Shown in pieces: positions 1-64,000 of a stretch of DNA of 64,000 nt. The translations under genes and the position numbers were made by a program. The stretch covers positions 32,001 to 96,000 of IMG/VR virus record IMGVR_UViG_3300045997_000112. One strand, written 5' to 3'. Under the pieces are notes generated by a model. That model ran no database searches, was not told where the DNA came from, and was given only the letters and a program-made list of their open reading frames with translations. Every line of letters starts with the position of its first letter. Position 1 is the first letter of the stretch. Origin of the DNA: a virus.

Positions 1-567
1 AAGGATGGGGCGCTCGTGCTCGATCAGGCTGCGCTTCATCACGGCGCCGGTCTTCCGGAAGAACTTGTTCACGATCCGGGCCTGCTGGCCCATCGTGTTG
101 CCCTCCATGTCCTTCTCGTCCTCCGGTGAGGGGATGAGCGCAGGCATGCTGTCGATGACGATGCAGTCGATGTTCTTGGTCTCGGCGAACTTGAGCGCCG
201 CGTCGAAGGCGTGCTCGCTGATGTTGGTCTCCACCACGAACACCCGGGTGGGATCGACGCCCAGCATCTCGGCGTAGCTCGGCACCCACTCCTCGGCCGC
301 GATCCACACCGTGGTGAAGTCCGGGTCCAGGGCCTGGTTGGCGGCGATGGTCTTCATGGCGATGGCCGTCTTGCCGGACGACTCCTCGCCCACGATCTCG
401 TTCCACTGGTTGCCCGGCCACCCACCGCCAAGGATGAGGTCCATCCCCAATGATCCGGTGGTGAACCGGGGAGTCATGTCACTCGTGATCTCGGACGCCC
501 GGACCACCGTCCCGTGACCGTGCTTCTTGTTCAGGTCCTTCACGACCTGCATGACCAGTGGGTCCAT
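1..567 (-). CDS. recA: RecA/UvsX-like recombinase (3' end runs off the window)
   Basis: Not in the ORF track. Manual translation from ATG at 567 gives MDPLVMQVVKDLNKKHG...TGSLGMDLILGGGWPGNQWNEIVGEESSGKT (Walker A)...CIVIDSMPAL (Walker B). Start overlaps the upstream stop (TGATG). Confidence 0.93.
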   Translation of the reverse strand, partial: MDPLVMQVVKDLNKKHGHGTVVRASEITSDMTPRFTTGSLGMDLILGGGWPGNQWNEIVGEESSGKTAIAMKTIAANQALDPDFTTVWIAAEEWVPSYAEMLGVDPTRVFVVETNISEHAFDAALKFAETKNIDCIVIDSMPALIPSPEDEKDMEGNTMGQQARIVNKFFRKTGAVMKRSLIEHERPIL

Positions 568-734
568 CAGAGCTCCTCGTCCTTCATGTGGGTGATCGTG
601 CTGAGCATGTCCGTCAACGCGTCGATGTACCCGTCACGGTAGTCCGGGGATCTGACACCGCTGTTCTTCTTCTGCCAGACCGCCTTCTGCCGGGTGATCC
701 AGACCCAGAGCTCGTTGAGGGTGTCCTCATCCAC
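567..734 (-). CDS. Hypothetical protein (55 aa)
   Basis: GTG start overlaps the upstream TAG and the stop overlaps the recA ATG. It is the distal part of track ORF 567..1091. Confidence 0.6.
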   Translation of the reverse strand: MDEDTLNELWVWITRQKAVWQKKNSGVRSPDYRDGYIDALTDMLSTITHMKDEEL

Positions 735-1108
735 TACTGGACCTTGCCCACGATCTGCTGTGGGTTGTATCCAGCCGTGGGAACCTGGACCGCCGGGGTG
801 GCCGGGCCGTCTGAGGTGGAGCCAGACAGGCCCTGGGTGCTGTTCTGGATGGCGAGGCCCTCCCCACACTCGAAGCACCGGGGCAGCATGTTCTTGCTCG
901 GCGCCCCGTAGTTGGGACTGCCACAGTTGGGGCAGCCTCCACCCTGGGAGGGCACCGAGCCCAGCGGCTGCCGCGAGGGCTGCTGGAGCTGCTGATGGAC
1001 CTGCTGCGGGACCTGGGGCCGGGCCACCGGGATGGGCGGCAGCGGCTCCTGACGGACCGTCGGCTCGCCACGGAGCTTGCGGGCGTACCAATCGGCGCTG
1101 CTGCTCAT
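734..1108 (-). CDS. Zn-ribbon-containing hypothetical protein
   Basis: CPNC...CFEC pair in a Pro/Gln-rich protein; coupled to its neighbours. Confidence 0.7.
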   Translation of the reverse strand: MSSSADWYARKLRGEPTVRQEPLPPIPVARPQVPQQVHQQLQQPSRQPLGSVPSQGGGCPNCGSPNYGAPSKNMLPRCFECGEGLAIQNSTQGLSGSTSDGPATPAVQVPTAGYNPQQIVGKVQ

Positions 1109-1281
1109 GAGGAGGGATCCAACTTCAGCTGGATCTCACCCTCGAGACAGGCGCCGCAGTAGTCCCGGCCCTGAATCTTGGCCCACCCGATGGGCATGCT
1201 CATCTTGTTGTAGATGAACTCGAACATGTGGCAGCCCTCGCACTGCCGCTTCATCACCTGGCCCACCTGGACGACACTCAC
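1105..1281 (-). CDS. Small Zn-finger protein (58 aa)
   Basis: Manual translation MSVVQVGQVMKRQCEGCH...WAKIQGRDYCGACLEG...; GTGA and ATGA overlaps at its two ends. Confidence 0.7.
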   Translation of the reverse strand: MSVVQVGQVMKRQCEGCHMFEFIYNKMSMPIGWAKIQGRDYCGACLEGEIQLKLDPSS

Positions 1282-1859
1282 GCGATGTCCTTCCCGTTCA
1301 GCTTGATCTTGGGAACGTCCTTGACCCGGTACGCATCGATGAACTCCTGGGGGATGTCCCCGGCACCCTGAATCTCGTCCATCCAGATCCCACCGGTCAG
1401 CTTGAGGCCATCGATCTTCTTGGTGGCCAGCTCCTTCAGGGCCTTGGCCTTGGCCAGCTCCCGCTCATTGTCCAGGGCATCCCGGATGCGTCGGGCCTCC
1501 TCCTCGCGGAGTGCTCCCATCAGGAAGGACTCACTGTGAGTCCGGGGCGCCAACATTGACTTCAGCTCCTGGAGGTGGCGCTCAGTCTGAGCAGGGGTCT
1601 CCATGCGAAAGAACGCAGGGTCCTTCTCCACCCTGGGGTTGGTGGGATCGATCGGCGTCAGCCGCACGCTGACCCGGACGGCATCCCGGGACCCGTCATC
1701 CTCGTGCCGGATCTGGACGCGGAAGTCACGGGGGAAGTCTGCCCTCTCGTAGACCTCGGCGATCAGCTTCCGCTCCGCCTCCACGAGGGCCATGTCCTGC
1801 GACCGCTCGATGTACTCCTTGTTGACCCAGACATCCGAGCCATACCTGTTCTCCGTCAT
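1278..1859 (-). CDS. Hypothetical protein
   Basis: ORF with phage-like codon use filling the gap after polA; start placed at MTENRY. Confidence 0.7.
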   Translation of the reverse strand: MTENRYGSDVWVNKEYIERSQDMALVEAERKLIAEVYERADFPRDFRVQIRHEDDGSRDAVRVSVRLTPIDPTNPRVEKDPAFFRMETPAQTERHLQELKSMLAPRTHSESFLMGALREEEARRIRDALDNERELAKAKALKELATKKIDGLKLTGGIWMDEIQGAGDIPQEFIDAYRVKDVPKIKLNGKDIA

Positions 1860-1861
1860 GA

Positions 1862-3829
1862 TCACTTTCCTTCCGCCCATGTGTTCCCGATGCCAACCTC
1901 GGCGATGAGAGGAACCTTCATCGCTCCGATGCTGACACCCTCCATGGCCTCCTTCAAGGCGACGCGAGTTTCCTCGGCGATCGCATCGGGGGCCAGGACG
2001 ACCAACTCGTCGTGTACCGTCAATAGAAGTCTAGCCTCGTCTGGGACCATCCTGTACGCCCGGACCATCCCGATCTTCATGATGTCAGCGGCGCTGCCCT
2101 GGATCAGGGTGTTGAACGCCTTGCGCTGCCCGGACCCGAACTGGCCGCGATCCCGGGACAGCAACTCCGGGATGTACCGCCGCCGCCCGACCACCGTGGT
2201 GACGTAGGGCATGGGGCGCTTGGCCCGGGCATCCCGGATCACTCGGGCTTTGAGGCGACCGACCGCCGGGAATCGGTGCTCGAAGTCATCGAGCAACTCC
2301 TTGGCCTTCCCCACGGTGACACCATCAATGCGGTCGGCCAGCTTGTCCGGCCCGATGCCGTACGACATCGAGAGGACGAGCTCCTTGCCCGCCGCTCGAG
2401 TGATGTCCAGCGTGTCCGCGATCTCCTGGTACAGATCCCGGCCCGACAGGTAGGCCGCCATCATGACCGGGTCCTCGGAGAGGCTGGCAATGATGCGGGG
2501 CTCGATCTGGGAGTAGTCGCCCACGACCACCTTGCAGCCGGGGTCCGCGATGAACAGTCCCCGGACCACCTTGCCGTACTTGCCCCGACTGGGGATGTTC
2601 TGCAGGTTGGGGTTGGACGAGGACATGCGCCCGGTCTCGGTACCGGTCTGGTTGAACTGGGTGTGCACCCGGCCGTTGCGGAGGTGGGGCTCCTTCACCT
2701 TGCCTGCCGTGGTGGTCCCGCCGAGGTAGGGCACCAGGTAGGTGTCCATCAGCTTGGCGTACTCCGCGTGCTCCAACATTGACTTGACCAACGGGTTGCG
2801 GGAGTGGTGCTCCAGGGAGTCCGCATCCGTGCTGGGCTGGCCGTTCTTCTTGGTCATCTTGTACGGCTTGAGTCCCTGGCCCTGTGGTTTGGGAGAGTAG
2901 AGCACGCTGATCTTGTCGGCCGGAGAGGCGAAGTTGAACTCCCGGCCCGCCCGGCGGTACGCCTCCTGACGGCACCGATCGAGTTCCGCCTGGATCTCGG
3001 CCTGGAACACGAGCATGGCGCCCCGGTCCACGAGGGTCCCGGTCATCATCATGGCCATCACGGGTTCGAGGACGTCCATCTCAAGCTTGAGCAGGTGCTC
3101 GACGCCCAACTCCTTGATGAGCTGCATCTGCCTTTGGTACAGAAGCCAGTCCATCTTGGCGTCGAGCAGGCTGTACTTGGCGACATCCCCGAAGGAGTGC
3201 AGCAGGATGTTCTCGCCGATGCCCTTGTCCATGGCATAGCCCAACCGGCGCTTCACGGCGGACTGCAGCTTCAGGTACTGGTGCTGGATCCTGGAGTCAA
3301 TGATGGTCTCCATGATCTGGGTGCAGGCGTAAGGCGGCGTGGGTATGCCGGGCAGGTACTTGGCGATGCTGGGAGCGTCGAACTTCATGTTGTGGGCGAC
3401 CTTGATCTGGTCTCCCATGAACAGGGGCTCGAGCGTGGTGAACACCTCGGTGCGGCTCAGCTGCTCAGGCGGGGGCCCGAAGACTGGGCGCATCCGGGAG
3501 TCGGCCTGGCTCACGTCACTGGCACGGAGGGACTTGCCCTCCTTCAACCGGGCCAGACCGGACTTGAGCACCGGCGTGCGGTACTCGAGGAGGTCCCCGT
3601 TGCGGAAGCCCATGGGGATGACGTCAGCCCGGCCATAGGTGGCAAGGCTGAGCCACGCCACGTCATTGATGGCCGGGTCCAGCCGGTCCCGGGGATCCTC
3701 TGCCTGCGTCTCGATGTCGAAGGCGAAGGCGTCCTGCTTGCGGTAGTACGCGAGCAGAGACGCCAACTGTTCGGAGGTGGAGACGACAGGAACGGCGGGC
3801 CGCATGCGACCCGCCGTCCCCAGTGCCAT
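1862..3829 (-). CDS. polA: DNA polymerase family A with 3'-5' exonuclease
   Basis: ExoI FDIET, ExoII HNMKFD, ExoIII YSLLD; TGRMSSSNPNLQNIP; motif A DYSQIEPR; motif B RAAGKELVLSMSYG; motif C VHDE. Confidence 0.97.
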   Translation of the reverse strand: MALGTAGRMRPAVPVVSTSEQLASLLAYYRKQDAFAFDIETQAEDPRDRLDPAINDVAWLSLATYGRADVIPMGFRNGDLLEYRTPVLKSGLARLKEGKSLRASDVSQADSRMRPVFGPPPEQLSRTEVFTTLEPLFMGDQIKVAHNMKFDAPSIAKYLPGIPTPPYACTQIMETIIDSRIQHQYLKLQSAVKRRLGYAMDKGIGENILLHSFGDVAKYSLLDAKMDWLLYQRQMQLIKELGVEHLLKLEMDVLEPVMAMMMTGTLVDRGAMLVFQAEIQAELDRCRQEAYRRAGREFNFASPADKISVLYSPKPQGQGLKPYKMTKKNGQPSTDADSLEHHSRNPLVKSMLEHAEYAKLMDTYLVPYLGGTTTAGKVKEPHLRNGRVHTQFNQTGTETGRMSSSNPNLQNIPSRGKYGKVVRGLFIADPGCKVVVGDYSQIEPRIIASLSEDPVMMAAYLSGRDLYQEIADTLDITRAAGKELVLSMSYGIGPDKLADRIDGVTVGKAKELLDDFEHRFPAVGRLKARVIRDARAKRPMPYVTTVVGRRRYIPELLSRDRGQFGSGQRKAFNTLIQGSAADIMKIGMVRAYRMVPDEARLLLTVHDELVVLAPDAIAEETRVALKEAMEGVSIGAMKVPLIAEVGIGNTWAEGK

Positions 3830-4563
3830 CAGCCGTGACGCTTCATGTACGCGGCGGCAGCCTCGACATCCTCGATGTTCGGGATGAAGAGACGGGGCTC
3901 GCCCTTCGCAGCGAGCTCCTCCACGGCCTTGCGACCGTCGGCCGCGCTCAGGCCCCAGTCCTCCTCAAGGTCACGATCCTTGACCCGGGAGACGTGGTAC
4001 TGGGTGGTCTGCTTCTTGCCCGTGCGGTGCGCGGAGAAGAAGTTGCCGTCCAGCGGGCCACCCTTGCGGGGCTCGGCGTTCATGTCCTTGAGGGTGTTCT
4101 TGAGCTTGGTGCCGACCTCCCAGACGCGGGTGTCGTAGTCCACCTGCTCCTCCTTGATGGTGAACTCCACCACCCAGAAGGCGAACTTGGCGGCCGGGGA
4201 GTCGCCGATCTCGCAGAGCGCGCAGTCCCCATCCTCATCGGCACAGCGGAACGAGCGACGCCCATCCTTGGTGTCGACCCAGTGGACGAGGTACGAGTCG
4301 AACGGGGCCCCCTGCACGAAGCAGATGAGCGCCGGGTCCTCGGTCGGGGTGAAGAAGTCGCCCAGCGACTTGACCTTCTTCTGGACCTCATCGGCCGCGT
4401 CCCATCCAGCACGGGCCTTCACCGGGATCCGGGTCGACTCGAAGGACTCCTCCTCGAACACCTCCGACTCCTCGGCGCCCTCAGGGGCGAAGTCGGGGGC
4501 CGGGCGACCCTTGGGGGTGTAGTCATCCGCCGTTGGGGTGGCGGTCTTGCGGGCAATAGGCAT
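3829..4563 (-). CDS. Single-stranded DNA-binding protein (gp32-like, Zn-binding)
   Basis: HW...RC-x6-CxxC cluster, OB-fold-like 'SAHRTGKKQTTQYHV' strand, position next to polA. Confidence 0.7.
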   Translation of the reverse strand: MPIARKTATPTADDYTPKGRPAPDFAPEGAEESEVFEEESFESTRIPVKARAGWDAADEVQKKVKSLGDFFTPTEDPALICFVQGAPFDSYLVHWVDTKDGRRSFRCADEDGDCALCEIGDSPAAKFAFWVVEFTIKEEQVDYDTRVWEVGTKLKNTLKDMNAEPRKGGPLDGNFFSAHRTGKKQTTQYHVSRVKDRDLEEDWGLSAADGRKAVEELAAKGEPRLFIPNIEDVEAAAAYMKRHG

Positions 4564-4581
4564 TGCCGGTTCTCCTCAGTT

Positions 4582-5097
4582 TCAGTGGGTTGTCAGTTTC
4601 TTCACTTCAGCGAGCCACTCGTCCCGGATGCGCTCCCACTCCTTGCGGATGAGGTCGGGCAGTTCGGGGAAGTGTGCCCAGTCGATGCGGTCGTCGTGCA
4701 GTTGGCCGCGCTCGTTGAGCAGTTTGAGGAAGGCCAGGATGGTCTCCTCGTTGTAGTAGTTCCGGACGGTGTTCTCGAACCGGAACCTGAACGGGGGCTT
4801 GGGGACGAACCCCTTCTGCTCCCAGAACTTGAGCGTCGGCCCCGACTTGCCGAGGATCTTGGCGAAGACGTTGGGCCGGTAGAACATGAAGACGTGGTCC
4901 GGGACCACCTCGATGGCGGTGGGCTTGCCCCAGTTCGCCTTGTTGAAGATGGGGTCGCTGGCCGGGCGGACCTTGAACTTGTCCACGTCCGGGGCGTCGT
5001 TCCCCCATCGGATGCGCTTGGTGGATCCGGGATAGGTCCGGATGACCTCCGGCTCCTCCTCGCTTCCCCCGAACATGGAGTCGATGACGTCAGGCAC
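4582..5097 (-). CDS. MerR-like winged-HTH DNA-binding protein
   Basis: FAKILGKSGPTLKFWEQKGFVPKP...RNYYNEE matches the MerR HTH pattern. Confidence 0.65.
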   Translation of the reverse strand: MPDVIDSMFGGSEEEPEVIRTYPGSTKRIRWGNDAPDVDKFKVRPASDPIFNKANWGKPTAIEVVPDHVFMFYRPNVFAKILGKSGPTLKFWEQKGFVPKPPFRFRFENTVRNYYNEETILAFLKLLNERGQLHDDRIDWAHFPELPDLIRKEWERIRDEWLAEVKKLTTH

Positions 5098-5527
5098 GCT
5101 TGACCACCACTGCGAACGTCTCCTTCTGCGGGTACATCTCGTTGAGCAGGACCTCAGGGAGCTGCTCGCTGTAGACCGCGTTCATGATGGCCTCCTCGTT
5201 GGGTACCCGAGTGACCTCGGTGCAGGAGTCGGTCAAGCCGTGCTCCTCCAGAATGGCGAGGATCCGCTCATTGTTGGGCACGATGCTGACTCGGCGCTGG
5301 TACTGCACGGCACCGTAGCCCATGACCGGCTCGTCGAGCCTGAGGGTCCGGTGCCCGTCGGCGTCGGGCTCGATCTGGGTGAGGATCGAAACCAGCTTGG
5401 GGCGAACATCTGCCTGCTCCGTCTTGGCCTCATCGGCCTTCACCTTCGCCATGATGTGGCGAACGATGACCATGCGCTCGTCAATGTTCACCCCACCCTG
5501 CTCGGGGGGCTTGATCCGAACCGCCAT
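5090..5527 (-). CDS. Hypothetical protein
   Basis: Good RBS (GGAGG); first gene after a sigma-A-like promoter. Confidence 0.75.
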   Translation of the reverse strand: MAVRIKPPEQGGVNIDERMVIVRHIMAKVKADEAKTEQADVRPKLVSILTQIEPDADGHRTLRLDEPVMGYGAVQYQRRVSIVPNNERILAILEEHGLTDSCTEVTRVPNEEAIMNAVYSEQLPEVLLNEMYPQKETFAVVVKRA

Positions 5528-5551
5528 CGATCCTCCAATGTGTGGGTATAT

Positions 5552-5582
5552 CCAAACCTAGTACCTCATAGGAGGCGGGTCA
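5552..5582 (-). promoter_or_regulatory. SigA/sigma70-type promoter
   Basis: Minus strand TTGACC-17 nt-TAGGTT in an AT-rich intergenic gap upstream of the HTH-SSB-polA-recA run. Confidence 0.65.
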
Positions 5583-7184
5583 ACTATCTGAGAGCAGGAA
5601 GTTTCTTAGCCCCTCCACCGTGTTCTCGATGTTGCCAGAGGGGTCCGACACCACCCCGTCCACGATGCCGCCAGAGACGCTCATCTTGAAGCCCAGCATG
5701 TCCCACTGGCGCACCTCGACCGACTTCTCCATGAGCAGCCGCTCGATCCGCACCTGCTTGTGCCCGGAGGAAGCCCTAATGATCCGGCTGTTCCGTTGGA
5801 GTGCGGTGCCTGCACTCCAAGGCAGGTTGTAGTTGACCAGGATGCTGGCCTGGGGCAGGTCCACCCCGTAGCCCCCGGCGTCACTGGACAGGAACACCCG
5901 GATGTCCTTGTCGTTCTGGAACTGGAGCTTGGCCTGGTGCTTGGCCGTGGCGCTCATCCCACCGTGGAATTGAACCACTCCAATCTTGGCCTTCTCCATG
6001 GCCTCCACGACGTAGGGGAACAGCCGGGTGAAGGTGGCGAACACCACGATCTTCACGTCCGGGTCCGCCTCCACCGCATCCTTGACGTACTCCATCAGCG
6101 ACTCGAGCTTGGGCGACTTCTGGTGGGCCATCAGCGAGACCGTGGGATCCCGGAGGAGCTCCCAGCAGTACCCGGATCCGGTGCCGTTGTCCGCCTCGAA
6201 CTCCAGGGCCGAGTCCATCAACAGCTGCGGGTGGTCGCACAACATTCGGAGCGCGGAGTAGGTGGACATGATCCGGCCCCGGATCTCGCTGGCCACGGCG
6301 TCGTGCTGCTGCACATCGGACTGGCCGTAGTGGAAGGCCGCGTTCCAGGTGAAGCTCGAGCCGAAGAGCTCCTGCGCCTCATCCAGGGCCAGCCTGCAGT
6401 CCTGGGAGATCCGGGCGTACATGCGCTTGGTATAGCGGTCCATCGAGACCAGCCGGGGTGCCATGTCCAGGACCTCGGGCAGGTAGTCCTTCACGTCCGG
6501 GTCCATCTGGCGCTTACGAGCAACGTGCGGCTGCAGCTTCTTGTGGAGCTCGGGCATGTTCCGGTACTTGGTCACCCACCCGTTGGGGTGCCGGGAGATG
6601 TACCGCTTGTCGAAGGTCCAGAACGAACCCAGGACCTTGGGATCCACGAACTCCATCAGGGAGAAGATCTCCTCGGCCTTGCCGTTGGTGATCGGCGTGC
6701 CCGTGAGCCCCACTCGGACGGGAATGTTGCGGGAAAGGTGCTTGATCGCCTTCGAGCGCTTGGCCCGGAAGGACTTGATCGCCGTCATCTCGTCGAGCAC
6801 GATCGCGCCCCAACAATGGGTCTCGTACCACGAGTAGTCCCGAACGATGAGGTCGTACGTGGTGATCACGTAGTCGGGCTGCTCCCCGGTGACGAACGCC
6901 ATCTCGTAGTTCGAGTAGAGCTCCTCACGCTTGGCCGGGGGCCCGTCGATCACCAGCGGAACCGAGTCCGGGGCCCACTTGCGGATCTCGTCCTGCCACT
7001 GGAACTTGAGGCTGGACAGCACCACCACCAGAACCGGGTGTCCGATGGTCCCGGCCGTCATCAGGTTCTCCATGGCCGTGATGGTGATCGGCGTCTTGCC
7101 CAGCCCCATCTCGTAGGCGATGAGAGCCCGATGGTTGTACGAGACCATGTCCACGGCCGCCTGCTGATACGGATACAGGCTCAC
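5580..7184 (-). CDS. SNF2-family (SF2) helicase
   Basis: YPYQ Q-motif, EMGLGKT, VLDEMT, LTGTP, AGGYGVDL, NYNLPW, QRNSRIIR. Confidence 0.95.
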   Translation of the reverse strand: MSLYPYQQAAVDMVSYNHRALIAYEMGLGKTPITITAMENLMTAGTIGHPVLVVVLSSLKFQWQDEIRKWAPDSVPLVIDGPPAKREELYSNYEMAFVTGEQPDYVITTYDLIVRDYSWYETHCWGAIVLDEMTAIKSFRAKRSKAIKHLSRNIPVRVGLTGTPITNGKAEEIFSLMEFVDPKVLGSFWTFDKRYISRHPNGWVTKYRNMPELHKKLQPHVARKRQMDPDVKDYLPEVLDMAPRLVSMDRYTKRMYARISQDCRLALDEAQELFGSSFTWNAAFHYGQSDVQQHDAVASEIRGRIMSTYSALRMLCDHPQLLMDSALEFEADNGTGSGYCWELLRDPTVSLMAHQKSPKLESLMEYVKDAVEADPDVKIVVFATFTRLFPYVVEAMEKAKIGVVQFHGGMSATAKHQAKLQFQNDKDIRVFLSSDAGGYGVDLPQASILVNYNLPWSAGTALQRNSRIIRASSGHKQVRIERLLMEKSVEVRQWDMLGFKMSVSGGIVDGVVSDPSGNIENTVEGLRNFLLSDS

Positions 7185-7588
7185 GCTGACCTCCTCCGAA
7201 CATTGGCGCCCGGCCTCAGGTGAGCCACCTCAGACCAATCAACACTGGGGACCTCGTCCGGCACCGCAGCGAGCTGCTGCTCCGGGGTCTCCGCCTTCTT
7301 GTAGGAGCGTCGGTTGCGCCCTGCCGCCCGGTTGTCGGACAGGAAGGCGCGGTACGCGTCCTCACACTCGTGGCACCGGCACCCATGCAGTCGCCACCCC
7401 TGGATCCCGTGGGTGAAGTTCTCCACCTTGTACTCGCCGTCGCGGATCGCCTGCTCCCGCTCCCGGTTGCGGCGATTGATCTCGTCCCCGGCCGCACAGC
7501 ACTCAGGGCACCTGCAGTGCCAGCGCTTGTACCCCGAGTTGCCCGGCTTGGTCTTGTGCCGGATCACGCCATCCCATTCGCGGTTCAT
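7181..7588 (-). CDS. Protein with two tandem H...CRCxEC metal-binding repeats
   Basis: RH...GYKRWHCRCPEC and HGIQGWRLHGCRCHEC; start MNREW at an ATGA overlap. Confidence 0.75.
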   Translation of the reverse strand: MNREWDGVIRHKTKPGNSGYKRWHCRCPECCAAGDEINRRNREREQAIRDGEYKVENFTHGIQGWRLHGCRCHECEDAYRAFLSDNRAAGRNRRSYKKAETPEQQLAAVPDEVPSVDWSEVAHLRPGANVRRRSA

Positions 7589-7803
7589 GGCGCGGGCTCC
7601 ACGAGGCGCACGATCAGGTACCAGTCGTACTGGTAGTCGAAGCCGACAGGGCCCTGCGGCACCCACTTGTCGACGCTGAGGACACGGTTGGCCATCTCCT
7701 GCACGGTCTCGTCGGGGGACACCTCCACGGCACGCACCACATCCTGTGCGTGGTCCCCCATGTTCACGCCGACCTTGGTCAGCATCACGCTTACGTTCTT
7801 CAC
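7585..7803 (-). CDS. Hypothetical protein
   Basis: GTG start overlapping the primase stop (GTGA). Confidence 0.65.
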   Translation of the reverse strand: MKNVSVMLTKVGVNMGDHAQDVVRAVEVSPDETVQEMANRVLSVDKWVPQGPVGFDYQYDWYLIVRLVEPAP

Positions 7804-8708
7804 CTGAATCTCCTCATGCGCTCTGCCAAACGGCTGGGCGCGTTCTCCGTCAGTTCTCGCATCTTCGCCCGGGCGTCTCCCGGATCCTTGATTCCGTCCG
7901 GCCACACGATAGAACGGTGGTCCGACACGACTGTGAGCAGTGCCTGCTCGACCTCCTTGGTCACCTCCCTCCCGGCGTCATCATTGTCGAACGCCAGGAC
8001 CAGGTGGTTCATCCTCTTGAGCTCCTGCATCTGGTACTCGGTGACGTTGGCCCCGTAGGTGGCCACCGCCTGCAGCCCGTGGGTGAAGCAGACCGCCACG
8101 TCCAGCGGGGACTCCACCACCAGCGTTGGGGCGTCCGAGTTGTGCTCGTACTCCGTGTTCAAGCCGAACAGGGAGAGCCCCTTCTTGATTCCCACCGGGG
8201 CGTTGCGGACGTACTTGCCGTCCTTGATCTGGATGCCCATCAGGATGCCGGAGGTGATGTGCCGAACGGGCAGGATCCAGGCGCCGCCGCTCGAGCGGAT
8301 CTCCAGCATCTCAGCCACGATCTTCGAGATCCCTCGGGACTCCAGCATCTCAACATTGGGACGCTGGAATGAGTCCAGATCAGCCTCGTCCATCACGGTG
8401 GGGACGTACAGCTCCCGGATGGGTACCCGCTCCAGTCGTCGTCGGAGCGCGGAGATCTGCTCATCCGGCTCGATCTCCTCGTCGATCTCGAGGTCCTCGC
8501 CCTTGAGGTCTCGCCACAGCAGGTAGGCGTTGGCCCGGTACCCGCAGGAGAAGCAGAAGCACAGCCCGCTCTCGACATTGAAGTAGAACGAGGGCTTGTG
8601 GTCCGGCTTGCCGGTGCGGGCCTCGTGGACCGGACAGAGCAGCCTGGCCTCGTCGCCGGACAGCTCGTAGTCATCGCCGACGAGACGGCGGAGGATCGGT
8701 TCGTACAT
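7800..8708 (-). CDS. dnaG: DNA primase (CHC2 Zn finger + TOPRIM)
   Basis: CPVH...KPSF...CFSCG zinc finger; VVESPLD and FDNDDAG TOPRIM motifs; start MYEPIL coupled to the helicase stop. Confidence 0.93.
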   Translation of the reverse strand: MYEPILRRLVGDDYELSGDEARLLCPVHEARTGKPDHKPSFYFNVESGLCFCFSCGYRANAYLLWRDLKGEDLEIDEEIEPDEQISALRRRLERVPIRELYVPTVMDEADLDSFQRPNVEMLESRGISKIVAEMLEIRSSGGAWILPVRHITSGILMGIQIKDGKYVRNAPVGIKKGLSLFGLNTEYEHNSDAPTLVVESPLDVAVCFTHGLQAVATYGANVTEYQMQELKRMNHLVLAFDNDDAGREVTKEVEQALLTVVSDHRSIVWPDGIKDPGDARAKMRELTENAPSRLAERMRRFR

Positions 8709-9955
8709 CAGGGCTGACCATAGACGTACGTCGGGGCGGAGGCCGAAACTTCCTCGAAGGTGCCGGTGGACCAGTCCCAATCGAGGTCGACCTCCGCTGG
8801 TCCACAGTTGCGGCTCGCCACAATCTTGAGCAGCCGGTACGCCTCATCCTCCTGGTCGCCACGCTCGAGACCGAAGATGACGTCCGAGTCCTGGTAGAAC
8901 GAGGACGAGTAGCCGATCGAGTTGGCGTCCAGCTTGTTCTTCTTCATCTTCCACGTCAGCGTCTGCGTGGTGATCACGATGGGGATGTTGAGGCGCTGGG
9001 CCAGCCGCTTGAGTGCCCGGGTGATGTTGGTCAGGGCCTGAGCGGTGTTGGACTCGCCGGTCACCTCGTCCACCATCAGGTAGACGCCGTCGATGAACAG
9101 CACGTCGGGCTTGTAGGACATGACCTGCGCGCCGATGGCGGACACCGTCTGGCCCTGCGTCGAGTCCATCAGGATGAATGGGTGAGCGCCCTTGAGGCTC
9201 TCGAGCCCCTTCTCGTACTTCTTCTCCTCGGACGCCACGAGGTCACCGTTGAGCAGGCGTCCGTGACTGAGCCCGAACTTCATCGCGTCGTAGCGCTTCT
9301 GCTGCTCCTCGTTGCTCATCTCGAAGGAGATGAAGGCGGGGGTGTACCCGGCCTCGTGCACGGTGGTGGCCATCCGGAGGGCCAGCTGGGACTTGCCGGT
9401 CTTGGGCGCGGCAATGATGGTGACCAACTGCTGGGGCTGGAGCCCCAACGTTGCCTTGTCGATGGTGGGGAACCCGGTGGAGATGCCGAGGAGCCCGCCC
9501 GGCCGGTTCTTCCGGGCCGTGTAGTCGTGGTACCGCTGCACCGGGTCATCGGTCAGGTTGACGATGCCGGTGTCGGTCATCGCGCCCTCGATCTCGGCGA
9601 TCGTCTTCATCGCCACCGCGAGGATGTCGTCGGCCGACCCGCGCTTCTCCAGCAGGGCCACCTGCCGCTCCACCATCTGGAACACGAGGTGGTGCCGGTG
9701 GTCGGCAAGGCTGGCATCGACAACCGCGTCGAGCCCGTCCTCAACCTTGACCAGCCGCAAGCTGGGGAACTCCCGCTTGATCATGGCGCCCGTGGGCACC
9801 TCGCTGTACTTGGCGTTGTGGCGACAGATGAAGTCGAAGGCGTCCCGGTAGTCCGGGCTCTTGAAGGTGTCCTTGGTGACGCCCCGGCGCAGGGGCGTGT
9901 CCACATCCCGCTCGAGAGCGATCCTGCTGATGAGCCGTGCATCTTGATCCGACAT
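8708..9955 (-). CDS. dnaB: DnaB-like replicative helicase
   Basis: GISTGFPTID, AAPKTGKS, SFEMS, FIDGVYL, LKRLAQRLNIPIV, QDSD. Confidence 0.95.
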   Translation of the reverse strand: MSDQDARLISRIALERDVDTPLRRGVTKDTFKSPDYRDAFDFICRHNAKYSEVPTGAMIKREFPSLRLVKVEDGLDAVVDASLADHRHHLVFQMVERQVALLEKRGSADDILAVAMKTIAEIEGAMTDTGIVNLTDDPVQRYHDYTARKNRPGGLLGISTGFPTIDKATLGLQPQQLVTIIAAPKTGKSQLALRMATTVHEAGYTPAFISFEMSNEEQQKRYDAMKFGLSHGRLLNGDLVASEEKKYEKGLESLKGAHPFILMDSTQGQTVSAIGAQVMSYKPDVLFIDGVYLMVDEVTGESNTAQALTNITRALKRLAQRLNIPIVITTQTLTWKMKKNKLDANSIGYSSSFYQDSDVIFGLERGDQEDEAYRLLKIVASRNCGPAEVDLDWDWSTGTFEEVSASAPTYVYGQP

Positions 9956-9966
9956 TGATCCAACTC

Positions 9967-10350
9967 CTAGACGTTGAGCGACCGGGCCCCGAACGCTAAC
10001 GGACGGCGGCGGTCGATGATGTGCCGCACGTCGCTCTGCATGGCCACGTAGTGCATGGCCTGGGTCAGGTCCGCGAACACCAACCACTCATTGAACGGGT
10101 GGCTGTAGTGGTCGATGAACTTGATGACCTCCTCTGGGGTTACCGGGTCGTCCTCGTAGCCGAAGAGGACCATCTTCAAGCCTCGATCCCGCAGGTCGTT
10201 CACCAGGGCGATGTCCACGTCGTGGAGCATCATCTGGTGGCCAACCTTGGGGAAGAACCTGCCGGTGACGGCGGGCATCGCATCCACCACGGTGCTGGAG
10301 TGAACCAGGCACCGTGGTGGAGCGGTGTCGTCGAGGTCGTTGTGCAGCAT
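9967..10350 (-). CDS. Hypothetical protein (possibly degenerate HAD-like fold)
   Basis: Coupled start (TGATG) MLHNDL; lies between the loader-like gene and dnaB. Confidence 0.65.
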   Translation of the reverse strand: MLHNDLDDTAPPRCLVHSSTVVDAMPAVTGRFFPKVGHQMMLHDVDIALVNDLRDRGLKMVLFGYEDDPVTPEEVIKFIDHYSHPFNEWLVFADLTQAMHYVAMQSDVRHIIDRRRPLAFGARSLNV

Positions 10351-10934
10351 CAGTTGACGAAGATCGGGGCAATGCCCAGACCAAGGTCGATCCCATCCCA
10401 CATCGAGTAGTTGCTCGGGGTGGCATACAGGACCGTGATGTTCCGGTGAGCACGCTTGGACCGAGAGTCGATGAGTGCCCGCTGGGACGTGTAGTACATC
10501 CGGTCAGCGGGATCCCGAACCTCGGTGACCAGCACGCGAGCGGACTCCAACCACCGACGGACCTCCCGGTCATCCCGGTTGTCCCGACGATGAGCCGTCA
10601 CCTGATTGGGATCGGTCCACGCGAGGTACTCCTCGAAGCCGTACCGGGCGTAGACGCCCTCCTGCCGGACGAGGTCCAGAACGAGGGCGGCCGCGTACTC
10701 GTCCGCGTGGTCGCCCACGAGGAAGATGCTCTCGGTGAGGGACTGCGCGTTGGTGAGGACCCAGTCGTAGAGCTCGTCGGTCAGGTACTCAGAGCTGACC
10801 CACCGGCCCTTGTCCTTCCGGAGCAGGGTTGCGTTTCGGAGAGCGACCGGGATCTCCCAGTACCCCTGCCGACGGGCACCGGCCCAGTCCGACTCGGTAC
10901 GGGCGAGCATGTCGCCGCGTGTCATGGTGCTCAT
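10350..10934 (-). CDS. Degenerate DnaC/IstB-like helicase loader
   Basis: DnaC-like layout (EIPVALRNATL; SIFLVG; ARVLV; LIDSRSKR; TVLYAT) just upstream of dnaB, but no intact Walker A or B. Confidence 0.5.
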   Translation of the reverse strand: MSTMTRGDMLARTESDWAGARRQGYWEIPVALRNATLLRKDKGRWVSSEYLTDELYDWVLTNAQSLTESIFLVGDHADEYAAALVLDLVRQEGVYARYGFEEYLAWTDPNQVTAHRRDNRDDREVRRWLESARVLVTEVRDPADRMYYTSQRALIDSRSKRAHRNITVLYATPSNYSMWDGIDLGLGIAPIFVN

Positions 10935-11557
10935 GCTCCCTCCTCAATCCGCTGTCGTGTTCGATCTACGAGCAACTTTAGGGTAGCGATTGAGTTCTGT
11001 CCATGATTGGCCAAGTACAACTCTTCGTCTTCCAGAGCGACATCCAACCGGGTCTGGTACTCCTCCAACCTCAAACGGAGATCCTCCACGGATGGACCCT
11101 GGTTGGGGACAGGCTTCTCGGAACTCACCGAAGCGACATGCTGCTTCTCCTGCTGACGGACGTAGTCGTTCTCATCCTTGGGCCGAGTGTCCCGAACCTT
11201 CCAGAGCCACTTCTTCCACGCGGGGTACTCCCGCTTGCCGCGATCCAAGTGCTGAGCGTAGAAATCGTCGATCGCCCGCACCATGTGCTGGACGGTGACG
11301 CCCTCATTCCTCAGCTTGCCGAGGATCTTCACCAGCGTGACGTAGTTTCCCAGTTCATCCGGGCTGTGCTGCGGGTACTTGTTCCGATACCGCTCGCGGA
11401 ACTCGTCCACCGCGTCCTTGACCGACCACTCTGACACAGGAAGGTCCTTCCGCCGAATGGACCTGAGACGTTTCCCGGCCGCCGCATCCCTGTCTCTGGC
11501 ATAGCGCGGATCGTCCTTGAACACGTCGTAGGGCACTTCCCCTCCATCTCCTGACAC
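10931..11557 (-). CDS. Hypothetical protein, possible replication initiator/organiser
   Basis: Basic helical protein directly upstream of the DnaC-like gene and downstream of a hairpin cluster; function is positional inference only. Confidence 0.55.
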   Translation of the reverse strand: MSGDGGEVPYDVFKDDPRYARDRDAAAGKRLRSIRRKDLPVSEWSVKDAVDEFRERYRNKYPQHSPDELGNYVTLVKILGKLRNEGVTVQHMVRAIDDFYAQHLDRGKREYPAWKKWLWKVRDTRPKDENDYVRQQEKQHVASVSSEKPVPNQGPSVEDLRLRLEEYQTRLDVALEDEELYLANHGQNSIATLKLLVDRTRQRIEEGA

Positions 11558-11573
11558 CTCTGGCCAAACACCG

Positions 11574-11675
11574 GGGGTGAGCTTCGCTCACCCCGCTTCG
11601 CCTACCCGCTCCCGAAGGATCCGACCAAGTTCACCACCCCCGTAACCGAAGGGCCCTCCGCCGCAGGCGGGGGCA
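11574..11675. other. Hairpin cluster, candidate replication origin
   Basis: GGGGTGAGC-TTC-GCTCACCCC and GCCCTCCGCC-GCA-GGCGGGGGC inverted repeats in the largest apparently non-coding gap next to the replication genes. Confidence 0.4.
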
Positions 11676-11805
11676 GGTTTTCTTGGCGGGAGAGGACATA
11701 GCTCTCCTGCCGCGAGGTGGTGAACTGAATCAGCGCCGTGCCAGCGTCCCGGGTTAGTTGACTCGCAGCGCCTTAGCTGGCCCAGGGGGAACACGGAGGC
11801 ATCCT

Positions 11806-12141
11806 TCAGAACCGGGTAGGCCCCCCATCCCTCGCAGCGGGCTTCGCGCTGTAGCCCGCCTTCGTGGGAAGCAAGTCTCGATCCCCCACCTGTACGGGGT
11901 ATCCCGCGTCCAGAAGGATGGTGACGATCTTCCGGGCATGCAGAACCGAGAGACTCACCTTGGCCTGCTTCAGCAGGTACTTGACCTGCGGAGTGGGGGC
12001 GGGTGCGCGGACCACCCATGTGTGCTCTTTCTTGTCCCACCAGCAGCCGTGCTGCTTCAACAGGGTGTTCACGTTCGGGTCGTAGGGGAAGTCCACCACC
12101 ACTCGACCCATGTCATCCCGAAGGATTCGTACTTGAGTCAT
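11806..12141 (-). CDS. Hypothetical protein
   Basis: GGAG RBS; FPYDP...WWDKKEHTW resembles the small HARP/DUF5710-like fold. Confidence 0.7.
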   Translation of the reverse strand: MTQVRILRDDMGRVVVDFPYDPNVNTLLKQHGCWWDKKEHTWVVRAPAPTPQVKYLLKQAKVSLSVLHARKIVTILLDAGYPVQVGDRDLLPTKAGYSAKPAARDGGPTRF

Positions 12142-12174
12142 GTACTATTGCTCCATTCAATCTTCGCGGATTGA

Positions 12175-12224
12175 GAAGAGGGACCCCGTCGGCGTGATGA
12201 CCCGACAGAGTGGGGTCCCTCTTC
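12175..12224 (-). terminator. Long stem-loop (terminator or processing site)
   Basis: 13-bp perfect stem GAAGAGGGACCCC/GGGGTCCCTCTTC with inner GTCGG/CCGAC, intergenic. Confidence 0.65.
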
Positions 12225-12246
12225 ATTTGTGCGGGTGAGACTACAC

Positions 12247-12522
12247 CTACTGGTCGTCCCGATCGAAGACGTGCCAGACCAGTGCGCCGCCGAAGGCGAT
12301 CACGGTGCCCAGGAACGTCCCCAGAGGGCCGTCCGGGATGGGGTTGCCCGTCCCGAAGATGCTGATGTGACGGGTCTCGAGCTCGGGCTCATTGGTCTCG
12401 CAGCCGAACCAGAGGCAGATGGCCTCCCGCTGCTCGCCGACGGAGAGGATCACCGAGCCCTTGGGGATGGTGATCCACTGGTCGTCCACCACGTTCAGCA
12501 CGATCTTGTGGATAGTCCTCAC
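12247..12522 (-). CDS. Conserved phage hypothetical protein
   Basis: 'I.K..L...Q.I.IP.G..ILSV..Q....LW...FGTG...FLGT...LVWHVF' pattern, common in phages. Confidence 0.8.
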   Translation of the reverse strand: MRTIHKIVLNVVDDQWITIPKGSVILSVGEQREAICLWFGCETNEPELETRHISIFGTGNPIPDGPLGTFLGTVIAFGGALVWHVFDRDDQ

Positions 12523-12746
12523 TGCTGCTCCCCCATGACCTTGCGGACGACCCGCTCGATGTCGGCGTCAGAAGGCATGGGCCCCACGATCCCTACAGGT
12601 CCGGGAGGGCCCTGTGCCCCCGTGGCGCCCGCCTGCCCGATGAGCCCGACAGGTCCGGTCTTGCCCTTCCAGATCACGTACCCGCTCAGGACGATCAGCC
12701 AGAGCAACATCAGGGCTACCAGCGCGTCCACTAGAACCACACCCAT
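12519..12746 (-). CDS. Small membrane protein with short collagen repeat
   Basis: N-terminal hydrophobic helix followed by about 9 Gly-X-Y triplets. Confidence 0.7.
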   Translation of the reverse strand: MGVVLVDALVALMLLWLIVLSGYVIWKGKTGPVGLIGQAGATGAQGPPGPVGIVGPMPSDADIERVVRKVMGEQQ

Positions 12747-12970
12747 TCCATCTTGACCCAGTTGAACCGCTCTGGCTGGAGCATGGCGTAGGTGGCCCAT
12801 GCGCTCGCCTTCCCAGCGAGGTCGGACAGCAGGTGCGCCTGATCCTCTCCGTCGTTGGCGTACCACTCCTCGCTGGTGATGAACCACTGGCGCGACCACT
12901 CCGGCTCCGGGGAACCGGGAACCACGCCGACCATCACGTCCACTCCGCAGCGCGCTGTTGCCTCCGTCAC
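12731..12970 (-). CDS. Hypothetical protein
   Basis: GTGA-coupled ORF with good codon use. Confidence 0.65.
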   Translation of the reverse strand: MTEATARCGVDVMVGVVPGSPEPEWSRQWFITSEEWYANDGEDQAHLLSDLAGKASAWATYAMLQPERFNWVKMEWVWF

Positions 12971-13248
12971 TTGCCGCACCACCCGTCAGCGGAGGCGTCC
13001 CACTCCGGGACGCGCTGGAGGGCTGCCTGGGAGGCGTCGCGGGTCGTGGCCGCGAACCCGGCCCCGTGGACGCAGATCGCCACGATGTTGGGGAACTGGT
13101 CGACGTTGACGAACAACTCGACCTTCTCCGGGTCCTGCACCGGCACGCCCTCAAGGTCGCGCACGGTCTGGTTGCTGCACCCGGTGAGCTGAACCGTGAG
13201 GAGCAGCCCGGCGACGGCGGCGATGCCAATGCGATCTCGACGCCTCAC
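12967..13248 (-). CDS. Putative lipoprotein
   Basis: Basic N-terminus, hydrophobic stretch and lipobox LTGC. Confidence 0.75.
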   Translation of the reverse strand: MRRRDRIGIAAVAGLLLTVQLTGCSNQTVRDLEGVPVQDPEKVELFVNVDQFPNIVAICVHGAGFAATTRDASQAALQRVPEWDASADGWCGK

Positions 13249-14282
13249 TTGATCACGCCCCGAACGGACGCGGCGATCTGCCAGAGCTGGTCCTCGTCGG
13301 CCATCTCCAGCATGACGCCGATCAGGTCCCGAAGGATGGCGTCGATGCCCCGCTGCGGGCGCCAGGCGGGATCCCCGAAGTTGTACGTGACGTACCCCTC
13401 GGGGCGCACGCTCTCCGTGATGGTGGTCTCGATGACCACGTCCTTGGCCTTGTCGGCGATGCGCTCGGCCTCAACCATGCCGTCCACGTAGCCCTCAAGG
13501 TGGGCCTCCATGTAGACGTCGGTGGAGACGGGCAGGCGGCCCTTCTCGTCGCGGGTCTCGGCCTTGGCGGCTGCAGCGGCGGTCGTTCCACTGTCCCGGA
13601 ACCCGACCTTGCCCTTCTCGCGGATGCTGTCCACGGTGATCGCCTTCTCGACGATCGCCTGCGTGACCGGGAGGGTCTCCGGCTCCATCATCTCCTTGGA
13701 CAGGGTGACGGGCTCGGCAACCTTGAGGGCCTCATCCACCGCCTTCTCGAACTCGGGGTTGGCCTCCTCGACCACCTTGGGCGCGGCCTTCTTGCGCGGC
13801 GCTCGGCGCTTCGGGACAGCGGGGACTTCGGGCAGCACTTCGGCCACGGGGGGCTCCTCTTCCTTGGGGATGTCCATGTGCTCGGGACCATCGCTGTGGT
13901 CCCCCTCCTGGCCGACATCGGACGGGATGTCGGGGACGACCTCGACCTCCGGCTCGTCGGGGACGATCTCGAGCTCCATGAGCCCGTCGTCGAGGGCGAG
14001 GTAGGTGGCACCAACCTTGGTGGCCTCCTTGACCAGGTCCTCATCAGTGGGGCCGAGGACGACCCAGCCCTTCTCCAGGGTGTCGAAGTCGGTGACGACC
14101 GGGACGTCGATGACGTCGAAGATCTCCTGGGCCCAGGAGTCCAAGTTCTCGCCGTCGTAGTTGAAGAAGACGATCTCGTGACTCTCGCTCCAGAGGGAGG
14201 GATCTCCCAGCAGGTCGAACAGGGTAGCCGTGGCCAGTGCGCGGTCCACGGTCTGGGGTGCGCCAACAATGCAGTACTTCAT
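13245..14282 (-). CDS. Acidic hypothetical protein
   Basis: AGGAG RBS before MKYCIV; globular N-terminus, then a disordered E/P-rich linker with KRRAPRKK. Confidence 0.8.
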   Translation of the reverse strand: MKYCIVGAPQTVDRALATATLFDLLGDPSLWSESHEIVFFNYDGENLDSWAQEIFDVIDVPVVTDFDTLEKGWVVLGPTDEDLVKEATKVGATYLALDDGLMELEIVPDEPEVEVVPDIPSDVGQEGDHSDGPEHMDIPKEEEPPVAEVLPEVPAVPKRRAPRKKAAPKVVEEANPEFEKAVDEALKVAEPVTLSKEMMEPETLPVTQAIVEKAITVDSIREKGKVGFRDSGTTAAAAAKAETRDEKGRLPVSTDVYMEAHLEGYVDGMVEAERIADKAKDVVIETTITESVRPEGYVTYNFGDPAWRPQRGIDAILRDLIGVMLEMADEDQLWQIAASVRGVIK

Positions 14283-14289
14283 TGGTCTC

Positions 14290-14320
14290 CTATGGTGGGT
14301 TGGACTAGCCCACCATACAC
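14290..14320 (-). promoter_or_regulatory. Putative -10 element (GTG-TATGGT) overlapping a 9-bp stem-loop next to the RBS
   Basis: TATGGTGGG/CCCACCATA inverted repeat; the same GTGTATGGTG 10-mer precedes the tRNA at 35883-35892. Confidence 0.4.
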
Positions 14321-14338
14321 CCACCTATCCCATAGGCA

Positions 14339-15499
14339 TCAGACCGCGAGCCAGTTCACCTCGACCGTCTCAGCCTGGGATCCGATGTTCTCCAGGACCA
14401 GCACGAACCCCTGCGAGGTCACCTTGCGGACCCCGGCGAGCACCGGACGGGAGTTGACCTCCTGGGTGGAACCCGGCGTGGTGAGCGTGTAGGTGAGGGA
14501 CACGGACACCGAGGCACCCACCACACCGCCGTAGTTGGCCTCGTTCGCGGTGTCGTTGGGACCGAAGGCGATGGCGTTGTAGGTCCCGGCTGCGAACCCG
14601 GCCGCCCACTCGAGTGGAAGATCCACGGTATGCGTGGTGCCCGACGCGAAGTTCTTCACCACGTTGAGCTTGGGCGTGGCTGCCGGGTTGAACGACCCGG
14701 GAAGCCCTGCCGCGACGTTGTTGTACGGCCGGAAGGTGATGGAGTCCAGCGCATGCCCGGCCGCCGAGCCGATCTTGAACGTGACCTGGAGCTTGGTGGG
14801 CTGGGCTCCCGCAGGCAGGGCGAAGCCCCCGGGAAGGAGCACGAGGCCCCTCTGGTTGCCGTTGGACGTGGAGAACTGGCCGACGAGGAAGGTGGTCTTG
14901 TCGCCCTGCCAGGTGGTCGAGGCGCTCTCCCCGTAGGGCGAGTTGCCCGAGTAGCACCGGAAGGACCCCGCCGTGGCCGTCTTCACGCTGGAGGTGGTGC
15001 CCCCAGCGGACTGACCCACAGTCTTCTGCACCGGGGAGACCAGCACCTTGGGCGGCGTGGTGAACGATCCGGCTGGGAAGGAGACGTCGATGCCCTGAGG
15101 GCCAAGGTTGGGCGCCAGGAGGCGCTCCGCCAGTACCCCGGAGACGATCGATGCATCCTTGCCCGGGGCTCCGTTGGTGCCATCCCGACCTCGAGGGATC
15201 TCGAAGGTGAGCTGCCCCGTGGCTCCGTCCCAGAGGGCCTTCGCCGGGGAGGTGGCCTCAACACTGGTGGCCGACGCCCCATTGATGGGAGTGGCGGCCG
15301 CCTTCTCCAGCGCGTCGATGCGGAGACGCAGGGAGCCCGTCTTCTCGCCCGCGATCTTGATGCCGATGTCCCGCTGTACAGCCAGGACCCAGTCGATCGC
15401 GTTCTGGTGCAGCGTGGTGTGCTGAGACGCGTCCAGCGTGGCGCTGGGAAGGAGTGCTGCCCCAGTCGGATCCAGGGCGTCGGGGAACCGGCTGGCCAT
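14339..15499 (-). CDS. Tail fibre/receptor-binding protein with interrupted H-type-lectin-like domain
   Basis: N-terminal FPDALD...H...VLAVQRDIG anchor; VSFPAGSFTTPPKVLVS ... VTSQGF...VNWLAV. Confidence 0.7.
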   Translation of the reverse strand: MASRFPDALDPTGAALLPSATLDASQHTTLHQNAIDWVLAVQRDIGIKIAGEKTGSLRLRIDALEKAAATPINGASATSVEATSPAKALWDGATGQLTFEIPRGRDGTNGAPGKDASIVSGVLAERLLAPNLGPQGIDVSFPAGSFTTPPKVLVSPVQKTVGQSAGGTTSSVKTATAGSFRCYSGNSPYGESASTTWQGDKTTFLVGQFSTSNGNQRGLVLLPGGFALPAGAQPTKLQVTFKIGSAAGHALDSITFRPYNNVAAGLPGSFNPAATPKLNVVKNFASGTTHTVDLPLEWAAGFAAGTYNAIAFGPNDTANEANYGGVVGASVSVSLTYTLTTPGSTQEVNSRPVLAGVRKVTSQGFVLVLENIGSQAETVEVNWLAV

Positions 15500-15502
15500 G
15501 TC

Positions 15503-15706
15503 TTACCCGCCTGCGGCTGCAGCCTTGAGGGCCGCGACGTCCGTCTTGAGGGTCTCGATCTCGGCGTTCATGGCCGCGATGTTGTCGTTGGCCTGGGTGA
15601 CCCCGGCCTTGAGCCAGACCACGTACTTGAAGTGGCCCGGCTGCCCGGCGACGGGGTCGGTACCGTCAGGGCTGCCCTTGTCCCAGGTCAGAGTGAGTGC
15701 TGCCAT
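15503..15706 (-). CDS. Small coiled-coil virion protein
   Basis: GGAGG RBS; heptad-rich C-terminus; lies in the baseplate/fibre block. Confidence 0.7.
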   Translation of the reverse strand: MAALTLTWDKGSPDGTDPVAGQPGHFKYVVWLKAGVTQANDNIAAMNAEIETLKTDVAALKAAAAGG

Positions 15707-15725
15707 GGAGTCCTCCTAGATTGGA

Positions 15726-17597
15726 TCAACTGTATTCGACCTCGCCCACCCAGAGTTGGCTGAACTCCGGGTCGTCTGAGGTGATCATCTGAGCGCCCAC
15801 CCCACTGGGGAGGTAGGCCGGGAGGGTCCCGTACAGCTTGGCGATGAGGACCCGCTCGAACGAATCCAGCGAGGACTCCCCCGAGGGGTCGCGCTCCCGA
15901 GCCTCCATGGTCACGTTGGGGTCGTCCATGACCGCGGTGGTGTCATCCATGACGACCATGCCGGACACCAATGTTGAGACCCCGGTGTCCATGACGACGG
16001 CAACCGACCGAGGGTCCCGGAACGCGTAGGGGCGCCCCGTCGACAGCGAGATGCACCCCAGGCTGACGACTGCGTCCCCGGTGACATTGACGCTCCACAC
16101 CACGTACCGGCTGCCTGCCGGGGCGAGCACCGGCTCGAACAGCGCGCCATCCCAAAGGCCGTCGTGGACGGTGTCCACCGCCAGGTTCTCGCTGTACAGC
16201 GGATCTCCCTGATCATCGAGGAACCCGATGTCGGCCGAGATGGTGCACGGTGCCGAGGCGTAGTAGCGGAACCGGAACTGGTACAGCTGCCCGGGTGTGG
16301 CCTTGGCGGCGAACTCCGGGACGAACTGGCCATTGATCTTCTTGGACCCGAACCGCAGGGTCTCCCCGGAACGGGGCTGGAGTCGGTGGACCCACCCCAC
16401 CGCAGGCGACGGGAACCGGGAGTCCCACCACGGGTCGTCCACCCCGGGGATCAGCGGGGGATTGAGGAGCACGCCCATCGCGGGGCTGGAGTCGAACGAG
16501 TCCCACTCGTCGAACCACACGCCCTCGCCGTCGTAGACGTCCTCCCAGACGTCCACCCATTCATGCAGCCGGTTGATGGGCCACTGGCTCTGGAAGTTCT
16601 CCTCGTACCCCACGCACGGGATCGAGGTCCATTCCCCGCCCTCGGCCGAGACGCTGTACTCGTCTGCCGGGGTGTTGGACGGGATGTTCCACGGGTTGTC
16701 CGGGCAGGTGTCCGATCGGTCGAGGAGCAGGTTGAGCGGCCCCACCACCTGGGTGGGGAACCCGGTGACGGTCTCCACGTACCGCTCGAGCCCGGCGTAG
16801 CTGCCCTTGGCCATGGTGATCTGCCGGTAGTTGGCCAGGATGTGCTTGAGCCGGTGGCTGACCACCCGGTCGGTGAAGAACGCCTCCTCGGTGGGGCCCA
16901 TGCCGAAGGACCTCAACAATGGGAGCACCATGTTCGGGTGGATCCGCTCCGGGGTGTCCACCATGAGCTCGCCATCGGTGATGATCGTGTCCAGGACGTA
17001 CCCGACATCGGCCATGAACGAGGTCTGCGGGTTCATCATGTGCTCGCCGTAGATCATCCCGCCGGTCATGACGCCACGGGGCAGTGCGTCCATCCCGTTG
17101 ATGATGCCGCCGTAGTTGCCGGGGATGACCTTCCACCCACGCCCCCGGTAGTCCCAGGGGAGCCACTTCACGAAGTCGCCGGTGGCCGGGTCGAGCAGCG
17201 GCTCCGACACGTAGACGGACAGGTACAGGACCGTTCCTGGCGCCACGGGTCCCAAAGACGCGTCACCGGAGCGGAAGGAGAAGGTGCGCCCCGACGGCAG
17301 CTCCTCGTCCACCAGAACCGGAGTCCGGTCCTCGAAGACCAGCTTCAGGTCCCCACCCTCGTCGGTCCAGTGAGCGAACCGGTCCGGGTTGGGCGGGAAG
17401 TACGTGGAGCTCTTCAGCACCACCACGCGGGAGTTGCCCGGGTAGTCCCAGGAGATAGGGCCAACCTGAACCAGGACGTCGGCGCCGTTCAACCCCTCGG
17501 GGTCGTACCCAAGGTTGGTGATCTTGACCGCCACCTCAGGACGGACGCGGTCGCCATAGACGTCCTCGCCGTATCCGAAGTCCTGGTACTTGGCCAT
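15726..17597 (-). CDS. Baseplate wedge/tail protein I-like
   Basis: LPLLRSFG...YRQITMAKGSYAGLERYVETVTGF (P2 gpI-type KGT motif); downstream of baseplate J. Confidence 0.75.
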   Translation of the reverse strand: MAKYQDFGYGEDVYGDRVRPEVAVKITNLGYDPEGLNGADVLVQVGPISWDYPGNSRVVVLKSSTYFPPNPDRFAHWTDEGGDLKLVFEDRTPVLVDEELPSGRTFSFRSGDASLGPVAPGTVLYLSVYVSEPLLDPATGDFVKWLPWDYRGRGWKVIPGNYGGIINGMDALPRGVMTGGMIYGEHMMNPQTSFMADVGYVLDTIITDGELMVDTPERIHPNMVLPLLRSFGMGPTEEAFFTDRVVSHRLKHILANYRQITMAKGSYAGLERYVETVTGFPTQVVGPLNLLLDRSDTCPDNPWNIPSNTPADEYSVSAEGGEWTSIPCVGYEENFQSQWPINRLHEWVDVWEDVYDGEGVWFDEWDSFDSSPAMGVLLNPPLIPGVDDPWWDSRFPSPAVGWVHRLQPRSGETLRFGSKKINGQFVPEFAAKATPGQLYQFRFRYYASAPCTISADIGFLDDQGDPLYSENLAVDTVHDGLWDGALFEPVLAPAGSRYVVWSVNVTGDAVVSLGCISLSTGRPYAFRDPRSVAVVMDTGVSTLVSGMVVMDDTTAVMDDPNVTMEARERDPSGESSLDSFERVLIAKLYGTLPAYLPSGVGAQMITSDDPEFSQLWVGEVEYS

Positions 17598-17598
17598 G

Positions 17599-19182
17599 TC
17601 AGGTCGCAATCTCCCCAGTGACCAGCGAGGTCATGAGCGGCTTGATGATGACGCGGCACCCGGACGCCTGGATCCACCGGAGGTTCCGCTCCGAGTACCC
17701 GGGGTCCGCAGCACGGCAGACCACCCGCAGCTGGTACTCCCGGCCTGGGGTCAGGCCGCCGACGACGTGGAAGTTCGCCGACCGGACCTGATCCACGTCC
17801 GTCTGCTCCGCCACTGCCCGGGCGCCATTGTTGACGCACCCGTGCCGATCGTTGGCAGCCAGGATGACGTTGGTGGGAGTGGCCTTCTCGAAGATCTCGT
17901 AGGACACCCAGGTGGGCCTCGAGAACGAACGGATCTCCACCGACAGCTGGATCTCGACGGCACCAGTGGCCGGACCGACGAAGTCCATGACGATCTTGCG
18001 CCGGTAGTTGACGTTGCTGTTCTCCCGATCGGACGGAGACGCGTACCGGCCCTCGGCTGCAGCGGTGTGCCCGCCCGGGTTGTACGGCGGCACCGGGATG
18101 AACATCGTGCCCCCAACGTTGTAGAGCCACGTCTTCATGCCCCGGGCGATCATCCCGCCGGAGAACTCCGCGAGCGCGGTGTCGACGACGAGGTTCTTGT
18201 TCTTCGAGGTGATGCTGCCACCCTCGAGGGTCAGCGTGGTCGGGCTGAGCCCGCCGCCATCCTTGAAGACCAGCCCGTTCGGGCGGTACTCCCCGCCCGC
18301 GTGGAAGACCAGCCCATTCTTGTCCAGGGTCAGTCCATCGAACTCGATCGGCCGGTCGAGGGTGTCCCCGTTGATGCTCTTGCAGGTGACGTTGCCCTCG
18401 GAGTCGATCAGGAACACCGTGCTGTCCGACGCGTCGGCGATGCGGAACACGTTCCGGGCCCGACCCTTGATCAGGGCGTTGTTGAGGTAGATGGTCTCGT
18501 CGGTGCCGATCACCAGGGACAGGACCGGAGCCGCCGTCCCAACCGTGAACGAGCTGCCGCCAACCCCGAGGGACCCCGGGGAGAGCAGGATCTCGTGCCC
18601 CACCCGGACGATCCCGGTCTTGGAGTCCAGGGAGATGGTGTGCTCGGAGTCGAGGACCACGGACTGCGCCGTGATCGCGCCCGAGCTCCACAGCGCCACC
18701 GCCGAGCTGGCGGACCAGTTCTTGTCCGAGGACCACCTCTTCGCATCCAGGATGGCGAGGGCAGGCTGGGCGTCCGCTGCCGACTGGAGGATGGCCACCC
18801 CACCGGTACCCGGAGGGCGGAAGTCGTTGCGAGTGGGATCCACCACCCCGGCGCCGAGGAGGGAGACGTAGTTCTGGTCCAGGTCCCTCAGGGCCGCCCG
18901 CTCAATGTTGGTGATCCGCTCGTGAAGAGAGGGCCACACGAGCGGGTCGCTGGTGCCGTCGTAGGAGATGAACAAGTTGGGCGTGCCCACCGGGTGGGCG
19001 CTCGTGCTGCCGTACCAGACCCGCTTGGCATCCTGCGGGGTCTCGTTGACGAACAGCCCGAGCGTGAACTGGGTGGCCTCGAGCTCGTACTGGAGCTTGT
19101 TGACGTGATCGGACTCGACCACCTCACCCTGAATCTTGGGCTCCCACCGGGGGAACGCACCGGGGTACAAGGAGTTGGCCAT
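17599..19182 (-). CDS. Tail fibre/baseplate-attached protein
   Basis: N-terminal YPGAFP...DHVNKLQYELEATQFTLG anchor followed by beta-rich repeats. Confidence 0.7.
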   Translation of the reverse strand: MANSLYPGAFPRWEPKIQGEVVESDHVNKLQYELEATQFTLGLFVNETPQDAKRVWYGSTSAHPVGTPNLFISYDGTSDPLVWPSLHERITNIERAALRDLDQNYVSLLGAGVVDPTRNDFRPPGTGGVAILQSAADAQPALAILDAKRWSSDKNWSASSAVALWSSGAITAQSVVLDSEHTISLDSKTGIVRVGHEILLSPGSLGVGGSSFTVGTAAPVLSLVIGTDETIYLNNALIKGRARNVFRIADASDSTVFLIDSEGNVTCKSINGDTLDRPIEFDGLTLDKNGLVFHAGGEYRPNGLVFKDGGGLSPTTLTLEGGSITSKNKNLVVDTALAEFSGGMIARGMKTWLYNVGGTMFIPVPPYNPGGHTAAAEGRYASPSDRENSNVNYRRKIVMDFVGPATGAVEIQLSVEIRSFSRPTWVSYEIFEKATPTNVILAANDRHGCVNNGARAVAEQTDVDQVRSANFHVVGGLTPGREYQLRVVCRAADPGYSERNLRWIQASGCRVIIKPLMTSLVTGEIAT

Positions 19183-20660
19183 CAGAATCGAGTCCTTCCA
19201 GTGGTGACGTTCTTGGTGACCGTGACGACGACCGAGGATGGATCGGGCAGCACGGCGATCTCGTTCCGGTCGGGATCGATCTCCGCCACCGAGGACGTTC
19301 CGGTGGAGAACCCGATGACCCGGGCGAACTGGACCACCGACGTGGGAATGGCCTCACTGATCGCACGAATGATGTGGTCCGCCGACACAACCTCGCCGAA
19401 CACCCCACTCTCGTAGGAGAACTTCGCGTACAGGGCCTCCTGGACGGCAAAGGCCACGTAGTCCACATCCACCGACGGGGCGGCGATGACCTCCACCTCC
19501 ACCCCGAAGTCGAGGGTCCTGCCCGCCCGGACCACGGGCTCCACTCCCGCCAGGGCAACCTTGGTGAGGGAATCCTCTGTCACCCGGACCAGCTCCTCCA
19601 GCATCTCCGGAGACCCGTACAGGGACTGGTCCCGAGGCGCGATCCAGATGGTGGGCCGGGACCACACCGAGGACTCGCACCGCGCGTCGAGGATCCGGGA
19701 GTCGGCACGAGCGATCGCCTCGTAGTCCCCGGCCGTCACCGCGCGACGCTGGGTCTTGGTCAGGTTCACCGTGCCGGAGCGGATGGAGTCCATCGACTCC
19801 AGGTCCCGTCCACCCGATGGGGAGGACAGGGAGTGCACCGTGACGTCGGAGTACTGGGCGAGCGCCGGGTCGTCCCAGGAGACGAGGAACCGGGTGAGGT
19901 CTGCTCCTGGGGCGTTCCCAGCCGAGCCATTCGTGATCCGGTACATCACCCCGACGGTCCACCCCTTGATGGGCACCCGACCGGCCACCCCATCCCCGAA
20001 CGCGATGTACGTGGTCCCATCCGGATCCACCACCGCGCTGAACACGTAGTCCCCGGATGGGCTGTCCAGAAGTAGCTCGGTATGAGTCCAGAACTCGCGT
20101 CGGGTGGCGTCGTCGGGGTGCTGGGTGAGCACAGCGAGCGCGCCGAGGCGCCCATCCACCCCGGTGTCCTGAAGGAGGAACCGCTGGTTGCCGGTGCCAT
20201 CGGACACCCCGAGCTCGACGTAGCGGGTGTTGCCCTCCCAGGCATCCAGCACCCGGGAGTCGCCCGGCTCGAGCGTCACCTCGGACTGGAGCTCATAGGC
20301 GAGGCCACCGGACTGCGCGCCCACCATGGTGTGCTCGGCAACCGTGACGGTCTGGGTCCCATTGTTGGTGAGCTCCACCGGGCACCACGCGCTGACGGCC
20401 AGACCGGGGGAGTACCCGAACAGCCTGGCGAGGGCGTAGATGTTGCGCGGGCTGTTGGCCGTCAGGATGTTGGACTCCTGGGCCGCCCGGTCGACGTAGT
20501 AGCTCATCATGTCGCCGATGTAGGACATGCCCTCGACCAGGGAGTAGGCGAAGTCCGAGGGATCCGGGCTCCACCCGGGAACCCGGTCCTTCAGGAAGGT
20601 GATCATCTGGTTGCGGAGGGACACGTAGTCACGGTCCGTGTAGTCGAAGGGGTTACTCAT
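19182..20660 (-). CDS. Baseplate J / T4 gp6-like wedge protein
   Basis: DYTDRDYVSLR, GDMMSYYVD, LGVSDGTGNQRF, FGDGVAGRVP, GGRDLES, RAVTAGDYE. Confidence 0.93.
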   Translation of the reverse strand: MSNPFDYTDRDYVSLRNQMITFLKDRVPGWSPDPSDFAYSLVEGMSYIGDMMSYYVDRAAQESNILTANSPRNIYALARLFGYSPGLAVSAWCPVELTNNGTQTVTVAEHTMVGAQSGGLAYELQSEVTLEPGDSRVLDAWEGNTRYVELGVSDGTGNQRFLLQDTGVDGRLGALAVLTQHPDDATRREFWTHTELLLDSPSGDYVFSAVVDPDGTTYIAFGDGVAGRVPIKGWTVGVMYRITNGSAGNAPGADLTRFLVSWDDPALAQYSDVTVHSLSSPSGGRDLESMDSIRSGTVNLTKTQRRAVTAGDYEAIARADSRILDARCESSVWSRPTIWIAPRDQSLYGSPEMLEELVRVTEDSLTKVALAGVEPVVRAGRTLDFGVEVEVIAAPSVDVDYVAFAVQEALYAKFSYESGVFGEVVSADHIIRAISEAIPTSVVQFARVIGFSTGTSSVAEIDPDRNEIAVLPDPSSVVVTVTKNVTTGRTRF

Positions 20661-21009
20661 GAGGACTCTCAATCCCGACCGTGGTCGTCAAGAGGCTGCT
20701 GTCCGGTGTCGTGTAGATGACCTCAACCTCGTACGTGTCCTGGACCTGGTTCACGGACACCGACTCCACCTTGATGTGCGGGAGCCACTTCTTCAGCGCC
20801 TCCCGGACGGACTCCTCGGGCTGGATCAGCGCGTTCTCGAACAATGAGGCGACGAGGTTGGTCCCGTAGTCGTCCCGCATGACCCGCTCACCCATGCGCG
20901 CACAGAGCACCTGGCTCACTCGTCCGGCCCACACCTCATCGGGAGTTCGGGCCACGACGAAGCGCCCATCAGGACCCAACTGCATGGGCCACTTCAGGTA
21001 CGTCGCCAT
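20653..21009 (-). CDS. Baseplate wedge gp25/GpW-like protein
   Basis: GERVMRDDYGT...LFE...ALKKWLPHI motif. Confidence 0.9.
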   Translation of the reverse strand: MATYLKWPMQLGPDGRFVVARTPDEVWAGRVSQVLCARMGERVMRDDYGTNLVASLFENALIQPEESVREALKKWLPHIKVESVSVNQVQDTYEVEVIYTTPDSSLLTTTVGIESPHE

Positions 21010-21028
21010 GGCGCCAATCCTCTCGTAC

Positions 21029-21286
21029 TCATGGGGCCCTCGTCCCATAGAACCCGACCCACACCGGGTACGCCCGGTCCCCGCCCTCGAACATGATCCA
21101 GACCCCGTCCCCGGTGCGTACCTCAGGTCGCTTCTTCGGATCGGGGTCCGAGAAGCACGGGAACGCCCACACCGATCCCGTCCCGGTGATGAGCGGGATG
21201 CTGACCTTGAGTCGGGCCAGACCGGAGTCATCCCGAGCGTCGGTCACGACCCCTCGATACAGCCCGGTCAGCGCTGTGCTCGCCAT
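21029..21286 (-). CDS. Baseplate spike gpV/gp5 OB-fold-only protein
   Basis: YRGVVTD..D...RLKV.IP...WA.P...P...GDGVWIMFEGGD..YPVW.G. Confidence 0.9.
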   Translation of the reverse strand: MASTALTGLYRGVVTDARDDSGLARLKVSIPLITGTGSVWAFPCFSDPDPKKRPEVRTGDGVWIMFEGGDRAYPVWVGFYGTRAP

Positions 21287-22425
21287 CGCGCCCCCTCCCG
21301 CCACATGGTCGCGCCCCGGACCCGCTGGGGCGGCACGTACAGGACCGGCTCGTTCTCAAGGTTGACGGCCTCCCCGAAGTCGCCCACCCGGTGAATGTTG
21401 CGCTCAGGTGCGAAGACCTCCGGGCTCAACCTCCGGAGGTCCTCGGCCCGGTGCAGCTCGAGGCTCATGTCGTAGGCGTTCTGCTCCATGTCGTACTCGT
21501 GGCAGACCGAGTTGACCAGCCACCACGGTCCCGGATCCGATCCCCGGACGAACACCGGCTTCCCGGCCGTGATCCCGATGTGCCCGGTGCCCTGAGCCTG
21601 AGCCACATGCGTGACCGTGGATCCGGACAGACGATCGACCACGTTCCCATAGGACTGGGCGACGTATCCCGGGTACCGGGAGAACATGGAGTCGCCCTCC
21701 TCCCGCTGGGTCACTCGTGCGGTGTGCGGATCTACCCCAAAGGCAATGCGGTGATCAGGAACTACCCCAAGGGCACCGGTGTTGTCCGTGGTCGGGATCT
21801 TGAACTGGCGCAGCACGAACTGGTTGGTGGAGTGTGCGGCCCCGCCCATCCACACCAGCGTCACGGCCTCCTGCCGGTACATGTCGATGATGTCCTTGAG
21901 CTGCATCGCATGGACCGTGGTCCCGGTGGTGAACAGGTACTGGCTGTACTCCTTGGCCGTCTCGGCGAGCACCTCCCACTGGGAGCGCCCACCCAAAAGC
22001 ATCTGCCGCTCGGAGTCCGGGCCCCGCACGATCGGCACCAGTCCGTTCCGGCGGATGATCTGACGCTGGCCATCCCGCACCTTGCCCGCCACAACATTGG
22101 TGGGCTCCTTGAGCGGGTAGGTGAGCCCCACCCCGACGACCCGGGTGTACGGGGCGTTCGATCCCGGCTCCTCGTAGGGCGTCACCGAGTCCACGTACCC
22201 GTGCCACCGGCGCCGCCCCTTGCGCGACGTGATCGAGACCGTCATCGGGGCGCCAGAGCGGAGGCTCTCCTGTGCGTACTTGGCGTGCCCGGCATGCCTG
22301 ACCACGAAGATCGTGTGCTTGCCGCACTCCTCCAACACCTGCAGATGGGTCGCCCCGCCCAGGAACCCGGTGGTCACTGAGGCGGGATAGCGAACCTCGC
22401 TGCGGAGATGAAGGCTGGGGATCAT
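21268..22425 (-). CDS. Baseplate hub (gpD/gp27-like)
   Basis: Position between the X-like gene and the spike gene; SQWEVLAETAK; G..WLVNSVCHEY. Confidence 0.75.
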   Translation of the reverse strand: MIPSLHLRSEVRYPASVTTGFLGGATHLQVLEECGKHTIFVVRHAGHAKYAQESLRSGAPMTVSITSRKGRRRWHGYVDSVTPYEEPGSNAPYTRVVGVGLTYPLKEPTNVVAGKVRDGQRQIIRRNGLVPIVRGPDSERQMLLGGRSQWEVLAETAKEYSQYLFTTGTTVHAMQLKDIIDMYRQEAVTLVWMGGAAHSTNQFVLRQFKIPTTDNTGALGVVPDHRIAFGVDPHTARVTQREEGDSMFSRYPGYVAQSYGNVVDRLSGSTVTHVAQAQGTGHIGITAGKPVFVRGSDPGPWWLVNSVCHEYDMEQNAYDMSLELHRAEDLRRLSPEVFAPERNIHRVGDFGEAVNLENEPVLYVPPQRVRGATMWREGARWRAQR

Positions 22426-22691
22426 GTGACGATCCTCGGGATCTTGATCACGTCACCCGGCCGGATCATGGTGGGGCACCGAAGGGTGGGGTTGGCGTCG
22501 AGCACCATCCACCACTTCAGGCGTGGGATCCCCAGGGCCTGGGAGATCCAGTCGATGCGGTCCCCGGCCTTCCACCGGTACAGCAGGAAGTCTCCCTGGA
22601 TGGGGAACTCCCGATCCACGGTGTAGACCACCTCACCGTTGAGGTCAGCAGACCTGACCGCCCCGGTCACGTAGCGCGAGTTCAGGTACAT
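22422..22691 (-). CDS. Tail X / LysM-like baseplate protein
   Basis: GDRIDWIS...WWMVLDANP...IRPGDVIKIP. Confidence 0.88.
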   Translation of the reverse strand: MYLNSRYVTGAVRSADLNGEVVYTVDREFPIQGDFLLYRWKAGDRIDWISQALGIPRLKWWMVLDANPTLRCPTMIRPGDVIKIPRIVT

Positions 22692-22692
22692 G

Positions 22693-24198
22693 TCATCTCC
22701 TCAGGGCGTGCGGGCTCTTGTTGGTCCAACCTTGGGAGCTCTTGTTGAGCAGCCACATGGCCGGATCCTGGAACACGGACCAGGACTTCCTCCAGGCCAC
22801 CTCGTTCCGGACCTCGAAGTGCAGATGAGCTGCAGCTCCGGAGGACATCCCGGACTTGCCCACGAACCCGATGTGGCGCCCCTTCGTCACCGACATCCCA
22901 ACCTTGATGCCCGATGCCACCCCCTGCATGTGCCCATAGCAGGCGTACGGGCCCGCCTTGGTCTTGAGCACGAGCTCGGTTCCCAGGGCCCCACCCTGGT
23001 GGATGGCCGCGATGGTCCCGTCATCGACGGCGTACAGGAGACCACCTGAGGAGTCGGCATTCTTGGGAGCCCAGATGTCGATCCCGGTGTGCGCCCCGAG
23101 GGCATAGTTGGTGGCGCCCCGGGTCTTGAACCCGAGGTAGACCAGCCAGTCCGACTTGGTCGGCATCGCCCAGTTCTGCCGGACTACGCCCGGGCCCTGG
23201 ACCTGCCCCGCTCCGGTGCCCTGCGGGCCACTGTTGGGATCACCCGGAATGTTGCCCGCAACCGCGCTGTCTGATCCGGCGCCAACGGTGGTGTACCCGG
23301 CCAGGCCATACATGTCCGTGGTCCGGAGGAAGTTGATGGACAGGAAGGAGTAGACCGGGATCATGCCCGGCGCGTACTGCTGGTGCTGGACGCTCATGCT
23401 CGCCACGATGCCCCGGTACTTCCGGCAGCCCTCCGAGTCGCCCACGCTCATGATCACCGGGGTGGCCATGAGCATGCCCCAGTCGGACGTCTCCTCCCGC
23501 CAGGTGTTCACCGGGTCGAGGTTGATCACCCGGAACAGGTACTCGATGTCGTACTGGGTGCCCCGCGCCAGGATCTCGGCCCGGTCCTCCTCCGTGGGCC
23601 GGTCCAACAATGGGTACTGCTGCTGCCAGTCGTCCCGGAGCAGGACGCGCATGTCCTCAGCTCGAGACAGCAGCAGCTTGACGGTGATCGTGGCCCCGGT
23701 GTTGCACGACATCAGCAGCAGGGGGTTGGCTGCGATGTCCCGGATGAAGTCGGCGTACGCGATGTCCATCGGAGCCGTGAACGACTCCTGGATCTCCGAC
23801 GGGTTGTAGTGGAACTGGAAGCCCCACCTACCTGAGGTGCTGGCCCATCCGGAGTCCGCCGCCTTGAGGCGCTCGTTCATGTTGAAGTCGCGGACGATCA
23901 TCCCACGCTCGTTGAACCCGGCCTCCCGGTAGATGGGCTTGGCCCCGTTGCCGTAGGGGACCCGGCCCTTGTAGAGCGACTGGGAGTGCAGCTGCGTCGG
24001 GATGGCGGCGTTGAACTTGAGGTACGCCCCGTCCTGCCTGCGAAGGTTGGTGTCCCCGGGGAGCGGGTACGCCTCACCCTCCACGGGCGCGGTGGGACTG
24101 GTGCCCGGCTGAGTGACCTCACCCGTCGGTGGATTGGCCCAATCGGGCGTGTTGATGGGATAGCTGGGCGCTGGTGTGTCCGGGAGGAAGTTGACCAT
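22693..24198 (-). CDS. Tube-initiator-like domain + C-terminal M23 peptidase
   Basis: GFQFHYNP...GTQYDIEYLFR...GMIP domain; HTGID, YGHM and HLHFEVR M23 motifs. Confidence 0.85.
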   Translation of the reverse strand: MVNFLPDTPAPSYPINTPDWANPPTGEVTQPGTSPTAPVEGEAYPLPGDTNLRRQDGAYLKFNAAIPTQLHSQSLYKGRVPYGNGAKPIYREAGFNERGMIVRDFNMNERLKAADSGWASTSGRWGFQFHYNPSEIQESFTAPMDIAYADFIRDIAANPLLLMSCNTGATITVKLLLSRAEDMRVLLRDDWQQQYPLLDRPTEEDRAEILARGTQYDIEYLFRVINLDPVNTWREETSDWGMLMATPVIMSVGDSEGCRKYRGIVASMSVQHQQYAPGMIPVYSFLSINFLRTTDMYGLAGYTTVGAGSDSAVAGNIPGDPNSGPQGTGAGQVQGPGVVRQNWAMPTKSDWLVYLGFKTRGATNYALGAHTGIDIWAPKNADSSGGLLYAVDDGTIAAIHQGGALGTELVLKTKAGPYACYGHMQGVASGIKVGMSVTKGRHIGFVGKSGMSSGAAAHLHFEVRNEVAWRKSWSVFQDPAMWLLNKSSQGWTNKSPHALRR

Positions 24199-24199
24199 G

Positions 24200-26101
24200 T
24201 CAGTACCAGTGCGGCTTCCGTGAGAGCCAGGTCGAGTAGGCGCGGGACGGGCGCCCGTACGGGGTGCCCTTGTTGGACTCGCGGGACTTCACCCGGATGT
24301 ACTCCAGGCCCCAGGCGATCTGCTTGGCCGGGGTCTTCCTCCACGCGTCATTGTTGGTCTCCGGGTGCCACCGGGGAATGGCCTGCGGGATCCCGGTGGC
24401 GTTGGAGGACGGGTTCTTGGCCAGGTGGTTCCAGCTCGACTCCCCGTCCCAGAGCTTGATCAGGGCCGTCCAGTCGGCGTCGTTCCACCCGTACTTCGAC
24501 CGGTAGGTGTCGAAGATGGGCTTGGCGATCGCAATGTTCTGGTCCCGACGGGATCCCGGCTTGCTGGATCCGTACCCGGGGACGTTGTCCGGCGTGGGCG
24601 CGGGGATGTGCACGCCTCCTGCGGGGCCCTCGACACCCGGCACCGTGACGCTGCCCGAGGACCCGGCGGCCGAGTCGTCCTTGCTCTCGCCCTCCGTGCT
24701 CTCGTTGGTGTACCAGGAGTCCGAGTGCCGGGAGATGCCCAAGGACACCTGGGTGCGGATCGGGATCATCCCGGGCGCGAACATCGTGTGGTGGAACGAC
24801 GCCTGCATGATCGAGCCACGGATGCGCCGAACCTTGGGGCCGTCACCGATGGACACCAGCACCGGGTAGGGCACGAGCACCCCGAAGTCGGACGTCTTCC
24901 GGCCGTGCCACATGGTCGCTCCGGGCGGCTGGCCGTTGACGCAACGGAACAGGTACTCGAGGTCCCACATGGTGCCGTACTTGAGCAGGCCCTCGTAGTC
25001 GTCCTCGTTCCACCCCTGGATCCCGATCGCCTCGTAGAACTTTTGAGTCCGTGCCCGGTCATTGATCCCGTAGAGGGAGAACATCTTGTGGTCCATCTGC
25101 CGGTCCAGCAGAAGGTTGAGCGTCATGGAGGACCCGGTGTTCTGCACCACAGGTGGCGCGTCAGCTGCTGCCACGTCCGCGAGGTACTGGCCCGTGTCCA
25201 CCCCGGACGGGGTGGCGTAGTTCTCCGAGTTGGTGCCCGGGTTGAACAGGAACCGGAACCCATACAAGGGCCCGGCGCTCGGTCGGTAGTTGTCGACGTG
25301 GATCACCTCGGTGCGGATGGTGCTCGGCGCGAACTCCTCCACCTCTCCGGTCTCCGGATCGATCGGGCCCTCGTAGTGGTCGTGCTCGGGGAGCCCCGCC
25401 ACGCTCTCGAGCGCGGCCGGGTCACGGGTGATCCACCCCTTGCCGAACGCCTCAGGACCGTGGATTCCGCTCCACCAATCTTGGGAGCCCTGACCCTCCT
25501 TGAGCTGGGCGTTGTACATCCGGGCCTGCCGGAGGTTGTCCCACAGCGGTGGGTTGAACACGGTCTGGCGCCGGAGGTGCTGGATGTCGATCAGGTCCCG
25601 AACCGCGTCGAAGTTCCCGGCCGCCTCGCTGGATCCCGCAGAGCCAGAGCCAGAGGACGACCCCGTGGACCCGGAGGCCGACCCGTCCTCCTCCGGAGGC
25701 GGCGGCAGGACCATGCCCTCCCGCCACTTGATCGCACCGGCCGGGTTCACCGATCGACCGTTGATCTGGACCTCGAAATGCAGGTGGTTGCCCGTGGAGT
25801 TGCCCAGCGTGCCGACCTCACCCAGCTTCTGCCCGGCCTGCACCCGCTGCCCGGCGGAGACGGTCTTGGACCTCATGTGGGCGTAGATGTCCTTCTGACC
25901 GCCGCCAACATTGACGATCACCATGTTGGGTCCGGCCCACCCCTGGGGCTTGATCTCCACGATGCCCGGGCGCGCGGCCACCACGTTGCGACCTGCGGGC
26001 GCCGCGAAGTCGCACCCCGTGTGGTACCCGGACGACCATGACGAGCCCTTCTGCCCGTACGGCGTGGTGATCCTCGTCTGGGAGGGGACCGGGGCAACCA
26101 T
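24200..26101 (-). CDS. N-terminal M23 peptidase + tube-initiator-like domain + C-terminal lytic transglycosylase
   Basis: HTGCD, YAHM, GNSTGNHLHFEV; GFRFLFNP...GTMWDLEYLFR; ESSWN..A.NPSS.A.GIPQA...QIAWGLEYI..YG (SLT-like). Confidence 0.88.
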   Translation of the reverse strand: MVAPVPSQTRITTPYGQKGSSWSSGYHTGCDFAAPAGRNVVAARPGIVEIKPQGWAGPNMVIVNVGGGQKDIYAHMRSKTVSAGQRVQAGQKLGEVGTLGNSTGNHLHFEVQINGRSVNPAGAIKWREGMVLPPPPEEDGSASGSTGSSSGSGSAGSSEAAGNFDAVRDLIDIQHLRRQTVFNPPLWDNLRQARMYNAQLKEGQGSQDWWSGIHGPEAFGKGWITRDPAALESVAGLPEHDHYEGPIDPETGEVEEFAPSTIRTEVIHVDNYRPSAGPLYGFRFLFNPGTNSENYATPSGVDTGQYLADVAAADAPPVVQNTGSSMTLNLLLDRQMDHKMFSLYGINDRARTQKFYEAIGIQGWNEDDYEGLLKYGTMWDLEYLFRCVNGQPPGATMWHGRKTSDFGVLVPYPVLVSIGDGPKVRRIRGSIMQASFHHTMFAPGMIPIRTQVSLGISRHSDSWYTNESTEGESKDDSAAGSSGSVTVPGVEGPAGGVHIPAPTPDNVPGYGSSKPGSRRDQNIAIAKPIFDTYRSKYGWNDADWTALIKLWDGESSWNHLAKNPSSNATGIPQAIPRWHPETNNDAWRKTPAKQIAWGLEYIRVKSRESNKGTPYGRPSRAYSTWLSRKPHWY

Positions 26102-27999
26102 CAGACGCTCGCAAGCGCGTTGAGGGACTGGGAGGTCTCCACAGCCTCCTTGACCGTCTGCACGAGCCGCTGGGCCTCACCCCAGGAGGCGTTCTTGAGC
26201 TCGACGTACACGTTGACCTGACCGGACCGCTGCTGCTGGTCTCCACCGCCCATGTGCTTCTGGACAGAAGAGCGGAAGCTCTCGGCGACATCAGCGGGCA
26301 GGATCGTCTCGCCCTCGTGGATCTTGGCCAGATGAGCACGGGAGACGTTCCACACGCCCTCGGCATGGCGCTGGGTGCCCATGCCCGTGCCGTCGGAGGC
26401 CGCCGAGTAGTCCGCCCCGCCGTTGAACAGAGATCCGGCCGCGTAGCCCGCGCTGTGGCTGACGAACCCACCCGCCGCGCCACCGAGGGCACCCAGGGCC
26501 ATGCCTGCGGGCCCGCCGGGGATCCCCAGGAGCATGCCGCCGAGCGCCCCGCCGAGGGTGGAGCCCAACGCCCCGCCCCAAAAGCCCTCCCCATTCTTGG
26601 CGTCCATGAAGCCGAACCCGCCGCTGACCAGGGCGCCCAGGCCGGGGATGGCCCGGGATCCCAGCTTCCCAGCTGTCTTCCCCGCTGCCTTTAGGCCAGC
26701 TCGACCGCCAACTTTGGCACCAATCTTGGACACGAGGCTGCCTGCCGCCTTGCCCGCCCGGCCGCCGCCCTTCCCCTTCATCATGGAGCGAAGCATCATC
26801 ACGTCGGCCACGTCCCCGGCAGCGTCCAGCAGGTTGCCTCCTGCACCGCTGAGCGCGTTGCCCATGAAGGAGTTGTTCCACCCCACGCCCGCGCCATTCA
26901 GCTGCTGCAGCAGGGCCGTGGCCGGACCCAGCGCCTGGTAGAACGCGGTCAGCCCCTCGGTGGCTGTCTCGAGCGCCCCGTTCATGATGCCGAAGCCCGC
27001 CACAGCGTCCTTGGTGCCCGCCTCGACGTACTTGTCCTCCGCAGTCACCCGGGACAGAATCCCGGCCAGCGGGTTGACGTTCCGGTCGGTGGCCTCCTTC
27101 CCCGGGGTGGCCATCGAGTAGCCCGTGCCCTGGGAGCGGCGGTTGAGCATGTAGGTCTTGGCCATCTCCAGGTCCTCGCCCTGGAAGACCTGCGAGAGGG
27201 AGTAGTGGCCCGCGCCACCCACCTGCAGGGAGCGGCGCATCTGCTCCGGCGTCATGTTCTCGAAGCCGAGGCGCCGGTACCAGCTGGCGTATGCCTGCTC
27301 CCCAACGATGCGGTTGCCCTGAGCGTCGGTGGTCCGCACGCCTGCCATCAATGAGGCGTTCTGGTACTGCGCGCTGCTCACCGAGTTCAGGTGGGCCTGA
27401 GCGGCGGCGCTGTTGTCGTACCCGAGGGTCAGCGCAGCCCATCCGCCGAAGTTGCCCAGGTTCTGAGCCTGGGAGCTGCCGAGGAACGCTCCGGAGGCGA
27501 CGGCCGCTGTCCGCTGGATCTCATTGATCCCGCTGACCCGGTTGCCGATGCCCGCCTGCACTCCGGACTCGTACCCGAGGCCCGCCTGGTAGCCCCCGGC
27601 CATGACCCCGGTGTGGTACCTGATCTGCTGCCGGTTGATCCCGGACACCGCGTTGGGCAGGAGACCGACCCCGGCCGCCACCGCGTTGGCGCTCGCCGAC
27701 ATGATCCCGGCGGCCATGGATGCCCGATACGCGCCCGGCGACATCCCGGCGGCAGCCGGTCCCACCGGGGGTGGCATCGCGGGGCCCCCACCATTGGGGC
27801 CGCCCATGATCATCTGGGGAGTGGCGAACCCGCCGCGCCCGCCCGCGCTCTGCCCGAGCATCCGCTGGACTTCGCGCGCGTCCTTCTTGGCCTGCGCGAG
27901 GTTGTCCTTGACCTTCTCGGAGTTGTTCACCAACCCCGTGGTGCTGTTGATGGGCTGCATGGCGGAACTGGCCCGAGCGGCTGGGAGGTTGTCAGCCAT
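26101..27999 (-). CDS. Tape measure protein
   Basis: Ala/Gly-rich helical protein after the chaperone; GxxxG hydrophobic repeats; LAKIHEGETILP near the C-terminus. Confidence 0.85.
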   Translation of the reverse strand: MADNLPAARASSAMQPINSTTGLVNNSEKVKDNLAQAKKDAREVQRMLGQSAGGRGGFATPQMIMGGPNGGGPAMPPPVGPAAAGMSPGAYRASMAAGIMSASANAVAAGVGLLPNAVSGINRQQIRYHTGVMAGGYQAGLGYESGVQAGIGNRVSGINEIQRTAAVASGAFLGSSQAQNLGNFGGWAALTLGYDNSAAAQAHLNSVSSAQYQNASLMAGVRTTDAQGNRIVGEQAYASWYRRLGFENMTPEQMRRSLQVGGAGHYSLSQVFQGEDLEMAKTYMLNRRSQGTGYSMATPGKEATDRNVNPLAGILSRVTAEDKYVEAGTKDAVAGFGIMNGALETATEGLTAFYQALGPATALLQQLNGAGVGWNNSFMGNALSGAGGNLLDAAGDVADVMMLRSMMKGKGGGRAGKAAGSLVSKIGAKVGGRAGLKAAGKTAGKLGSRAIPGLGALVSGGFGFMDAKNGEGFWGGALGSTLGGALGGMLLGIPGGPAGMALGALGGAAGGFVSHSAGYAAGSLFNGGADYSAASDGTGMGTQRHAEGVWNVSRAHLAKIHEGETILPADVAESFRSSVQKHMGGGDQQQRSGQVNVYVELKNASWGEAQRLVQTVKEAVETSQSLNALASV

Positions 28000-28153
28000 T
28001 CCGCCACTCCCTCTCTGCTATCCGGTAGGCAGCCCATGCCACCCACTCCCTGCGCTCCCTGATGGTCAGGGCCTTGCACTCACTCGGTGTCCAGCGGTAG
28101 ATCTTGGTGATCGCCTCGATCTCCTCGAACAGCGACCCGTACTCAGAGTGGAA
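27992..28153 (-). CDS. Tail assembly chaperone extension (GT), reached by a +1 frameshift
   Basis: Frame FHSEYGSLFEEIEAITKIYRWTPSECKALTIRERREWVAW, with no ATG start, fills the gap to the tape measure gene; slippery CTG TTT C at 28157-28151. Confidence 0.75.
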   Translation of the reverse strand, partial: FHSEYGSLFEEIEAITKIYRWTPSECKALTIRERREWVAWAAYRIAEREWRNG

Positions 28154-28910
28154 ACAGATCTCCGACCGTCAGGACGGCGGAGACCTCCTTCCCGCAGGAC
28201 GGACAGTTCGCCGTCGTGAGGTCGAACCGGGGTCCCACCACGTTCTTCTGGATTGCCTCCACCAGCTCCTTCCGGTCCCGCACCGACAGGGTCCGAGCGG
28301 CATCCCCCAACAGTGGGATCCCATCCAGCTCATCGACGCACCGGTTGATCAGCACCGTCCGGAACTCCGCCTGGTTGTCCATGTCCGCGTGCGCCAGGGC
28401 CTCCTGCACATCTCCCTTGGGCCAGTGGCACGAGGCCAACTTCCCCGACTTGAGCCGGATGTCGAAGTACCCCTCCCTCGGTGACCCCAGGACGACGGAC
28501 AGATCGTTGAGGTCGTAGTCGATCTCGTTGTTCTCCGAGCAGAAGGGACAGGCCAGGTCGATGACGACATTGGCGCCCCAGGTGCACCGACTGATCCCCA
28601 CGAGGATGGCCAGACGATCGCCGAGGAACAGCTCCCGGAGCAGCGCCGGAGATGAAGGCTCATCCCCGATCCGAACAGTGGCGCGCTCCAAGATTGTGAG
28701 CAGCGCGGCCCCGATGGTCTTGGACCGCGCCACCGCCTCCTCGTCGAATCCGTTCAGTTCCCTCACCTGCACTCGAGTGACAACCCCGGCCGGTGTCTGA
28801 AGCCCCACGGGGAGCTCGAGCCAGTCCGGCTCGGGCGCCATCGGGATGGGGGTCTCAGGCTTGGTTGCCGCTTCGATCGCCTGCAGGTCCTCTTCAATGC
28901 CAGTGGACAA
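28143..28910 (-). CDS. Tail assembly chaperone (T4 gp26-like)
   Basis: VRELNGFDEE, GDRLAIL, CPFC and CPSC; lies between the tube and tape measure genes. Confidence 0.85.
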   Translation of the reverse strand: MSTGIEEDLQAIEAATKPETPIPMAPEPDWLELPVGLQTPAGVVTRVQVRELNGFDEEAVARSKTIGAALLTILERATVRIGDEPSSPALLRELFLGDRLAILVGISRCTWGANVVIDLACPFCSENNEIDYDLNDLSVVLGSPREGYFDIRLKSGKLASCHWPKGDVQEALAHADMDNQAEFRTVLINRCVDELDGIPLLGDAARTLSVRDRKELVEAIQKNVVGPRFDLTTANCPSCGKEVSAVLTVGDLFPL

Positions 28911-28929
28911 CGGATTCTCCTAGATGTGG

Positions 28930-29568
28930 TTAGACATCCCCACGCGGAATGGCATTCCATGTCGGGTCTGTTGAGCTGATGGGCTTTGCCCATTCAACAC
29001 TAAGCCCCTCGTGGACCAGCGTGATCTGCTCGACCAGCACGGCGTTGTCGGCCGCGTTGAGGTCGGAGTAGGAGATGTTCGTGATCCAGGAGTTCATGAG
29101 GTAGAACTTCTGGACCACCGGATCGTTGCCCCGGCCATCGTTGTAGCCCCGGTCATTGATCAGCGGCTGTGGGTGCCCGAGCACCGAGATGCTCACCGTG
29201 CACCGGAAGTTGCCGGTCAGCACCCCGGAGTCGGCCTTCTTGCCGTAGCCGACGTCGAAGAGCTGCTGGAACCACTTCCAGTTCTGGGCGCTGCCAAGGT
29301 TGACGCCGCGCTGGAGGCTGACCGGGGAGAAGGTCTGCTGACCCGGGAGGTAGTGGACCGTGGTGTTGAACCCACCCTCGCGGTACGGGATCGCCTCCGT
29401 GGTCATGGCCAGACCGGAGACCGCCATGAAGCCCAGCGTGGCGCTGAACTTCACCGCGTCCTTCAGGGCGTCGTCCGGCGGGGTGAACTTCACGATGAAC
29501 CGGAAGTTCCGGATGGGGTCAGACGCCGCGTGCGACCTCTGGTTCAAGTAGAGCTGCTGAGTGGCCAT
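28930..29568 (-). CDS. Tail tube protein (T4 gp19-like)
   Basis: DPIRNFRF, GFMAVSGL, YREGG, LPGQ, LQRG, SDLNA, EQITLVHEG. Confidence 0.95.
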   Translation of the reverse strand: MATQQLYLNQRSHAASDPIRNFRFIVKFTPPDDALKDAVKFSATLGFMAVSGLAMTTEAIPYREGGFNTTVHYLPGQQTFSPVSLQRGVNLGSAQNWKWFQQLFDVGYGKKADSGVLTGNFRCTVSISVLGHPQPLINDRGYNDGRGNDPVVQKFYLMNSWITNISYSDLNAADNAVLVEQITLVHEGLSVEWAKPISSTDPTWNAIPRGDV

Positions 29569-29578
29569 TCGCTATCTC

Positions 29579-31165
29579 CTAGTCGACTCGGACCGAGGTC
29601 TGGTTGTGGGTGAGCTTGATGACGATGAACTCGGCCGGGTACTCGATGGCCACGCCCACCTCGATGTGCACCTCGCCTGCCGCGATGGTGTTCGAGTTGT
29701 TGTTGGTGCCGTCGCAGAGGACATAGAACGCCTCGTACTCCCGCGCGCCCCGGAGCGCACCCTGCTGGTAGTACAGGCCGAGGAAGTTCTCGAGCCGAAT
29801 GTTGATGGTCTCCCACAGGTCCGGGCCATTGACCTCGAACACCGCGAACTCGGTGAGCGCCTGCAACCGCGAGCGGATGTAGGAGAACGACCGGCGCACG
29901 CCCACGTACCGATCGGCGTGGGTCTGGTCCAGCGTGCGGCCGCCCATGATGCACGGGCCGACGCCGGTGACCACCCGGATCGGGTTGACCGGGTGGATGA
30001 GCGTGTTCAGCTCGTCCAGCTGCGGGTTGGTGAACCGGTAGGCCGGGGTCACGATGCCCCGGATCCCCGCCGTGACCCCGGCCGGGGTCTTCCACATGCC
30101 GTAGCTGGCGTCGTTGGAGGCGAACACCCCGAGCACCGCACCGCCGCAGGGAGCCTGGCGGCGAATGTTGTTGGGGCCCGCTGCCGGGTCGTTGATGATG
30201 ACCGGCGGGTAGTACGCGGCCGAGTAGGCGTTCTTGTCGTTCAGGTCGTTGACCCAGTCCGCCACGTTGCTGACGCTGGAGCCCAGGTCAGGGGTGTCGA
30301 TGACGTGGAACGAGTCGCCCCGCTCCTTGCAGTACTGCGAGACCAGCGCCAGGTCGGCCTGGTTCCAGTGGCCGGAGTACGAGATGGCCAGCGCGCCCTC
30401 GTAGAAGTCCAGGGAGTGCAGCGTCTCGGCCAGGTCGGCCGGGTTCTGTCCGTCGCTGCCGCCCCGGAGGACGACCTCACGGTTGTCCGTGATCTCCAGC
30501 TTCCCGGCCCCAACCTTGAGGTCGATGTACGACGAGGCGCCGGTGACGACGAACTCGGCGTAGCGCCGATCGGTCTGATCCAGGCTCAGCCCGGGGAAGC
30601 GCTCGACGACCTGGTCGACGCCGTACTTGTCCTTCAGCGAGACGACGACCTCCAGCGTGCCCACGCCATACCCGGACGGGGTCTTGAAGTCGGCGTTGGT
30701 GAAGTCGGCCGGGTCGAACGGACCGGCGACGCCGTAGTTGCCCGACAGCGTGACCTTCAGCCGGTCTCCCCACAGTCCGGGGGCGATCGCCGTCGCGCTC
30801 ACAACCACCTGACCAGTGGTGTCGAGGATCTCCCCACGGGAGAACTCGGCGTCCCGGTTGGCCACGCGGAGCACGGTCAGCGGGGAGCCCCCGGCCGAGC
30901 CGTTGGCGAAGAACAGGAACGCGGCGTCCACCGAGGCGTTCCGTCGATGCCCGAACGCAGTCCGGGGCTGGTTGTCGACCCAGTCCCCGAAGATGGTGCG
31001 GAACTCGTGCCACGACCCCACCGTGGTGGGGATGACGGGACCCCGGTCGAGGTCGGCCAGCAGCACGGCCCGGGAGGCGAGGTTGGAGGTGAACCCGGTG
31101 TCACGAGGAGCCTGAACCTCCGTGATTGTGACCCCGGGACGCCCGTAGGTGTTGGTCATGTTCAT
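29579..31165 (-). CDS. Contractile tail sheath protein
   Basis: RPGVTITEV, PGLWGD, AAYYP, WKTPAG, VNPIR, GGRTL, RYVGVRR, VFEVN, PAEFI. Confidence 0.97.
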   Translation of the reverse strand: MNMTNTYGRPGVTITEVQAPRDTGFTSNLASRAVLLADLDRGPVIPTTVGSWHEFRTIFGDWVDNQPRTAFGHRRNASVDAAFLFFANGSAGGSPLTVLRVANRDAEFSRGEILDTTGQVVVSATAIAPGLWGDRLKVTLSGNYGVAGPFDPADFTNADFKTPSGYGVGTLEVVVSLKDKYGVDQVVERFPGLSLDQTDRRYAEFVVTGASSYIDLKVGAGKLEITDNREVVLRGGSDGQNPADLAETLHSLDFYEGALAISYSGHWNQADLALVSQYCKERGDSFHVIDTPDLGSSVSNVADWVNDLNDKNAYSAAYYPPVIINDPAAGPNNIRRQAPCGGAVLGVFASNDASYGMWKTPAGVTAGIRGIVTPAYRFTNPQLDELNTLIHPVNPIRVVTGVGPCIMGGRTLDQTHADRYVGVRRSFSYIRSRLQALTEFAVFEVNGPDLWETINIRLENFLGLYYQQGALRGAREYEAFYVLCDGTNNNSNTIAAGEVHIEVGVAIEYPAEFIVIKLTHNQTSVRVD

Positions 31166-31968
31166 ACTCCTTCGTAGGGGTCGATTTCCTCAGGACGCTC
31201 ATTGATCCACCCGCCCTTGATGACGGTGGGTCCGTACTCCGGGTCACGCTCGCGCATGAACAGGGTGCCGAGGACCCGCAGGACGTCTGCGCCCTCGACC
31301 ACCAGCACGTCACCGGCGGGCATGAACGAGTCCACCCGGACGGTGAACACGCTCATGAACAGTCGCTTGCCCATCTCCATGGTCTCGGAGTGGCCAACAT
31401 TGAGCAGCTCCATCCGGCGGTTGGTGCCGTCGATGTCGGCCATCGGCAGCCACGAGTACCTGTAGTTGAGCTTCCGGCTCAGGAACTGGCCGATGATCTC
31501 CCGGTCATGACGGGGGTGCCTCGAGTACGCCCGGACGGTGTAGTCGATCTGCACCGGGATGGGCTTCTCCGCGAACATCTTCAGCGGGTAGGAGCTCTTG
31601 TCGTACCAGATGTCGTTCCAGAGCCCAGCTCCGTTGTAGACCTGCCCGTCCTCCCCGACGAAGGCACTCTCCGGGAGGGCCCAGAGCGGGACGCTCGCGT
31701 TCTCCCAGGTCCGCACGCCGGACATGGTCCGGTTGCTGGCCTCGGTGATGTCGATGAGCGAGATGATCATGTACGGGTAGCGCTGCTCCCGGATCTCCCG
31801 ATCAGGATGGCCGAACCAGACCCCAACCTTGCGCGGGTTGCCCGTGGCATCCCAGACCTGCAGGGCGGGCTCCTTCAGGTACCGATGCAGTGCCCGGTCC
31901 TCATCGAGGACGAAGCCCTCGGACAGGTTGGGGTACAGCGGCGCCTGGAACTTCTCGGGGATCCTCAC
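31162..31968 (-). CDS. Tail terminator/neck protein (gp15/Pvc16-like)
   Basis: Position before the sheath gene; YPYMIISLIDI, PIPVQIDYTV. Confidence 0.65.
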   Translation of the reverse strand: MRIPEKFQAPLYPNLSEGFVLDEDRALHRYLKEPALQVWDATGNPRKVGVWFGHPDREIREQRYPYMIISLIDITEASNRTMSGVRTWENASVPLWALPESAFVGEDGQVYNGAGLWNDIWYDKSSYPLKMFAEKPIPVQIDYTVRAYSRHPRHDREIIGQFLSRKLNYRYSWLPMADIDGTNRRMELLNVGHSETMEMGKRLFMSVFTVRVDSFMPAGDVLVVEGADVLRVLGTLFMRERDPEYGPTVIKGGWINERPEEIDPYEGV

Positions 31969-32396
31969 ATCATCACCGCCAACTGGGAGTCGACGAGTGC
32001 CTGATCCTCAGACAGCCGGTCGAGCTCGAGCGCGTGGGCGTTGGTCCACCGCTGGATGGCGCCCTTCAGCTCTGACTCGTACTCGTAGAACGCGACCTTC
32101 TCGTGCAGGTACCGAGGAGCCATCGGGACGTAGCTCAGGCCGTCGAACATGATCCGCACCCGGAAGGCGATCTCCGAGGGCCAACCGTTGGCGACGAGAT
32201 GCCCGAACAGGCTGTGCTCGAGACGCTGGTCCTCCCGAATGTTGGAGAGCCGGTCGAGCGTGCTGGTCTGGGACATGGACCGGAACTCACGGATTCGGTC
32301 CTGGATGAGCAGGTAGTCGGAGCCGTCGGGGACATCTTCAGGCACGAGCTCGGGCGCGCTACCGCCGAAGTCCTGTGCCATGGCCACGCTCCGCAT
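31965..32396 (-). CDS. Hypothetical protein (neck region)
   Basis: ORF coupled to the next gene (ATGTGA overlap). Confidence 0.65.
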   Translation of the reverse strand: MRSVAMAQDFGGSAPELVPEDVPDGSDYLLIQDRIREFRSMSQTSTLDRLSNIREDQRLEHSLFGHLVANGWPSEIAFRVRIMFDGLSYVPMAPRYLHEKVAFYEYESELKGAIQRWTNAHALELDRLSEDQALVDSQLAVMM

Positions 32397-32468
32397 CTAC
32401 AGCGATGGGCCGACCGCAGTGCCCGCCCAACGAGATCAGCGTATTGGCCCAACAGTGGGATGTCAGGG

Positions 32469-33176
32469 CTATCCCTCGTAGATGTCGTGCTCGTAGACCA
32501 CATGGGCGCCCCAGCGCGGGATCTGCTCCACCACGTCGATCTCGCGCCTCGTGGTGTCGAAGTCGTCCGGGTCGAAGTCCTGGCTGAACTCCGATGGAGG
32601 CGGGAACACCTCGGACTCGAACTCCCGAGGAGCGAACTCGTCCGAGAACGGTGCCGGGTACACCCGGGTGCCATTGAACTGCGGATCGTTGACGACCTCT
32701 TCGTCCTTGATCTGCTCGGCCTCCACCTGGATGACCACCATGTCGTGCTGGACGTGGCCTTTGGGATAGATCGTGGTCGGCTGGAACAGGGCGCCCCGGT
32801 ACTCGATGCGGTCGAGCAGGTGCTTGTCCGGCTCCATCACAATGTTGGGCAGGTACGGCAGGACCTCCGGGGTGTTGATCACCAGGCGCAGGAAGTCGAC
32901 CGTGTACATGCCCCGCTCGTTGTGGCCGCCGGGGCCCTGCTCGATGGTGGCCAGCACGACGGGGAGCTCGATCGGCGTGAACCAGACCCGCCCACGGTTC
33001 CAGTAGTCGCCCACGTCATAGGTGGGATCGACATGGGTGCCATCGGGGTTGAACACCCACCACAGCACGGACTGCCCCACCGGGTTCTGCAGATCCTGGG
33101 TGATGCCCTGCCCGATGGACTCCACCTCGAAGGTCGTGGTGAAGCGGCCCGTCAGGTTGCCGCCGCCGCCCCTCAC
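32469..33176 (-). CDS. Head closure/neck protein (gp14-like)
   Basis: GTGA-coupled start; VDPTYDVG, DRIEYRG; position in the neck block. Confidence 0.65.
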   Translation of the reverse strand: MRGGGGNLTGRFTTTFEVESIGQGITQDLQNPVGQSVLWWVFNPDGTHVDPTYDVGDYWNRGRVWFTPIELPVVLATIEQGPGGHNERGMYTVDFLRLVINTPEVLPYLPNIVMEPDKHLLDRIEYRGALFQPTTIYPKGHVQHDMVVIQVEAEQIKDEEVVNDPQFNGTRVYPAPFSDEFAPREFESEVFPPPSEFSQDFDPDDFDTTRREIDVVEQIPRWGAHVVYEHDIYEG

Positions 33177-34372
33177 AGCCCGGGCCCTGCGGGCTGGGGA
33201 ACCCACGAGGCACCGGTACTGATCGGCGTCACACCCGGCTCGATGGCCAGGCTGGGCTCGTCGTAGTCGGTCATGCGCGGGACGGTCACATCCTTGGGCA
33301 CGTACAGCCACCCGCCCACCAAGGTTGTGATCACCCGCTTCTCGAAGTCATCCCCGAAGTCAGAGCTGAGTCCTCCGCCATCGGGCGGGAGCTCCATCTG
33401 CAGGTCCCAGACCATGTTCTCCGGGAACTGCTCGGACCGGTTGGCCGGGAGGGTGAGCACGACGTTGTGCTCGTCCACCCGGGTGACGCCGAACTCAGCC
33501 ACGATGACGCTCGAGCCCCGGTAGCGCTTGATGTGCGCGCGCAGCCGGGCCTTCTCGGGGATGTAGGTCTCGATCTTGATGGGCTCCACCACGGTGTCGC
33601 CCCGCAGCATGGTGATGTCGTGGTTGGGGATCCCGTCGTCCACGATCTTGCCGCCGTACGTCGGGATGGGCAGCCGCACCCGCTGAGGCATCGAACGGTC
33701 GTCGATCTCCTGCGGCCGGAAGACGGGCACGTACCGGTTGGTGCGCTTGGAGATCCGCCGGAAGGTGAAGACCTCCAGCGCGTACATCCCAACATTGAGG
33801 TTGGAGGAGAGGTCCCGGTAGCGGGCCTCCAGCAGCTGGAGCAGCTCGTACAGCTGGCGGTACCGCTCGGACCGAGGGATGTTGACGCCGTCGGGAGCGT
33901 TGATGTCGATGTCGTATGAGGCATCGGTGAGCAGCACGTACAGGCACTGGATGGCGCAGAGGATCTGCAGCGGGAGGTCCTCGAGCGGCTCAAGGTTGTA
34001 CAGGGTGAGCGTCCGACCCAAAACGTCCGTCCGGTTGGCCGTGTGCATCTCGAACGAGTCCTGGCAGATCTTCTCCAGCTCACTGTCGGTGAAGAACCGG
34101 GTGTGCACTCCAGCAGCGGCGATCGTCACGCCCTTCTTCGGCGGGTGATCAAAGATCAGGGTTCCGGTGTGCTCCTCGACTGCCACATCCTCGGAGACTT
34201 CAACCCCATCCAGGTGCACTGCCACCGAGTTGGCGCGGACGGGCGAGTAGTCCAGGGTGTACCGGTTGGTCCCGCCAACGGCAACGATCGTCTGCAGGAA
34301 CGACTTCTCCGGATCGGAGATCTGGCGCCGCACGGCGAACAGCAGGTCTGACATCTCCATGCCGCCCATCAT
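33173..34372 (-). CDS. Head-tail adaptor/neck protein with C-terminal BppU-like domain
   Basis: VRRQISD, FFTDSEL, IPRSERYRQL; C-terminal ITMLRGDT...WDLQM...TLVGG. Confidence 0.65.
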   Translation of the reverse strand: MMGGMEMSDLLFAVRRQISDPEKSFLQTIVAVGGTNRYTLDYSPVRANSVAVHLDGVEVSEDVAVEEHTGTLIFDHPPKKGVTIAAAGVHTRFFTDSELEKICQDSFEMHTANRTDVLGRTLTLYNLEPLEDLPLQILCAIQCLYVLLTDASYDIDINAPDGVNIPRSERYRQLYELLQLLEARYRDLSSNLNVGMYALEVFTFRRISKRTNRYVPVFRPQEIDDRSMPQRVRLPIPTYGGKIVDDGIPNHDITMLRGDTVVEPIKIETYIPEKARLRAHIKRYRGSSVIVAEFGVTRVDEHNVVLTLPANRSEQFPENMVWDLQMELPPDGGGLSSDFGDDFEKRVITTLVGGWLYVPKDVTVPRMTDYDEPSLAIEPGVTPISTGASWVPQPAGPGL

Positions 34373-34411
34373 CCCTCAGACGACGGGCCCCATGGGGGCC
34401 TTACATGGATG

Positions 34412-34439
34412 AGGACCCGGTGCGTCAACACCGGGTCCT
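34412..34439 (-). terminator. Stem-loop after the accessory islet
   Basis: 11-bp perfect stem AGGACCCGGTG/CACCGGGTCCT. Confidence 0.65.
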
Positions 34440-34519
34440 GCCCAAGGGCCTCGTCTATCCAACTCGCCAAAGTCCGACCCCGGGCTTTCACCCACCCTTG
34501 TCTAGAAGGCGGACACAGC

Positions 34520-34753
34520 CTACTCCCGGTAGGCCACCGCTGCGTTGAGCCACATCATTGACTCCTGCAAGGCAGTGAGCGCGAGGCTCCGCTCCCGGCA
34601 GTCCGGGATGTTCTCCAGGATCCACGCGGCGAACTGCCGGGACTCCGCGCGCACCGCGTCATGACGCGGACCCGTCTGGGGTGTGGCCGGATGGAAGGTG
34701 AAGCGCTGCAGCACCTCGAAGCCCGGGTTCAGCGGGGAGAGCCTCTCCTCCAT
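34520..34753 (-). CDS. Acb2/Tad1-like helical-hairpin protein (putative nucleotide-signal sponge)
   Basis: RFTFHP...RH..VR...FA..I....P..RERSLALTALQESMMWLNAAVA pattern; GGAG RBS. Confidence 0.7.
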   Translation of the reverse strand: MEERLSPLNPGFEVLQRFTFHPATPQTGPRHDAVRAESRQFAAWILENIPDCRERSLALTALQESMMWLNAAVAYRE

Positions 34754-34754
34754 G

Positions 34755-35336
34755 TCATGTTCCTCTCGTCAGGAGAGCTTGATGAATGGCCCGATGCGTG
34801 ACCCCGAACTCACGTCCGAGCGCCCGCAGGCTCATCCCACCTTCTCTCAGTTCTCGGAGCCGAGGTAGGTCCTCGTCCCGAATCTTGGTCGCATGGTGCT
34901 GGTTGCCCCTAGGGACGTTGCCGTCCTTCTCACGATCGTCCATGTTGTCCTGTGGAGTGCCCGCCCGAAGGTGGTCCGGGTTCACACATCGGCGGTTGTC
35001 CTTGCACGAGTGCAGGACCATCTTGCCCTCAGGTACCTCACCCTTGTGAAGCCGATAGGAGTAGACGTGCGCGCGTTTGGACTGTCCCGCGCCCGCCGCG
35101 AACTCACCGTACCCGGAGGGCGTCAGCCGCCCGGTCCAGTTCCAGCAGGTTTCCGTCTTGTCGACTCGAACCCAGAATCGCTCCTCCGTGGAGAGCTTGG
35201 CGTAAGGGCGCTGAGAGGGAGGGGCACCCGCAGTCCCGTACCGACCCCGATGCTTGGGGCACATCCCCCGGTTCAGTCTCCATGAACCGGGGGAAGAGCA
35301 GTCACCGTCGTCTTCGTGGATACATACCCTAACCAT
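34755..35336 (-). CDS. HNH homing endonuclease with C-terminal HTH
   Basis: ERFW.RVDK...CWNWTG...GYG...AH..SY...VLHSC.DN..CVNPDHL..GT..DN..D; GMSLRALGREFGV. Confidence 0.95.
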   Translation of the reverse strand: MVRVCIHEDDGDCSSPGSWRLNRGMCPKHRGRYGTAGAPPSQRPYAKLSTEERFWVRVDKTETCWNWTGRLTPSGYGEFAAGAGQSKRAHVYSYRLHKGEVPEGKMVLHSCKDNRRCVNPDHLRAGTPQDNMDDREKDGNVPRGNQHHATKIRDEDLPRLRELREGGMSLRALGREFGVTHRAIHQALLTRGT

Positions 35337-35355
35337 GAGGTATGTATATCACATC

Positions 35356-35739
35356 CTACATACGACCTAAGAGGTACCCGCACTGGTCCAGATGGTCGGC
35401 GACATGCTTGTCGACCTTGTACTTCTGGCCCGCCTTGAACGTGTAGTGGTTGCCGACACCGAGGACCATGTCATCGATGTCCTCGATGACGCGAATGATC
35501 ACCTGACCGTCCTCCTTCTTGCCGGTGACCGGAGACATGATCTCCATCTCCACCACCTCGAAGGCACCGAGGCTCTCGTTGGTCTTGGGGTCGAACACGT
35601 CGGTCTCGATGATCTCCATCTCGGCCTGCTGGGCGAGGGCGATCTGGTCCTTGCGCGCGAGCAGCTCTTCCTGCGCGGCAGCGGCCGCCTGCTCCGACTG
35701 ACGCCCGGTGAAGTCTCCAGGGGACTTACGTGTTGCCAT
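35356..35739 (-). CDS. Head-associated hypothetical protein
   Basis: GAGGAG RBS; YTFKAGQKYKV...VADHL...GY; follows the capsid gene. Confidence 0.75.
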   Translation of the reverse strand: MATRKSPGDFTGRQSEQAAAAAQEELLARKDQIALAQQAEMEIIETDVFDPKTNESLGAFEVVEMEIMSPVTGKKEDGQVIIRVIEDIDDMVLGVGNHYTFKAGQKYKVDKHVADHLDQCGYLLGRM

Positions 35740-35797
35740 GCGTTTCTCCTCTATTGGGGGGACAAGAGGATGCTACATGGGTCCATAGAGCATTGGG

Positions 35798-35870
35798 CTC
35801 CCCCGCATGGACTCGAACCACGCACCTCTCCCGTAACAGGGGAGCGCTCTGCCAGATGAGCTACAGGGGA
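35798..35870 (-). tRNA. trnN: tRNA-Asn(GTT)
   Basis: Complete cloverleaf: acceptor TCCCCTG/CGGGGGA, D stem GCTC/GAGC, anticodon arm CTCCC-CTGTTAC-GGGAG, T loop TTCGAGT, discriminator G. Confidence 0.93.
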
Positions 35871-35892
35871 TCAGGGTAGGCACACCATACAC

Positions 35893-35929
35893 ATGAAGAA
35901 GCCCCGAGGGCCGCCTCGGGGCTCTTCAT
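35893..35929 (-). terminator. Intrinsic terminator after the major capsid gene
   Basis: AGCCCCGAGG-CGGC-CCTCGGGGCT followed by TCTTCATGT on the minus strand. Confidence 0.8.
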
Positions 35930-36012
35930 TGGGGAAAGTGGTCCCCCGCTCCCCGTCCGGACTGGCGATCAACCCAGTCTCGACGGGGAGCGTTCCCGGC
36001 GCTACCGGGGGG

Positions 36013-36987
36013 CTAGTTGGTCTTGATCCGGACGATCGCGTCGTCGGTGATCTTGCCCAGACCCCAGATGCTGTACCAGGCGAGGGCATGCTCTCGGCCG
36101 AAGTCGAGGATCCCGCCGTCGCGCAGCTCCACGGGGAGGCTGATCGCGTGACCGAACGCGTTGTCACCGATCACGATGGCGTCGTAGACGCCACCATTGT
36201 TGGCGACCTGGGTGGTCTCGATGAAGACCACGTCGTAGAGCCGGCCGATCTCGCCGATCATGAAGTTGCCCGGGGCCGCGTACTTCGAGACCTCGATGAA
36301 CTCCGGCGTGTCGCGCAGGCGGCGGGACTGGTGCGGGTGCACGAAGCACACGTAGGTCTCGCCCAGACGCGGCATGTTCTTGCTGGCCAGGGTCTCCACG
36401 GCGTCCTTCACCGCGTGAGTGGTCAGGTTGAACGGATCGGTCGCCGTCCCGACGACCGTGGTGGCATCGCCGACCTCACCCGGGTCGTACCAGTTGTTGA
36501 CGGCACCGAGCCCCTTGCGGTTGTAGCCGTAGACGACCGAGGTGCCGGTCATCAGCGTGTCGCGGGCCTGGGTGTCCAGGTACAGCGCCATGTTGCGGCC
36601 GAGCAGACGGGAGGCGGAGGCCATCACGTCGTCGAACGAGGCGTTGAGCAGGAGCTCCGACACCGAGACGGCGAAGCCGTGCTCCGAGACCGTGATGCTG
36701 TACTGCGAGGCAGTCAGCGCCGAGGTCTGCATGCGGATGCCCTCGACCAGCGGCGTGGCGCTGGGGAGGTTGTTGTACCGCATGAAGTTGACGGTGAGGC
36801 CGGGGGCGACGCCGAGTTCGGTCTTCTTGACGGCGAACTGCTCGAACCGAAGGATCGGCATCGCCTGGAAGAGGATCTCCTTGGACCAGATGGTCTGGAT
36901 CGCCTGGGTGAGCTGTGCGTTGGCGCCTGGGTAGGCGGTGGGGGCAGCGGCGAGATTGCCGGTACCGGTGATGGCTGAACCTGCCAT
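36013..36987 (-). CDS. Major capsid protein (HK97 fold, N4-gp56-like family)
   Basis: WSKEILFQA.P.LRFEQFAVKKTELG..PG.TV.F.RY; LVEG; EHG.AV; CFVHP; GEIGRLYDVVFIET; very strong codon bias. Confidence 0.93.
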   Translation of the reverse strand: MAGSAITGTGNLAAAPTAYPGANAQLTQAIQTIWSKEILFQAMPILRFEQFAVKKTELGVAPGLTVNFMRYNNLPSATPLVEGIRMQTSALTASQYSITVSEHGFAVSVSELLLNASFDDVMASASRLLGRNMALYLDTQARDTLMTGTSVVYGYNRKGLGAVNNWYDPGEVGDATTVVGTATDPFNLTTHAVKDAVETLASKNMPRLGETYVCFVHPHQSRRLRDTPEFIEVSKYAAPGNFMIGEIGRLYDVVFIETTQVANNGGVYDAIVIGDNAFGHAISLPVELRDGGILDFGREHALAWYSIWGLGKITDDAIVRIKTN

Positions 36988-37025
36988 GAGGGACGACTCC
37001 TATGTCGAAGGAAGAAGAGTGGGGT

Positions 37026-37799
37026 CTAGCTGAACATCCCCCGCCCGCCTCCGGACATCCCGAAAGCTTGGCGGTATTGCGCGTACTCTTCGACCGACAT
37101 GGCCCGGATCTGCTCCGGTGTGAACGACTGCTGCCCCGAGTAGTTGTCCAGTGGATCTGTGGCGGGAGGTGCGGTCACCCGCGCTCCCGTCGCCTCGCGC
37201 CGAACACTACCGGTCGCCTGGCGAGTCGCGTCAAGGATACGGGCACTGCGCTCCTTGAGTCCATTGATTGAGGCATCGATCTGCTCGGGTGTATCCCCGG
37301 CTACGAGGTCCAACAGCTCTGGCAGGATGTCATCGCGTGCCAAGTCGATCTGCTGGGCCCGGTATTGCTGCACGGTGGTGTACTGCCGCTCCTTCTCGAA
37401 CAGGGCGAAGGCGCGCTCCCGCTCCTCCTGCTCCGCGCGCAGCTTCTGCTCCCACTCGACCTCCTTCTTGGCGAGGAGGGCACGCACGTCCATCTCCTCC
37501 TCCTCCTTGCGCCGGGCCTCCTCGGCCTCGCGCTGGGCGGCCTCCTGGGCCTGACGCTCTGCCTCCTCGCGGACCTTCCGAAGCTCGGCAACCTCTTCAC
37601 GAAGCTTGGTGATCTCGGGGTAGAGCTTGTCCTTCTCCTGCTGACGGGCCTTGGTCACGTCCTCGCGGGTGAAGGTCTTGACGGGCTTGGGATCCGCTGG
37701 AGGCTCCTCCGTGGCTTCGAGCTGCAGCTCGGCCTGGAACTCCGGGGGAAGGGACTGGTCGTTCTGGGCGTCAAGCGCGGCCTGAAACTCTGGAGGCAT
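37026..37799 (-). CDS. Capsid scaffolding protein
   Basis: Charged coiled coil (KARQQEKDKLY), C-terminal IRAMSVEEYAQYR; lies between portal and capsid. Confidence 0.85.
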   Translation of the reverse strand: MPPEFQAALDAQNDQSLPPEFQAELQLEATEEPPADPKPVKTFTREDVTKARQQEKDKLYPEITKLREEVAELRKVREEAERQAQEAAQREAEEARRKEEEEMDVRALLAKKEVEWEQKLRAEQEERERAFALFEKERQYTTVQQYRAQQIDLARDDILPELLDLVAGDTPEQIDASINGLKERSARILDATRQATGSVRREATGARVTAPPATDPLDNYSGQQSFTPEQIRAMSVEEYAQYRQAFGMSGGGRGMFS

Positions 37800-37870
37800 T
37801 AGTCATCCTTTGTCCGTTGGGTTTCTCCAAGGGAGACTATATGACCCAACATTGGGGATCGCCATACAGG

Positions 37871-39613
37871 TCAGGACGTGGCGCCGCGATCGTCCTGCCC
37901 CGGGGACTGCCGTGCAGGGAGCTTGGTTCCGTACGCCTTGGTGACCAGCGTGTTCCGAATGTTGGCCTCGGCCTCGAGATTGATCATGGCGGCCTGATCC
38001 TGGACGCCGTACGCCGGGTTGCCCACCATGCCGTCGCCGAGCACGTCGCCGTCTCCGGTCATCGCCATCGTCGGGTCCAATGGCATAGCGGGGCCGCCTT
38101 CGAGCCCCGGCATCATCCCGGTGATGTCCATGACCTCCTTCTGGATCTGCGTCTTGAGCAGGTCCAGGGCACCGTCGGCCAGGGCGTCGTCCATCATCTC
38201 CTTGCGGATCTCGTTCAGCTTCTGCTCGGGGAACTCCTCACCCAATGTTCGGAGCGCCCCCTCACGAGACTCGAGCCCCATCTGCATCTTCATCTGGATC
38301 TCGTTGAGGAGCACGAGCTTGTCCAGGGGCAGCGGCGGCGGGAAGTGCACGGTGGACTGGTAGGAGATCATGTCCGCCGGGTCGAGCTTCGGAACCTGGC
38401 CCTCCTCCAGTGGGAGGTCCCGAGTCGGATCCCAGACCAGGATCTCGGGCTCCTTCACCACCAGGGTGAGCAGGATCATCTCGTTGATGCGCTGCAGGCC
38501 CTCGGCGTACTGGGCGATCTTCTGCTGCCAGCGGTTCATCAATGGCTGGAACTGGATGCTCAGCGCCACGCCGGAGGTGTTGGAGATGGGCTGTGCCTGA
38601 CCGAGTGCGGTCTCAGGGACGCCCACCATCTCGTGCATGGAGCGCTTGATCATCTCCAGGTACTTCAGCGCGCCCTCGAGACCGGGCCCACCACCCTCAA
38701 GGTTGAAGACCTGGGCCTCCTTGGGGAGACCACCCCAGACCTTCTTGGCGCCCTTCTCCAGCTGGGACGCCTTGGCGCCGACGATGACCGTGATCGGCGC
38801 CGCGTGGTAGTTCACGATGTCGGCCACGTCGGTGGCGACCTCGTTGTAGTGCATGTTCAGGTTGATGATGTCCTGGCAGTCGCTCAGACCCCACGGGCTG
38901 TTGGGCACCGGAATGTTGGGGATGTGCACCACCGGGATCCGACCCAAAGGATTCGGGCGGCTGTCGATCAGCTCGTCGTTGACGTACTCCTCGATCGCGT
39001 TCTCGGTGAGGATCTCGACGTAGGTGTAGACCGACCGGGTGCCCTGGGGGCTGGTGCCGTAGAAGCGGTACTTGATCTTGAACCGGATCAGCCGCGACCG
39101 ATCGTGCGGGTGGTACTCCGGGAAGCAGTAGGCCGCGTTCAGCGGGAGCAGGCGCACCCGGCCGGGGTGGGTCATCCCGACCGAGTCCTCCCAGGCTTCC
39201 TCGTAGGCGATCTTCACGAAGCAGTCGCCCGAGACGGCACCCGAGGTGCCCATCTCGAAGAGCACCTTCATCTTGTCGTTGTCGGTCTCCCACACGCGCT
39301 TGAGCGCGTCGGGCACGATCGCGTCGGTCTCCTTGGGGCTGGAGAACTGCACGCCCCTGCCGAAGGTGAACCGGGTGATGAAGTCCGTGAAGGCCCGGTA
39401 GTAGTTGTAGGTGTTCTGACTCTCGCCGGTCTCCCGCCGGTACCCGAAGTGGTGGCCGAGGTACATCGACCAGTTCAGGCTGTACCGGTTGAGCCGGGGC
39501 CCGTGGATCTCGAACTCCTCATCGGCCAGCTCGACGAGCCCCAATGGTGAGATGGAGACCGTCAGGTCCTGAGAACCGGCCCTGAATGATGGAGACGCGA
39601 AGTCAATGGACAT
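37871..39613 (-). CDS. Portal protein (SPP1 gp6-like)
   Basis: NYYRAFTD, VSGDCFVK, NPLGRIPVVHIPN, WGLSD, SGVAL; follows the terminase. Confidence 0.93.
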   Translation of the reverse strand: MSIDFASPSFRAGSQDLTVSISPLGLVELADEEFEIHGPRLNRYSLNWSMYLGHHFGYRRETGESQNTYNYYRAFTDFITRFTFGRGVQFSSPKETDAIVPDALKRVWETDNDKMKVLFEMGTSGAVSGDCFVKIAYEEAWEDSVGMTHPGRVRLLPLNAAYCFPEYHPHDRSRLIRFKIKYRFYGTSPQGTRSVYTYVEILTENAIEEYVNDELIDSRPNPLGRIPVVHIPNIPVPNSPWGLSDCQDIINLNMHYNEVATDVADIVNYHAAPITVIVGAKASQLEKGAKKVWGGLPKEAQVFNLEGGGPGLEGALKYLEMIKRSMHEMVGVPETALGQAQPISNTSGVALSIQFQPLMNRWQQKIAQYAEGLQRINEMILLTLVVKEPEILVWDPTRDLPLEEGQVPKLDPADMISYQSTVHFPPPLPLDKLVLLNEIQMKMQMGLESREGALRTLGEEFPEQKLNEIRKEMMDDALADGALDLLKTQIQKEVMDITGMMPGLEGGPAMPLDPTMAMTGDGDVLGDGMVGNPAYGVQDQAAMINLEAEANIRNTLVTKAYGTKLPARQSPGQDDRGATS

Positions 39614-39622
39614 GGCTGGAGG

Positions 39623-39994
39623 CTACCGCTTCTTCTTGTGGGAGCGGCTGGGATTCTTGCGCCCGCTGGCCCTCTCGTCCTTCGTCTTCTTGTCCGCGTC
39701 GCCGCCGTCGTCCTTGGCCTTCTCGATCTTCTGATGGGAGGCCAGCTTCTTGGCCCTCTCATCAGTGTCGTCGTCACCGGACTTGAACCGGCCGCCCATC
39801 TGCTTGTACTTGTCGTGGGCCCAGTGCGACGCAGCCGGGGATGGCCACTTGTGGAACTTGGCCTTCGCCTGCATGACGACGATGTTCCACAAGCGCGGAT
39901 TGGTGGGCGTCAGCTCCTTGTGCTTCTGCCCCACACCGGTGACCCCCGGCTCCGGCTGGCGGATGGAGGAGTTCCGGGTGTTGACCATTGCCAT
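39623..39994 (-). CDS. Basic hypothetical protein
   Basis: NPRLW...AKAKF..WPSPAA..W....YK..GG motif; Lys-rich tail. Confidence 0.75.
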   Translation of the reverse strand: MAMVNTRNSSIRQPEPGVTGVGQKHKELTPTNPRLWNIVVMQAKAKFHKWPSPAASHWAHDKYKQMGGRFKSGDDDTDERAKKLASHQKIEKAKDDGGDADKKTKDERASGRKNPSRSHKKKR

Positions 39995-40008
39995 GGCCAA
40001 CGCCCCTG

Positions 40009-40407
40009 TCAGTCGCGGACGACGTTGGGCGCGGCGCGGTGCAGGCGGGTCTCGGAACCCATCTCGAGCTCCCACTGCGGGGAGTCGTAGTTGGTGAACG
40101 ACCCCTGCACGAACTCCCGCAGGAACGTCGGGGCCTCGACCCAGGACGCCGAACCTGCGTGCGCGCGCTGCTTCATCGTCTCAGCCGGGGGCTTGATGAA
40201 GACCGGGGCGTTGCGGTTGGGGCGGCCGGGAGCCGGGGTCTCGCCCTGGCGGATGCCGGTCACGAAGTCGGCCGGGATGTCCGGGTCAGACCCGAGACCC
40301 TCCTGGAACAGGTGGGGACCCTCGTTGCCGGGGATGGACTCCCCGACCTTCTGGTCGAAGAAGGTGGGGGTGCGCTCGGGGAAGCTGGGGACCGGAGCGA
40401 TGGCCAT
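40009..40407 (-). CDS. Conserved hypothetical (likely virion) protein
   Basis: AAGGAG RBS; FQEGLGSDPDIP, RAHAGSASWVEAP. Confidence 0.8.
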   Translation of the reverse strand: MAIAPVPSFPERTPTFFDQKVGESIPGNEGPHLFQEGLGSDPDIPADFVTGIRQGETPAPGRPNRNAPVFIKPPAETMKQRAHAGSASWVEAPTFLREFVQGSFTNYDSPQWELEMGSETRLHRAAPNVVRD

Positions 40408-40464
40408 TTGGTACTCCTTGGACGTAGGGTCTCCGCCCCATTCTGGCGCAGACGACTGGATGTG

Positions 40465-40617
40465 TCAGCCCTTAGCCCCAACCTTGGCAGCAGCGATGCA
40501 CTCCTCGCAGAGCCGACCCGCGTGTTTCTGGTCGATATCGACGTACCCGCACGCGGGCCACTTGCCGCACGACCTGCAGAACGCCGACCTGGATGGTTGG
40601 TTCACCACTGCCTGCAT
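40465..40617 (-). CDS. Small Zn-finger protein (50 aa)
   Basis: Manual translation MQAVVNQPSRSAFCRSCGKW...LCEECIAAAKVGAKG; GAGGAG RBS. Confidence 0.6.
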   Translation of the reverse strand: MQAVVNQPSRSAFCRSCGKWPACGYVDIDQKHAGRLCEECIAAAKVGAKG

Positions 40618-40626
40618 CGTCTCTCC

Positions 40627-42963
40627 TCAGCTGAACCATGGGGCGACGGATACGTCCACATGGGGGATGTGCATCTCGGCGGTGCAGTAGGCCGCGATGG
40701 CCAGACTGTCCACGAAGTCGTCGTGGGCCCCGGTCTCATTGGGGGCCTCCACGGTGAAGTACTGCCCGGAGAACTTCTTCTCCGCGTCGAGCATCTGCTG
40801 CATGAAGCGCTGGTACACCTTCAGCCGCCGGGTCTTCGCGTGCGCGGGCCATCCGATAGAGCGTCGCTGGATGAGGGAGGTGAGGTGCTTCCAGCGCTTG
40901 GCCTGCTCCGCCTGGTTGGAGCCGAAGGACAGCACCTCCGAGCGGGGGAGCAGGAGCTTGAGGCGCTGGGCCACCGCATCGCCGACACCCGTGGAGTCCA
41001 CGCCCACGGCAAGCACGTCGTAGGGCGCGAGGAAGTTCACGATCTGGAAGTACTGCTCCTCCCAGTCGTCACCCTGGATCTCGAGCCAGTTCAGGACCCG
41101 GTGGTCGAAGAAGCCGAACTCATCCGGGGCGTCCCAGTTCACCCACAGGACGGTCACCACTGTTGAGTCAACCTTGCGCGCGGGGTCCACGCCCACCACG
41201 ACCGGGCTCTGGTTCCAACCCCGGACGATCTGCTGGCTGGTGTCGCCCAGCGACTCGAAGGCCGACTGGCTGATGAACATGCCCCGGTCGAGCATCCACT
41301 TGCAGTTGTGAGAGGCGAGACCCTCGGCTATGAAGGTCTTGGTGGTGGTCTCCAGGGCGACCAGCTCGATCTCGCCCACGAACTCCTTCGACACGACGAG
41401 TGGGTGCTCAAAGCGCTGCGACACGTGGTCGTGCCTGCCGATGGACCCTAGGAGGTCGATGTTCAACTTGTCCAGCAGACGCTGCGGCCTGATCTGGCCG
41501 AGAAAGCGGAGAGCACCGGCGCGACCGCCTGCGACAAACACGTTGTGGACGTCACCGTTGGTGCCGTTCGGCTTCACGCGGTCCCACGTCGGCACACCCT
41601 TGGCGGCGAGGTGCTCGCGCACATCGGCCAGCATGAGGTTGTCCTTCTGGGAGAACCCGATGACGGTCTGCCCCTTGCGCTGGAGGAAGTGGCCCTCCCC
41701 GTCGAACGCCGCCGCGAGGTACCCGGTCTCGTAGTCGTGGTCGTGTCCCCACACATCGACCAACTTGAAGATACGGTCGGTGGTGAGCAGGTCCTCGGTG
41801 GTCTTCCACTCGGTGCGCCTCCCAGCGGTGGAGACCAACCAGAGGTGTCCGCTGGATGACGTGACCTCGGTTCCGTCGTCCAACGTCACCTGGTAACTTG
41901 GCCGGATCACGCGAGCGGTGCTCGTCACGACCGACTCCCGAAACTGCCGATGGGCCCCCTTCTCGGGGCGCTCTTCGTCGAACCCAACGAGCCTGTCACC
42001 CACGACGAGGTCACCAGCAGGTACGTATCGTAGGTCAGCGGTCAGGACTCGGGTCTCAGCCACTACGCAATTGTAGGACATCTGGAACTCGTCCGAGTCC
42101 TCGCCCAGCTGCAGCATCTCCTTGCGGATGTACTTCTTGTAGTTGGGGTTGACCTTCACCACGTCCCGCCAGTTCCACTCGAAGTGGTTCCTGCGGCTGG
42201 CCTTGGCCACGGCGGTGCGCTTGTTGATCTGGATGCTCTTGTAGAAGTTGTTCTTCTTGGTGGTTGGCGTCCCGGTCTTCACCATGGTGGCGTTGTAGTA
42301 AGCGCCCATCGGGGAGATCGACTTGGAGACGATCAGGTCGTCGGCGTCCTGACACTCGTCGATGATGATCAGGTGGAACGACTTCGACTCAATCTTGGCG
42401 CGCGGGTTGGCGGTCATCATCATGAGCACCGAGCCGGACCTCTTGAGCTGCACGCCCCGGGTGACGCCCGGGTTCTTGGCCGTCACGTCGTCGATCTCCG
42501 GGTCCCCGAGAATCTCGAGGGCCCGCTCCGAGCTGAGCCGGGTGACCGTGCGGCCGAACAGCGTCTCGGCCTGGGCCTCGATCGGGGCGAACATGCCGAC
42601 CCAAAAGCCAGTGGCGAACTTGCCGAGGAGGTCCGGGTAGATCTTGGCCAGCCTCGGGAGGAGCACCATGAGCGCAGCGACCACGTTGGCCAGGATCTCG
42701 CTCTTGCCCGACTGCCGGGCCGCCAGAGCGGTGAGGAGGCTCCCATCATTGATGACGACCGAGCGGATGATGCGCCGGGCGAACGGGACCTGGTAGGCGT
42801 GCAGCTGGTGCCCGGCCAGCAGGTAGGTGAAGGCGAGGATCTTGTCGATGAGGTCTTCGACGAACTCTTCGGAGAACTCGTCCAGATCCTCTTCGGAGGA
42901 GAATCCCTCACCCTCCTGGATGGTGGCCTCTTGGTCCGCGTCAAGAACGAGGGTCTCATCCAC
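40627..42963 (-). CDS. terL: Terminase large subunit, intein-containing
   Basis: ARQSGKS Walker A, IIIDECQ Walker B, TGTP, VGVDPA, DSTGVG, HDDFVDS. Confidence 0.96.
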   Translation of the reverse strand: MDETLVLDADQEATIQEGEGFSSEEDLDEFSEEFVEDLIDKILAFTYLLAGHQLHAYQVPFARRIIRSVVINDGSLLTALAARQSGKSEILANVVAALMVLLPRLAKIYPDLLGKFATGFWVGMFAPIEAQAETLFGRTVTRLSSERALEILGDPEIDDVTAKNPGVTRGVQLKRSGSVLMMMTANPRAKIESKSFHLIIIDECQDADDLIVSKSISPMGAYYNATMVKTGTPTTKKNNFYKSIQINKRTAVAKASRRNHFEWNWRDVVKVNPNYKKYIRKEMLQLGEDSDEFQMSYNCVVAETRVLTADLRYVPAGDLVVGDRLVGFDEERPEKGAHRQFRESVVTSTARVIRPSYQVTLDDGTEVTSSSGHLWLVSTAGRRTEWKTTEDLLTTDRIFKLVDVWGHDHDYETGYLAAAFDGEGHFLQRKGQTVIGFSQKDNLMLADVREHLAAKGVPTWDRVKPNGTNGDVHNVFVAGGRAGALRFLGQIRPQRLLDKLNIDLLGSIGRHDHVSQRFEHPLVVSKEFVGEIELVALETTTKTFIAEGLASHNCKWMLDRGMFISQSAFESLGDTSQQIVRGWNQSPVVVGVDPARKVDSTVVTVLWVNWDAPDEFGFFDHRVLNWLEIQGDDWEEQYFQIVNFLAPYDVLAVGVDSTGVGDAVAQRLKLLLPRSEVLSFGSNQAEQAKRWKHLTSLIQRRSIGWPAHAKTRRLKVYQRFMQQMLDAEKKFSGQYFTVEAPNETGAHDDFVDSLAIAAYCTAEMHIPHVDVSVAPWFS
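41305..42069 (-). mobile_element. Intein (255 aa) with LAGLIDADG-type endonuclease remnant
   Basis: SYN|CVVAETRVLTAD (block A), VTSSSGHLWLV (block B), YLAAAFDGEG, TFIAEGLASHN|C (block G and +1 Cys). Confidence 0.95.
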
Positions 42964-43162
42964 GGGCCTTGACCTCCCTCACGATCACCACGAGCACCTC
43001 CGAGTAGAACTCGGCCTCGTCAACATTGCCTGATCGAAGGTTACGGCTAACCGAGCTCATTGCACTCTGGGCAGAATCCAGAAGGTCCGAAGTCGACAAT
43101 TTCTTCGCACGCCTCGCAGCGACGTCGTGTGTGACCTTCAGCGGCTTCTTCCTCCACCACAT
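42956..43162 (-). CDS. Small hypothetical protein
   Basis: GGAGG RBS; overlaps the terL start. Confidence 0.65.
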   Translation of the reverse strand: MWWRKKPLKVTHDVAARRAKKLSTSDLLDSAQSAMSSVSRNLRSGNVDEAEFYSEVLVVIVREVKARG

Positions 43163-43448
43163 CGAAATCCTCCTCCGCCTGCTCCCGGCTGTAGTCCCTC
43201 GTGGGCGTGTACCCGATCAGCGCCCCACTGAGTGCGCGATCCATGGCCACATCCTCGGGCAGGCGGGGACCCCACCAGCCGAGGACGAAACCGTGGCGAA
43301 GCTTGGGCAAGCGGAAGACGAGAGGGCGGGACACCCGATACGGCCAGGTGACCTCCTGGGTCTTGCCCCGATCGATCAGCGGGAAGTCCGTGCTGGGGTA
43401 GCTGAACTTGTGCGTGAACAGCCGTCCAATGTTGTGGACCTCGGGCAC
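43047..43448 (-). CDS. Hypothetical protein
   Basis: GTG start overlapping the upstream stop; C-terminal CEAC/CPEC overlaps the next ORF. Confidence 0.55.
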   Translation of the reverse strand: MPEVHNIGRLFTHKFSYPSTDFPLIDRGKTQEVTWPYRVSRPLVFRLPKLRHGFVLGWWGPRLPEDVAMDRALSGALIGYTPTRDYSREQAEEDFDVVEEEAAEGHTRRRCEACEEIVDFGPSGFCPECNELG

Positions 43449-44215
43449 TAGCTGACCCTTCGCCTCCGAGTCTGGCGAGGCACCTGAACAGTGCGCTTGC
43501 CGGACGCCCGTGGACGCTGCTTGTGCAGAGTCTTCTGGGCAACTCTAGCGGCCTTGTGAATGGATTGCTTTTGAGGCACGGAGCCAGCGTTGGCAATGCC
43601 ACGCGTGTGACTGTCCAGGAACGTCCGGATGAACCGCCCCTTGGACGGTGCGGCCTTGAACGCCTGCCACGTCGTCACCGCCACGTCGTAGTAGTTGTAG
43701 AAGGTGCCGTCCCGGAAGATCACCGTCAGCTTGCCGTCCGACTGGCTGCCCGGGTTGAGGGTGTAGCCCGCCGCCACTGTTCGCGGCCGATCGGGATTGA
43801 TGGTGGACGTGGGTGCGATCGAGATGGGCGCCGGAGTCTCATCGACCGGGGCCGTGCCCGTCCAGGTGGCGGGCCCGGTGTCCGGGTTGTACTCCATGTT
43901 GTTGGCGTCGTAGTCGTCGCCGATGGTCACGTAGTCGGTCATGCCCTGCCGGTCGAGGCCCAACTCGAACGGGGTGGTGCGCGTGCCATCGGCATAGGTG
44001 TCGAACACCTGAGCGGTGTGCAGGTCCTGCAGCACCTGGGAGCCGTAGGACTTCTCGGGAGTGACCTTCTCGTTGGGGAAGAACTGCGCCTTGGAGACCT
44101 TGCCACCAGCTTGGCGCGCCTGCGCCTGCTTGAACGTCTCCCCACCGGGGGTGACACGCATACCGGGGCCCACATTGCGGGCCCCGGTCGGCGTGAAGGT
44201 GGCCTTGCGGGCCAT
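43448..44215 (-). CDS. KTSC-domain protein
   Basis: AAGY...LTVIFRDGTFYNYYDV...WQAFKAAPSKGRFIR..L; start MARKAT with AGGAG RBS. Confidence 0.85.
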   Translation of the reverse strand: MARKATFTPTGARNVGPGMRVTPGGETFKQAQARQAGGKVSKAQFFPNEKVTPEKSYGSQVLQDLHTAQVFDTYADGTRTTPFELGLDRQGMTDYVTIGDDYDANNMEYNPDTGPATWTGTAPVDETPAPISIAPTSTINPDRPRTVAAGYTLNPGSQSDGKLTVIFRDGTFYNYYDVAVTTWQAFKAAPSKGRFIRTFLDSHTRGIANAGSVPQKQSIHKAARVAQKTLHKQRPRASGKRTVQVPRQTRRRRVS

Positions 44216-44223
44216 CGGTACTC

Positions 44224-45513
44224 CTAGATCTCGGGAATGTCTTCCTTGATCTCGGCGTCGGAGTTGCCATCCCCGAGAACCAGGTTCCCACCGTCGTAGA
44301 GACCGAACGGCTTGATGTCCTGGACAGGAGCGACCGCCCCACCCTTGAGATCGCCGGTCAGGCCGACGTCCTTGGCGATCGCAGACTCGGTCACGCCCGT
44401 GAGGTACACCGCTGCATCCCCGGCCTTGTTGAGGACCACAGCGTCGGGCCGGGCGTCCAGGGTCTCGTAGAACGCGGCGATGAGCGCGCTGACCGCCGAG
44501 GGATGGACGGTTCCCGGCTTGGCCGGGAACTGCGGAGAATCCGTTGTTCCAGTCCCGATCACGGCAGCCGTCTTGCCCTTGACGTACATCTGCTCGAACT
44601 TGGCCGCCCACTCCGCGTCCGTGTCGCACTTCTTCAGCGGAACCGCACCACTGACGAAGGTGGCATCCGTCGGGAGGAGACGCTTGGCCGCACCCGCCAC
44701 CACAGCTTCATCCCACGATCCGAAATTGGACGGGTCTGCCGGGAGGGTAACGGCCACCGAACGCGCCCCGACAGCGGTGAAGCTCTTGGTCGCCGCCGCC
44801 TCGTAGTCGAACGAGGGACCCTGCGGCGCCCAGACCTTATCCCAGTCGTCCAGGTTCTCCTTGACGACCGGGGGGTACGCCTTGAACTGCGGGAGGGTGC
44901 GGTTGGCGGTCCCGTCCTTGATGGGATCCCCGGCAGTGGTGACGATCCAGTAGAGCCCGGTGGAGAGCTCGAAGAACGCGTCGTTCAGCTCCAGGTTCCG
45001 ATCTCCGATGGCAGGCATCTGCGCGATCTTGTGACCGACTCCGCTCTCGGTGGGAACTTGACCCTCCCGAACAACCCCGGACACCGTGTCGATGAATGGC
45101 ACGTACGCCGTGTTCACGGCGGGCTTGAGCACGCGCTCCTTGGACTTCGCCACCGTCGCCACCGGGAAGTTGAGCACCGTGGCGAGAACGTTCACCAGCG
45201 CGGGATCGACTCCGTCCTTGGAGGGGAAGGACACGACCGCGTTGCCGACGATCGAGGGGCCATCAGCTGCGACAACCGCTGTCGGAGCCGCGACGGCCTT
45301 GCCGTCCTCATCCAGGATCTGACCCGTCGCGGTAACTTCCATGAGCTGGCCGAGAAGAGCAACGTCGGCGAGCTCCAGGTTGTCGTCGTCCACGAGGTCT
45401 GCCCCGGTGGCGTCCGCGCGCGCTTCGACCTTGGTCTCGAGCTCGTCGGCGGTGTCGGTGGCATCGGCACCGGCGTCCAGAGGAAGCTCGCCGCCACGCT
45501 TGGTCTGTGCCAT
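44224..45513 (-). CDS. Acidic virion-like protein, possibly a degenerate HK97-fold
   Basis: AAGGAG RBS and strong codon bias; VREGQVPTES, PDAVVLN and LVLGD echo HK97 capsid motifs. Confidence 0.55.
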   Translation of the reverse strand: MAQTKRGGELPLDAGADATDTADELETKVEARADATGADLVDDDNLELADVALLGQLMEVTATGQILDEDGKAVAAPTAVVAADGPSIVGNAVVSFPSKDGVDPALVNVLATVLNFPVATVAKSKERVLKPAVNTAYVPFIDTVSGVVREGQVPTESGVGHKIAQMPAIGDRNLELNDAFFELSTGLYWIVTTAGDPIKDGTANRTLPQFKAYPPVVKENLDDWDKVWAPQGPSFDYEAAATKSFTAVGARSVAVTLPADPSNFGSWDEAVVAGAAKRLLPTDATFVSGAVPLKKCDTDAEWAAKFEQMYVKGKTAAVIGTGTTDSPQFPAKPGTVHPSAVSALIAAFYETLDARPDAVVLNKAGDAAVYLTGVTESAIAKDVGLTGDLKGGAVAPVQDIKPFGLYDGGNLVLGDGNSDAEIKEDIPEI

Positions 45514-45554
45514 GTCAGTCTCCTTGTTGAGGCGTTCTGCCGCTCATTGTTTCG

Positions 45555-45821
45555 TCAGTCGTCGTCATCTGTCTCGGCTAACCCACAATCATGGAAGGGG
45601 ATCTCCGTCTCAGCGACGACCTCTCCACAGGAGTCACAGGAGAACAGCGGCACGCCCTTCATGCCGTTCTGCACCGTGGCCCCCGGAGGGAACCCCTCAG
45701 GTTGCGCGGGCGCCATGCGCTCTGGCCTATGGAATAGCTGGGGCTCCCAGGGAACCCCGGCCGACCCGATCACCTTGGGTACCGGGTGGGCCTGCACCGT
45801 CTGGATCCGCTGGAGTCCCAT
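45555..45821 (-). CDS. Small hypothetical protein with CxxC...H.C
   Basis: TGATG-coupled ORF. Confidence 0.65.
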   Translation of the reverse strand: MGLQRIQTVQAHPVPKVIGSAGVPWEPQLFHRPERMAPAQPEGFPPGATVQNGMKGVPLFSCDSCGEVVAETEIPFHDCGLAETDDDD

Positions 45822-46003
45822 CAGGACTTGGTCACCGCCCCATCATTGGAGATGTTGCGATCACCATACGTGGCGGGCATCTCGAACTGTGGCGGAGGTG
45901 TGCCCACGTCCTGGGAGTCCTTGAGCTCGTGCACCCGGTAGCGCAGTGGATCCTCGCGGCCCCGCATCTCGGCCGCGTACGTCAGGAACTCAGCCCACTT
46001 CAT
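45821..46003 (-). CDS. Small hypothetical protein
   Basis: GGAGG RBS before MKWAEFL. Confidence 0.6.
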   Translation of the reverse strand: MKWAEFLTYAAEMRGREDPLRYRVHELKDSQDVGTPPPQFEMPATYGDRNISNDGAVTKS

Positions 46004-46244
46004 CCAGGGCCTCCGGTTCAGGCTCAGGATCGGGAGCCTTCTTGAGCACGCGGTCCATCCGGTACACCTCCACACCCGCCCACACCCCAAGGATGACCAG
46101 TCCCGCGCCAATGAGCGCGGCCGGAGCCGCACCGTTGACGGCGTCCTGCTTGTAGACGTAGGCACCCCCGAGCATGAGGAGCACTGCGAGCACCAATACC
46201 GGCAGGCTGCGGAGCCACCTCCAGCCTTCCTCGGAAATGGTCAT
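45990..46244 (-). CDS. Two-TM membrane protein (holin candidate)
   Basis: Two hydrophobic helices and a charged C-terminus. Confidence 0.6.
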   Translation of the reverse strand: MTISEEGWRWLRSLPVLVLAVLLMLGGAYVYKQDAVNGAAPAALIGAGLVILGVWAGVEVYRMDRVLKKAPDPEPEPEALDEVG

Positions 46245-48559
46245 AGTGCCGCCACCGCCGTCTGGAACGTGGCCCAGTCAGTCGCCCCAGCGACCAGGGC
46301 CTTGAACTCGGTCTTCGTGAGCGCGTTCAAGCTGGACCCAGCTGCTGTTGGCTGAGCGACCTTGTCCACCACGAGCACCGGGTTCGCCGGGTCGGTGTTG
46401 TTCTGGTGGACGGTCAGGACTGAAGCCCGACGGATCCACTCCTTGAGCGTGGAGCCGTACACATTGGCTCCGTCAGAGGTCTGCATGCGTCCCAGCTTGA
46501 AGTTGCCCGGTGAGCTCTCCATGCTGGCCCAGACCGCCGCGCCCCCGGAGATGGCTGCGAGATCCGGGTAGATCTGCCCATTCGTGCCTGGAGTGGTTGC
46601 CAGCGCCAGATCGATGTCCTGCGACCCAGCCGGAAGGGCGTCCGCCCGGACACAGATGTAGTTCGGGTCGTACTTGTCCACGAACAGGTGCAGATCGGCG
46701 GCGATCTCAACCGTGGTCGCCTCGACGGCCCCGACCCGGGCATCCAGCTCGCTGATGTAGCCCACAAGATCGGTGTGCACGGACACCGCACGCGGATCGC
46801 CGATCTGCTGCTGCAGCGGGGTGACGATCTGCTCCTCGATGTACGCCAGTGACAGCGGCTCCCACACACCCTCACCGGACGTGCCCAGCACATTTCCCGC
46901 CGGGGTATCGGCCGGGGCCGCAACGTCGGTGAGCCAGTTCAACGGACGGGCGGGCAGCGGAGATCCGACCCAGTCGCCTTCCGTGTTCTTGCTCAGGAGC
47001 ATCCCTGGCACAGCAGTCGAGACGTCGACGTCGGACAGGTCATCAAGCGCTCCGGCCACACCGGACGGCCCCTGCTCTCCAGGGACGCCCTGTGGTCCCT
47101 GCTCGCCGGGAGGCCCCTGCGGCCCGGTTCCCCCCGACCCTCCGGAGCCCCCAGAGGAGGCGGGGACGAAGATCAGGTGGTCGCTGCCGAGGATGGCAAT
47201 GTTGCCCGGATCCGCACTGACCTTCTTGGCGGCCGCCGTCTCGAGATCCCGGACCTGGAGCTCGATCTTCTCGACCTTGGTGATCGCGGCGCCGGTCAGG
47301 TTGAGCACGTCCAGGCGGAAGGTGCTCAGATCCGTGTCCAGACGGACCTGGGTCTCGCCCTGAGCCTCGATGATCTTCTCGTCGACGTACTTCTTGTTGG
47401 TCAGGTGCAGTGGGGTGGTGGGCGCGGCGAAGCCAACAATGGGGCCCCGGGACTCCAGGCTGGCCTGGCCGGACACCGGGGCGGCCAGGGACCAGACACC
47501 GGTGCCCCCGTCCCAACTGAGTGCGCGATCGGGATCGTTGTCGGGGATCAGCGAGAAGGTGGCCTTGTCGGGAGCCGAGAGGACCACCGGCCCGAACTGG
47601 AACGTCCCCACGAGGGAGAAGCTGCCCTCGAGCTCGTCGCCGGAGTTGAGCACCCCGGTCTGGTCGGTGAGCATCCCCGGATGCGTGTGATCAATGGGAG
47701 AGAACACACCCTCGGCCTGTGCCAATGGGATAGCGTCATCCGGAGCAGTGGCCTCCCGCACGCGCAGGGCCACGGGCTCCTCAACGTGAAGGGTCTGCAC
47801 CTCCAGGCTGTCGGCCACCAGGGCCGCGTTGTCCTTGGGGAAGGTGTGCTCGTCCACGTAGCTCCGAGTCACCAAGGTGGTCTCGGGATCCTGCTTCGTG
47901 GTTCGGGGCGCCTGGACTGAGCCCGTGAGCGTTCCGCCGTACAGCGGCAGACGATCGGCGATCAGCTGCTCGAGCTGTGCCTGAACGGTCGCCGCGTCCA
48001 GCCTGGTCTGCAGCCCCTGGTGATCGGAGTCGGTGTGCAGCAGCGATGCGTCGTCGTCGACCTGGAGGACGTTGGCCGGATCCTCCGACAGCCTCCAGGT
48101 GTTGAGGCCGCCAATGTTGAGCCAGACGCCGTCATGCTTGACGACCAGATCACCCGAGCCCGCATCTCCCGCCCAGCTCGGAGCGGGGCCCACCACGAGG
48201 TAGACCTTGTCCGCGTCAGCGGGCTCCGGGGATGCAGCTGCCACGATCCCCGAGATGGCGTCGGTGGCCAGACCCACCGGGCCCCGAGGCCCTGCCGGAC
48301 CGGTGGGGCCCTGATCACCCTTGGGTCCGGGATCCCCGGGGTCGCCCTTGCCGTGGACACCCTGGGGTCCCTGGGGCCCCGTCTTGCCTTGCAGGCCGCG
48401 CTTGCCCTGCGGACCGGGCCGCCCGACCCCAGGAGGGCCGGGCTGCTTGTCCGCGTAGATGAGCTCGACCATCTTCTGGAGGTCGCGGCGAGTGATGTAC
48501 CCGTACTCCGGGTCACTCGGTGACTTGTCCAGGAGCGCGAGCGCGTCCTTCAGAGACAT
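46241..48559 (-). CDS. Collagen-like fibre protein
   Basis: Two Gly-X-Y tracts; LPLYGGTLTG, HLTNKKYVD, LDDLSDV, LTDVAAPADTPAG motifs. Confidence 0.88.
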   Translation of the reverse strand: MSLKDALALLDKSPSDPEYGYITRRDLQKMVELIYADKQPGPPGVGRPGPQGKRGLQGKTGPQGPQGVHGKGDPGDPGPKGDQGPTGPAGPRGPVGLATDAISGIVAAASPEPADADKVYLVVGPAPSWAGDAGSGDLVVKHDGVWLNIGGLNTWRLSEDPANVLQVDDDASLLHTDSDHQGLQTRLDAATVQAQLEQLIADRLPLYGGTLTGSVQAPRTTKQDPETTLVTRSYVDEHTFPKDNAALVADSLEVQTLHVEEPVALRVREATAPDDAIPLAQAEGVFSPIDHTHPGMLTDQTGVLNSGDELEGSFSLVGTFQFGPVVLSAPDKATFSLIPDNDPDRALSWDGGTGVWSLAAPVSGQASLESRGPIVGFAAPTTPLHLTNKKYVDEKIIEAQGETQVRLDTDLSTFRLDVLNLTGAAITKVEKIELQVRDLETAAAKKVSADPGNIAILGSDHLIFVPASSGGSGGSGGTGPQGPPGEQGPQGVPGEQGPSGVAGALDDLSDVDVSTAVPGMLLSKNTEGDWVGSPLPARPLNWLTDVAAPADTPAGNVLGTSGEGVWEPLSLAYIEEQIVTPLQQQIGDPRAVSVHTDLVGYISELDARVGAVEATTVEIAADLHLFVDKYDPNYICVRADALPAGSQDIDLALATTPGTNGQIYPDLAAISGGAAVWASMESSPGNFKLGRMQTSDGANVYGSTLKEWIRRASVLTVHQNNTDPANPVLVVDKVAQPTAAGSSLNALTKTEFKALVAGATDWATFQTAVAAL

Positions 48560-48569
48560 GGTGGGTTCC

Positions 48570-48836
48570 TCACGGAGCGGTGGTGGCGGCCTTCACGGCG
48601 TCAATGAACGCGGTGTCTGCGATCAGCGCATCCTTGACGGCGGCGATGGTGGTGGGATCTGCCGGATCCATCGGGGGACCGGTGGGACCGACGGCGCCCT
48701 GCACTGCCTGATCGAAGAGCGCCATGAACAGGGCTCGGAGATCCTCCTTCGTGATGTACGAGTAGGACTCTCCTGGACCGGGCTCCAAGTACGCATCGAG
48801 CGTCTCGGTCCAGAGCTTGTCATTCTTGTCAGCCAT
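48570..48836 (-). CDS. Small fibre-associated protein (shared N-terminal anchor motif)
   Basis: AGGAG RBS; YSYITKEDLRALFMALFD plus a short Gly-X-Y stretch. Confidence 0.75.
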   Translation of the reverse strand: MADKNDKLWTETLDAYLEPGPGESYSYITKEDLRALFMALFDQAVQGAVGPTGPPMDPADPTTIAAVKDALIADTAFIDAVKAATTAP

Positions 48837-48844
48837 TGCGTCTC

Positions 48845-50299
48845 CTAGATCTGGAACCAGACGGAACCCTCGGCCGGTGCCGTGGGCTGGGTGGCTTGGA
48901 CGACGATCCGGTCGTCGACGTACTTCTTGGTCGCGGCGTGATCGGCAGAGGTGGGCGCCGCCACCTGAAGGTTGCCGAACCCACTGTCCCCCACGTTCCG
49001 AACCGCCAGAACACCGACTCCCGCCGACTGAAGAAGGGCCACCCCGTCGAACCTGATGCGCCCACGCCCTCCGGGAGCCACCTGCAGGAACAGCTCTGCG
49101 GTGGGGTCATTGATGATCCGCAGGGCGGGGAACGAGGTCGTCCCGTCCGCCTTCGCCAGATCGGCGTGGCCGTGGTTCCCGGCCGCCACCTGAGTGCCGG
49201 TGGTGCCCACATCGACGGCGACCTTGTTGGCCACCAGCTTGAGACCGCCGCCGATGTCCACCCTGAGCTCGGGGTCGGTGGACAGCGCCCCTCCGCCCGC
49301 CAGACCAAGACCGGCTCGGACCTGCTTGACGCCCAGGTCAGCCACGTACAGCCGACCGGCAGAGATCTTGGCCGCGTTGGCCGCCTCGGACGAGAGCATG
49401 TCCTGAGGGAGCGGAACCACCGCACCGGCAGGACCCTGCGCGCCCGTATCGCCCTTGGCGCCCGGCGCACCATCGACACCCTGGCGCCCGTCAGCACCCG
49501 GCTCGCCCTTGTCTCCCTTGGGCCCCTGGATGGCCCCAACATTCACCCAGTCCGGATCCTCGAACAGAAGCCCGTCGCCAGTGTTGGGAGTCAAGCCCCC
49601 CGGCCAACCACCCGCGGGGACAGTCGCCCCGGCGATGTACATGTCACCGCTCTTCGGAGCCGGAGGCACCGGACGTGTGGCGTCCAACGTGCCCTTGATC
49701 GTCACCCCAGAACCAGCAGGTCCCTGCTCACCGGTGAAGCCTCGGGGACCCTGAGGTCCGGTGGCGCCGGTGTCACCCTTGGGGCCGAGCGGGCCCTGCA
49801 ACCCGGGCGCGCCGATCGGACCACGATCACCCTGGATGCCCTGCGGTCCCGTAGGGCCAGCCACCCCGGTGTCACCCTTGGGCCCCTGAGAACCCTGAGG
49901 GCCGATCGGACCGACATCTCCCTTGGGGCCCTGCGGCCCGGCGGGTCCGTCAGGCCCACGTGCACCCGGAGGTCCCTGGGCTCCCAGGTCTCCCCGGTCT
50001 CCCTTGGGACCCTGCGGACCGATCGGGCCGATGGTGCCGCCCGCAATCATGGGCTGGAAGGAGGAGCCATCCCAGACGTAGGCCAACTTCGTCTCCGTGA
50101 CGAAGATGATGTTCCCGAGGGCGTCACTCGTGGGGATCTCAGACTCGAACTGGAACACCGGGATGATCTCGACGTGCGAGAGGTCGATGTCGTCGAAGAC
50201 GAGGTCCATGGCCTGACGAAGGTCATTGGCACTGAGGTACGCGACAGTCTCCCCGGACGTTGGCTTGAGAAGCCCGAGAGCCTTATCCCGATTGGACAT
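48845..50299 (-). CDS. Collagen-like fibre protein
   Basis: Long Gly-X-Y tract; [30 protein letters not shown]. Confidence 0.9.
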
Positions 50300-50458
50300 G
50301 CGCCATCCCTCCAGACTGATGGGCCCAGACTAACGGCGCGGGCCCGCCTCACGAGGGCCTAAATCCTCGTCGTCCTCATCGAAGGGGAGGAACAGGACCC
50401 GAGACACAACATTGGCCGCCCCGACGAGCAGGGCGGCCAACGCGCGGCGGAGCAAGGG

Positions 50459-50899
50459 TCACCTGTCGCCGATGATCTTGACTTCCCTGGTCTCGAGCTC
50501 GACCTCGAAGTTCATCAGGTTCCCGTGAGCGTCGAAGGCGTAGAGCCGCAGGCAGAACTCCCAGTTGCTGCGGTCCACGGTGTGCGGCCAGGTGTGTGCG
50601 ATCAGCTGGTGCTGGTCTCCGAACCGAGCACAGGGGATCGGACCGTTCAGCCCGGTGATGTCGTTCTCCGGGATCTGGTTGTACCAAGTGCGGATCCCGC
50701 CGTACCAGAGCGCGTCGCGCTGCGTCTGGTTGAGCATGTGCAGATCGACGTTGGCGTAGAGCGCCAGCAGGTGCCGCCCGCTGGGGACCTCGGCCTCCCA
50801 GTTGGTGTGCCCGGCGATGTCGATGTGCACGTCCGTGTTGGTGCGGATCTTGTGGACGCCGGTCTCCTTGAGGGAGATGAAGTCGTCGGTGGCGGTCAC
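50459..50899 (-). CDS. Hypothetical protein
   Basis: GTGA-coupled ORF with good codon use. Confidence 0.7.
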   Translation of the reverse strand: MTATDDFISLKETGVHKIRTNTDVHIDIAGHTNWEAEVPSGRHLLALYANVDLHMLNQTQRDALWYGGIRTWYNQIPENDITGLNGPIPCARFGDQHQLIAHTWPHTVDRSNWEFCLRLYAFDAHGNLMNFEVELETREVKIIGDR

Positions 50900-51672
50900 A
50901 TCTTCTCCTTGCTCTGGGACGGGACGTCCTTCTCGCCGGGGTTGGTGTCCTTGTCAACCACGGCACCCTCGGGACGGTCCTTGACCGGCGCGGTGAGGTA
51001 GCCCACGTCCGGATCCTGGTCCACGCGCATCGGAACATCCACGGGGAGGTTCGAGGGAGCAGGGTCGGACACCAGCTCGGGAGCGATGCGCCCGGGAACC
51101 AGCACCGGGGTGCTCTGCGGGTTCACGATGGGCGGCGGCACCACGTAGGGCAGCGGGGGCACGTTGCTCGGCGGGACCACCCATGCGGCAGGCACGTTGT
51201 GGGACTGCTCCGGCCAGATGTACGGAATGGCCTCAGGAACTTCCGGGTTGGGAACCGGCACCTTCATCGGGACCAGCCCGGGAATCTGCTCCACCTGCTC
51301 CGGGGTCATGTACGGCACCAGCTGGGGCACCAACATTGGACCCGGAACCGGAACCTTGTACGGAGTCTGCTGTGGAACAGACACGGGTGCCACGGGGATC
51401 GTGTACGCGTATCCCGGAACGGCGCCCGGGACTGCCTGGGGCACTGGGTTGGGAACGGGGAACGGAATCGCCTGGGCGATCTCCGTCGGCGTGGGAGCTT
51501 CCTCCAGCAGCAGGGCGTGGATGCTGCCCAGGCGCACGGCAGCCTGGTCCTCGACGGGAAGCAGGATCACCTCGGCACCCTGGCCGGAACTGCGCTCGTA
51601 GGTGGCGAACATCTTGCCGTCAGAGGAGGTGAGGGACTTGGCGAGATACGTGGCGAGTACGGTGACCATCAC
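50896..51672 (-). CDS. Pro/Val-rich repeat protein
   Basis: AAGGA RBS; short globular N-terminus followed by VP/IP/PY repeats. Confidence 0.75.
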   Translation of the reverse strand: MMVTVLATYLAKSLTSSDGKMFATYERSSGQGAEVILLPVEDQAAVRLGSIHALLLEEAPTPTEIAQAIPFPVPNPVPQAVPGAVPGYAYTIPVAPVSVPQQTPYKVPVPGPMLVPQLVPYMTPEQVEQIPGLVPMKVPVPNPEVPEAIPYIWPEQSHNVPAAWVVPPSNVPPLPYVVPPPIVNPQSTPVLVPGRIAPELVSDPAPSNLPVDVPMRVDQDPDVGYLTAPVKDRPEGAVVDKDTNPGEKDVPSQSKEKM

Positions 51673-51699
51673 TGTTCCTTGTCTTTGGGTGAGTTGTGC

Positions 51700-52395
51700 T
51701 CAGGTTACGTGCAGGCCCAGGGCCTGCGCTTGCCGAGGACCGACGTAGGAGTGGCCCTTTGGGTCGGCGGCCCAGCCACGGGAGCGCTGGTCGGCGCGAA
51801 CCGCATCATCGGTCTGCGGCCCGTAGTACCCGTCGGCAGTGATGTGCAGCGCGTGCTGCAGGTCCTTCACGTCGTCGTTGCGCGCCCCGAACTTGAGGTT
51901 GGACAGCTTCACGGCCGCCCCCGACGAGACATGCGTCGATGACGAGCCGCCCATCTCGAAGTGGTGCTGGGCGGGACGGGGGAACGGATCGTGGGCGTGG
52001 GACGCGAGGCCGTTCTGGCCACGGTTGTACGCCGCCACCTGATTCTTGGCGCCCGAGGACAACCCCGGCTCATCAGCCACGATGACGTGGATGTGCGGTC
52101 CCCCGAGATGGGACGGCCAGCCGTACTTGGGAGAGCGGAACCAGGCATCCCCGAACCGCTTGCGAAACGCGGTGCACACCTTGATCGCGGTGGACTCACT
52201 CATCCCGTGGACGCTGACGTCGATCGCACCAGCTCCATCGTGGGTCCCAGCAGAGGCGGACGTGCCGGAGTGGTAGGACCCCTGGAGCACGGTCAGCTGC
52301 AGCCCGACCTCCTTCTCCACGTCCTCCAGCAGCGCCCACACGCGTCGGGACAGCGTCTTTCCGGACCGGGTGATCCGGTCATGCGGGCTACTCAT
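51700..52395 (-). CDS. Endolysin (M15-like Zn peptidase + peptidoglycan-binding domain)
   Basis: QGSY...SAGTHDGAGAID...HIH; C-terminal DVKDLQHAL...DGYYGPQT..AVR..Q. Confidence 0.85.
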   Translation of the reverse strand: MSSPHDRITRSGKTLSRRVWALLEDVEKEVGLQLTVLQGSYHSGTSASAGTHDGAGAIDVSVHGMSESTAIKVCTAFRKRFGDAWFRSPKYGWPSHLGGPHIHVIVADEPGLSSGAKNQVAAYNRGQNGLASHAHDPFPRPAQHHFEMGGSSSTHVSSGAAVKLSNLKFGARNDDVKDLQHALHITADGYYGPQTDDAVRADQRSRGWAADPKGHSYVGPRQAQALGLHVT

Positions 52396-52516
52396 CGAGG
52401 TCACCCTCCACGTCGGACTCGTGGAACTCGTCCACGACGTCGTCACCCTCAGTGGTCAGGGGATCGAAGTCGTCCCAGAGGTCGTCCTTGACCTCCACCA
52501 CGGTCTCGTCACTCAC
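52388..52516 (-). CDS. Very acidic 42-aa peptide
   Basis: GGAGG RBS, GTGA coupling; 19 of 42 residues are D/E. Confidence 0.55.
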   Translation of the reverse strand: MSDETVVEVKDDLWDDFDPLTTEGDDVVDEFHESDVEGDLDE

Positions 52517-52728
52517 GGAACCTCCTCGATTCGGTCGGCCGACAGGAACAATGGTGAGTAGCTCTCCAACTCGGCATCCCAGAACTGGACGAACTGGTCG
52601 CCCAGAGGAACCCATAGGTCGTCCGGGCGGTCCGGGCTCTTGGACTGGATCACGTCCACCGTCATCGTGGAGTTCGACTCAGCCCACTGGACGACGACCC
52701 GGGTGCCGGGAGAGAACGGTGATGCCAT
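52513..52728 (-). CDS. Small SH3-like hypothetical protein
   Basis: GGAGG RBS; FSPGTRVVVQW. Confidence 0.65.
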   Translation of the reverse strand: MASPFSPGTRVVVQWAESNSTMTVDVIQSKSPDRPDDLWVPLGDQFVQFWDAELESYSPLFLSADRIEEVP

Positions 52729-52738
52729 CAGGGCCTCC

Positions 52739-53311
52739 TCATCGTGGTGCCACCGCGAAGTAGTCCACGAGGCAGTCCGTCGCGTTCGTGCGGTTGACGT
52801 GGGCTGTGAATCCGGCAGCGTCCACCGCGCTCACAGTAGCGTTGACGTAGATGTCGCCGGGTGTGCTGGTCCTCATGCTGACGACGACGACGGGGACGCT
52901 GTTGAACGGACTGGAGAAGTTGACCCGCGCCTCTCGGTTACCAGCACCACCGTTGACCCATGCCATGCCTGCTCGGATCGAGTACGGGTGGTTCGGCCCA
53001 GCCGGACCCGTTCCTCCTGCTGGACCTTGCCCGCCTGCTGGACCTTGCCCGCCTCCGGGGCCTTGAGGTCCCTGGGAGCCCACGGGACCTACTCCACCGG
53101 CAGCACCGCGATCACCTTCCGGTCCCGTCGGACCTTTGTCACCCGTCGGCCCTTTGTCACCCGTCGGACCCTTGATGGTCCCGCCACTGGGGCCAGTGGG
53201 ACCGGTGTCACCCTTCGGCCCTATCGGACCCCGTTCCCCACGCGAACCGGGAGCCACAGGTATCGGGACCATCTGTCCCGTTGTTGGGTCGCGGTACTCA
53301 ATGTTGGCCAT
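52739..53311 (-). CDS. Collagen + H-type-lectin-like protein (paralog 3)
   Basis: [18 protein letters not shown] repeats, [16 protein letters not shown]...VDYFAV. Confidence 0.85.
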
Positions 53312-53901
53312 CAGCCAACCCCAATCGCAATCCAGTTGACCCGAGTGTTCGTGCCGTTCGTGCGGTACACCCACACGGTGCCGCCGGACACGGACGGGCC
53401 TGTGCTCACCCCGACCGCCTTCACGGTACCGGGCACCGTGGAACTGGCGCAGGCGATGAGCACGGGGGGCTGGGCGAATGGCGGGTTGAACGACACGTTG
53501 GCCGAGGTGGGGGTGTTCGCCGTCGGGTTGACGTCCACGTACCCCATGCGGAACGTGACGCCCTGCGGTTGCCCGGCCGGGCCTTGTGCCCCTCCCGGTC
53601 CTTGGATCCCTGTTGGCCCTGCACCACCAGTCGGGCCCGCTGGCCCCTGATCCCCAGCGGGACCCTGCGGTCCCACGGCACCGGGAGCTCCGGTGTCGCC
53701 CTTCGGTCCCACATCCCCAGTCGGTCCCTTGTCCCCAGTGGGCCCCTTTGCTCCCGGCGTGTCACCAGATCCAGTTGCCGCATCCCCCGGTGGCCCGACG
53801 GGACCCTTGTCCCCGATCGGGCCCTCGATCCCGGGAAGCCCAGTGAGATCGATCTCCACGAAGTTCCCATTGACGTCCCGCGCCATGATGATGTTGGTCA
53901 C
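53311..53901 (-). CDS. Collagen + H-type-lectin-like protein (paralog 2)
   Basis: [17 protein letters not shown] repeats, [14 protein letters not shown]...VNWIAIG. Confidence 0.85.
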
Positions 53902-55178
53902 GAGATCGCCCCCCAGACCACCCAGTGAATCCACGTCGAAGTGTTGTTCGACCGCAGCACGCACACCCGGAACCCAGTCGCCCAGTGGGTGTCCACGCTG
54001 ACACCCTTCACCGTGGAGCCCATGACGGTGGACGCCCCAGTGATGACCAGCCCCGGGTCGCCGGACGGGTAGTTGTTGCCACCGTAGGACTCGTCCTTGT
54101 AGGTGTAGGTGTTGGCGATCGGGGTCACCATGGTCGAGCCCATGGCGATGCGGTACCGCTGGGATGCGTCGCCGGACGGGCCCTGCCCACCGCCCGGACC
54201 CTGCGGTCCCTGCGGACCGGCCGGACCTGTCGGCCCCTGCGCTCCGGTCGGGCCCTTCGCTCCGGCCACCGTTCCGGTGGCACCGACGGCGCCCGTGGGT
54301 CCCTTGTCCCCGGTCGGTCCCTTGTCGCCGACGGGTCCCTTGTCGCCGTCCGGGCCGACACCGGGCGCGCCGGGAGGTCCCTTGTCACCCTGGGGCCCGG
54401 TCGGACCCTTCGGACCTTGGGCGCCCTGTTCGCCAGCGAGAGGGACCAACCGCCCAGTGGTCGGATCGAGATAGGAGGCGCGGATGCTTGTGGACTGCGG
54501 CTCTGTCGGTGGTGGCTCCACGGGCGGGGGTGCGGGCAGCCACGGAAGCAACGGTTCGGCAGACCCGATGTTGCACTGGAAGTCATCGAAGACGCTCGGG
54601 CCCGGGTCATAGGACACCGGGCGCACGAACCTGAAGACCCTGAAGTCGGCGAAGGGCGGCGTGATGGCAACGGCCCCGGAGTCGTGCAGGGGGGCTCCGT
54701 CAGTGTCGTAGACCCTGAGCCGGGCGGTCCTCGCGTCGGTGTCCCAACCCATCGTGACCCAGTACCAGACCCCGGGCGGAAGGTGCGGTGACTGACCGGT
54801 GGCGAGTCCGGAGGATCCCTGCATGATCCGGAACCGCTGGTTTGCCCCGGTGGTGTAGAGCACCCCGCCCACGGTCCCAGCGGAGGAGGAGTTGCGTATG
54901 TCGCACAGCCGCGCATCCACCGACGGTGCCGCTCCGGGCTTGAACCAGAACCCGATCGCCGTCTTGGTCACCGGGGCTGCCATGTTCCACTGGAGGAGCC
55001 CGGTCGCGTTGCCCTCGGCCTTGACCCCGATACCGTTCTTGCCGTCCGCCGTGTACGGCACGAGGTTGGGACTGACCGTAGTCCACGGCGTCCCCGAACC
55101 CTGTTCGTCCGCGGTGACGAACTGCCCGGGCGTGCCGCCCTCGCAGTCGTTCCAGAGCGTCGTGGTCGGGGTGCTCAT
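53898..55178 (-). CDS. LamG/ConA-like domain + collagen + H-type-lectin-like protein (paralog 1)
   Basis: [22 protein letters not shown]; [18 protein letters not shown] repeats, IHWVVWG. Confidence 0.85.
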
Positions 55179-55179
55179 G

Positions 55180-55539
55180 TCAGACCTGCGGTGCCGCCGG
55201 TCCGGAGGGCTCCTCCACCGGGGCGGGTGGTGCGGCAGGAGCCGGGTTGGTGTCCATCGGGACCACGGTGGGGTTGCCCATGATCCCCTGCACCGCCGAC
55301 AGGATCATCCCGTCGGTGATCACTGCGGGCTCCCATCCCGGGCGGTCCATCAGCGCGGCGACCGCCGATGCGTACGCCTCACCCCATCCCGGCTGTCCGG
55401 CACACTCCCACTGCACCCGATCGGCGAGCACCAGCGCGGGGATCCCCATCCGGGAGTACCCCTCCTGCGCCATGCACGCCGCGATCCTCGATCGCAGATC
55501 CATGTCAACCGCCGCAGCGGCGATCTCGTTGTAACCCAT
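55180..55539 (-). CDS. Fibre-associated protein (actinophage type)
   Basis: Y..IA....D.DL..RIAAC.AQE...PGWG.AY...[11 protein letters not shown]. Confidence 0.75.
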
Positions 55540-55547
55540 CGCTCCTC

Positions 55548-57332
55548 CTAGACCTTCCACAGCTCGACTGAGTCAACATAGATCCTGTAGCGAGCCGTCG
55601 GGGATCCAAACAGTCCACCGGGCACCATCCATCCCAGGTCGATCCCGCTCCCGGACCCAATGATGCTGAAGGCCCCAACAGAGGTGATGAACACTGGTTG
55701 GGCTGCGAAGTCCCCCACCGCAATGGTGGTGGCGTTGCCCAGCATCATCGTCATGCTGGCATTGCCGTCCGCCGCTCCCGCGAACAGGTCGGAGCGCCAT
55801 GTCACTCGCAACTCGTAGTCCCCACCGGCATATGTCCCGCCCATCGCGGCAGCCAGAGCGTCGCCCGGAAGGTGGATGATCCCCGGGCCCCCCATGAACG
55901 ATGCCTCGGGAGTGTCCACCTGTGCGTGCCCGTTCGGGTGCCACACGATGTCGGGGTAGGTCCCGCCCATGATCCCGCCGGACCCCTTGACCCATCCGTC
56001 GAGTCCGGTGTTGAAGTCCCAGGTGTGGACCAGCCGCCGTGGTGGGGGCAACTCGTACTCAAGGTCGATGGCCACGTACCCGGGGCTCACCGCCTTCGGG
56101 ATCACGAACGAGATGTCGTGCCCGATCGCTGTCTTGATCACGTCCACCCGCTGGGACCCGACATGGCCTCCAGCCCACTGGAACATGCCCATCGACTCCA
56201 GCAGGAACTGGGCCCCGTCATGGGGCTGCGGGTGGGTGACGTGGAAGAGGGTGTCAACCGTCCCGGCCAAGGCGCGGGTGGGCTGCACCAGCCCAGTCAC
56301 CTGCCACCTGCGGAAGTCCTGTGAGCAGCGCCAGCGGGGCCCCACCCATCCCGGGTACGCCTGGAACCCGGGCGCGTACTCCATCTTGACCAGCGACCCG
56401 GCGATCGCCTCGGTCCCCACGTTGATCCACGGCCCCCACGTTGGGTCATTCGCACATGACCGGTGAACCCGCGCCAGTGAGAACCACATCTGGTTCGGGA
56501 TCGACGGGGCCCCGGTGGTCTCAAAGGCAAGATAGTGGTGAGCGCCCGGGGTGTCGTCACGCCCACTGTCGATCCGGAACACGTCGCCCCAGGTTGCAAT
56601 CAAACCCAGACCGCTGATCCCCCAGTGCATCATCCCGAACATGATCTTGGGCAGCGCTGGACCTGGGTCCATGAAGCAGACGATGGTCTTCTTCGACCCA
56701 GCCGCCATGTCCTCAGCCGGTTGACACAGGCCCCGGTACTCGATGTACCCCAGATCCGGGTCATACCGCCACGCTGGACGCTGGAACCCACCAGCTCCGT
56801 GGTCGTTGAAGAACGCCATCTCGGAGACCACAAACCAGTTCATCCCCAGTGCGTTCGGGCCAGTCTGCCGGGCGCGCCAGAACCGGGCGGTGTGGACGGA
56901 CCCGATCTCAAGGCTGACCAGCGCGGACGCCGCCACCTTCTCGGCGGGGACCGTCGTGGTGGCTCCCGGGATCCACGTCACGCCGTCGTCGGAGTGGTCC
57001 ACGGTGACGGTCTTGAAGAAGTGCCCGTTGGACGGTCCGGCCTGGGCAGCCGACCGCTGCCGGAGCGTGAACCCGGCGATGGTCGTCGGAGCCCCGAAGT
57101 CGATCCCGATCCAGCGCTCCGGGCCATCGTCGGAGTGCCACTCGGTCTCGATGCTCCCATCCCGGGCCAGCGCGGGCACGCGGTCCAAAGCGCCGGGATG
57201 GACGCCGTTCGACAGGGCGGTCCCACCCGTGATCCCACTCGCGTAGGGCACCCACCCGGACACGAACGTGGCGTACGGCTTCTCCCCGACATACCCGGCG
57301 GGCTTGACCGCCATCCATGGGCTCCACGTCAT
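55548..57332 (-). CDS. Multi-domain adhesin with discoidin (F5/8C) domain
   Basis: TEWHS...WIGIDFG...IAGFTLRQR...SDDGVTW...ARFWR...VSEMAF; Trp-rich beta repeats. Confidence 0.8.
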   Translation of the reverse strand: MTWSPWMAVKPAGYVGEKPYATFVSGWVPYASGITGGTALSNGVHPGALDRVPALARDGSIETEWHSDDGPERWIGIDFGAPTTIAGFTLRQRSAAQAGPSNGHFFKTVTVDHSDDGVTWIPGATTTVPAEKVAASALVSLEIGSVHTARFWRARQTGPNALGMNWFVVSEMAFFNDHGAGGFQRPAWRYDPDLGYIEYRGLCQPAEDMAAGSKKTIVCFMDPGPALPKIMFGMMHWGISGLGLIATWGDVFRIDSGRDDTPGAHHYLAFETTGAPSIPNQMWFSLARVHRSCANDPTWGPWINVGTEAIAGSLVKMEYAPGFQAYPGWVGPRWRCSQDFRRWQVTGLVQPTRALAGTVDTLFHVTHPQPHDGAQFLLESMGMFQWAGGHVGSQRVDVIKTAIGHDISFVIPKAVSPGYVAIDLEYELPPPRRLVHTWDFNTGLDGWVKGSGGIMGGTYPDIVWHPNGHAQVDTPEASFMGGPGIIHLPGDALAAAMGGTYAGGDYELRVTWRSDLFAGAADGNASMTMMLGNATTIAVGDFAAQPVFITSVGAFSIIGSGSGIDLGWMVPGGLFGSPTARYRIYVDSVELWKV

Positions 57333-58429
57333 GTCGGCTCATCTCCGAAGTAGAAGACCGCGTCGATCCCCATCCACGCCCCGACAGGCATGTGCTCCTG
57401 GCCGTTGAACCACCGCAGGTGCACGTCATGGTGGATGTTGTACGAGAAGATCGCATCCGGAGCCGGTGGTGGAGACGGGACTGCGTCGAAGCGCACCATC
57501 ACCCCGGAGAACAGCGCGGTCTTGTCCGGGGAGGCCACCCCATAGGACATCGCGTTGACCGTCGGCTTCGGGATCACATCCTCGTAATGCCCGTTCGGAT
57601 AGGACCCGACGTAGTGGGTTGGGATCGAGCAGGAGATGATGAGTGACCGGACCACGGTGGGATTCAGCAGATCCACCCAGTCCTGGGTGAACTGGGCCAA
57701 CCCCTGGTACTGGATCTTCTGGCCCTTGATCGAGTACCGCCACTTCACCTTCTGGAAACCCTTGTCATAGTGGGTCACCCCGGCTGTGAACCACGCCGCT
57801 GGGGCGGAGAACGACGCCGATGACCCCACCGTCATCCAGTCAGACCAGTCCTCCTCGTAGTGGGTCTCGGGGGCCCCCACCCAGCGGACCCCGTCGTGAG
57901 CCGCGATCGGCTCCCACGAGTTGCCGTCCCAGCCCTTCGGCTGCGGGACCCACTGGACCCCGTCCCAACCCGCCGGGGTCGGCTCGTCCCAGAGCGTGAG
58001 GTTGCGGACCTCGACCCAGCAGCCGTCCTTGTTGACCCCATCAGTGCCCCACCACCAGAGTTGGATGCCACCATCCATGAATGCCAGCGGTGCCTGGAAC
58101 GGACGCCACTTGCTGTCGGCGACCCACATCGGCTTGCTGACCCCGGCCAACTCGGAGGCGAACACACCCCCGATCGAACCGGGCGCGTCCCAGTTGGTCC
58201 GGTACTCCCCGCGAGCCCAGATCTGCTTGCCGTTCGCCGTCCCGGTGATCACGTTGAGCGGGATCATGTAGCAGAAGTTGAACCCGCCGCCCTGCAGCGT
58301 CCAGCGGTGCGCCGGAGTGCCGTCGGCCTGCAGGAAGGACACGCACTGGGTCTGGCGCTCCGGTGGGGCGAAGAACCCCCCGTTGACCGCCCAGACCAGA
58401 CCGTGGTTGTACCGGTGCAACAGCCGCAT
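57329..58429 (-). CDS. Trp-rich receptor-binding/fibre tip protein
   Basis: Three WDG/HDG..W repeats; C-terminal beta domain related to the repeats of 55548..57332. Confidence 0.7.
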   Translation of the reverse strand: MRLLHRYNHGLVWAVNGGFFAPPERQTQCVSFLQADGTPAHRWTLQGGGFNFCYMIPLNVITGTANGKQIWARGEYRTNWDAPGSIGGVFASELAGVSKPMWVADSKWRPFQAPLAFMDGGIQLWWWGTDGVNKDGCWVEVRNLTLWDEPTPAGWDGVQWVPQPKGWDGNSWEPIAAHDGVRWVGAPETHYEEDWSDWMTVGSSASFSAPAAWFTAGVTHYDKGFQKVKWRYSIKGQKIQYQGLAQFTQDWVDLLNPTVVRSLIISCSIPTHYVGSYPNGHYEDVIPKPTVNAMSYGVASPDKTALFSGVMVRFDAVPSPPPAPDAIFSYNIHHDVHLRWFNGQEHMPVGAWMGIDAVFYFGDEPT

Positions 58430-60873
58430 CAGGTCACCTGTGGGACCCAGATCATCCCCGACTTGGGGGAGGCCGGTGCGGTTGGGGACACGACAGCCGC
58501 CGCCGCGTGGGAGTCCACGTACGCCTTGGTCGCGGCGTGCTTGGCGGCAGTGGGCTCGTTGACGAGGATCAGGTCCGTCCCGTTGAGCAGGCTGATGTGC
58601 CCGGTGCTCCGGTCGATCTGGAGGACATCGACTTCCTTGCCGTTCGTGTAGATGCGGAAGCGCCGATTGGCGCCCGCACCGGTAGTGCCGAGCACGAAGT
58701 CCTGATTGCCGGTGTCCTTGCTGCGAAACTCGAACTGGGCAAGATCACCACCGTCGCCGCGCTCGATGGCGAAGAAGGCGTTGCCGTCGGAGTTGACCGT
58801 GATGCCGTGAGCGGCCACCGTCAACTCGCCGGACAGTTCCCCACCGGTCAGTGGCAGGAAGCCGCCAGTACTGCCTGCCGCCGACGGGTTCACCCAGATC
58901 TTGATGTCTGGGCTCGTCGGCTCCGCGTCCTGGATCGCCACCTCTGCTGGGGTGAAGATCAGGCTGTCAGTACCCAGCTTCGACTGGTTCCCCGCATCAG
59001 TGGACACGGCCGTCGGGCCAGCGGGACCCGTGTCACCGGTATCACCCTTCGGCCCGGTGGTGCCCTGCGGGCCCTGAGCCCCATCATTGCCCTGAGGTCC
59101 AGCCGGTCCCACTGCACCTGGGGCGCCAGCAGGACCAACGAGAGCACTCGTGTCGCCCCACACGGGCTGACCGTTGTCGAGGGTGAGCACAGAACCGTCG
59201 GGGACACCGCCGCTGAAGGTGACATTGATCAGCGAGCTCGCAGGCGGGATCACCGTTGGCTTGGGCCGCGACGGGTCAAGGTAACTCGTCGTGGTCAGCG
59301 AGAAGTAGTCGCCAGACCCACCGCCACTGATCCACGACACAGTGGCAGTAGCCACCTCGTAGGTGTCCATGCCGATGTAGTACGTCCACAGATGCTCGGT
59401 GCCGTCATCGGGGAACAGCGACTGCAACTCTGCTCGCGTCCAGATCCGACCATTCAGATCCTCCGAATGGAACGCGATGACACCGACCTGCGTACCTCCG
59501 CCGTGCAGTTCCAGCGTCGCCTCCCCGGGCTGACTGGGATTCTGGTTGGCGCTGATCCGCCACGTCCCCCCAAGCGGGCCGGGGATATCAGGCAGCCCGC
59601 TCGATGGTGCGTCCCACACGCTCGCGCCCGAGAGCGTCCACCACTGGTTGCTCACACCGTCAGCGGGCGGAAACTCCTGACCGTAAGAGCCATCAGCGAT
59701 GCAGCGGTACATGCTCCGGGTGTCCCAGTCAACGACGTAATCCCCGACGGAGTAGCTGTTGGTGCTTTCCCAAATGCCGGGCATAGCCGCACTGAAGATT
59801 CCGTTGAGAGCCCTAGCGTTCTCAGCGGCGGTCTCCTCCAGGATGCTTACCCACTCGGCAAGCGAGTGGCCGGACAACTCGAACCAGATCGCACCGTAAT
59901 CCGTGCCGGGCTCGGTGTCAGCGTTGTCGGACGAGAGGGCGAAGTAGTAGTCGCCGTTGTGCGTGACGATGGTGCCCCGGTCCACACCCGAGCCACTGAC
60001 CCACGGGTCGATGGAGGTCTGGTCGAAGCCCATGCCGACGGGCATCCCGGAGACAGGCGGGTCGATCGGACCCCATGCGCCCTCTGCCGTCGTCCCGAGC
60101 ACCTTGCCGGGCGGGGTGTCAGCCGGGGCGGTCACGTCGGTCAGGATGTCCAGCGGACCAGCGGGACCTGCAGGACCAGTGGCGCCATCAGCTCCAGGAA
60201 CACCTTGGATGCCCTGAAGGCCCGTGGGGCCCTGTTCGCCCGTGTCACCCTTGGGACCTTGGGCCCCATCATTGCCAGGAGGGCCTTGGATCCCGGGGTT
60301 GCCCTGATCGCCCTTGTCGCCCTTGGGTCCCTGGGCACCCGTAGCGCCGTCGGCTCCGGCAGCTCCGGTATCGCCCTTGGGTCCCTGGGGACCGACTCCA
60401 CCCGTGGCTCCCGATGGACCGACCTCGCCCTGGATCCCTTGGGCACCTGTGTCGCCCTTGTCGCCCTTCGGCCCGGCAGGGCCCTGAGCGCCAACCTCAC
60501 CTTGGATTCCCTGGATCCCCGGGTCACCCTTGTCGCCCTTGGGGCCTTGGAGTCCGGTGTTGCCCGTATCGCCCTTCGGACCGACAGGGCCCTGGCTTCC
60601 CTGAGGACCCTGGAAGTGGCCGATCGCCTGCCACTGGCCGTCGGTGTTCCAGATGTGCACATCACCAGTGGCCGTCACCAGATGGGCATCACCCGGCTGG
60701 TTCCCCGTGGTCGGAAGATCACCCGCTGTGGCGACCGCGCTGAGGATGCGGATGCCCTGACCCTGGATCCCTTGGGGCCCCTGAGGACCCGTGCCTCCAG
60801 GGGGGCCCTGGGGACCGGTGTCTCCGGTGTCTCCCTTGGGGCCCTTGATGTTGAGCTTCTGCTCCCATGCCAT
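58429..60873 (-). CDS. Long collagen-like fibre with CBM5/12-like modules
   Basis: Extensive Gly-X-Y; WVSGSGVDRGTIVTHNGDYYFA and WESTNSYSVGDYVV..YRC; HAATKAYVD. Confidence 0.9.
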   Translation of the reverse strand: MAWEQKLNIKGPKGDTGDTGPQGPPGGTGPQGPQGIQGQGIRILSAVATAGDLPTTGNQPGDAHLVTATGDVHIWNTDGQWQAIGHFQGPQGSQGPVGPKGDTGNTGLQGPKGDKGDPGIQGIQGEVGAQGPAGPKGDKGDTGAQGIQGEVGPSGATGGVGPQGPKGDTGAAGADGATGAQGPKGDKGDQGNPGIQGPPGNDGAQGPKGDTGEQGPTGLQGIQGVPGADGATGPAGPAGPLDILTDVTAPADTPPGKVLGTTAEGAWGPIDPPVSGMPVGMGFDQTSIDPWVSGSGVDRGTIVTHNGDYYFALSSDNADTEPGTDYGAIWFELSGHSLAEWVSILEETAAENARALNGIFSAAMPGIWESTNSYSVGDYVVDWDTRSMYRCIADGSYGQEFPPADGVSNQWWTLSGASVWDAPSSGLPDIPGPLGGTWRISANQNPSQPGEATLELHGGGTQVGVIAFHSEDLNGRIWTRAELQSLFPDDGTEHLWTYYIGMDTYEVATATVSWISGGGSGDYFSLTTTSYLDPSRPKPTVIPPASSLINVTFSGGVPDGSVLTLDNGQPVWGDTSALVGPAGAPGAVGPAGPQGNDGAQGPQGTTGPKGDTGDTGPAGPTAVSTDAGNQSKLGTDSLIFTPAEVAIQDAEPTSPDIKIWVNPSAAGSTGGFLPLTGGELSGELTVAAHGITVNSDGNAFFAIERGDGGDLAQFEFRSKDTGNQDFVLGTTGAGANRRFRIYTNGKEVDVLQIDRSTGHISLLNGTDLILVNEPTAAKHAATKAYVDSHAAAAVVSPTAPASPKSGMIWVPQVT

Positions 60874-60882
60874 CGGGTGTCC

Positions 60883-61596
60883 TTACGAGACGAGGTTGTA
60901 GACGTCGCCAGTGGCCGTGTCCAGGTAGAGGTCGCCGACAACCGCGTTGGGAACATTGGTGGGTATCCCGGCCCCGATGAACCACCCGTTGCCTCGAGCT
61001 CCCGGAGCTCCCTGCGGACCGACGTTGCCCTGAGGACCGGCCAACGACAGACCAGAGCCCCACGCCCCAGATGTTCCGCCCGTCCGGGGTCCGTACAGCG
61101 TCTTGCCCGACAGGTCCAGGTAGTAGTCACCGTCCCTGCCGATATCGGCAGCGGGGACACCTGCACCCGAGAGGATCGTGGACCCGGCGTCACCCTGCGG
61201 TCCCTGGATCTGTCCCAGGTTCTGGTGCCCTGCAGCGCCAGCGGCCGCAACATCCGTGGAGATCCACATATCGCCGGTGCTGGTGACGAAGTAGATGTTC
61301 CCCGGCACGGAGTCGGCGGGAAGGTCCTCAACATTGGTGACCGACCCTTCGATCGAAAGACCGGGGCCCCGATCACCGGTCTCGCCCTTCAGGGAGATTC
61401 CGGAGAGTGGCCATGCGGTTGCGCCTCGAGGCCCGAACAGCACCTTGGTGGTCTCGGAGAAGAAGTAGTCGCCCTCTGCCCCCAGATCATGCGGGGGGAG
61501 GAGGGCCACATCGGTGTAGATCTGGGAACCGGGAGCTCCCGCTTGTCCAGGATCGCCCTGTGGGCCCTTGATGTTTCCTGCCTTGGCCCACGCCAT
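60883..61596 (-). CDS. Collagen-like fibre protein
   Basis: Repeats of G.G.P....G..GDYYLD......YGP separated by short Gly-X-Y tracts. Confidence 0.88.
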   Translation of the reverse strand: MAWAKAGNIKGPQGDPGQAGAPGSQIYTDVALLPPHDLGAEGDYFFSETTKVLFGPRGATAWPLSGISLKGETGDRGPGLSIEGSVTNVEDLPADSVPGNIYFVTSTGDMWISTDVAAAGAAGHQNLGQIQGPQGDAGSTILSGAGVPAADIGRDGDYYLDLSGKTLYGPRTGGTSGAWGSGLSLAGPQGNVGPQGAPGARGNGWFIGAGIPTNVPNAVVGDLYLDTATGDVYNLVS

Positions 61597-61597
61597 G

Positions 61598-62635
61598 TCA
61601 GTTCCCTCCGGTCAGCGAGATGATCTCGCGGGTGTACACGTCCCAGGTGGTCGTATCCAGGTAGGCGTCATTCTGATCCCCAATGGTGGGAGCAGGTGCG
61701 CCCCGACCGAAGATCCACTCGGATCCATCAACTCCGTCGACTCCCGGATCACCGGTGTCGCCCTTCTCTCCCCGAGGTCCTTGCTCCCCTTGTGGCCCGA
61801 CGGGGCCTTGGGGTCCCCGGATGGGGCCGACGTTCTGCCACGCAGATCCGTCCCACACCACGCCATCGCCAATGGCGGCCGGATGATCCGGGCCCACTGG
61901 AGCGCCTGAGGTGTCGGTGAGGATCCACATGTCCCCGACAGAGCCCTGGAGCGTAGTGATGTAGGACCACGTCCCGGATCCCCGGATGGTGACCCCGGAC
62001 CCGTCCGCACCGGGCGTGCCCTGGGGTCCGGTGGGGCCGACTCTCCCATCAAACCCACGGGGGCCCTGCGGTCCCGTGTCTCCCTTGGGCCCGGGAACAC
62101 CCTGCTGGCCCTGGGGTCCCTCGGGACCCACAAGGTTGGAGAGCATGTTCCACGCCGAACCGTCCGAGATGGCCAGCTCACCGGAGTCCGTCACCAGATA
62201 GGCGTCTCCGGCCGGGACGCCAGCATTGGGCCACCCCGGGAGCATGGACTCGGACCGCACAACATTGGTGATGTGGATCCCCTGGCCCTGAACGCCTGGC
62301 GCGACCACGCCCTCGAGGGGAACCCACCGACTTCCATCCCATACGACAACGGCATCGAACTTCGGAGCCGGGGACAGCAACGCCTTGTTGACGATCGCCA
62401 TCACGCCTGCGGGGAGTCCACCCGCAGCTGCCTCGGCCTCCAGGCGCTCGTACTCCGGTCGGGTGCTGATCACTCGGACGTAGGGCCCGTACACCGCTGC
62501 GGCGTCCGGAACCAGCGCCATCAGGTCGAAGAGGACCCGGCGCAGGTCCACCACATCCACGTAGCCCTGATCCGGATCTCCCGGAAGAGGACCCAAGGGG
62601 ATGAGTGCGACCTCAATCTTCCGAGGATCGATCAT
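61598..62635 (-). CDS. Collagen-like fibre protein
   Basis: Shared N-terminal anchor motif, WDGSRW/WDGSAW knots, Gly-X-Y tracts. Confidence 0.88.
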
Positions 62636-62647
62636 GGGTTACGCCTT

Positions 62648-63373
62648 CTAGATGATGACCAGTTCGAGATGAGCAAGGGTTGCGTTCCAACGGAATGCCT
62701 TGGACGCCCCCGTGACATCCTTGACAGTGAAATCGGCCGAGCTGACCCCGCCCTGGAACCCGGCCCCATGGAGAACCTTGAGGTCGATCAGGTCCACATC
62801 GACGCACTGGAAGATGTCCCCGTCCTCCAGAGCCGTCGGGTCGCCCTTGTACTGCCCGGTCTCGGGAGCACCGGCGGGATCGACGATCTCGAATGCGACC
62901 CCGTTCCACCAGACGGTGGTGGGAACGCCCGCGAGATCGAGGGTGGCCGTCCACGACGGATCCATGGTGGCCCAGTTGGTGGGGAAGTTCGAGCGCCGAT
63001 CCGCGTTGAGCGCCCCGAGGCTGGAGTAGGCCGCACCCTCGCCCCGCTCCAGGAACGGTGCCGACGGGTTCCGGTATGCCGAGAGGACATGCACCAGCCG
63101 CGCCACCACCTCGTCGGTGGACAACCCGGTGCGCGGCTGTCCGTTGGCGTCGGTAAAGGTCCGGATCAGCTCCCCGGTGATCTTCCGCTGGGCGGTCACG
63201 TAGTACTCGAGGATCGCCAGCTGGTCCCCGGTGGACGGGGCCGCTGCGAAGGTGTCGTAGAGGTCCCCGACGACCTTCTTGATGTCGGCGGCCGAGATGA
63301 ACCCCGGGCCACTGCCGTCTTCCGGCTGCGGGTCCAGCGGCCGGAGGATCTCGATCTTGGTCAGGGCAGTCAT
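62648..63373 (-). CDS. Virion protein with shared N-terminal anchor motif
   Basis: GFISAADIKKVVGDLYD; WWNGVAF, FRWNAT. Confidence 0.75.
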   Translation of the reverse strand: MTALTKIEILRPLDPQPEDGSGPGFISAADIKKVVGDLYDTFAAAPSTGDQLAILEYYVTAQRKITGELIRTFTDANGQPRTGLSTDEVVARLVHVLSAYRNPSAPFLERGEGAAYSSLGALNADRRSNFPTNWATMDPSWTATLDLAGVPTTVWWNGVAFEIVDPAGAPETGQYKGDPTALEDGDIFQCVDVDLIDLKVLHGAGFQGGVSSADFTVKDVTGASKAFRWNATLAHLELVII

Positions 63374-63381
63374 CTCTCTCC

Positions 63382-64000
63382 TCAGGTCATGCTGTTCGTG
63401 GACTCGGACTCGTTGACGGACTCATCATTGGCGCTGCCCATCGGGCGGGCGTGCCAGTGACTGTCGTGGCCCCGAACCTTCGAGGTCACCTGGAACTGCT
63501 GCCCCTGGTGGGTCACCTGCTTGCCCCGGTGGGACCCCGGGCCCATGTTGAACACCTGGCCGCCAGAGCTGTTGGGACCGACGTGCTCCGGACCTTCCCG
63601 ACCGGGCAGGGCGATCGGCCCTCCCAGCGCGATCGGTCCTCCCATGGGGATGGGACGCTTCGGACCCGGACCCACGCTGGCCGGGACCAGCTTCCCCTCC
63701 AGGGGTGCCCCGGTGTCCGAGCTGGACAGGCCGCCGACCGGGCTGAAAGTGTTCCCCGGGCCCCTCGTGGGTCCCGGGTGCGCGCGAGCCTGCTGCTCCT
63801 GTCGGGCCTGGGCCCGCTGCTGGTTGCCCTCATCCACCCGCTCGGCGTACGCCCTCTGGGCCGTCTCCTGCAGGGGGCTCGTCTTCGGTGACCGGGATGC
63901 TGCTCCCGGCATGCCGAGGTTCACCTGGCCGAACGGCTCCGTGTTGCGCGGGCCGACATCAGCCGGGGCGTGGTACGTGTGCGGGTGCGGATCGAGGCCC
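63382..64000 (-). CDS. Low-complexity Gly/Pro/Gln-rich protein (5' end outside the window)
   Basis: The reading frame stays open from 63999 to the TGA at 63382. Confidence 0.6.
   Translation of the reverse strand, partial: GLDPHPHTYHAPADVGPRNTEPFGQVNLGMPGAASRSPKTSPLQETAQRAYAERVDEGNQQRAQARQEQQARAHPGPTRGPGNTFSPVGGLSSSDTGAPLEGKLVPASVGPGPKRPIPMGGPIALGGPIALPGREGPEHVGPNSSGGQVFNMGPGSHRGKQVTHQGQQFQVTSKVRGHDSHWHARPMGSANDESVNESESTNSMT

Follow-up and report, generated by a model that had tools for sequence, protein, structure and literature searches.

Chi sites are words of the host: its genome is enriched in them, and they are polar relative to replication or DNA ends; GCTGGTGG of E. coli is read by RecBCD, and AGCGG is read by AddAB. 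Primases likewise use short template words, which must occur on both strands at intervals of 1-2 kb regardless of genes, i.e. 5′-GTC with preferred pentamers for T7 gp4 and 5′-GTT or 5′-GCT for T4 gp61. To our knowledge, primase words comprise 3-5 nt and strong enrichment has not been reported for them. Cyanobacterial HIP1 (GCGATCGC, a perfect palindrome) and the DNA uptake sequences of Neisseriaceae and Pasteurellaceae are octamer-scale words that lie in coding DNA at a cost in codon choice; their density is maintained while single sites turn over. They are genome-wide words of cells, present in phages only through infection of such hosts. Chi enrichment was seen in lambdoid phages (PMC3784561), and Cluster A mycobacteriophages contain dozens of phage-specific stoperators and operators genome-wide, some of them intragenic (L5 gp71; PMC9283540, PMC6550527). 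Stoperators are 13-14 bp long, asymmetric, oriented with transcription, conserved within the cluster and tied to the repressor of temperate phages.

We analysed the word CAACATTG in an uncultured high-GC phage of about 105 kb. The 64,000-nt stretch under study (the window) contains 20 exact copies, 13 on the plus and seven on the minus strand; all of the copies listed in an earlier note were recovered in place. The whole genome (105,425 bp) contains 33 copies, and 30 copies of the sister word CAACCTTG, together about one per 1.7 kb on both strands. Gene calls made for this analysis gave 144 genes and a coding fraction of 92%, with all genes of the window on the minus strand. They reproduced the reading frames and peptides quoted earlier, and four copies in the window are intergenic (37847, 43021, 50407 and 53299) instead of the two previously claimed.

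Copies of CAACATTG in the window (coordinates, strand, context):
1551..1558, +, antisense in gene 1278-1865(-), TCA ATG TTG (S-M-L)
2774..2781, +, antisense in the DNA polymerase A gene, TCA ATG TTG
8351..8358, +, antisense in the primase gene, C AAT GTT G (N-V)
15969..15976, -, sense, TCA ACA TTG (S-T-L)
18903..18910, -, sense, C AAC ATT G (N-I)
22092..22099, +, antisense, C AAT GTT G (N-V)
25906..25913, +, antisense in the M23-peptidase tail gene, C AAT GTT G
31395..31402, +, antisense, C AAT GTT G
32840..32847, -, sense, C AAC ATT G
33790..33797, +, antisense, C AAT GTT G
37847..37854, +, intergenic, following the portal gene and preceding a conserved TATAGT box by 5 nt; retained in the relative L001 (84% identity) with a flipped centre (CA versus TG)
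43021..43028, +, intergenic, 58 nt upstream of the terminase large subunit start
43427..43434, -, sense, C AAC ATT G
47197..47204, -, sense in the collagen-repeat fibre gene 46241-48559
48112..48119, -, sense in the same fibre gene
50407..50414, +, intergenic, directly 3′ of a GC-rich hairpin on the gene strand
51331..51338, +, antisense, CCA ATG TTG (P-M-L)
53299..53306, -, within a 345-nt stretch without a called gene
61329..61336, +, antisense, C AAT GTT G
62260..62267, +, antisense, C AAT GTT G

Copies of CAACCTTG in the window:
9742..9749, +, AAG GTT on the gene strand
10242..10249, +
13718..13725, +
14012..14019, +
15103..15110, -, AAC CTT on the gene strand
17510..17517, -
19556..19563, +
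21357..21364, -
22727..22734, +, off-frame, CAA GGT TGG
22899..22906, +
29295..29302, -
30511..30518, +
31824..31831, +
33320..33327, -, off-frame, ACA ACC TTG
33991..33998, -
38698..38705, -, in the portal gene; core AACCTT kept in L001
40479..40486, +, intergenic
41169..41176, +, in the terminase gene
62131..62138, -

Like Chi, the phage word is short, far more frequent than expected, found within genes in several frames and present about once per few kb, and it resembles a signal of coverage or identity rather than a gene-control site. Unlike Chi, it is AT-rich, has no polarity and is absent as an enriched word from the sampled host-type genomes. Like stoperators, it is phage-specific and has dozens of copies across the genome, some of them inside genes, but it differs in being 8 bp long and degenerate, with no orientation rule and no link to gene starts; its sites are not kept in place, and neither a repressor nor an integrase was seen among the proteins scanned. 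With HIP1 and the uptake sequences it shares the octamer scale, the cost in codon choice and the turnover of single sites at a maintained density. In contrast to them, none of the 156 Actinomycetota sampled proved to be a cellular source of the word, and the perfect palindrome CAACGTTG shows hardly any enrichment (9 observed versus 4.1 expected). GTT, as read by T4 gp61, is contained in its reverse complement, and a zinc-ribbon DnaG-type primase is encoded in the window, to which the word may be tied; its 8 bp exceed the 3-5 nt of known primase words, which do not account for the dyad-like C...G flanks.

The enrichment was quantified with several null models. Dinucleotide-preserving shuffles of the window yielded a mean of 0.58 copies of CAACATTG and a maximum of 4, compared with the 20 observed, and for the whole genome an order-3 Markov model predicts 4.2 copies instead of 33. 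A strict shuffle preserved the protein sequence, the codon usage and every dinucleotide, including those at codon junctions. Even under this null, the genes are expected to contain only 2.2 copies of CAACATTG versus 26 observed (Poisson P about 2e-19) and 4.3 copies of CAACCTTG versus 26. The CAACATTG excess also persists in a within-gene synonymous shuffle that preserves the codon usage of each gene (8.9 copies, 7 of them the fixed intergenic ones). The enrichment proposed in the earlier note thus withstands a null that preserves proteins and codons, and it does not extend to AT-rich words in general: no enrichment was seen for the class of AT-rich hexamers. As separate observations on composition, runs of four or more A/T are ten-fold depleted, and the restriction-type sites GCCGGC, CCGCGG and CACGTG are avoided.

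Under the strict shuffle an excess is seen in each class of frame and orientation. Although 21 of the 26 genic copies of CAACATTG share one frame (xxC AAY RTT Gxx), six off-frame copies were counted versus 0.23 expected (P about 2e-7), and seven of the 33 copies lie in the non-coding 8% of the genome, where they are about three times denser than in genes. The excess in all frames, in both orientations and in intergenic DNA places the signal in the DNA and not in translation, as had been claimed earlier, be it by selection or by bias. Codon pairs lead to the same view. AAT GTT accounts for 20% of the Asn-Val pairs versus about 1% expected, and AAC GTT is not enriched; ATT follows AAC in 30% of cases and GAC, CAC or TAC in 0-2%; other double-rare pairs, e.g. 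GAT GTT, are at expectation. The enriched pairs of the AAT GTT type and the enriched sense pairs are exact reverse complements of each other, a symmetry that points to duplex DNA, and placement of the word against the phage's own codon habits suggests that the DNA itself is read by something.

The earlier note described a lone pseudo-palindrome. Instead, the word is degenerate and 8 bp long, with the consensus C-A-A-C-[A/C]-T-T-G, and CAACATTG is its most frequent form. Weaker variants, which differ at positions 3, 6 and 8, are also enriched (CATCATTG with 21 copies, CAACAATG with 14 and CAACATTC with 11), whereas the palindrome CAACGTTG, from which CAACATTG is one transition away, is barely so; CAACATCG is mildly depleted (7 versus 13.6 expected). 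The 5′ C belongs to the word, since, where G follows, the core is present at 41 of the 105 sites that C precedes and at 4 of the 38 that it does not (Fisher P = 0.001). Either octamer is carried by 52 of the 217 octamer positions that the proteins can encode (about 24%).

Site orientation is balanced (53:52), with no strand polarity, and the core hexamers show neither a bias along genes nor a link to gene starts. Gaps of less than 200 bp between sites are rarer than in a null of potential sites (8 versus 18.7, P = 0.001). In its spacing, CAACATTG shows no more regularity than a Poisson process (CV 0.77; random range 0.70-1.29), at odds with the regularity considered earlier.

Independent contigs of a 99%-identical strain have 33 sites in the same orientation and one that differs, which argues against an assembly error; the comparison covers 34 sites and 186 one-step precursors, of which one changed. 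For L001, the only close relative (84% nt identity, 4.1 kb), a similar density was found at mostly different positions. The conservation in place raised in the earlier note is thus largely missing for genic sites: two of five core hexamers are common to the window and L001, which is roughly the number expected under neutrality and hence no sign of purifying selection on single sites. The excess within L001 itself is marginal (5 versus 1.7, P = 0.03). No excess was found in more distant relatives, i.e. Streptomyces phage BRock, high-GC relatives and 39 further metagenome relatives. Counts in five actinomycete genomes (11-27 copies per 6-10 Mb) are at the control level, 100-250 times sparser than in the phage, and none of 151 further sampled Actinomycetota genomes has a real excess. 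One apparent outlier with 54% GC (G067) has the count that an order-3 model predicts. Among the relatives and the 156 Actinomycetota genomes sampled, the word is private to one phage lineage.

Could the word arise without function, by a context-specific mutation or repair bias, e.g. AAC ATC G to AAC ATT G? C-to-T changes at CpG would turn the commonest codon pair into every enriched in-frame form, genic sites turn over relative to L001 at a roughly neutral rate with similar density, and the depletion of CAACATCG has the expected direction. We nevertheless consider this unlikely. Overall, a following G does not make T-ending codons commoner than a following C does, and the null preserves junction dinucleotides; the contrast between ATT after AAC and after GAC, CAC or TAC requires a context of 6-8 bp on both sides of the base that changes. 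Off-frame and intergenic copies would need several unrelated changes, the short-range avoidance between sites is not expected, and the 1% strain comparison reveals no excess flux. Deamination of methylated AACGTT was rejected as the source: AACGTT is not depleted (11 versus 8), the AACATT excess (about 38) is larger than it could feed, and AACCTT cannot be reached that way.

Slightly less probable still is that a DNA-modifying enzyme acts on the word and leaves a mark that protects or identifies phage DNA, which would be why the density matters; the candidates are a TGT/DpdA-like transglycosylase of the phage and a methyltransferase or nickase that escaped recognition. TGT, which TGTs read in tRNA, occurs in the reverse complement CAATGTTG. 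A 477-aa protein (genome 13905-15338(-)) matches phrog_887 "queuine tRNA-ribosyltransferase" (E = 5e-25). Residues 1-260 are confidently predicted to form a barrel of alternating strands and helices, followed by four invariant Cys as in the TGT zinc site; among solved structures, the predicted model best matches the DNA preQ0 insertase DpdA (7ui4) and bacterial TGTs (E about 3e-4, target-normalised TM-score about 0.5), and phage DpdA enzymes can show motif specificity (PMC7544227, PMC10484667). However, the structural match is weak, with generic barrel enzymes scoring as well, BRock has a homologous gene (gp36) but no enriched word, and the sister word has GGTT in place of TGTT. Neither genes for preQ0 synthesis nor a methyltransferase were detected among the proteins scanned, and a protective mark alone does not account for selection for more targets. 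The phage has a single tRNA, tRNA-Asn(GUU), which is naturally a substrate of TGTs, so the enzyme may act on tRNA.

A host word copied by the phage, i.e. a Chi-like stop signal for the end-processing nuclease of the host, an uptake-type tag or a nucleoid-protein site, appears quite improbable. One copy per 3 kb and embedding in genes in several frames do resemble E. coli Chi, and host Chi is over-represented in some phages that rely on host recombination (PMC3784561). The avoided restriction-type sites and the best matches of a sugar dehydrogenase point only broadly to actinomycetes as hosts. Against a host word, the sampled actinomycete genomes are at control level and strand polarity is missing. 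The phage encodes RecA, RuvC and a Cas4-type exonuclease and should therefore depend less on host recombination. In addition, known Chi words are GC-rich.

A preference for certain codon pairs in translation, a remnant of a low-GC ancestor or an error of sequencing or assembly at a modified palindrome would agree with the common Asn-codon frame and the sole tRNA-Asn, with the 40-50% GC of close relatives or with the single transition from CAACGTTG, respectively, but these very improbable readings are largely refuted by the off-frame and intergenic copies, by enrichment of AAT GTT and not of the cheaper AAC GTT, by double-rare pairs such as GAT GTT at expectation, by the excess under preserved per-gene codon usage and by the same sites in the independent strain.

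The earlier interpretation is thus partly supported. We tentatively prefer, at slightly less than an even chance, a recognition word that selection for coverage maintains and that a phage-encoded factor, less probably a host one, reads. The excess, its location in the DNA, the consensus, the layout and the restriction to one lineage are results; we infer selection rather than mutation as the cause, a protein as the reader, and the action of that protein; a role in replication or DNA processing is favoured over gene control, and transcription control is unlikely. Neither dimeric binder suggested earlier gained support, because the MerR match of the HTH protein (4582..5097) has 18.2 bits, below the Pfam cut-off of 21.6, and the basic protein (39623..39994) matches no family. 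A scan of about 90 phage proteins revealed no HTH above threshold, no methyltransferase and no SprT-like protein. The first concrete candidate, itself a rather doubtful one, is the primase:
7800..8708, -, DnaG-type primase (zinc ribbon and Toprim, by Pfam), putative reader

The reverse complement CAAKGTTG contains 5′-GTT, the start triplet of T4-type primases, and about one site per 2 kb per strand would match the spacing of Okazaki fragments. In contrast, DnaG-type primases normally read trinucleotides, and a single-strand reader does not explain the dyad-like flanks.

Low-GC relatives have about 0.4-1.1 core hexamers per kb by chance alone, and this phage has 0.5 per kb versus 0.16 expected. 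This would fit a reader whose sites needed defending as the GC content rose, an idea that is weakened by high-GC relatives with homologous replication genes that lack the word. Selection on the DNA itself would keep the word dense on both strands in this phage lineage, for a sequence-specific phage protein that may prime the lagging strand, load replication or recombination factors, or mark phage DNA as its own. The word may serve as a coverage signal: each stretch of about 1 kb would hold one copy, in any orientation, genic or intergenic; a second copy nearby would add nothing, and single copies could be gained and lost while the density stays.

The earlier note had reported 20 copies of the 8-bp word CAACATTG in the window, and every one of them was confirmed at its position; dinucleotide shuffles of the window yield 0.58 copies. 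The phage genome, a single record of 105,425 bp with a GC content of 65%, of which bases 32001–96000 make up the window, contains 33 copies, compared with 4.2 expected from an order-3 Markov model. Gene calling for the whole genome predicted 144 genes with a coding fraction of 92%, and all genes of the window are on the - strand. Twenty-six of the 33 copies are located in genes, and 21 of these 26 share the frame xxC AAY RTT Gxx, i.e. 12 antisense copies (Asn-Val) and 9 sense copies (Asn-Ile); the other five are in different frames. After synonymous shuffling within genes, about two genic copies remain.

The fraction of T-ending codons in this genome is 10–30% before C or G, and such codons are almost never used when the next base is A or T. 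Because T-ending codon use depends on the next base, a stricter null was built, in which third bases were permuted only among codons with equal box, amino acid, and following base, which preserves the proteins, the codon usage, and all dinucleotides. Under this strict null, 26 genic copies of CAACATTG were observed versus 2.2 expected, a 12-fold excess, and 26 copies of the sister word CAACCTTG were observed versus 4.3 expected. The excess is present separately in each frame and orientation class, and off-frame copies number 6 in this test, compared with an expectation of 0.23. The core proposal of the earlier note, that selection acts on the DNA, holds.

The excess is also visible in the codon pairs. 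Asn-Val is encoded by AAT GTT in 20% of the cases versus about 1% expected, without enrichment of the cheaper AAC GTT. ATT is used in 30% of the cases after AAC, compared with 0–2% after GAC, CAC, and TAC. The enriched codon pairs are exact reverse complements of each other, and seven copies of CAACATTG are intergenic, in only 8% of the genome. Therefore, it is the duplex DNA that carries the signal, not translation.

The word is not the lone pseudo-palindrome that had been described at first, but belongs to a degenerate family, CAACMTTG, to which both octamers belong. The strongest enrichment among the hexamers of the genome is that of the cores AACATT (55 vs 16.6 expected) and AACCTT (50 vs 21.6); AAGATT, AACAAT, ATCAAT, and ATCATT are enriched about two-fold, and AACGTT and AAGCTT occur about as often as expected. 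The enrichment does not extend to AT-rich hexamers in general, with ratios of 0.93–1.21 for W-rich hexamers. The flanking bases contribute: given a following G, the occupancy is 41/105 with a preceding C versus 4/38 without it. The word is specified over 8 bp, with the consensus C-A-A-C-[A/C]-T-T-G, and the CAAC half is more strictly specified. About a quarter of the octamer positions that the proteins permit (52 of 217) are filled by either octamer. The codon-aware null for the whole genome also identified avoided words, i.e. GCCGGC (1 vs 88), CCGCGG (3 vs 77), and CACGTG (2 vs 33), and C or G runs with a length of five or six are two- to four-fold low. Tetramers made up of A and T alone are all reduced 6- to 30-fold, TTAA is absent from the whole genome (0 vs about 98 by base composition), and A/T runs of four or more are ten-fold depleted.

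The layout of the sites is indifferent to strand and gene structure. The core hexamers occur 53 times on the + strand and 52 times on the - strand, without a switch or polarity along the genome, and the two orientations of CAACATTG on the coding strand number 21 and 12. Along the genes, the core hexamers have no positional bias (P = 0.82), and the octamers have a weak, marginal 5′ lean (P = 0.046). The intergenic copies are 26–108 nt from gene starts and have no common or promoter-like architecture. A promoter or operator element, which would lie upstream of genes and keep a constant distance to a -10 box or a start codon, was rejected on the grounds of this missing bias and shared architecture. 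A regular spacing was found neither for CAACATTG alone nor globally; what holds is short-range avoidance, with 8 neighbours less than 200 bp apart versus 18.7 expected when the null is drawn from encodable positions only (P = 0.001). The orientations of neighbouring sites are patternless, and pairs of nicks on opposite strands were rejected for this reason.

The genome has the following features, with L161 and L162 denoting parts of it.
Window, - strand, replication genes: family A DNA polymerase, SNF2 helicase, DnaB-type helicase, DnaG-type primase
Window, - strand, structural genes: SPP1-type portal, terminase with a LAGLIDADG intein, M23-peptidase tail protein, collagen-repeat fibres
Window 40627–42963 (-): terminase gene, with the intein segment of about 0.75 kb at about 41300–42060
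Window 35796–35870 (-): tRNA-Asn, anticodon GTT, loop CTGTTAC, the sole tRNA of the 105-kb genome
Genome 13905–15338 (-), L161, outside the window: protein of 477 aa
L161:9271–9681 (+): T4 endonuclease V-type pyrimidine-dimer glycosylase
L161:462–1541 (+): ATP-dependent DNA ligase
L162:13521–14567 (-), continuing into window 1–567: RecA
L162:1906–8155 (genome 19906–26155): cassette with PIG-L deacetylase, WbqC, sugar dehydrogenase, family 2 glycosyltransferase, lysyl oxidase, and LamG protein
L161:2152–2186, 4087–4123, and 7329–7355: examples of CCAACCCAAAAG in hairpin loops with differing stems
Window 21991, 34016, and 42599: partial copies of CCAACCCAAAAG

RuvC and a Cas4-type exonuclease are also encoded, and the set of DNA repair and recombination genes is rich for a phage. 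The domains of the cassette were confirmed by Pfam, and its sugar dehydrogenase is 45–48% identical to Streptomyces and Nocardia genes. The copies of CCAACCCAAAAG are all on the + strand, in early regions at both genome ends; ACCCAAAA has 13 copies.

Among the named phages, Streptomyces phage BRock and related phages are closest (portal 53%, polymerase 36% identity). Uncultured relatives are closer, with portal identities of 66–76% and GC contents of mostly 40–50%; the portal-nearest ones (66–70%; L004–L070 and L220–L257) are contigs of about 90 kb with 40–52% GC, which means a GC shift of more than 20 points inside this phage family. A search for still closer relatives in viral and metagenome contigs retrieved only L001, a relative with 84% nucleotide identity across window 36009–40107, and a strain that is 99% identical to the phage genome, represented by the IMG/VR contigs L003 and L081, which come from a different sample. 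The sites of the 99% strain agree in place and orientation with those of the phage (33 core hexamers shared, 1 differing), and these identical sites in an independent strain exclude an assembly or base-calling artefact. The LAGLIDADG intein segment is missing in L003 and is thus a presence/absence polymorphism between near-identical phages. L003 also has an insertion of 0.55 kb at genome 67796/67797 and a divergent stretch of 1.1–1.2 kb at genome 76225–77430.

In L001, five core hexamers occur in 4.1 kb versus 1.7 expected (P = 0.03), a density similar to that of the phage. Conservation of positions in relatives did not hold up: L001 has two of the five core sites in common, and more distant relatives have none. 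One of the two shared sites is the intergenic site 37847, whose centre is CA in one of the two phages but TG in its counterpart, so that the word is retained in flipped form beside a conserved TATAGT box. No excess was found in the more distant relative L002 (portal 76%, 62% GC), several contigs of 62–66% GC, 39 further metagenome loci, and BRock. Low-GC relatives contain 0.4–1.1 core hexamers per kb by chance. The word is thus private to one phage lineage.

For comparison, host-type genomes were analysed. Streptomyces, Nocardia, Micromonospora, Actinosynnema, and Amycolatopsis contain 11–27 copies per 6–10 Mb, no more than of the reversed control word. The density of CAACMTTG is 1 per 1.7 kb in the phage versus about 1 per 400 kb in host-type DNA. 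None of 151 sampled Actinomycetota genomes has a true excess; the sample includes three genomes flagged as unpublished (G023, G053, and G125), which were used solely for this statement. One outlier, G067, with six-fold more copies than of the reversed word, was a false lead, because it has 54% GC and 73 copies in 400 kb versus 58 from the order-3 model. For the sampled Actinomycetota, a host word was rejected on the counts in the 5 genomes of the named genera and in the 151 further ones. An unfiltered search of the literature with the octamer matched only primer noise.

The closest systems in behaviour are Chi, uptake sequences, and HIP1, whose words are embedded in genes to provide a density, and stoperators, whose sites are phage-wide. 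The defining features of these systems were tested and are absent here. Chi-type signals are enriched in the host chromosome and polar relative to DNA ends or replication, whereas the phage word has no excess in the sampled Actinomycetota and no polarity. HIP1 and DNA uptake sequences are in excess throughout the genomes of a cellular lineage, for which the sampled Actinomycetota also give no indication. Cluster A-type stoperators are asymmetric, transcription-oriented, 13–14 bp long, and conserved in position, and they have a cognate repressor. In contrast, the phage word has 8 bp, occurs in both orientations, and shares two of five positions with the 84% relative, and no repressor-type domain was above threshold among the proteins scanned. 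Targets of restriction-modification have a cognate methyltransferase and are palindromic or avoided; about 90 proteins of the phage contained no methyltransferase domain, the phage word is enriched, and the avoided words are GCCGGC, CCGCGG, and CACGTG.

A link between the word and DNA modification by a TGT/DpdA-like protein has a low probability. The 477-aa protein matches phrog_887 (queuine tRNA-ribosyltransferase, E = 5e-25) and has four invariant Cys. Its model is a remote TGT/DpdA-like barrel, with the DNA preQ0 insertase DpdA (7ui4) and bacterial TGTs as top Foldseek matches (E ~3e-4, TMt ~0.5), a weak similarity at which generic barrels also score. However, the protein has no sequence match in Pfam, NCBIfam, or PDB, BRock encodes a homologue (gp36) and has no enriched word, and tRNA-guanine transglycosylases naturally act on tRNA-Asn(GUU), the phage's only tRNA. 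Judging from the sequence match and the model, a 7-deazaguanine may be introduced into DNA or tRNA by the phage.

With regard to mutation bias, we infer that selection is responsible for the word, because the required context extends over 6–8 bp to both sides of the variable base, copies that are off-frame or intergenic require unrelated changes, mutation leaves the short-range avoidance unexplained, and there is no excess flux between strains diverged by 1%. Deamination of methylated AACGTT, a specific mutational route, fails on the numbers and cannot produce AACCTT. A translational codon-pair effect or a link to the tRNA-Asn was rejected by the off-frame and intergenic copies; the anticodon loop has only TGTT in common with one form of the word. 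Most in-frame copies encode Asn. The idea that the synonymous alternatives are avoided as restriction sites was rejected, as AAC ATC remains the predominant form and ACGT shows no depletion, and general A/T clustering was rejected on the W-rich hexamer ratios.

A coverage-type recognition word is the most likely explanation, because the signal is specific, acts at the duplex level, is indifferent to orientation and gene structure, occurs in all modules, avoids itself at short range, keeps its density despite site turnover, and is private to the lineage. These properties are not those of operators, promoters, stoperators, or polar signals. A search for the reader, i.e. the factor that recognizes the word, among about 90 proteins revealed no methyltransferase, SprT-like protein, or above-threshold HTH, and the dimeric binder and the candidate binders named in the earlier note gained no support.

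The first concrete candidate reader would be the replication apparatus, in particular the DnaG-type primase. A priming or loading signal would predict about 1 site per 2 kb per strand, on both strands and anywhere, with nearby duplicates being redundant. The observations compatible with a primase are confined to the presence of the gene and the density and layout of the word. GTT is the start of T4-type primases, and the reverse complement of the word contains GTT. The reader might have been inherited from low-GC relatives, so that its sites would have needed defending once the GC content rose; this idea is weakened by other high-GC relatives without the word and by the dyad-like flanks. A more far-reaching reading, which we regard as unlikely, is that the word serves the phage as a private identity code: a phage enzyme would act productively only on DNA with CAACMTTG about every kilobase, enabling the phage to tell its own DNA from host-type DNA. 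This enzyme could be the primase, a replisome loader, or a Chi-like controlled nuclease together with the phage RecA, RuvC, and Cas4-type exonuclease.

Chi, uptake sequences, and stoperators are dispersed words that each revealed a mechanism once the reader was found. If a mutational process were responsible for the phage word instead, it would be an unusually long-context bias, relevant whenever genome words are read as signals. If the identity code were true, private words of other phage lineages would be examples of a single, undescribed class of self-recognition. If the word is read by a phage enzyme, this would reveal how viral DNA is marked or serviced by the virus itself, and the word would provide a sequence handle to tell phage DNA from host DNA.
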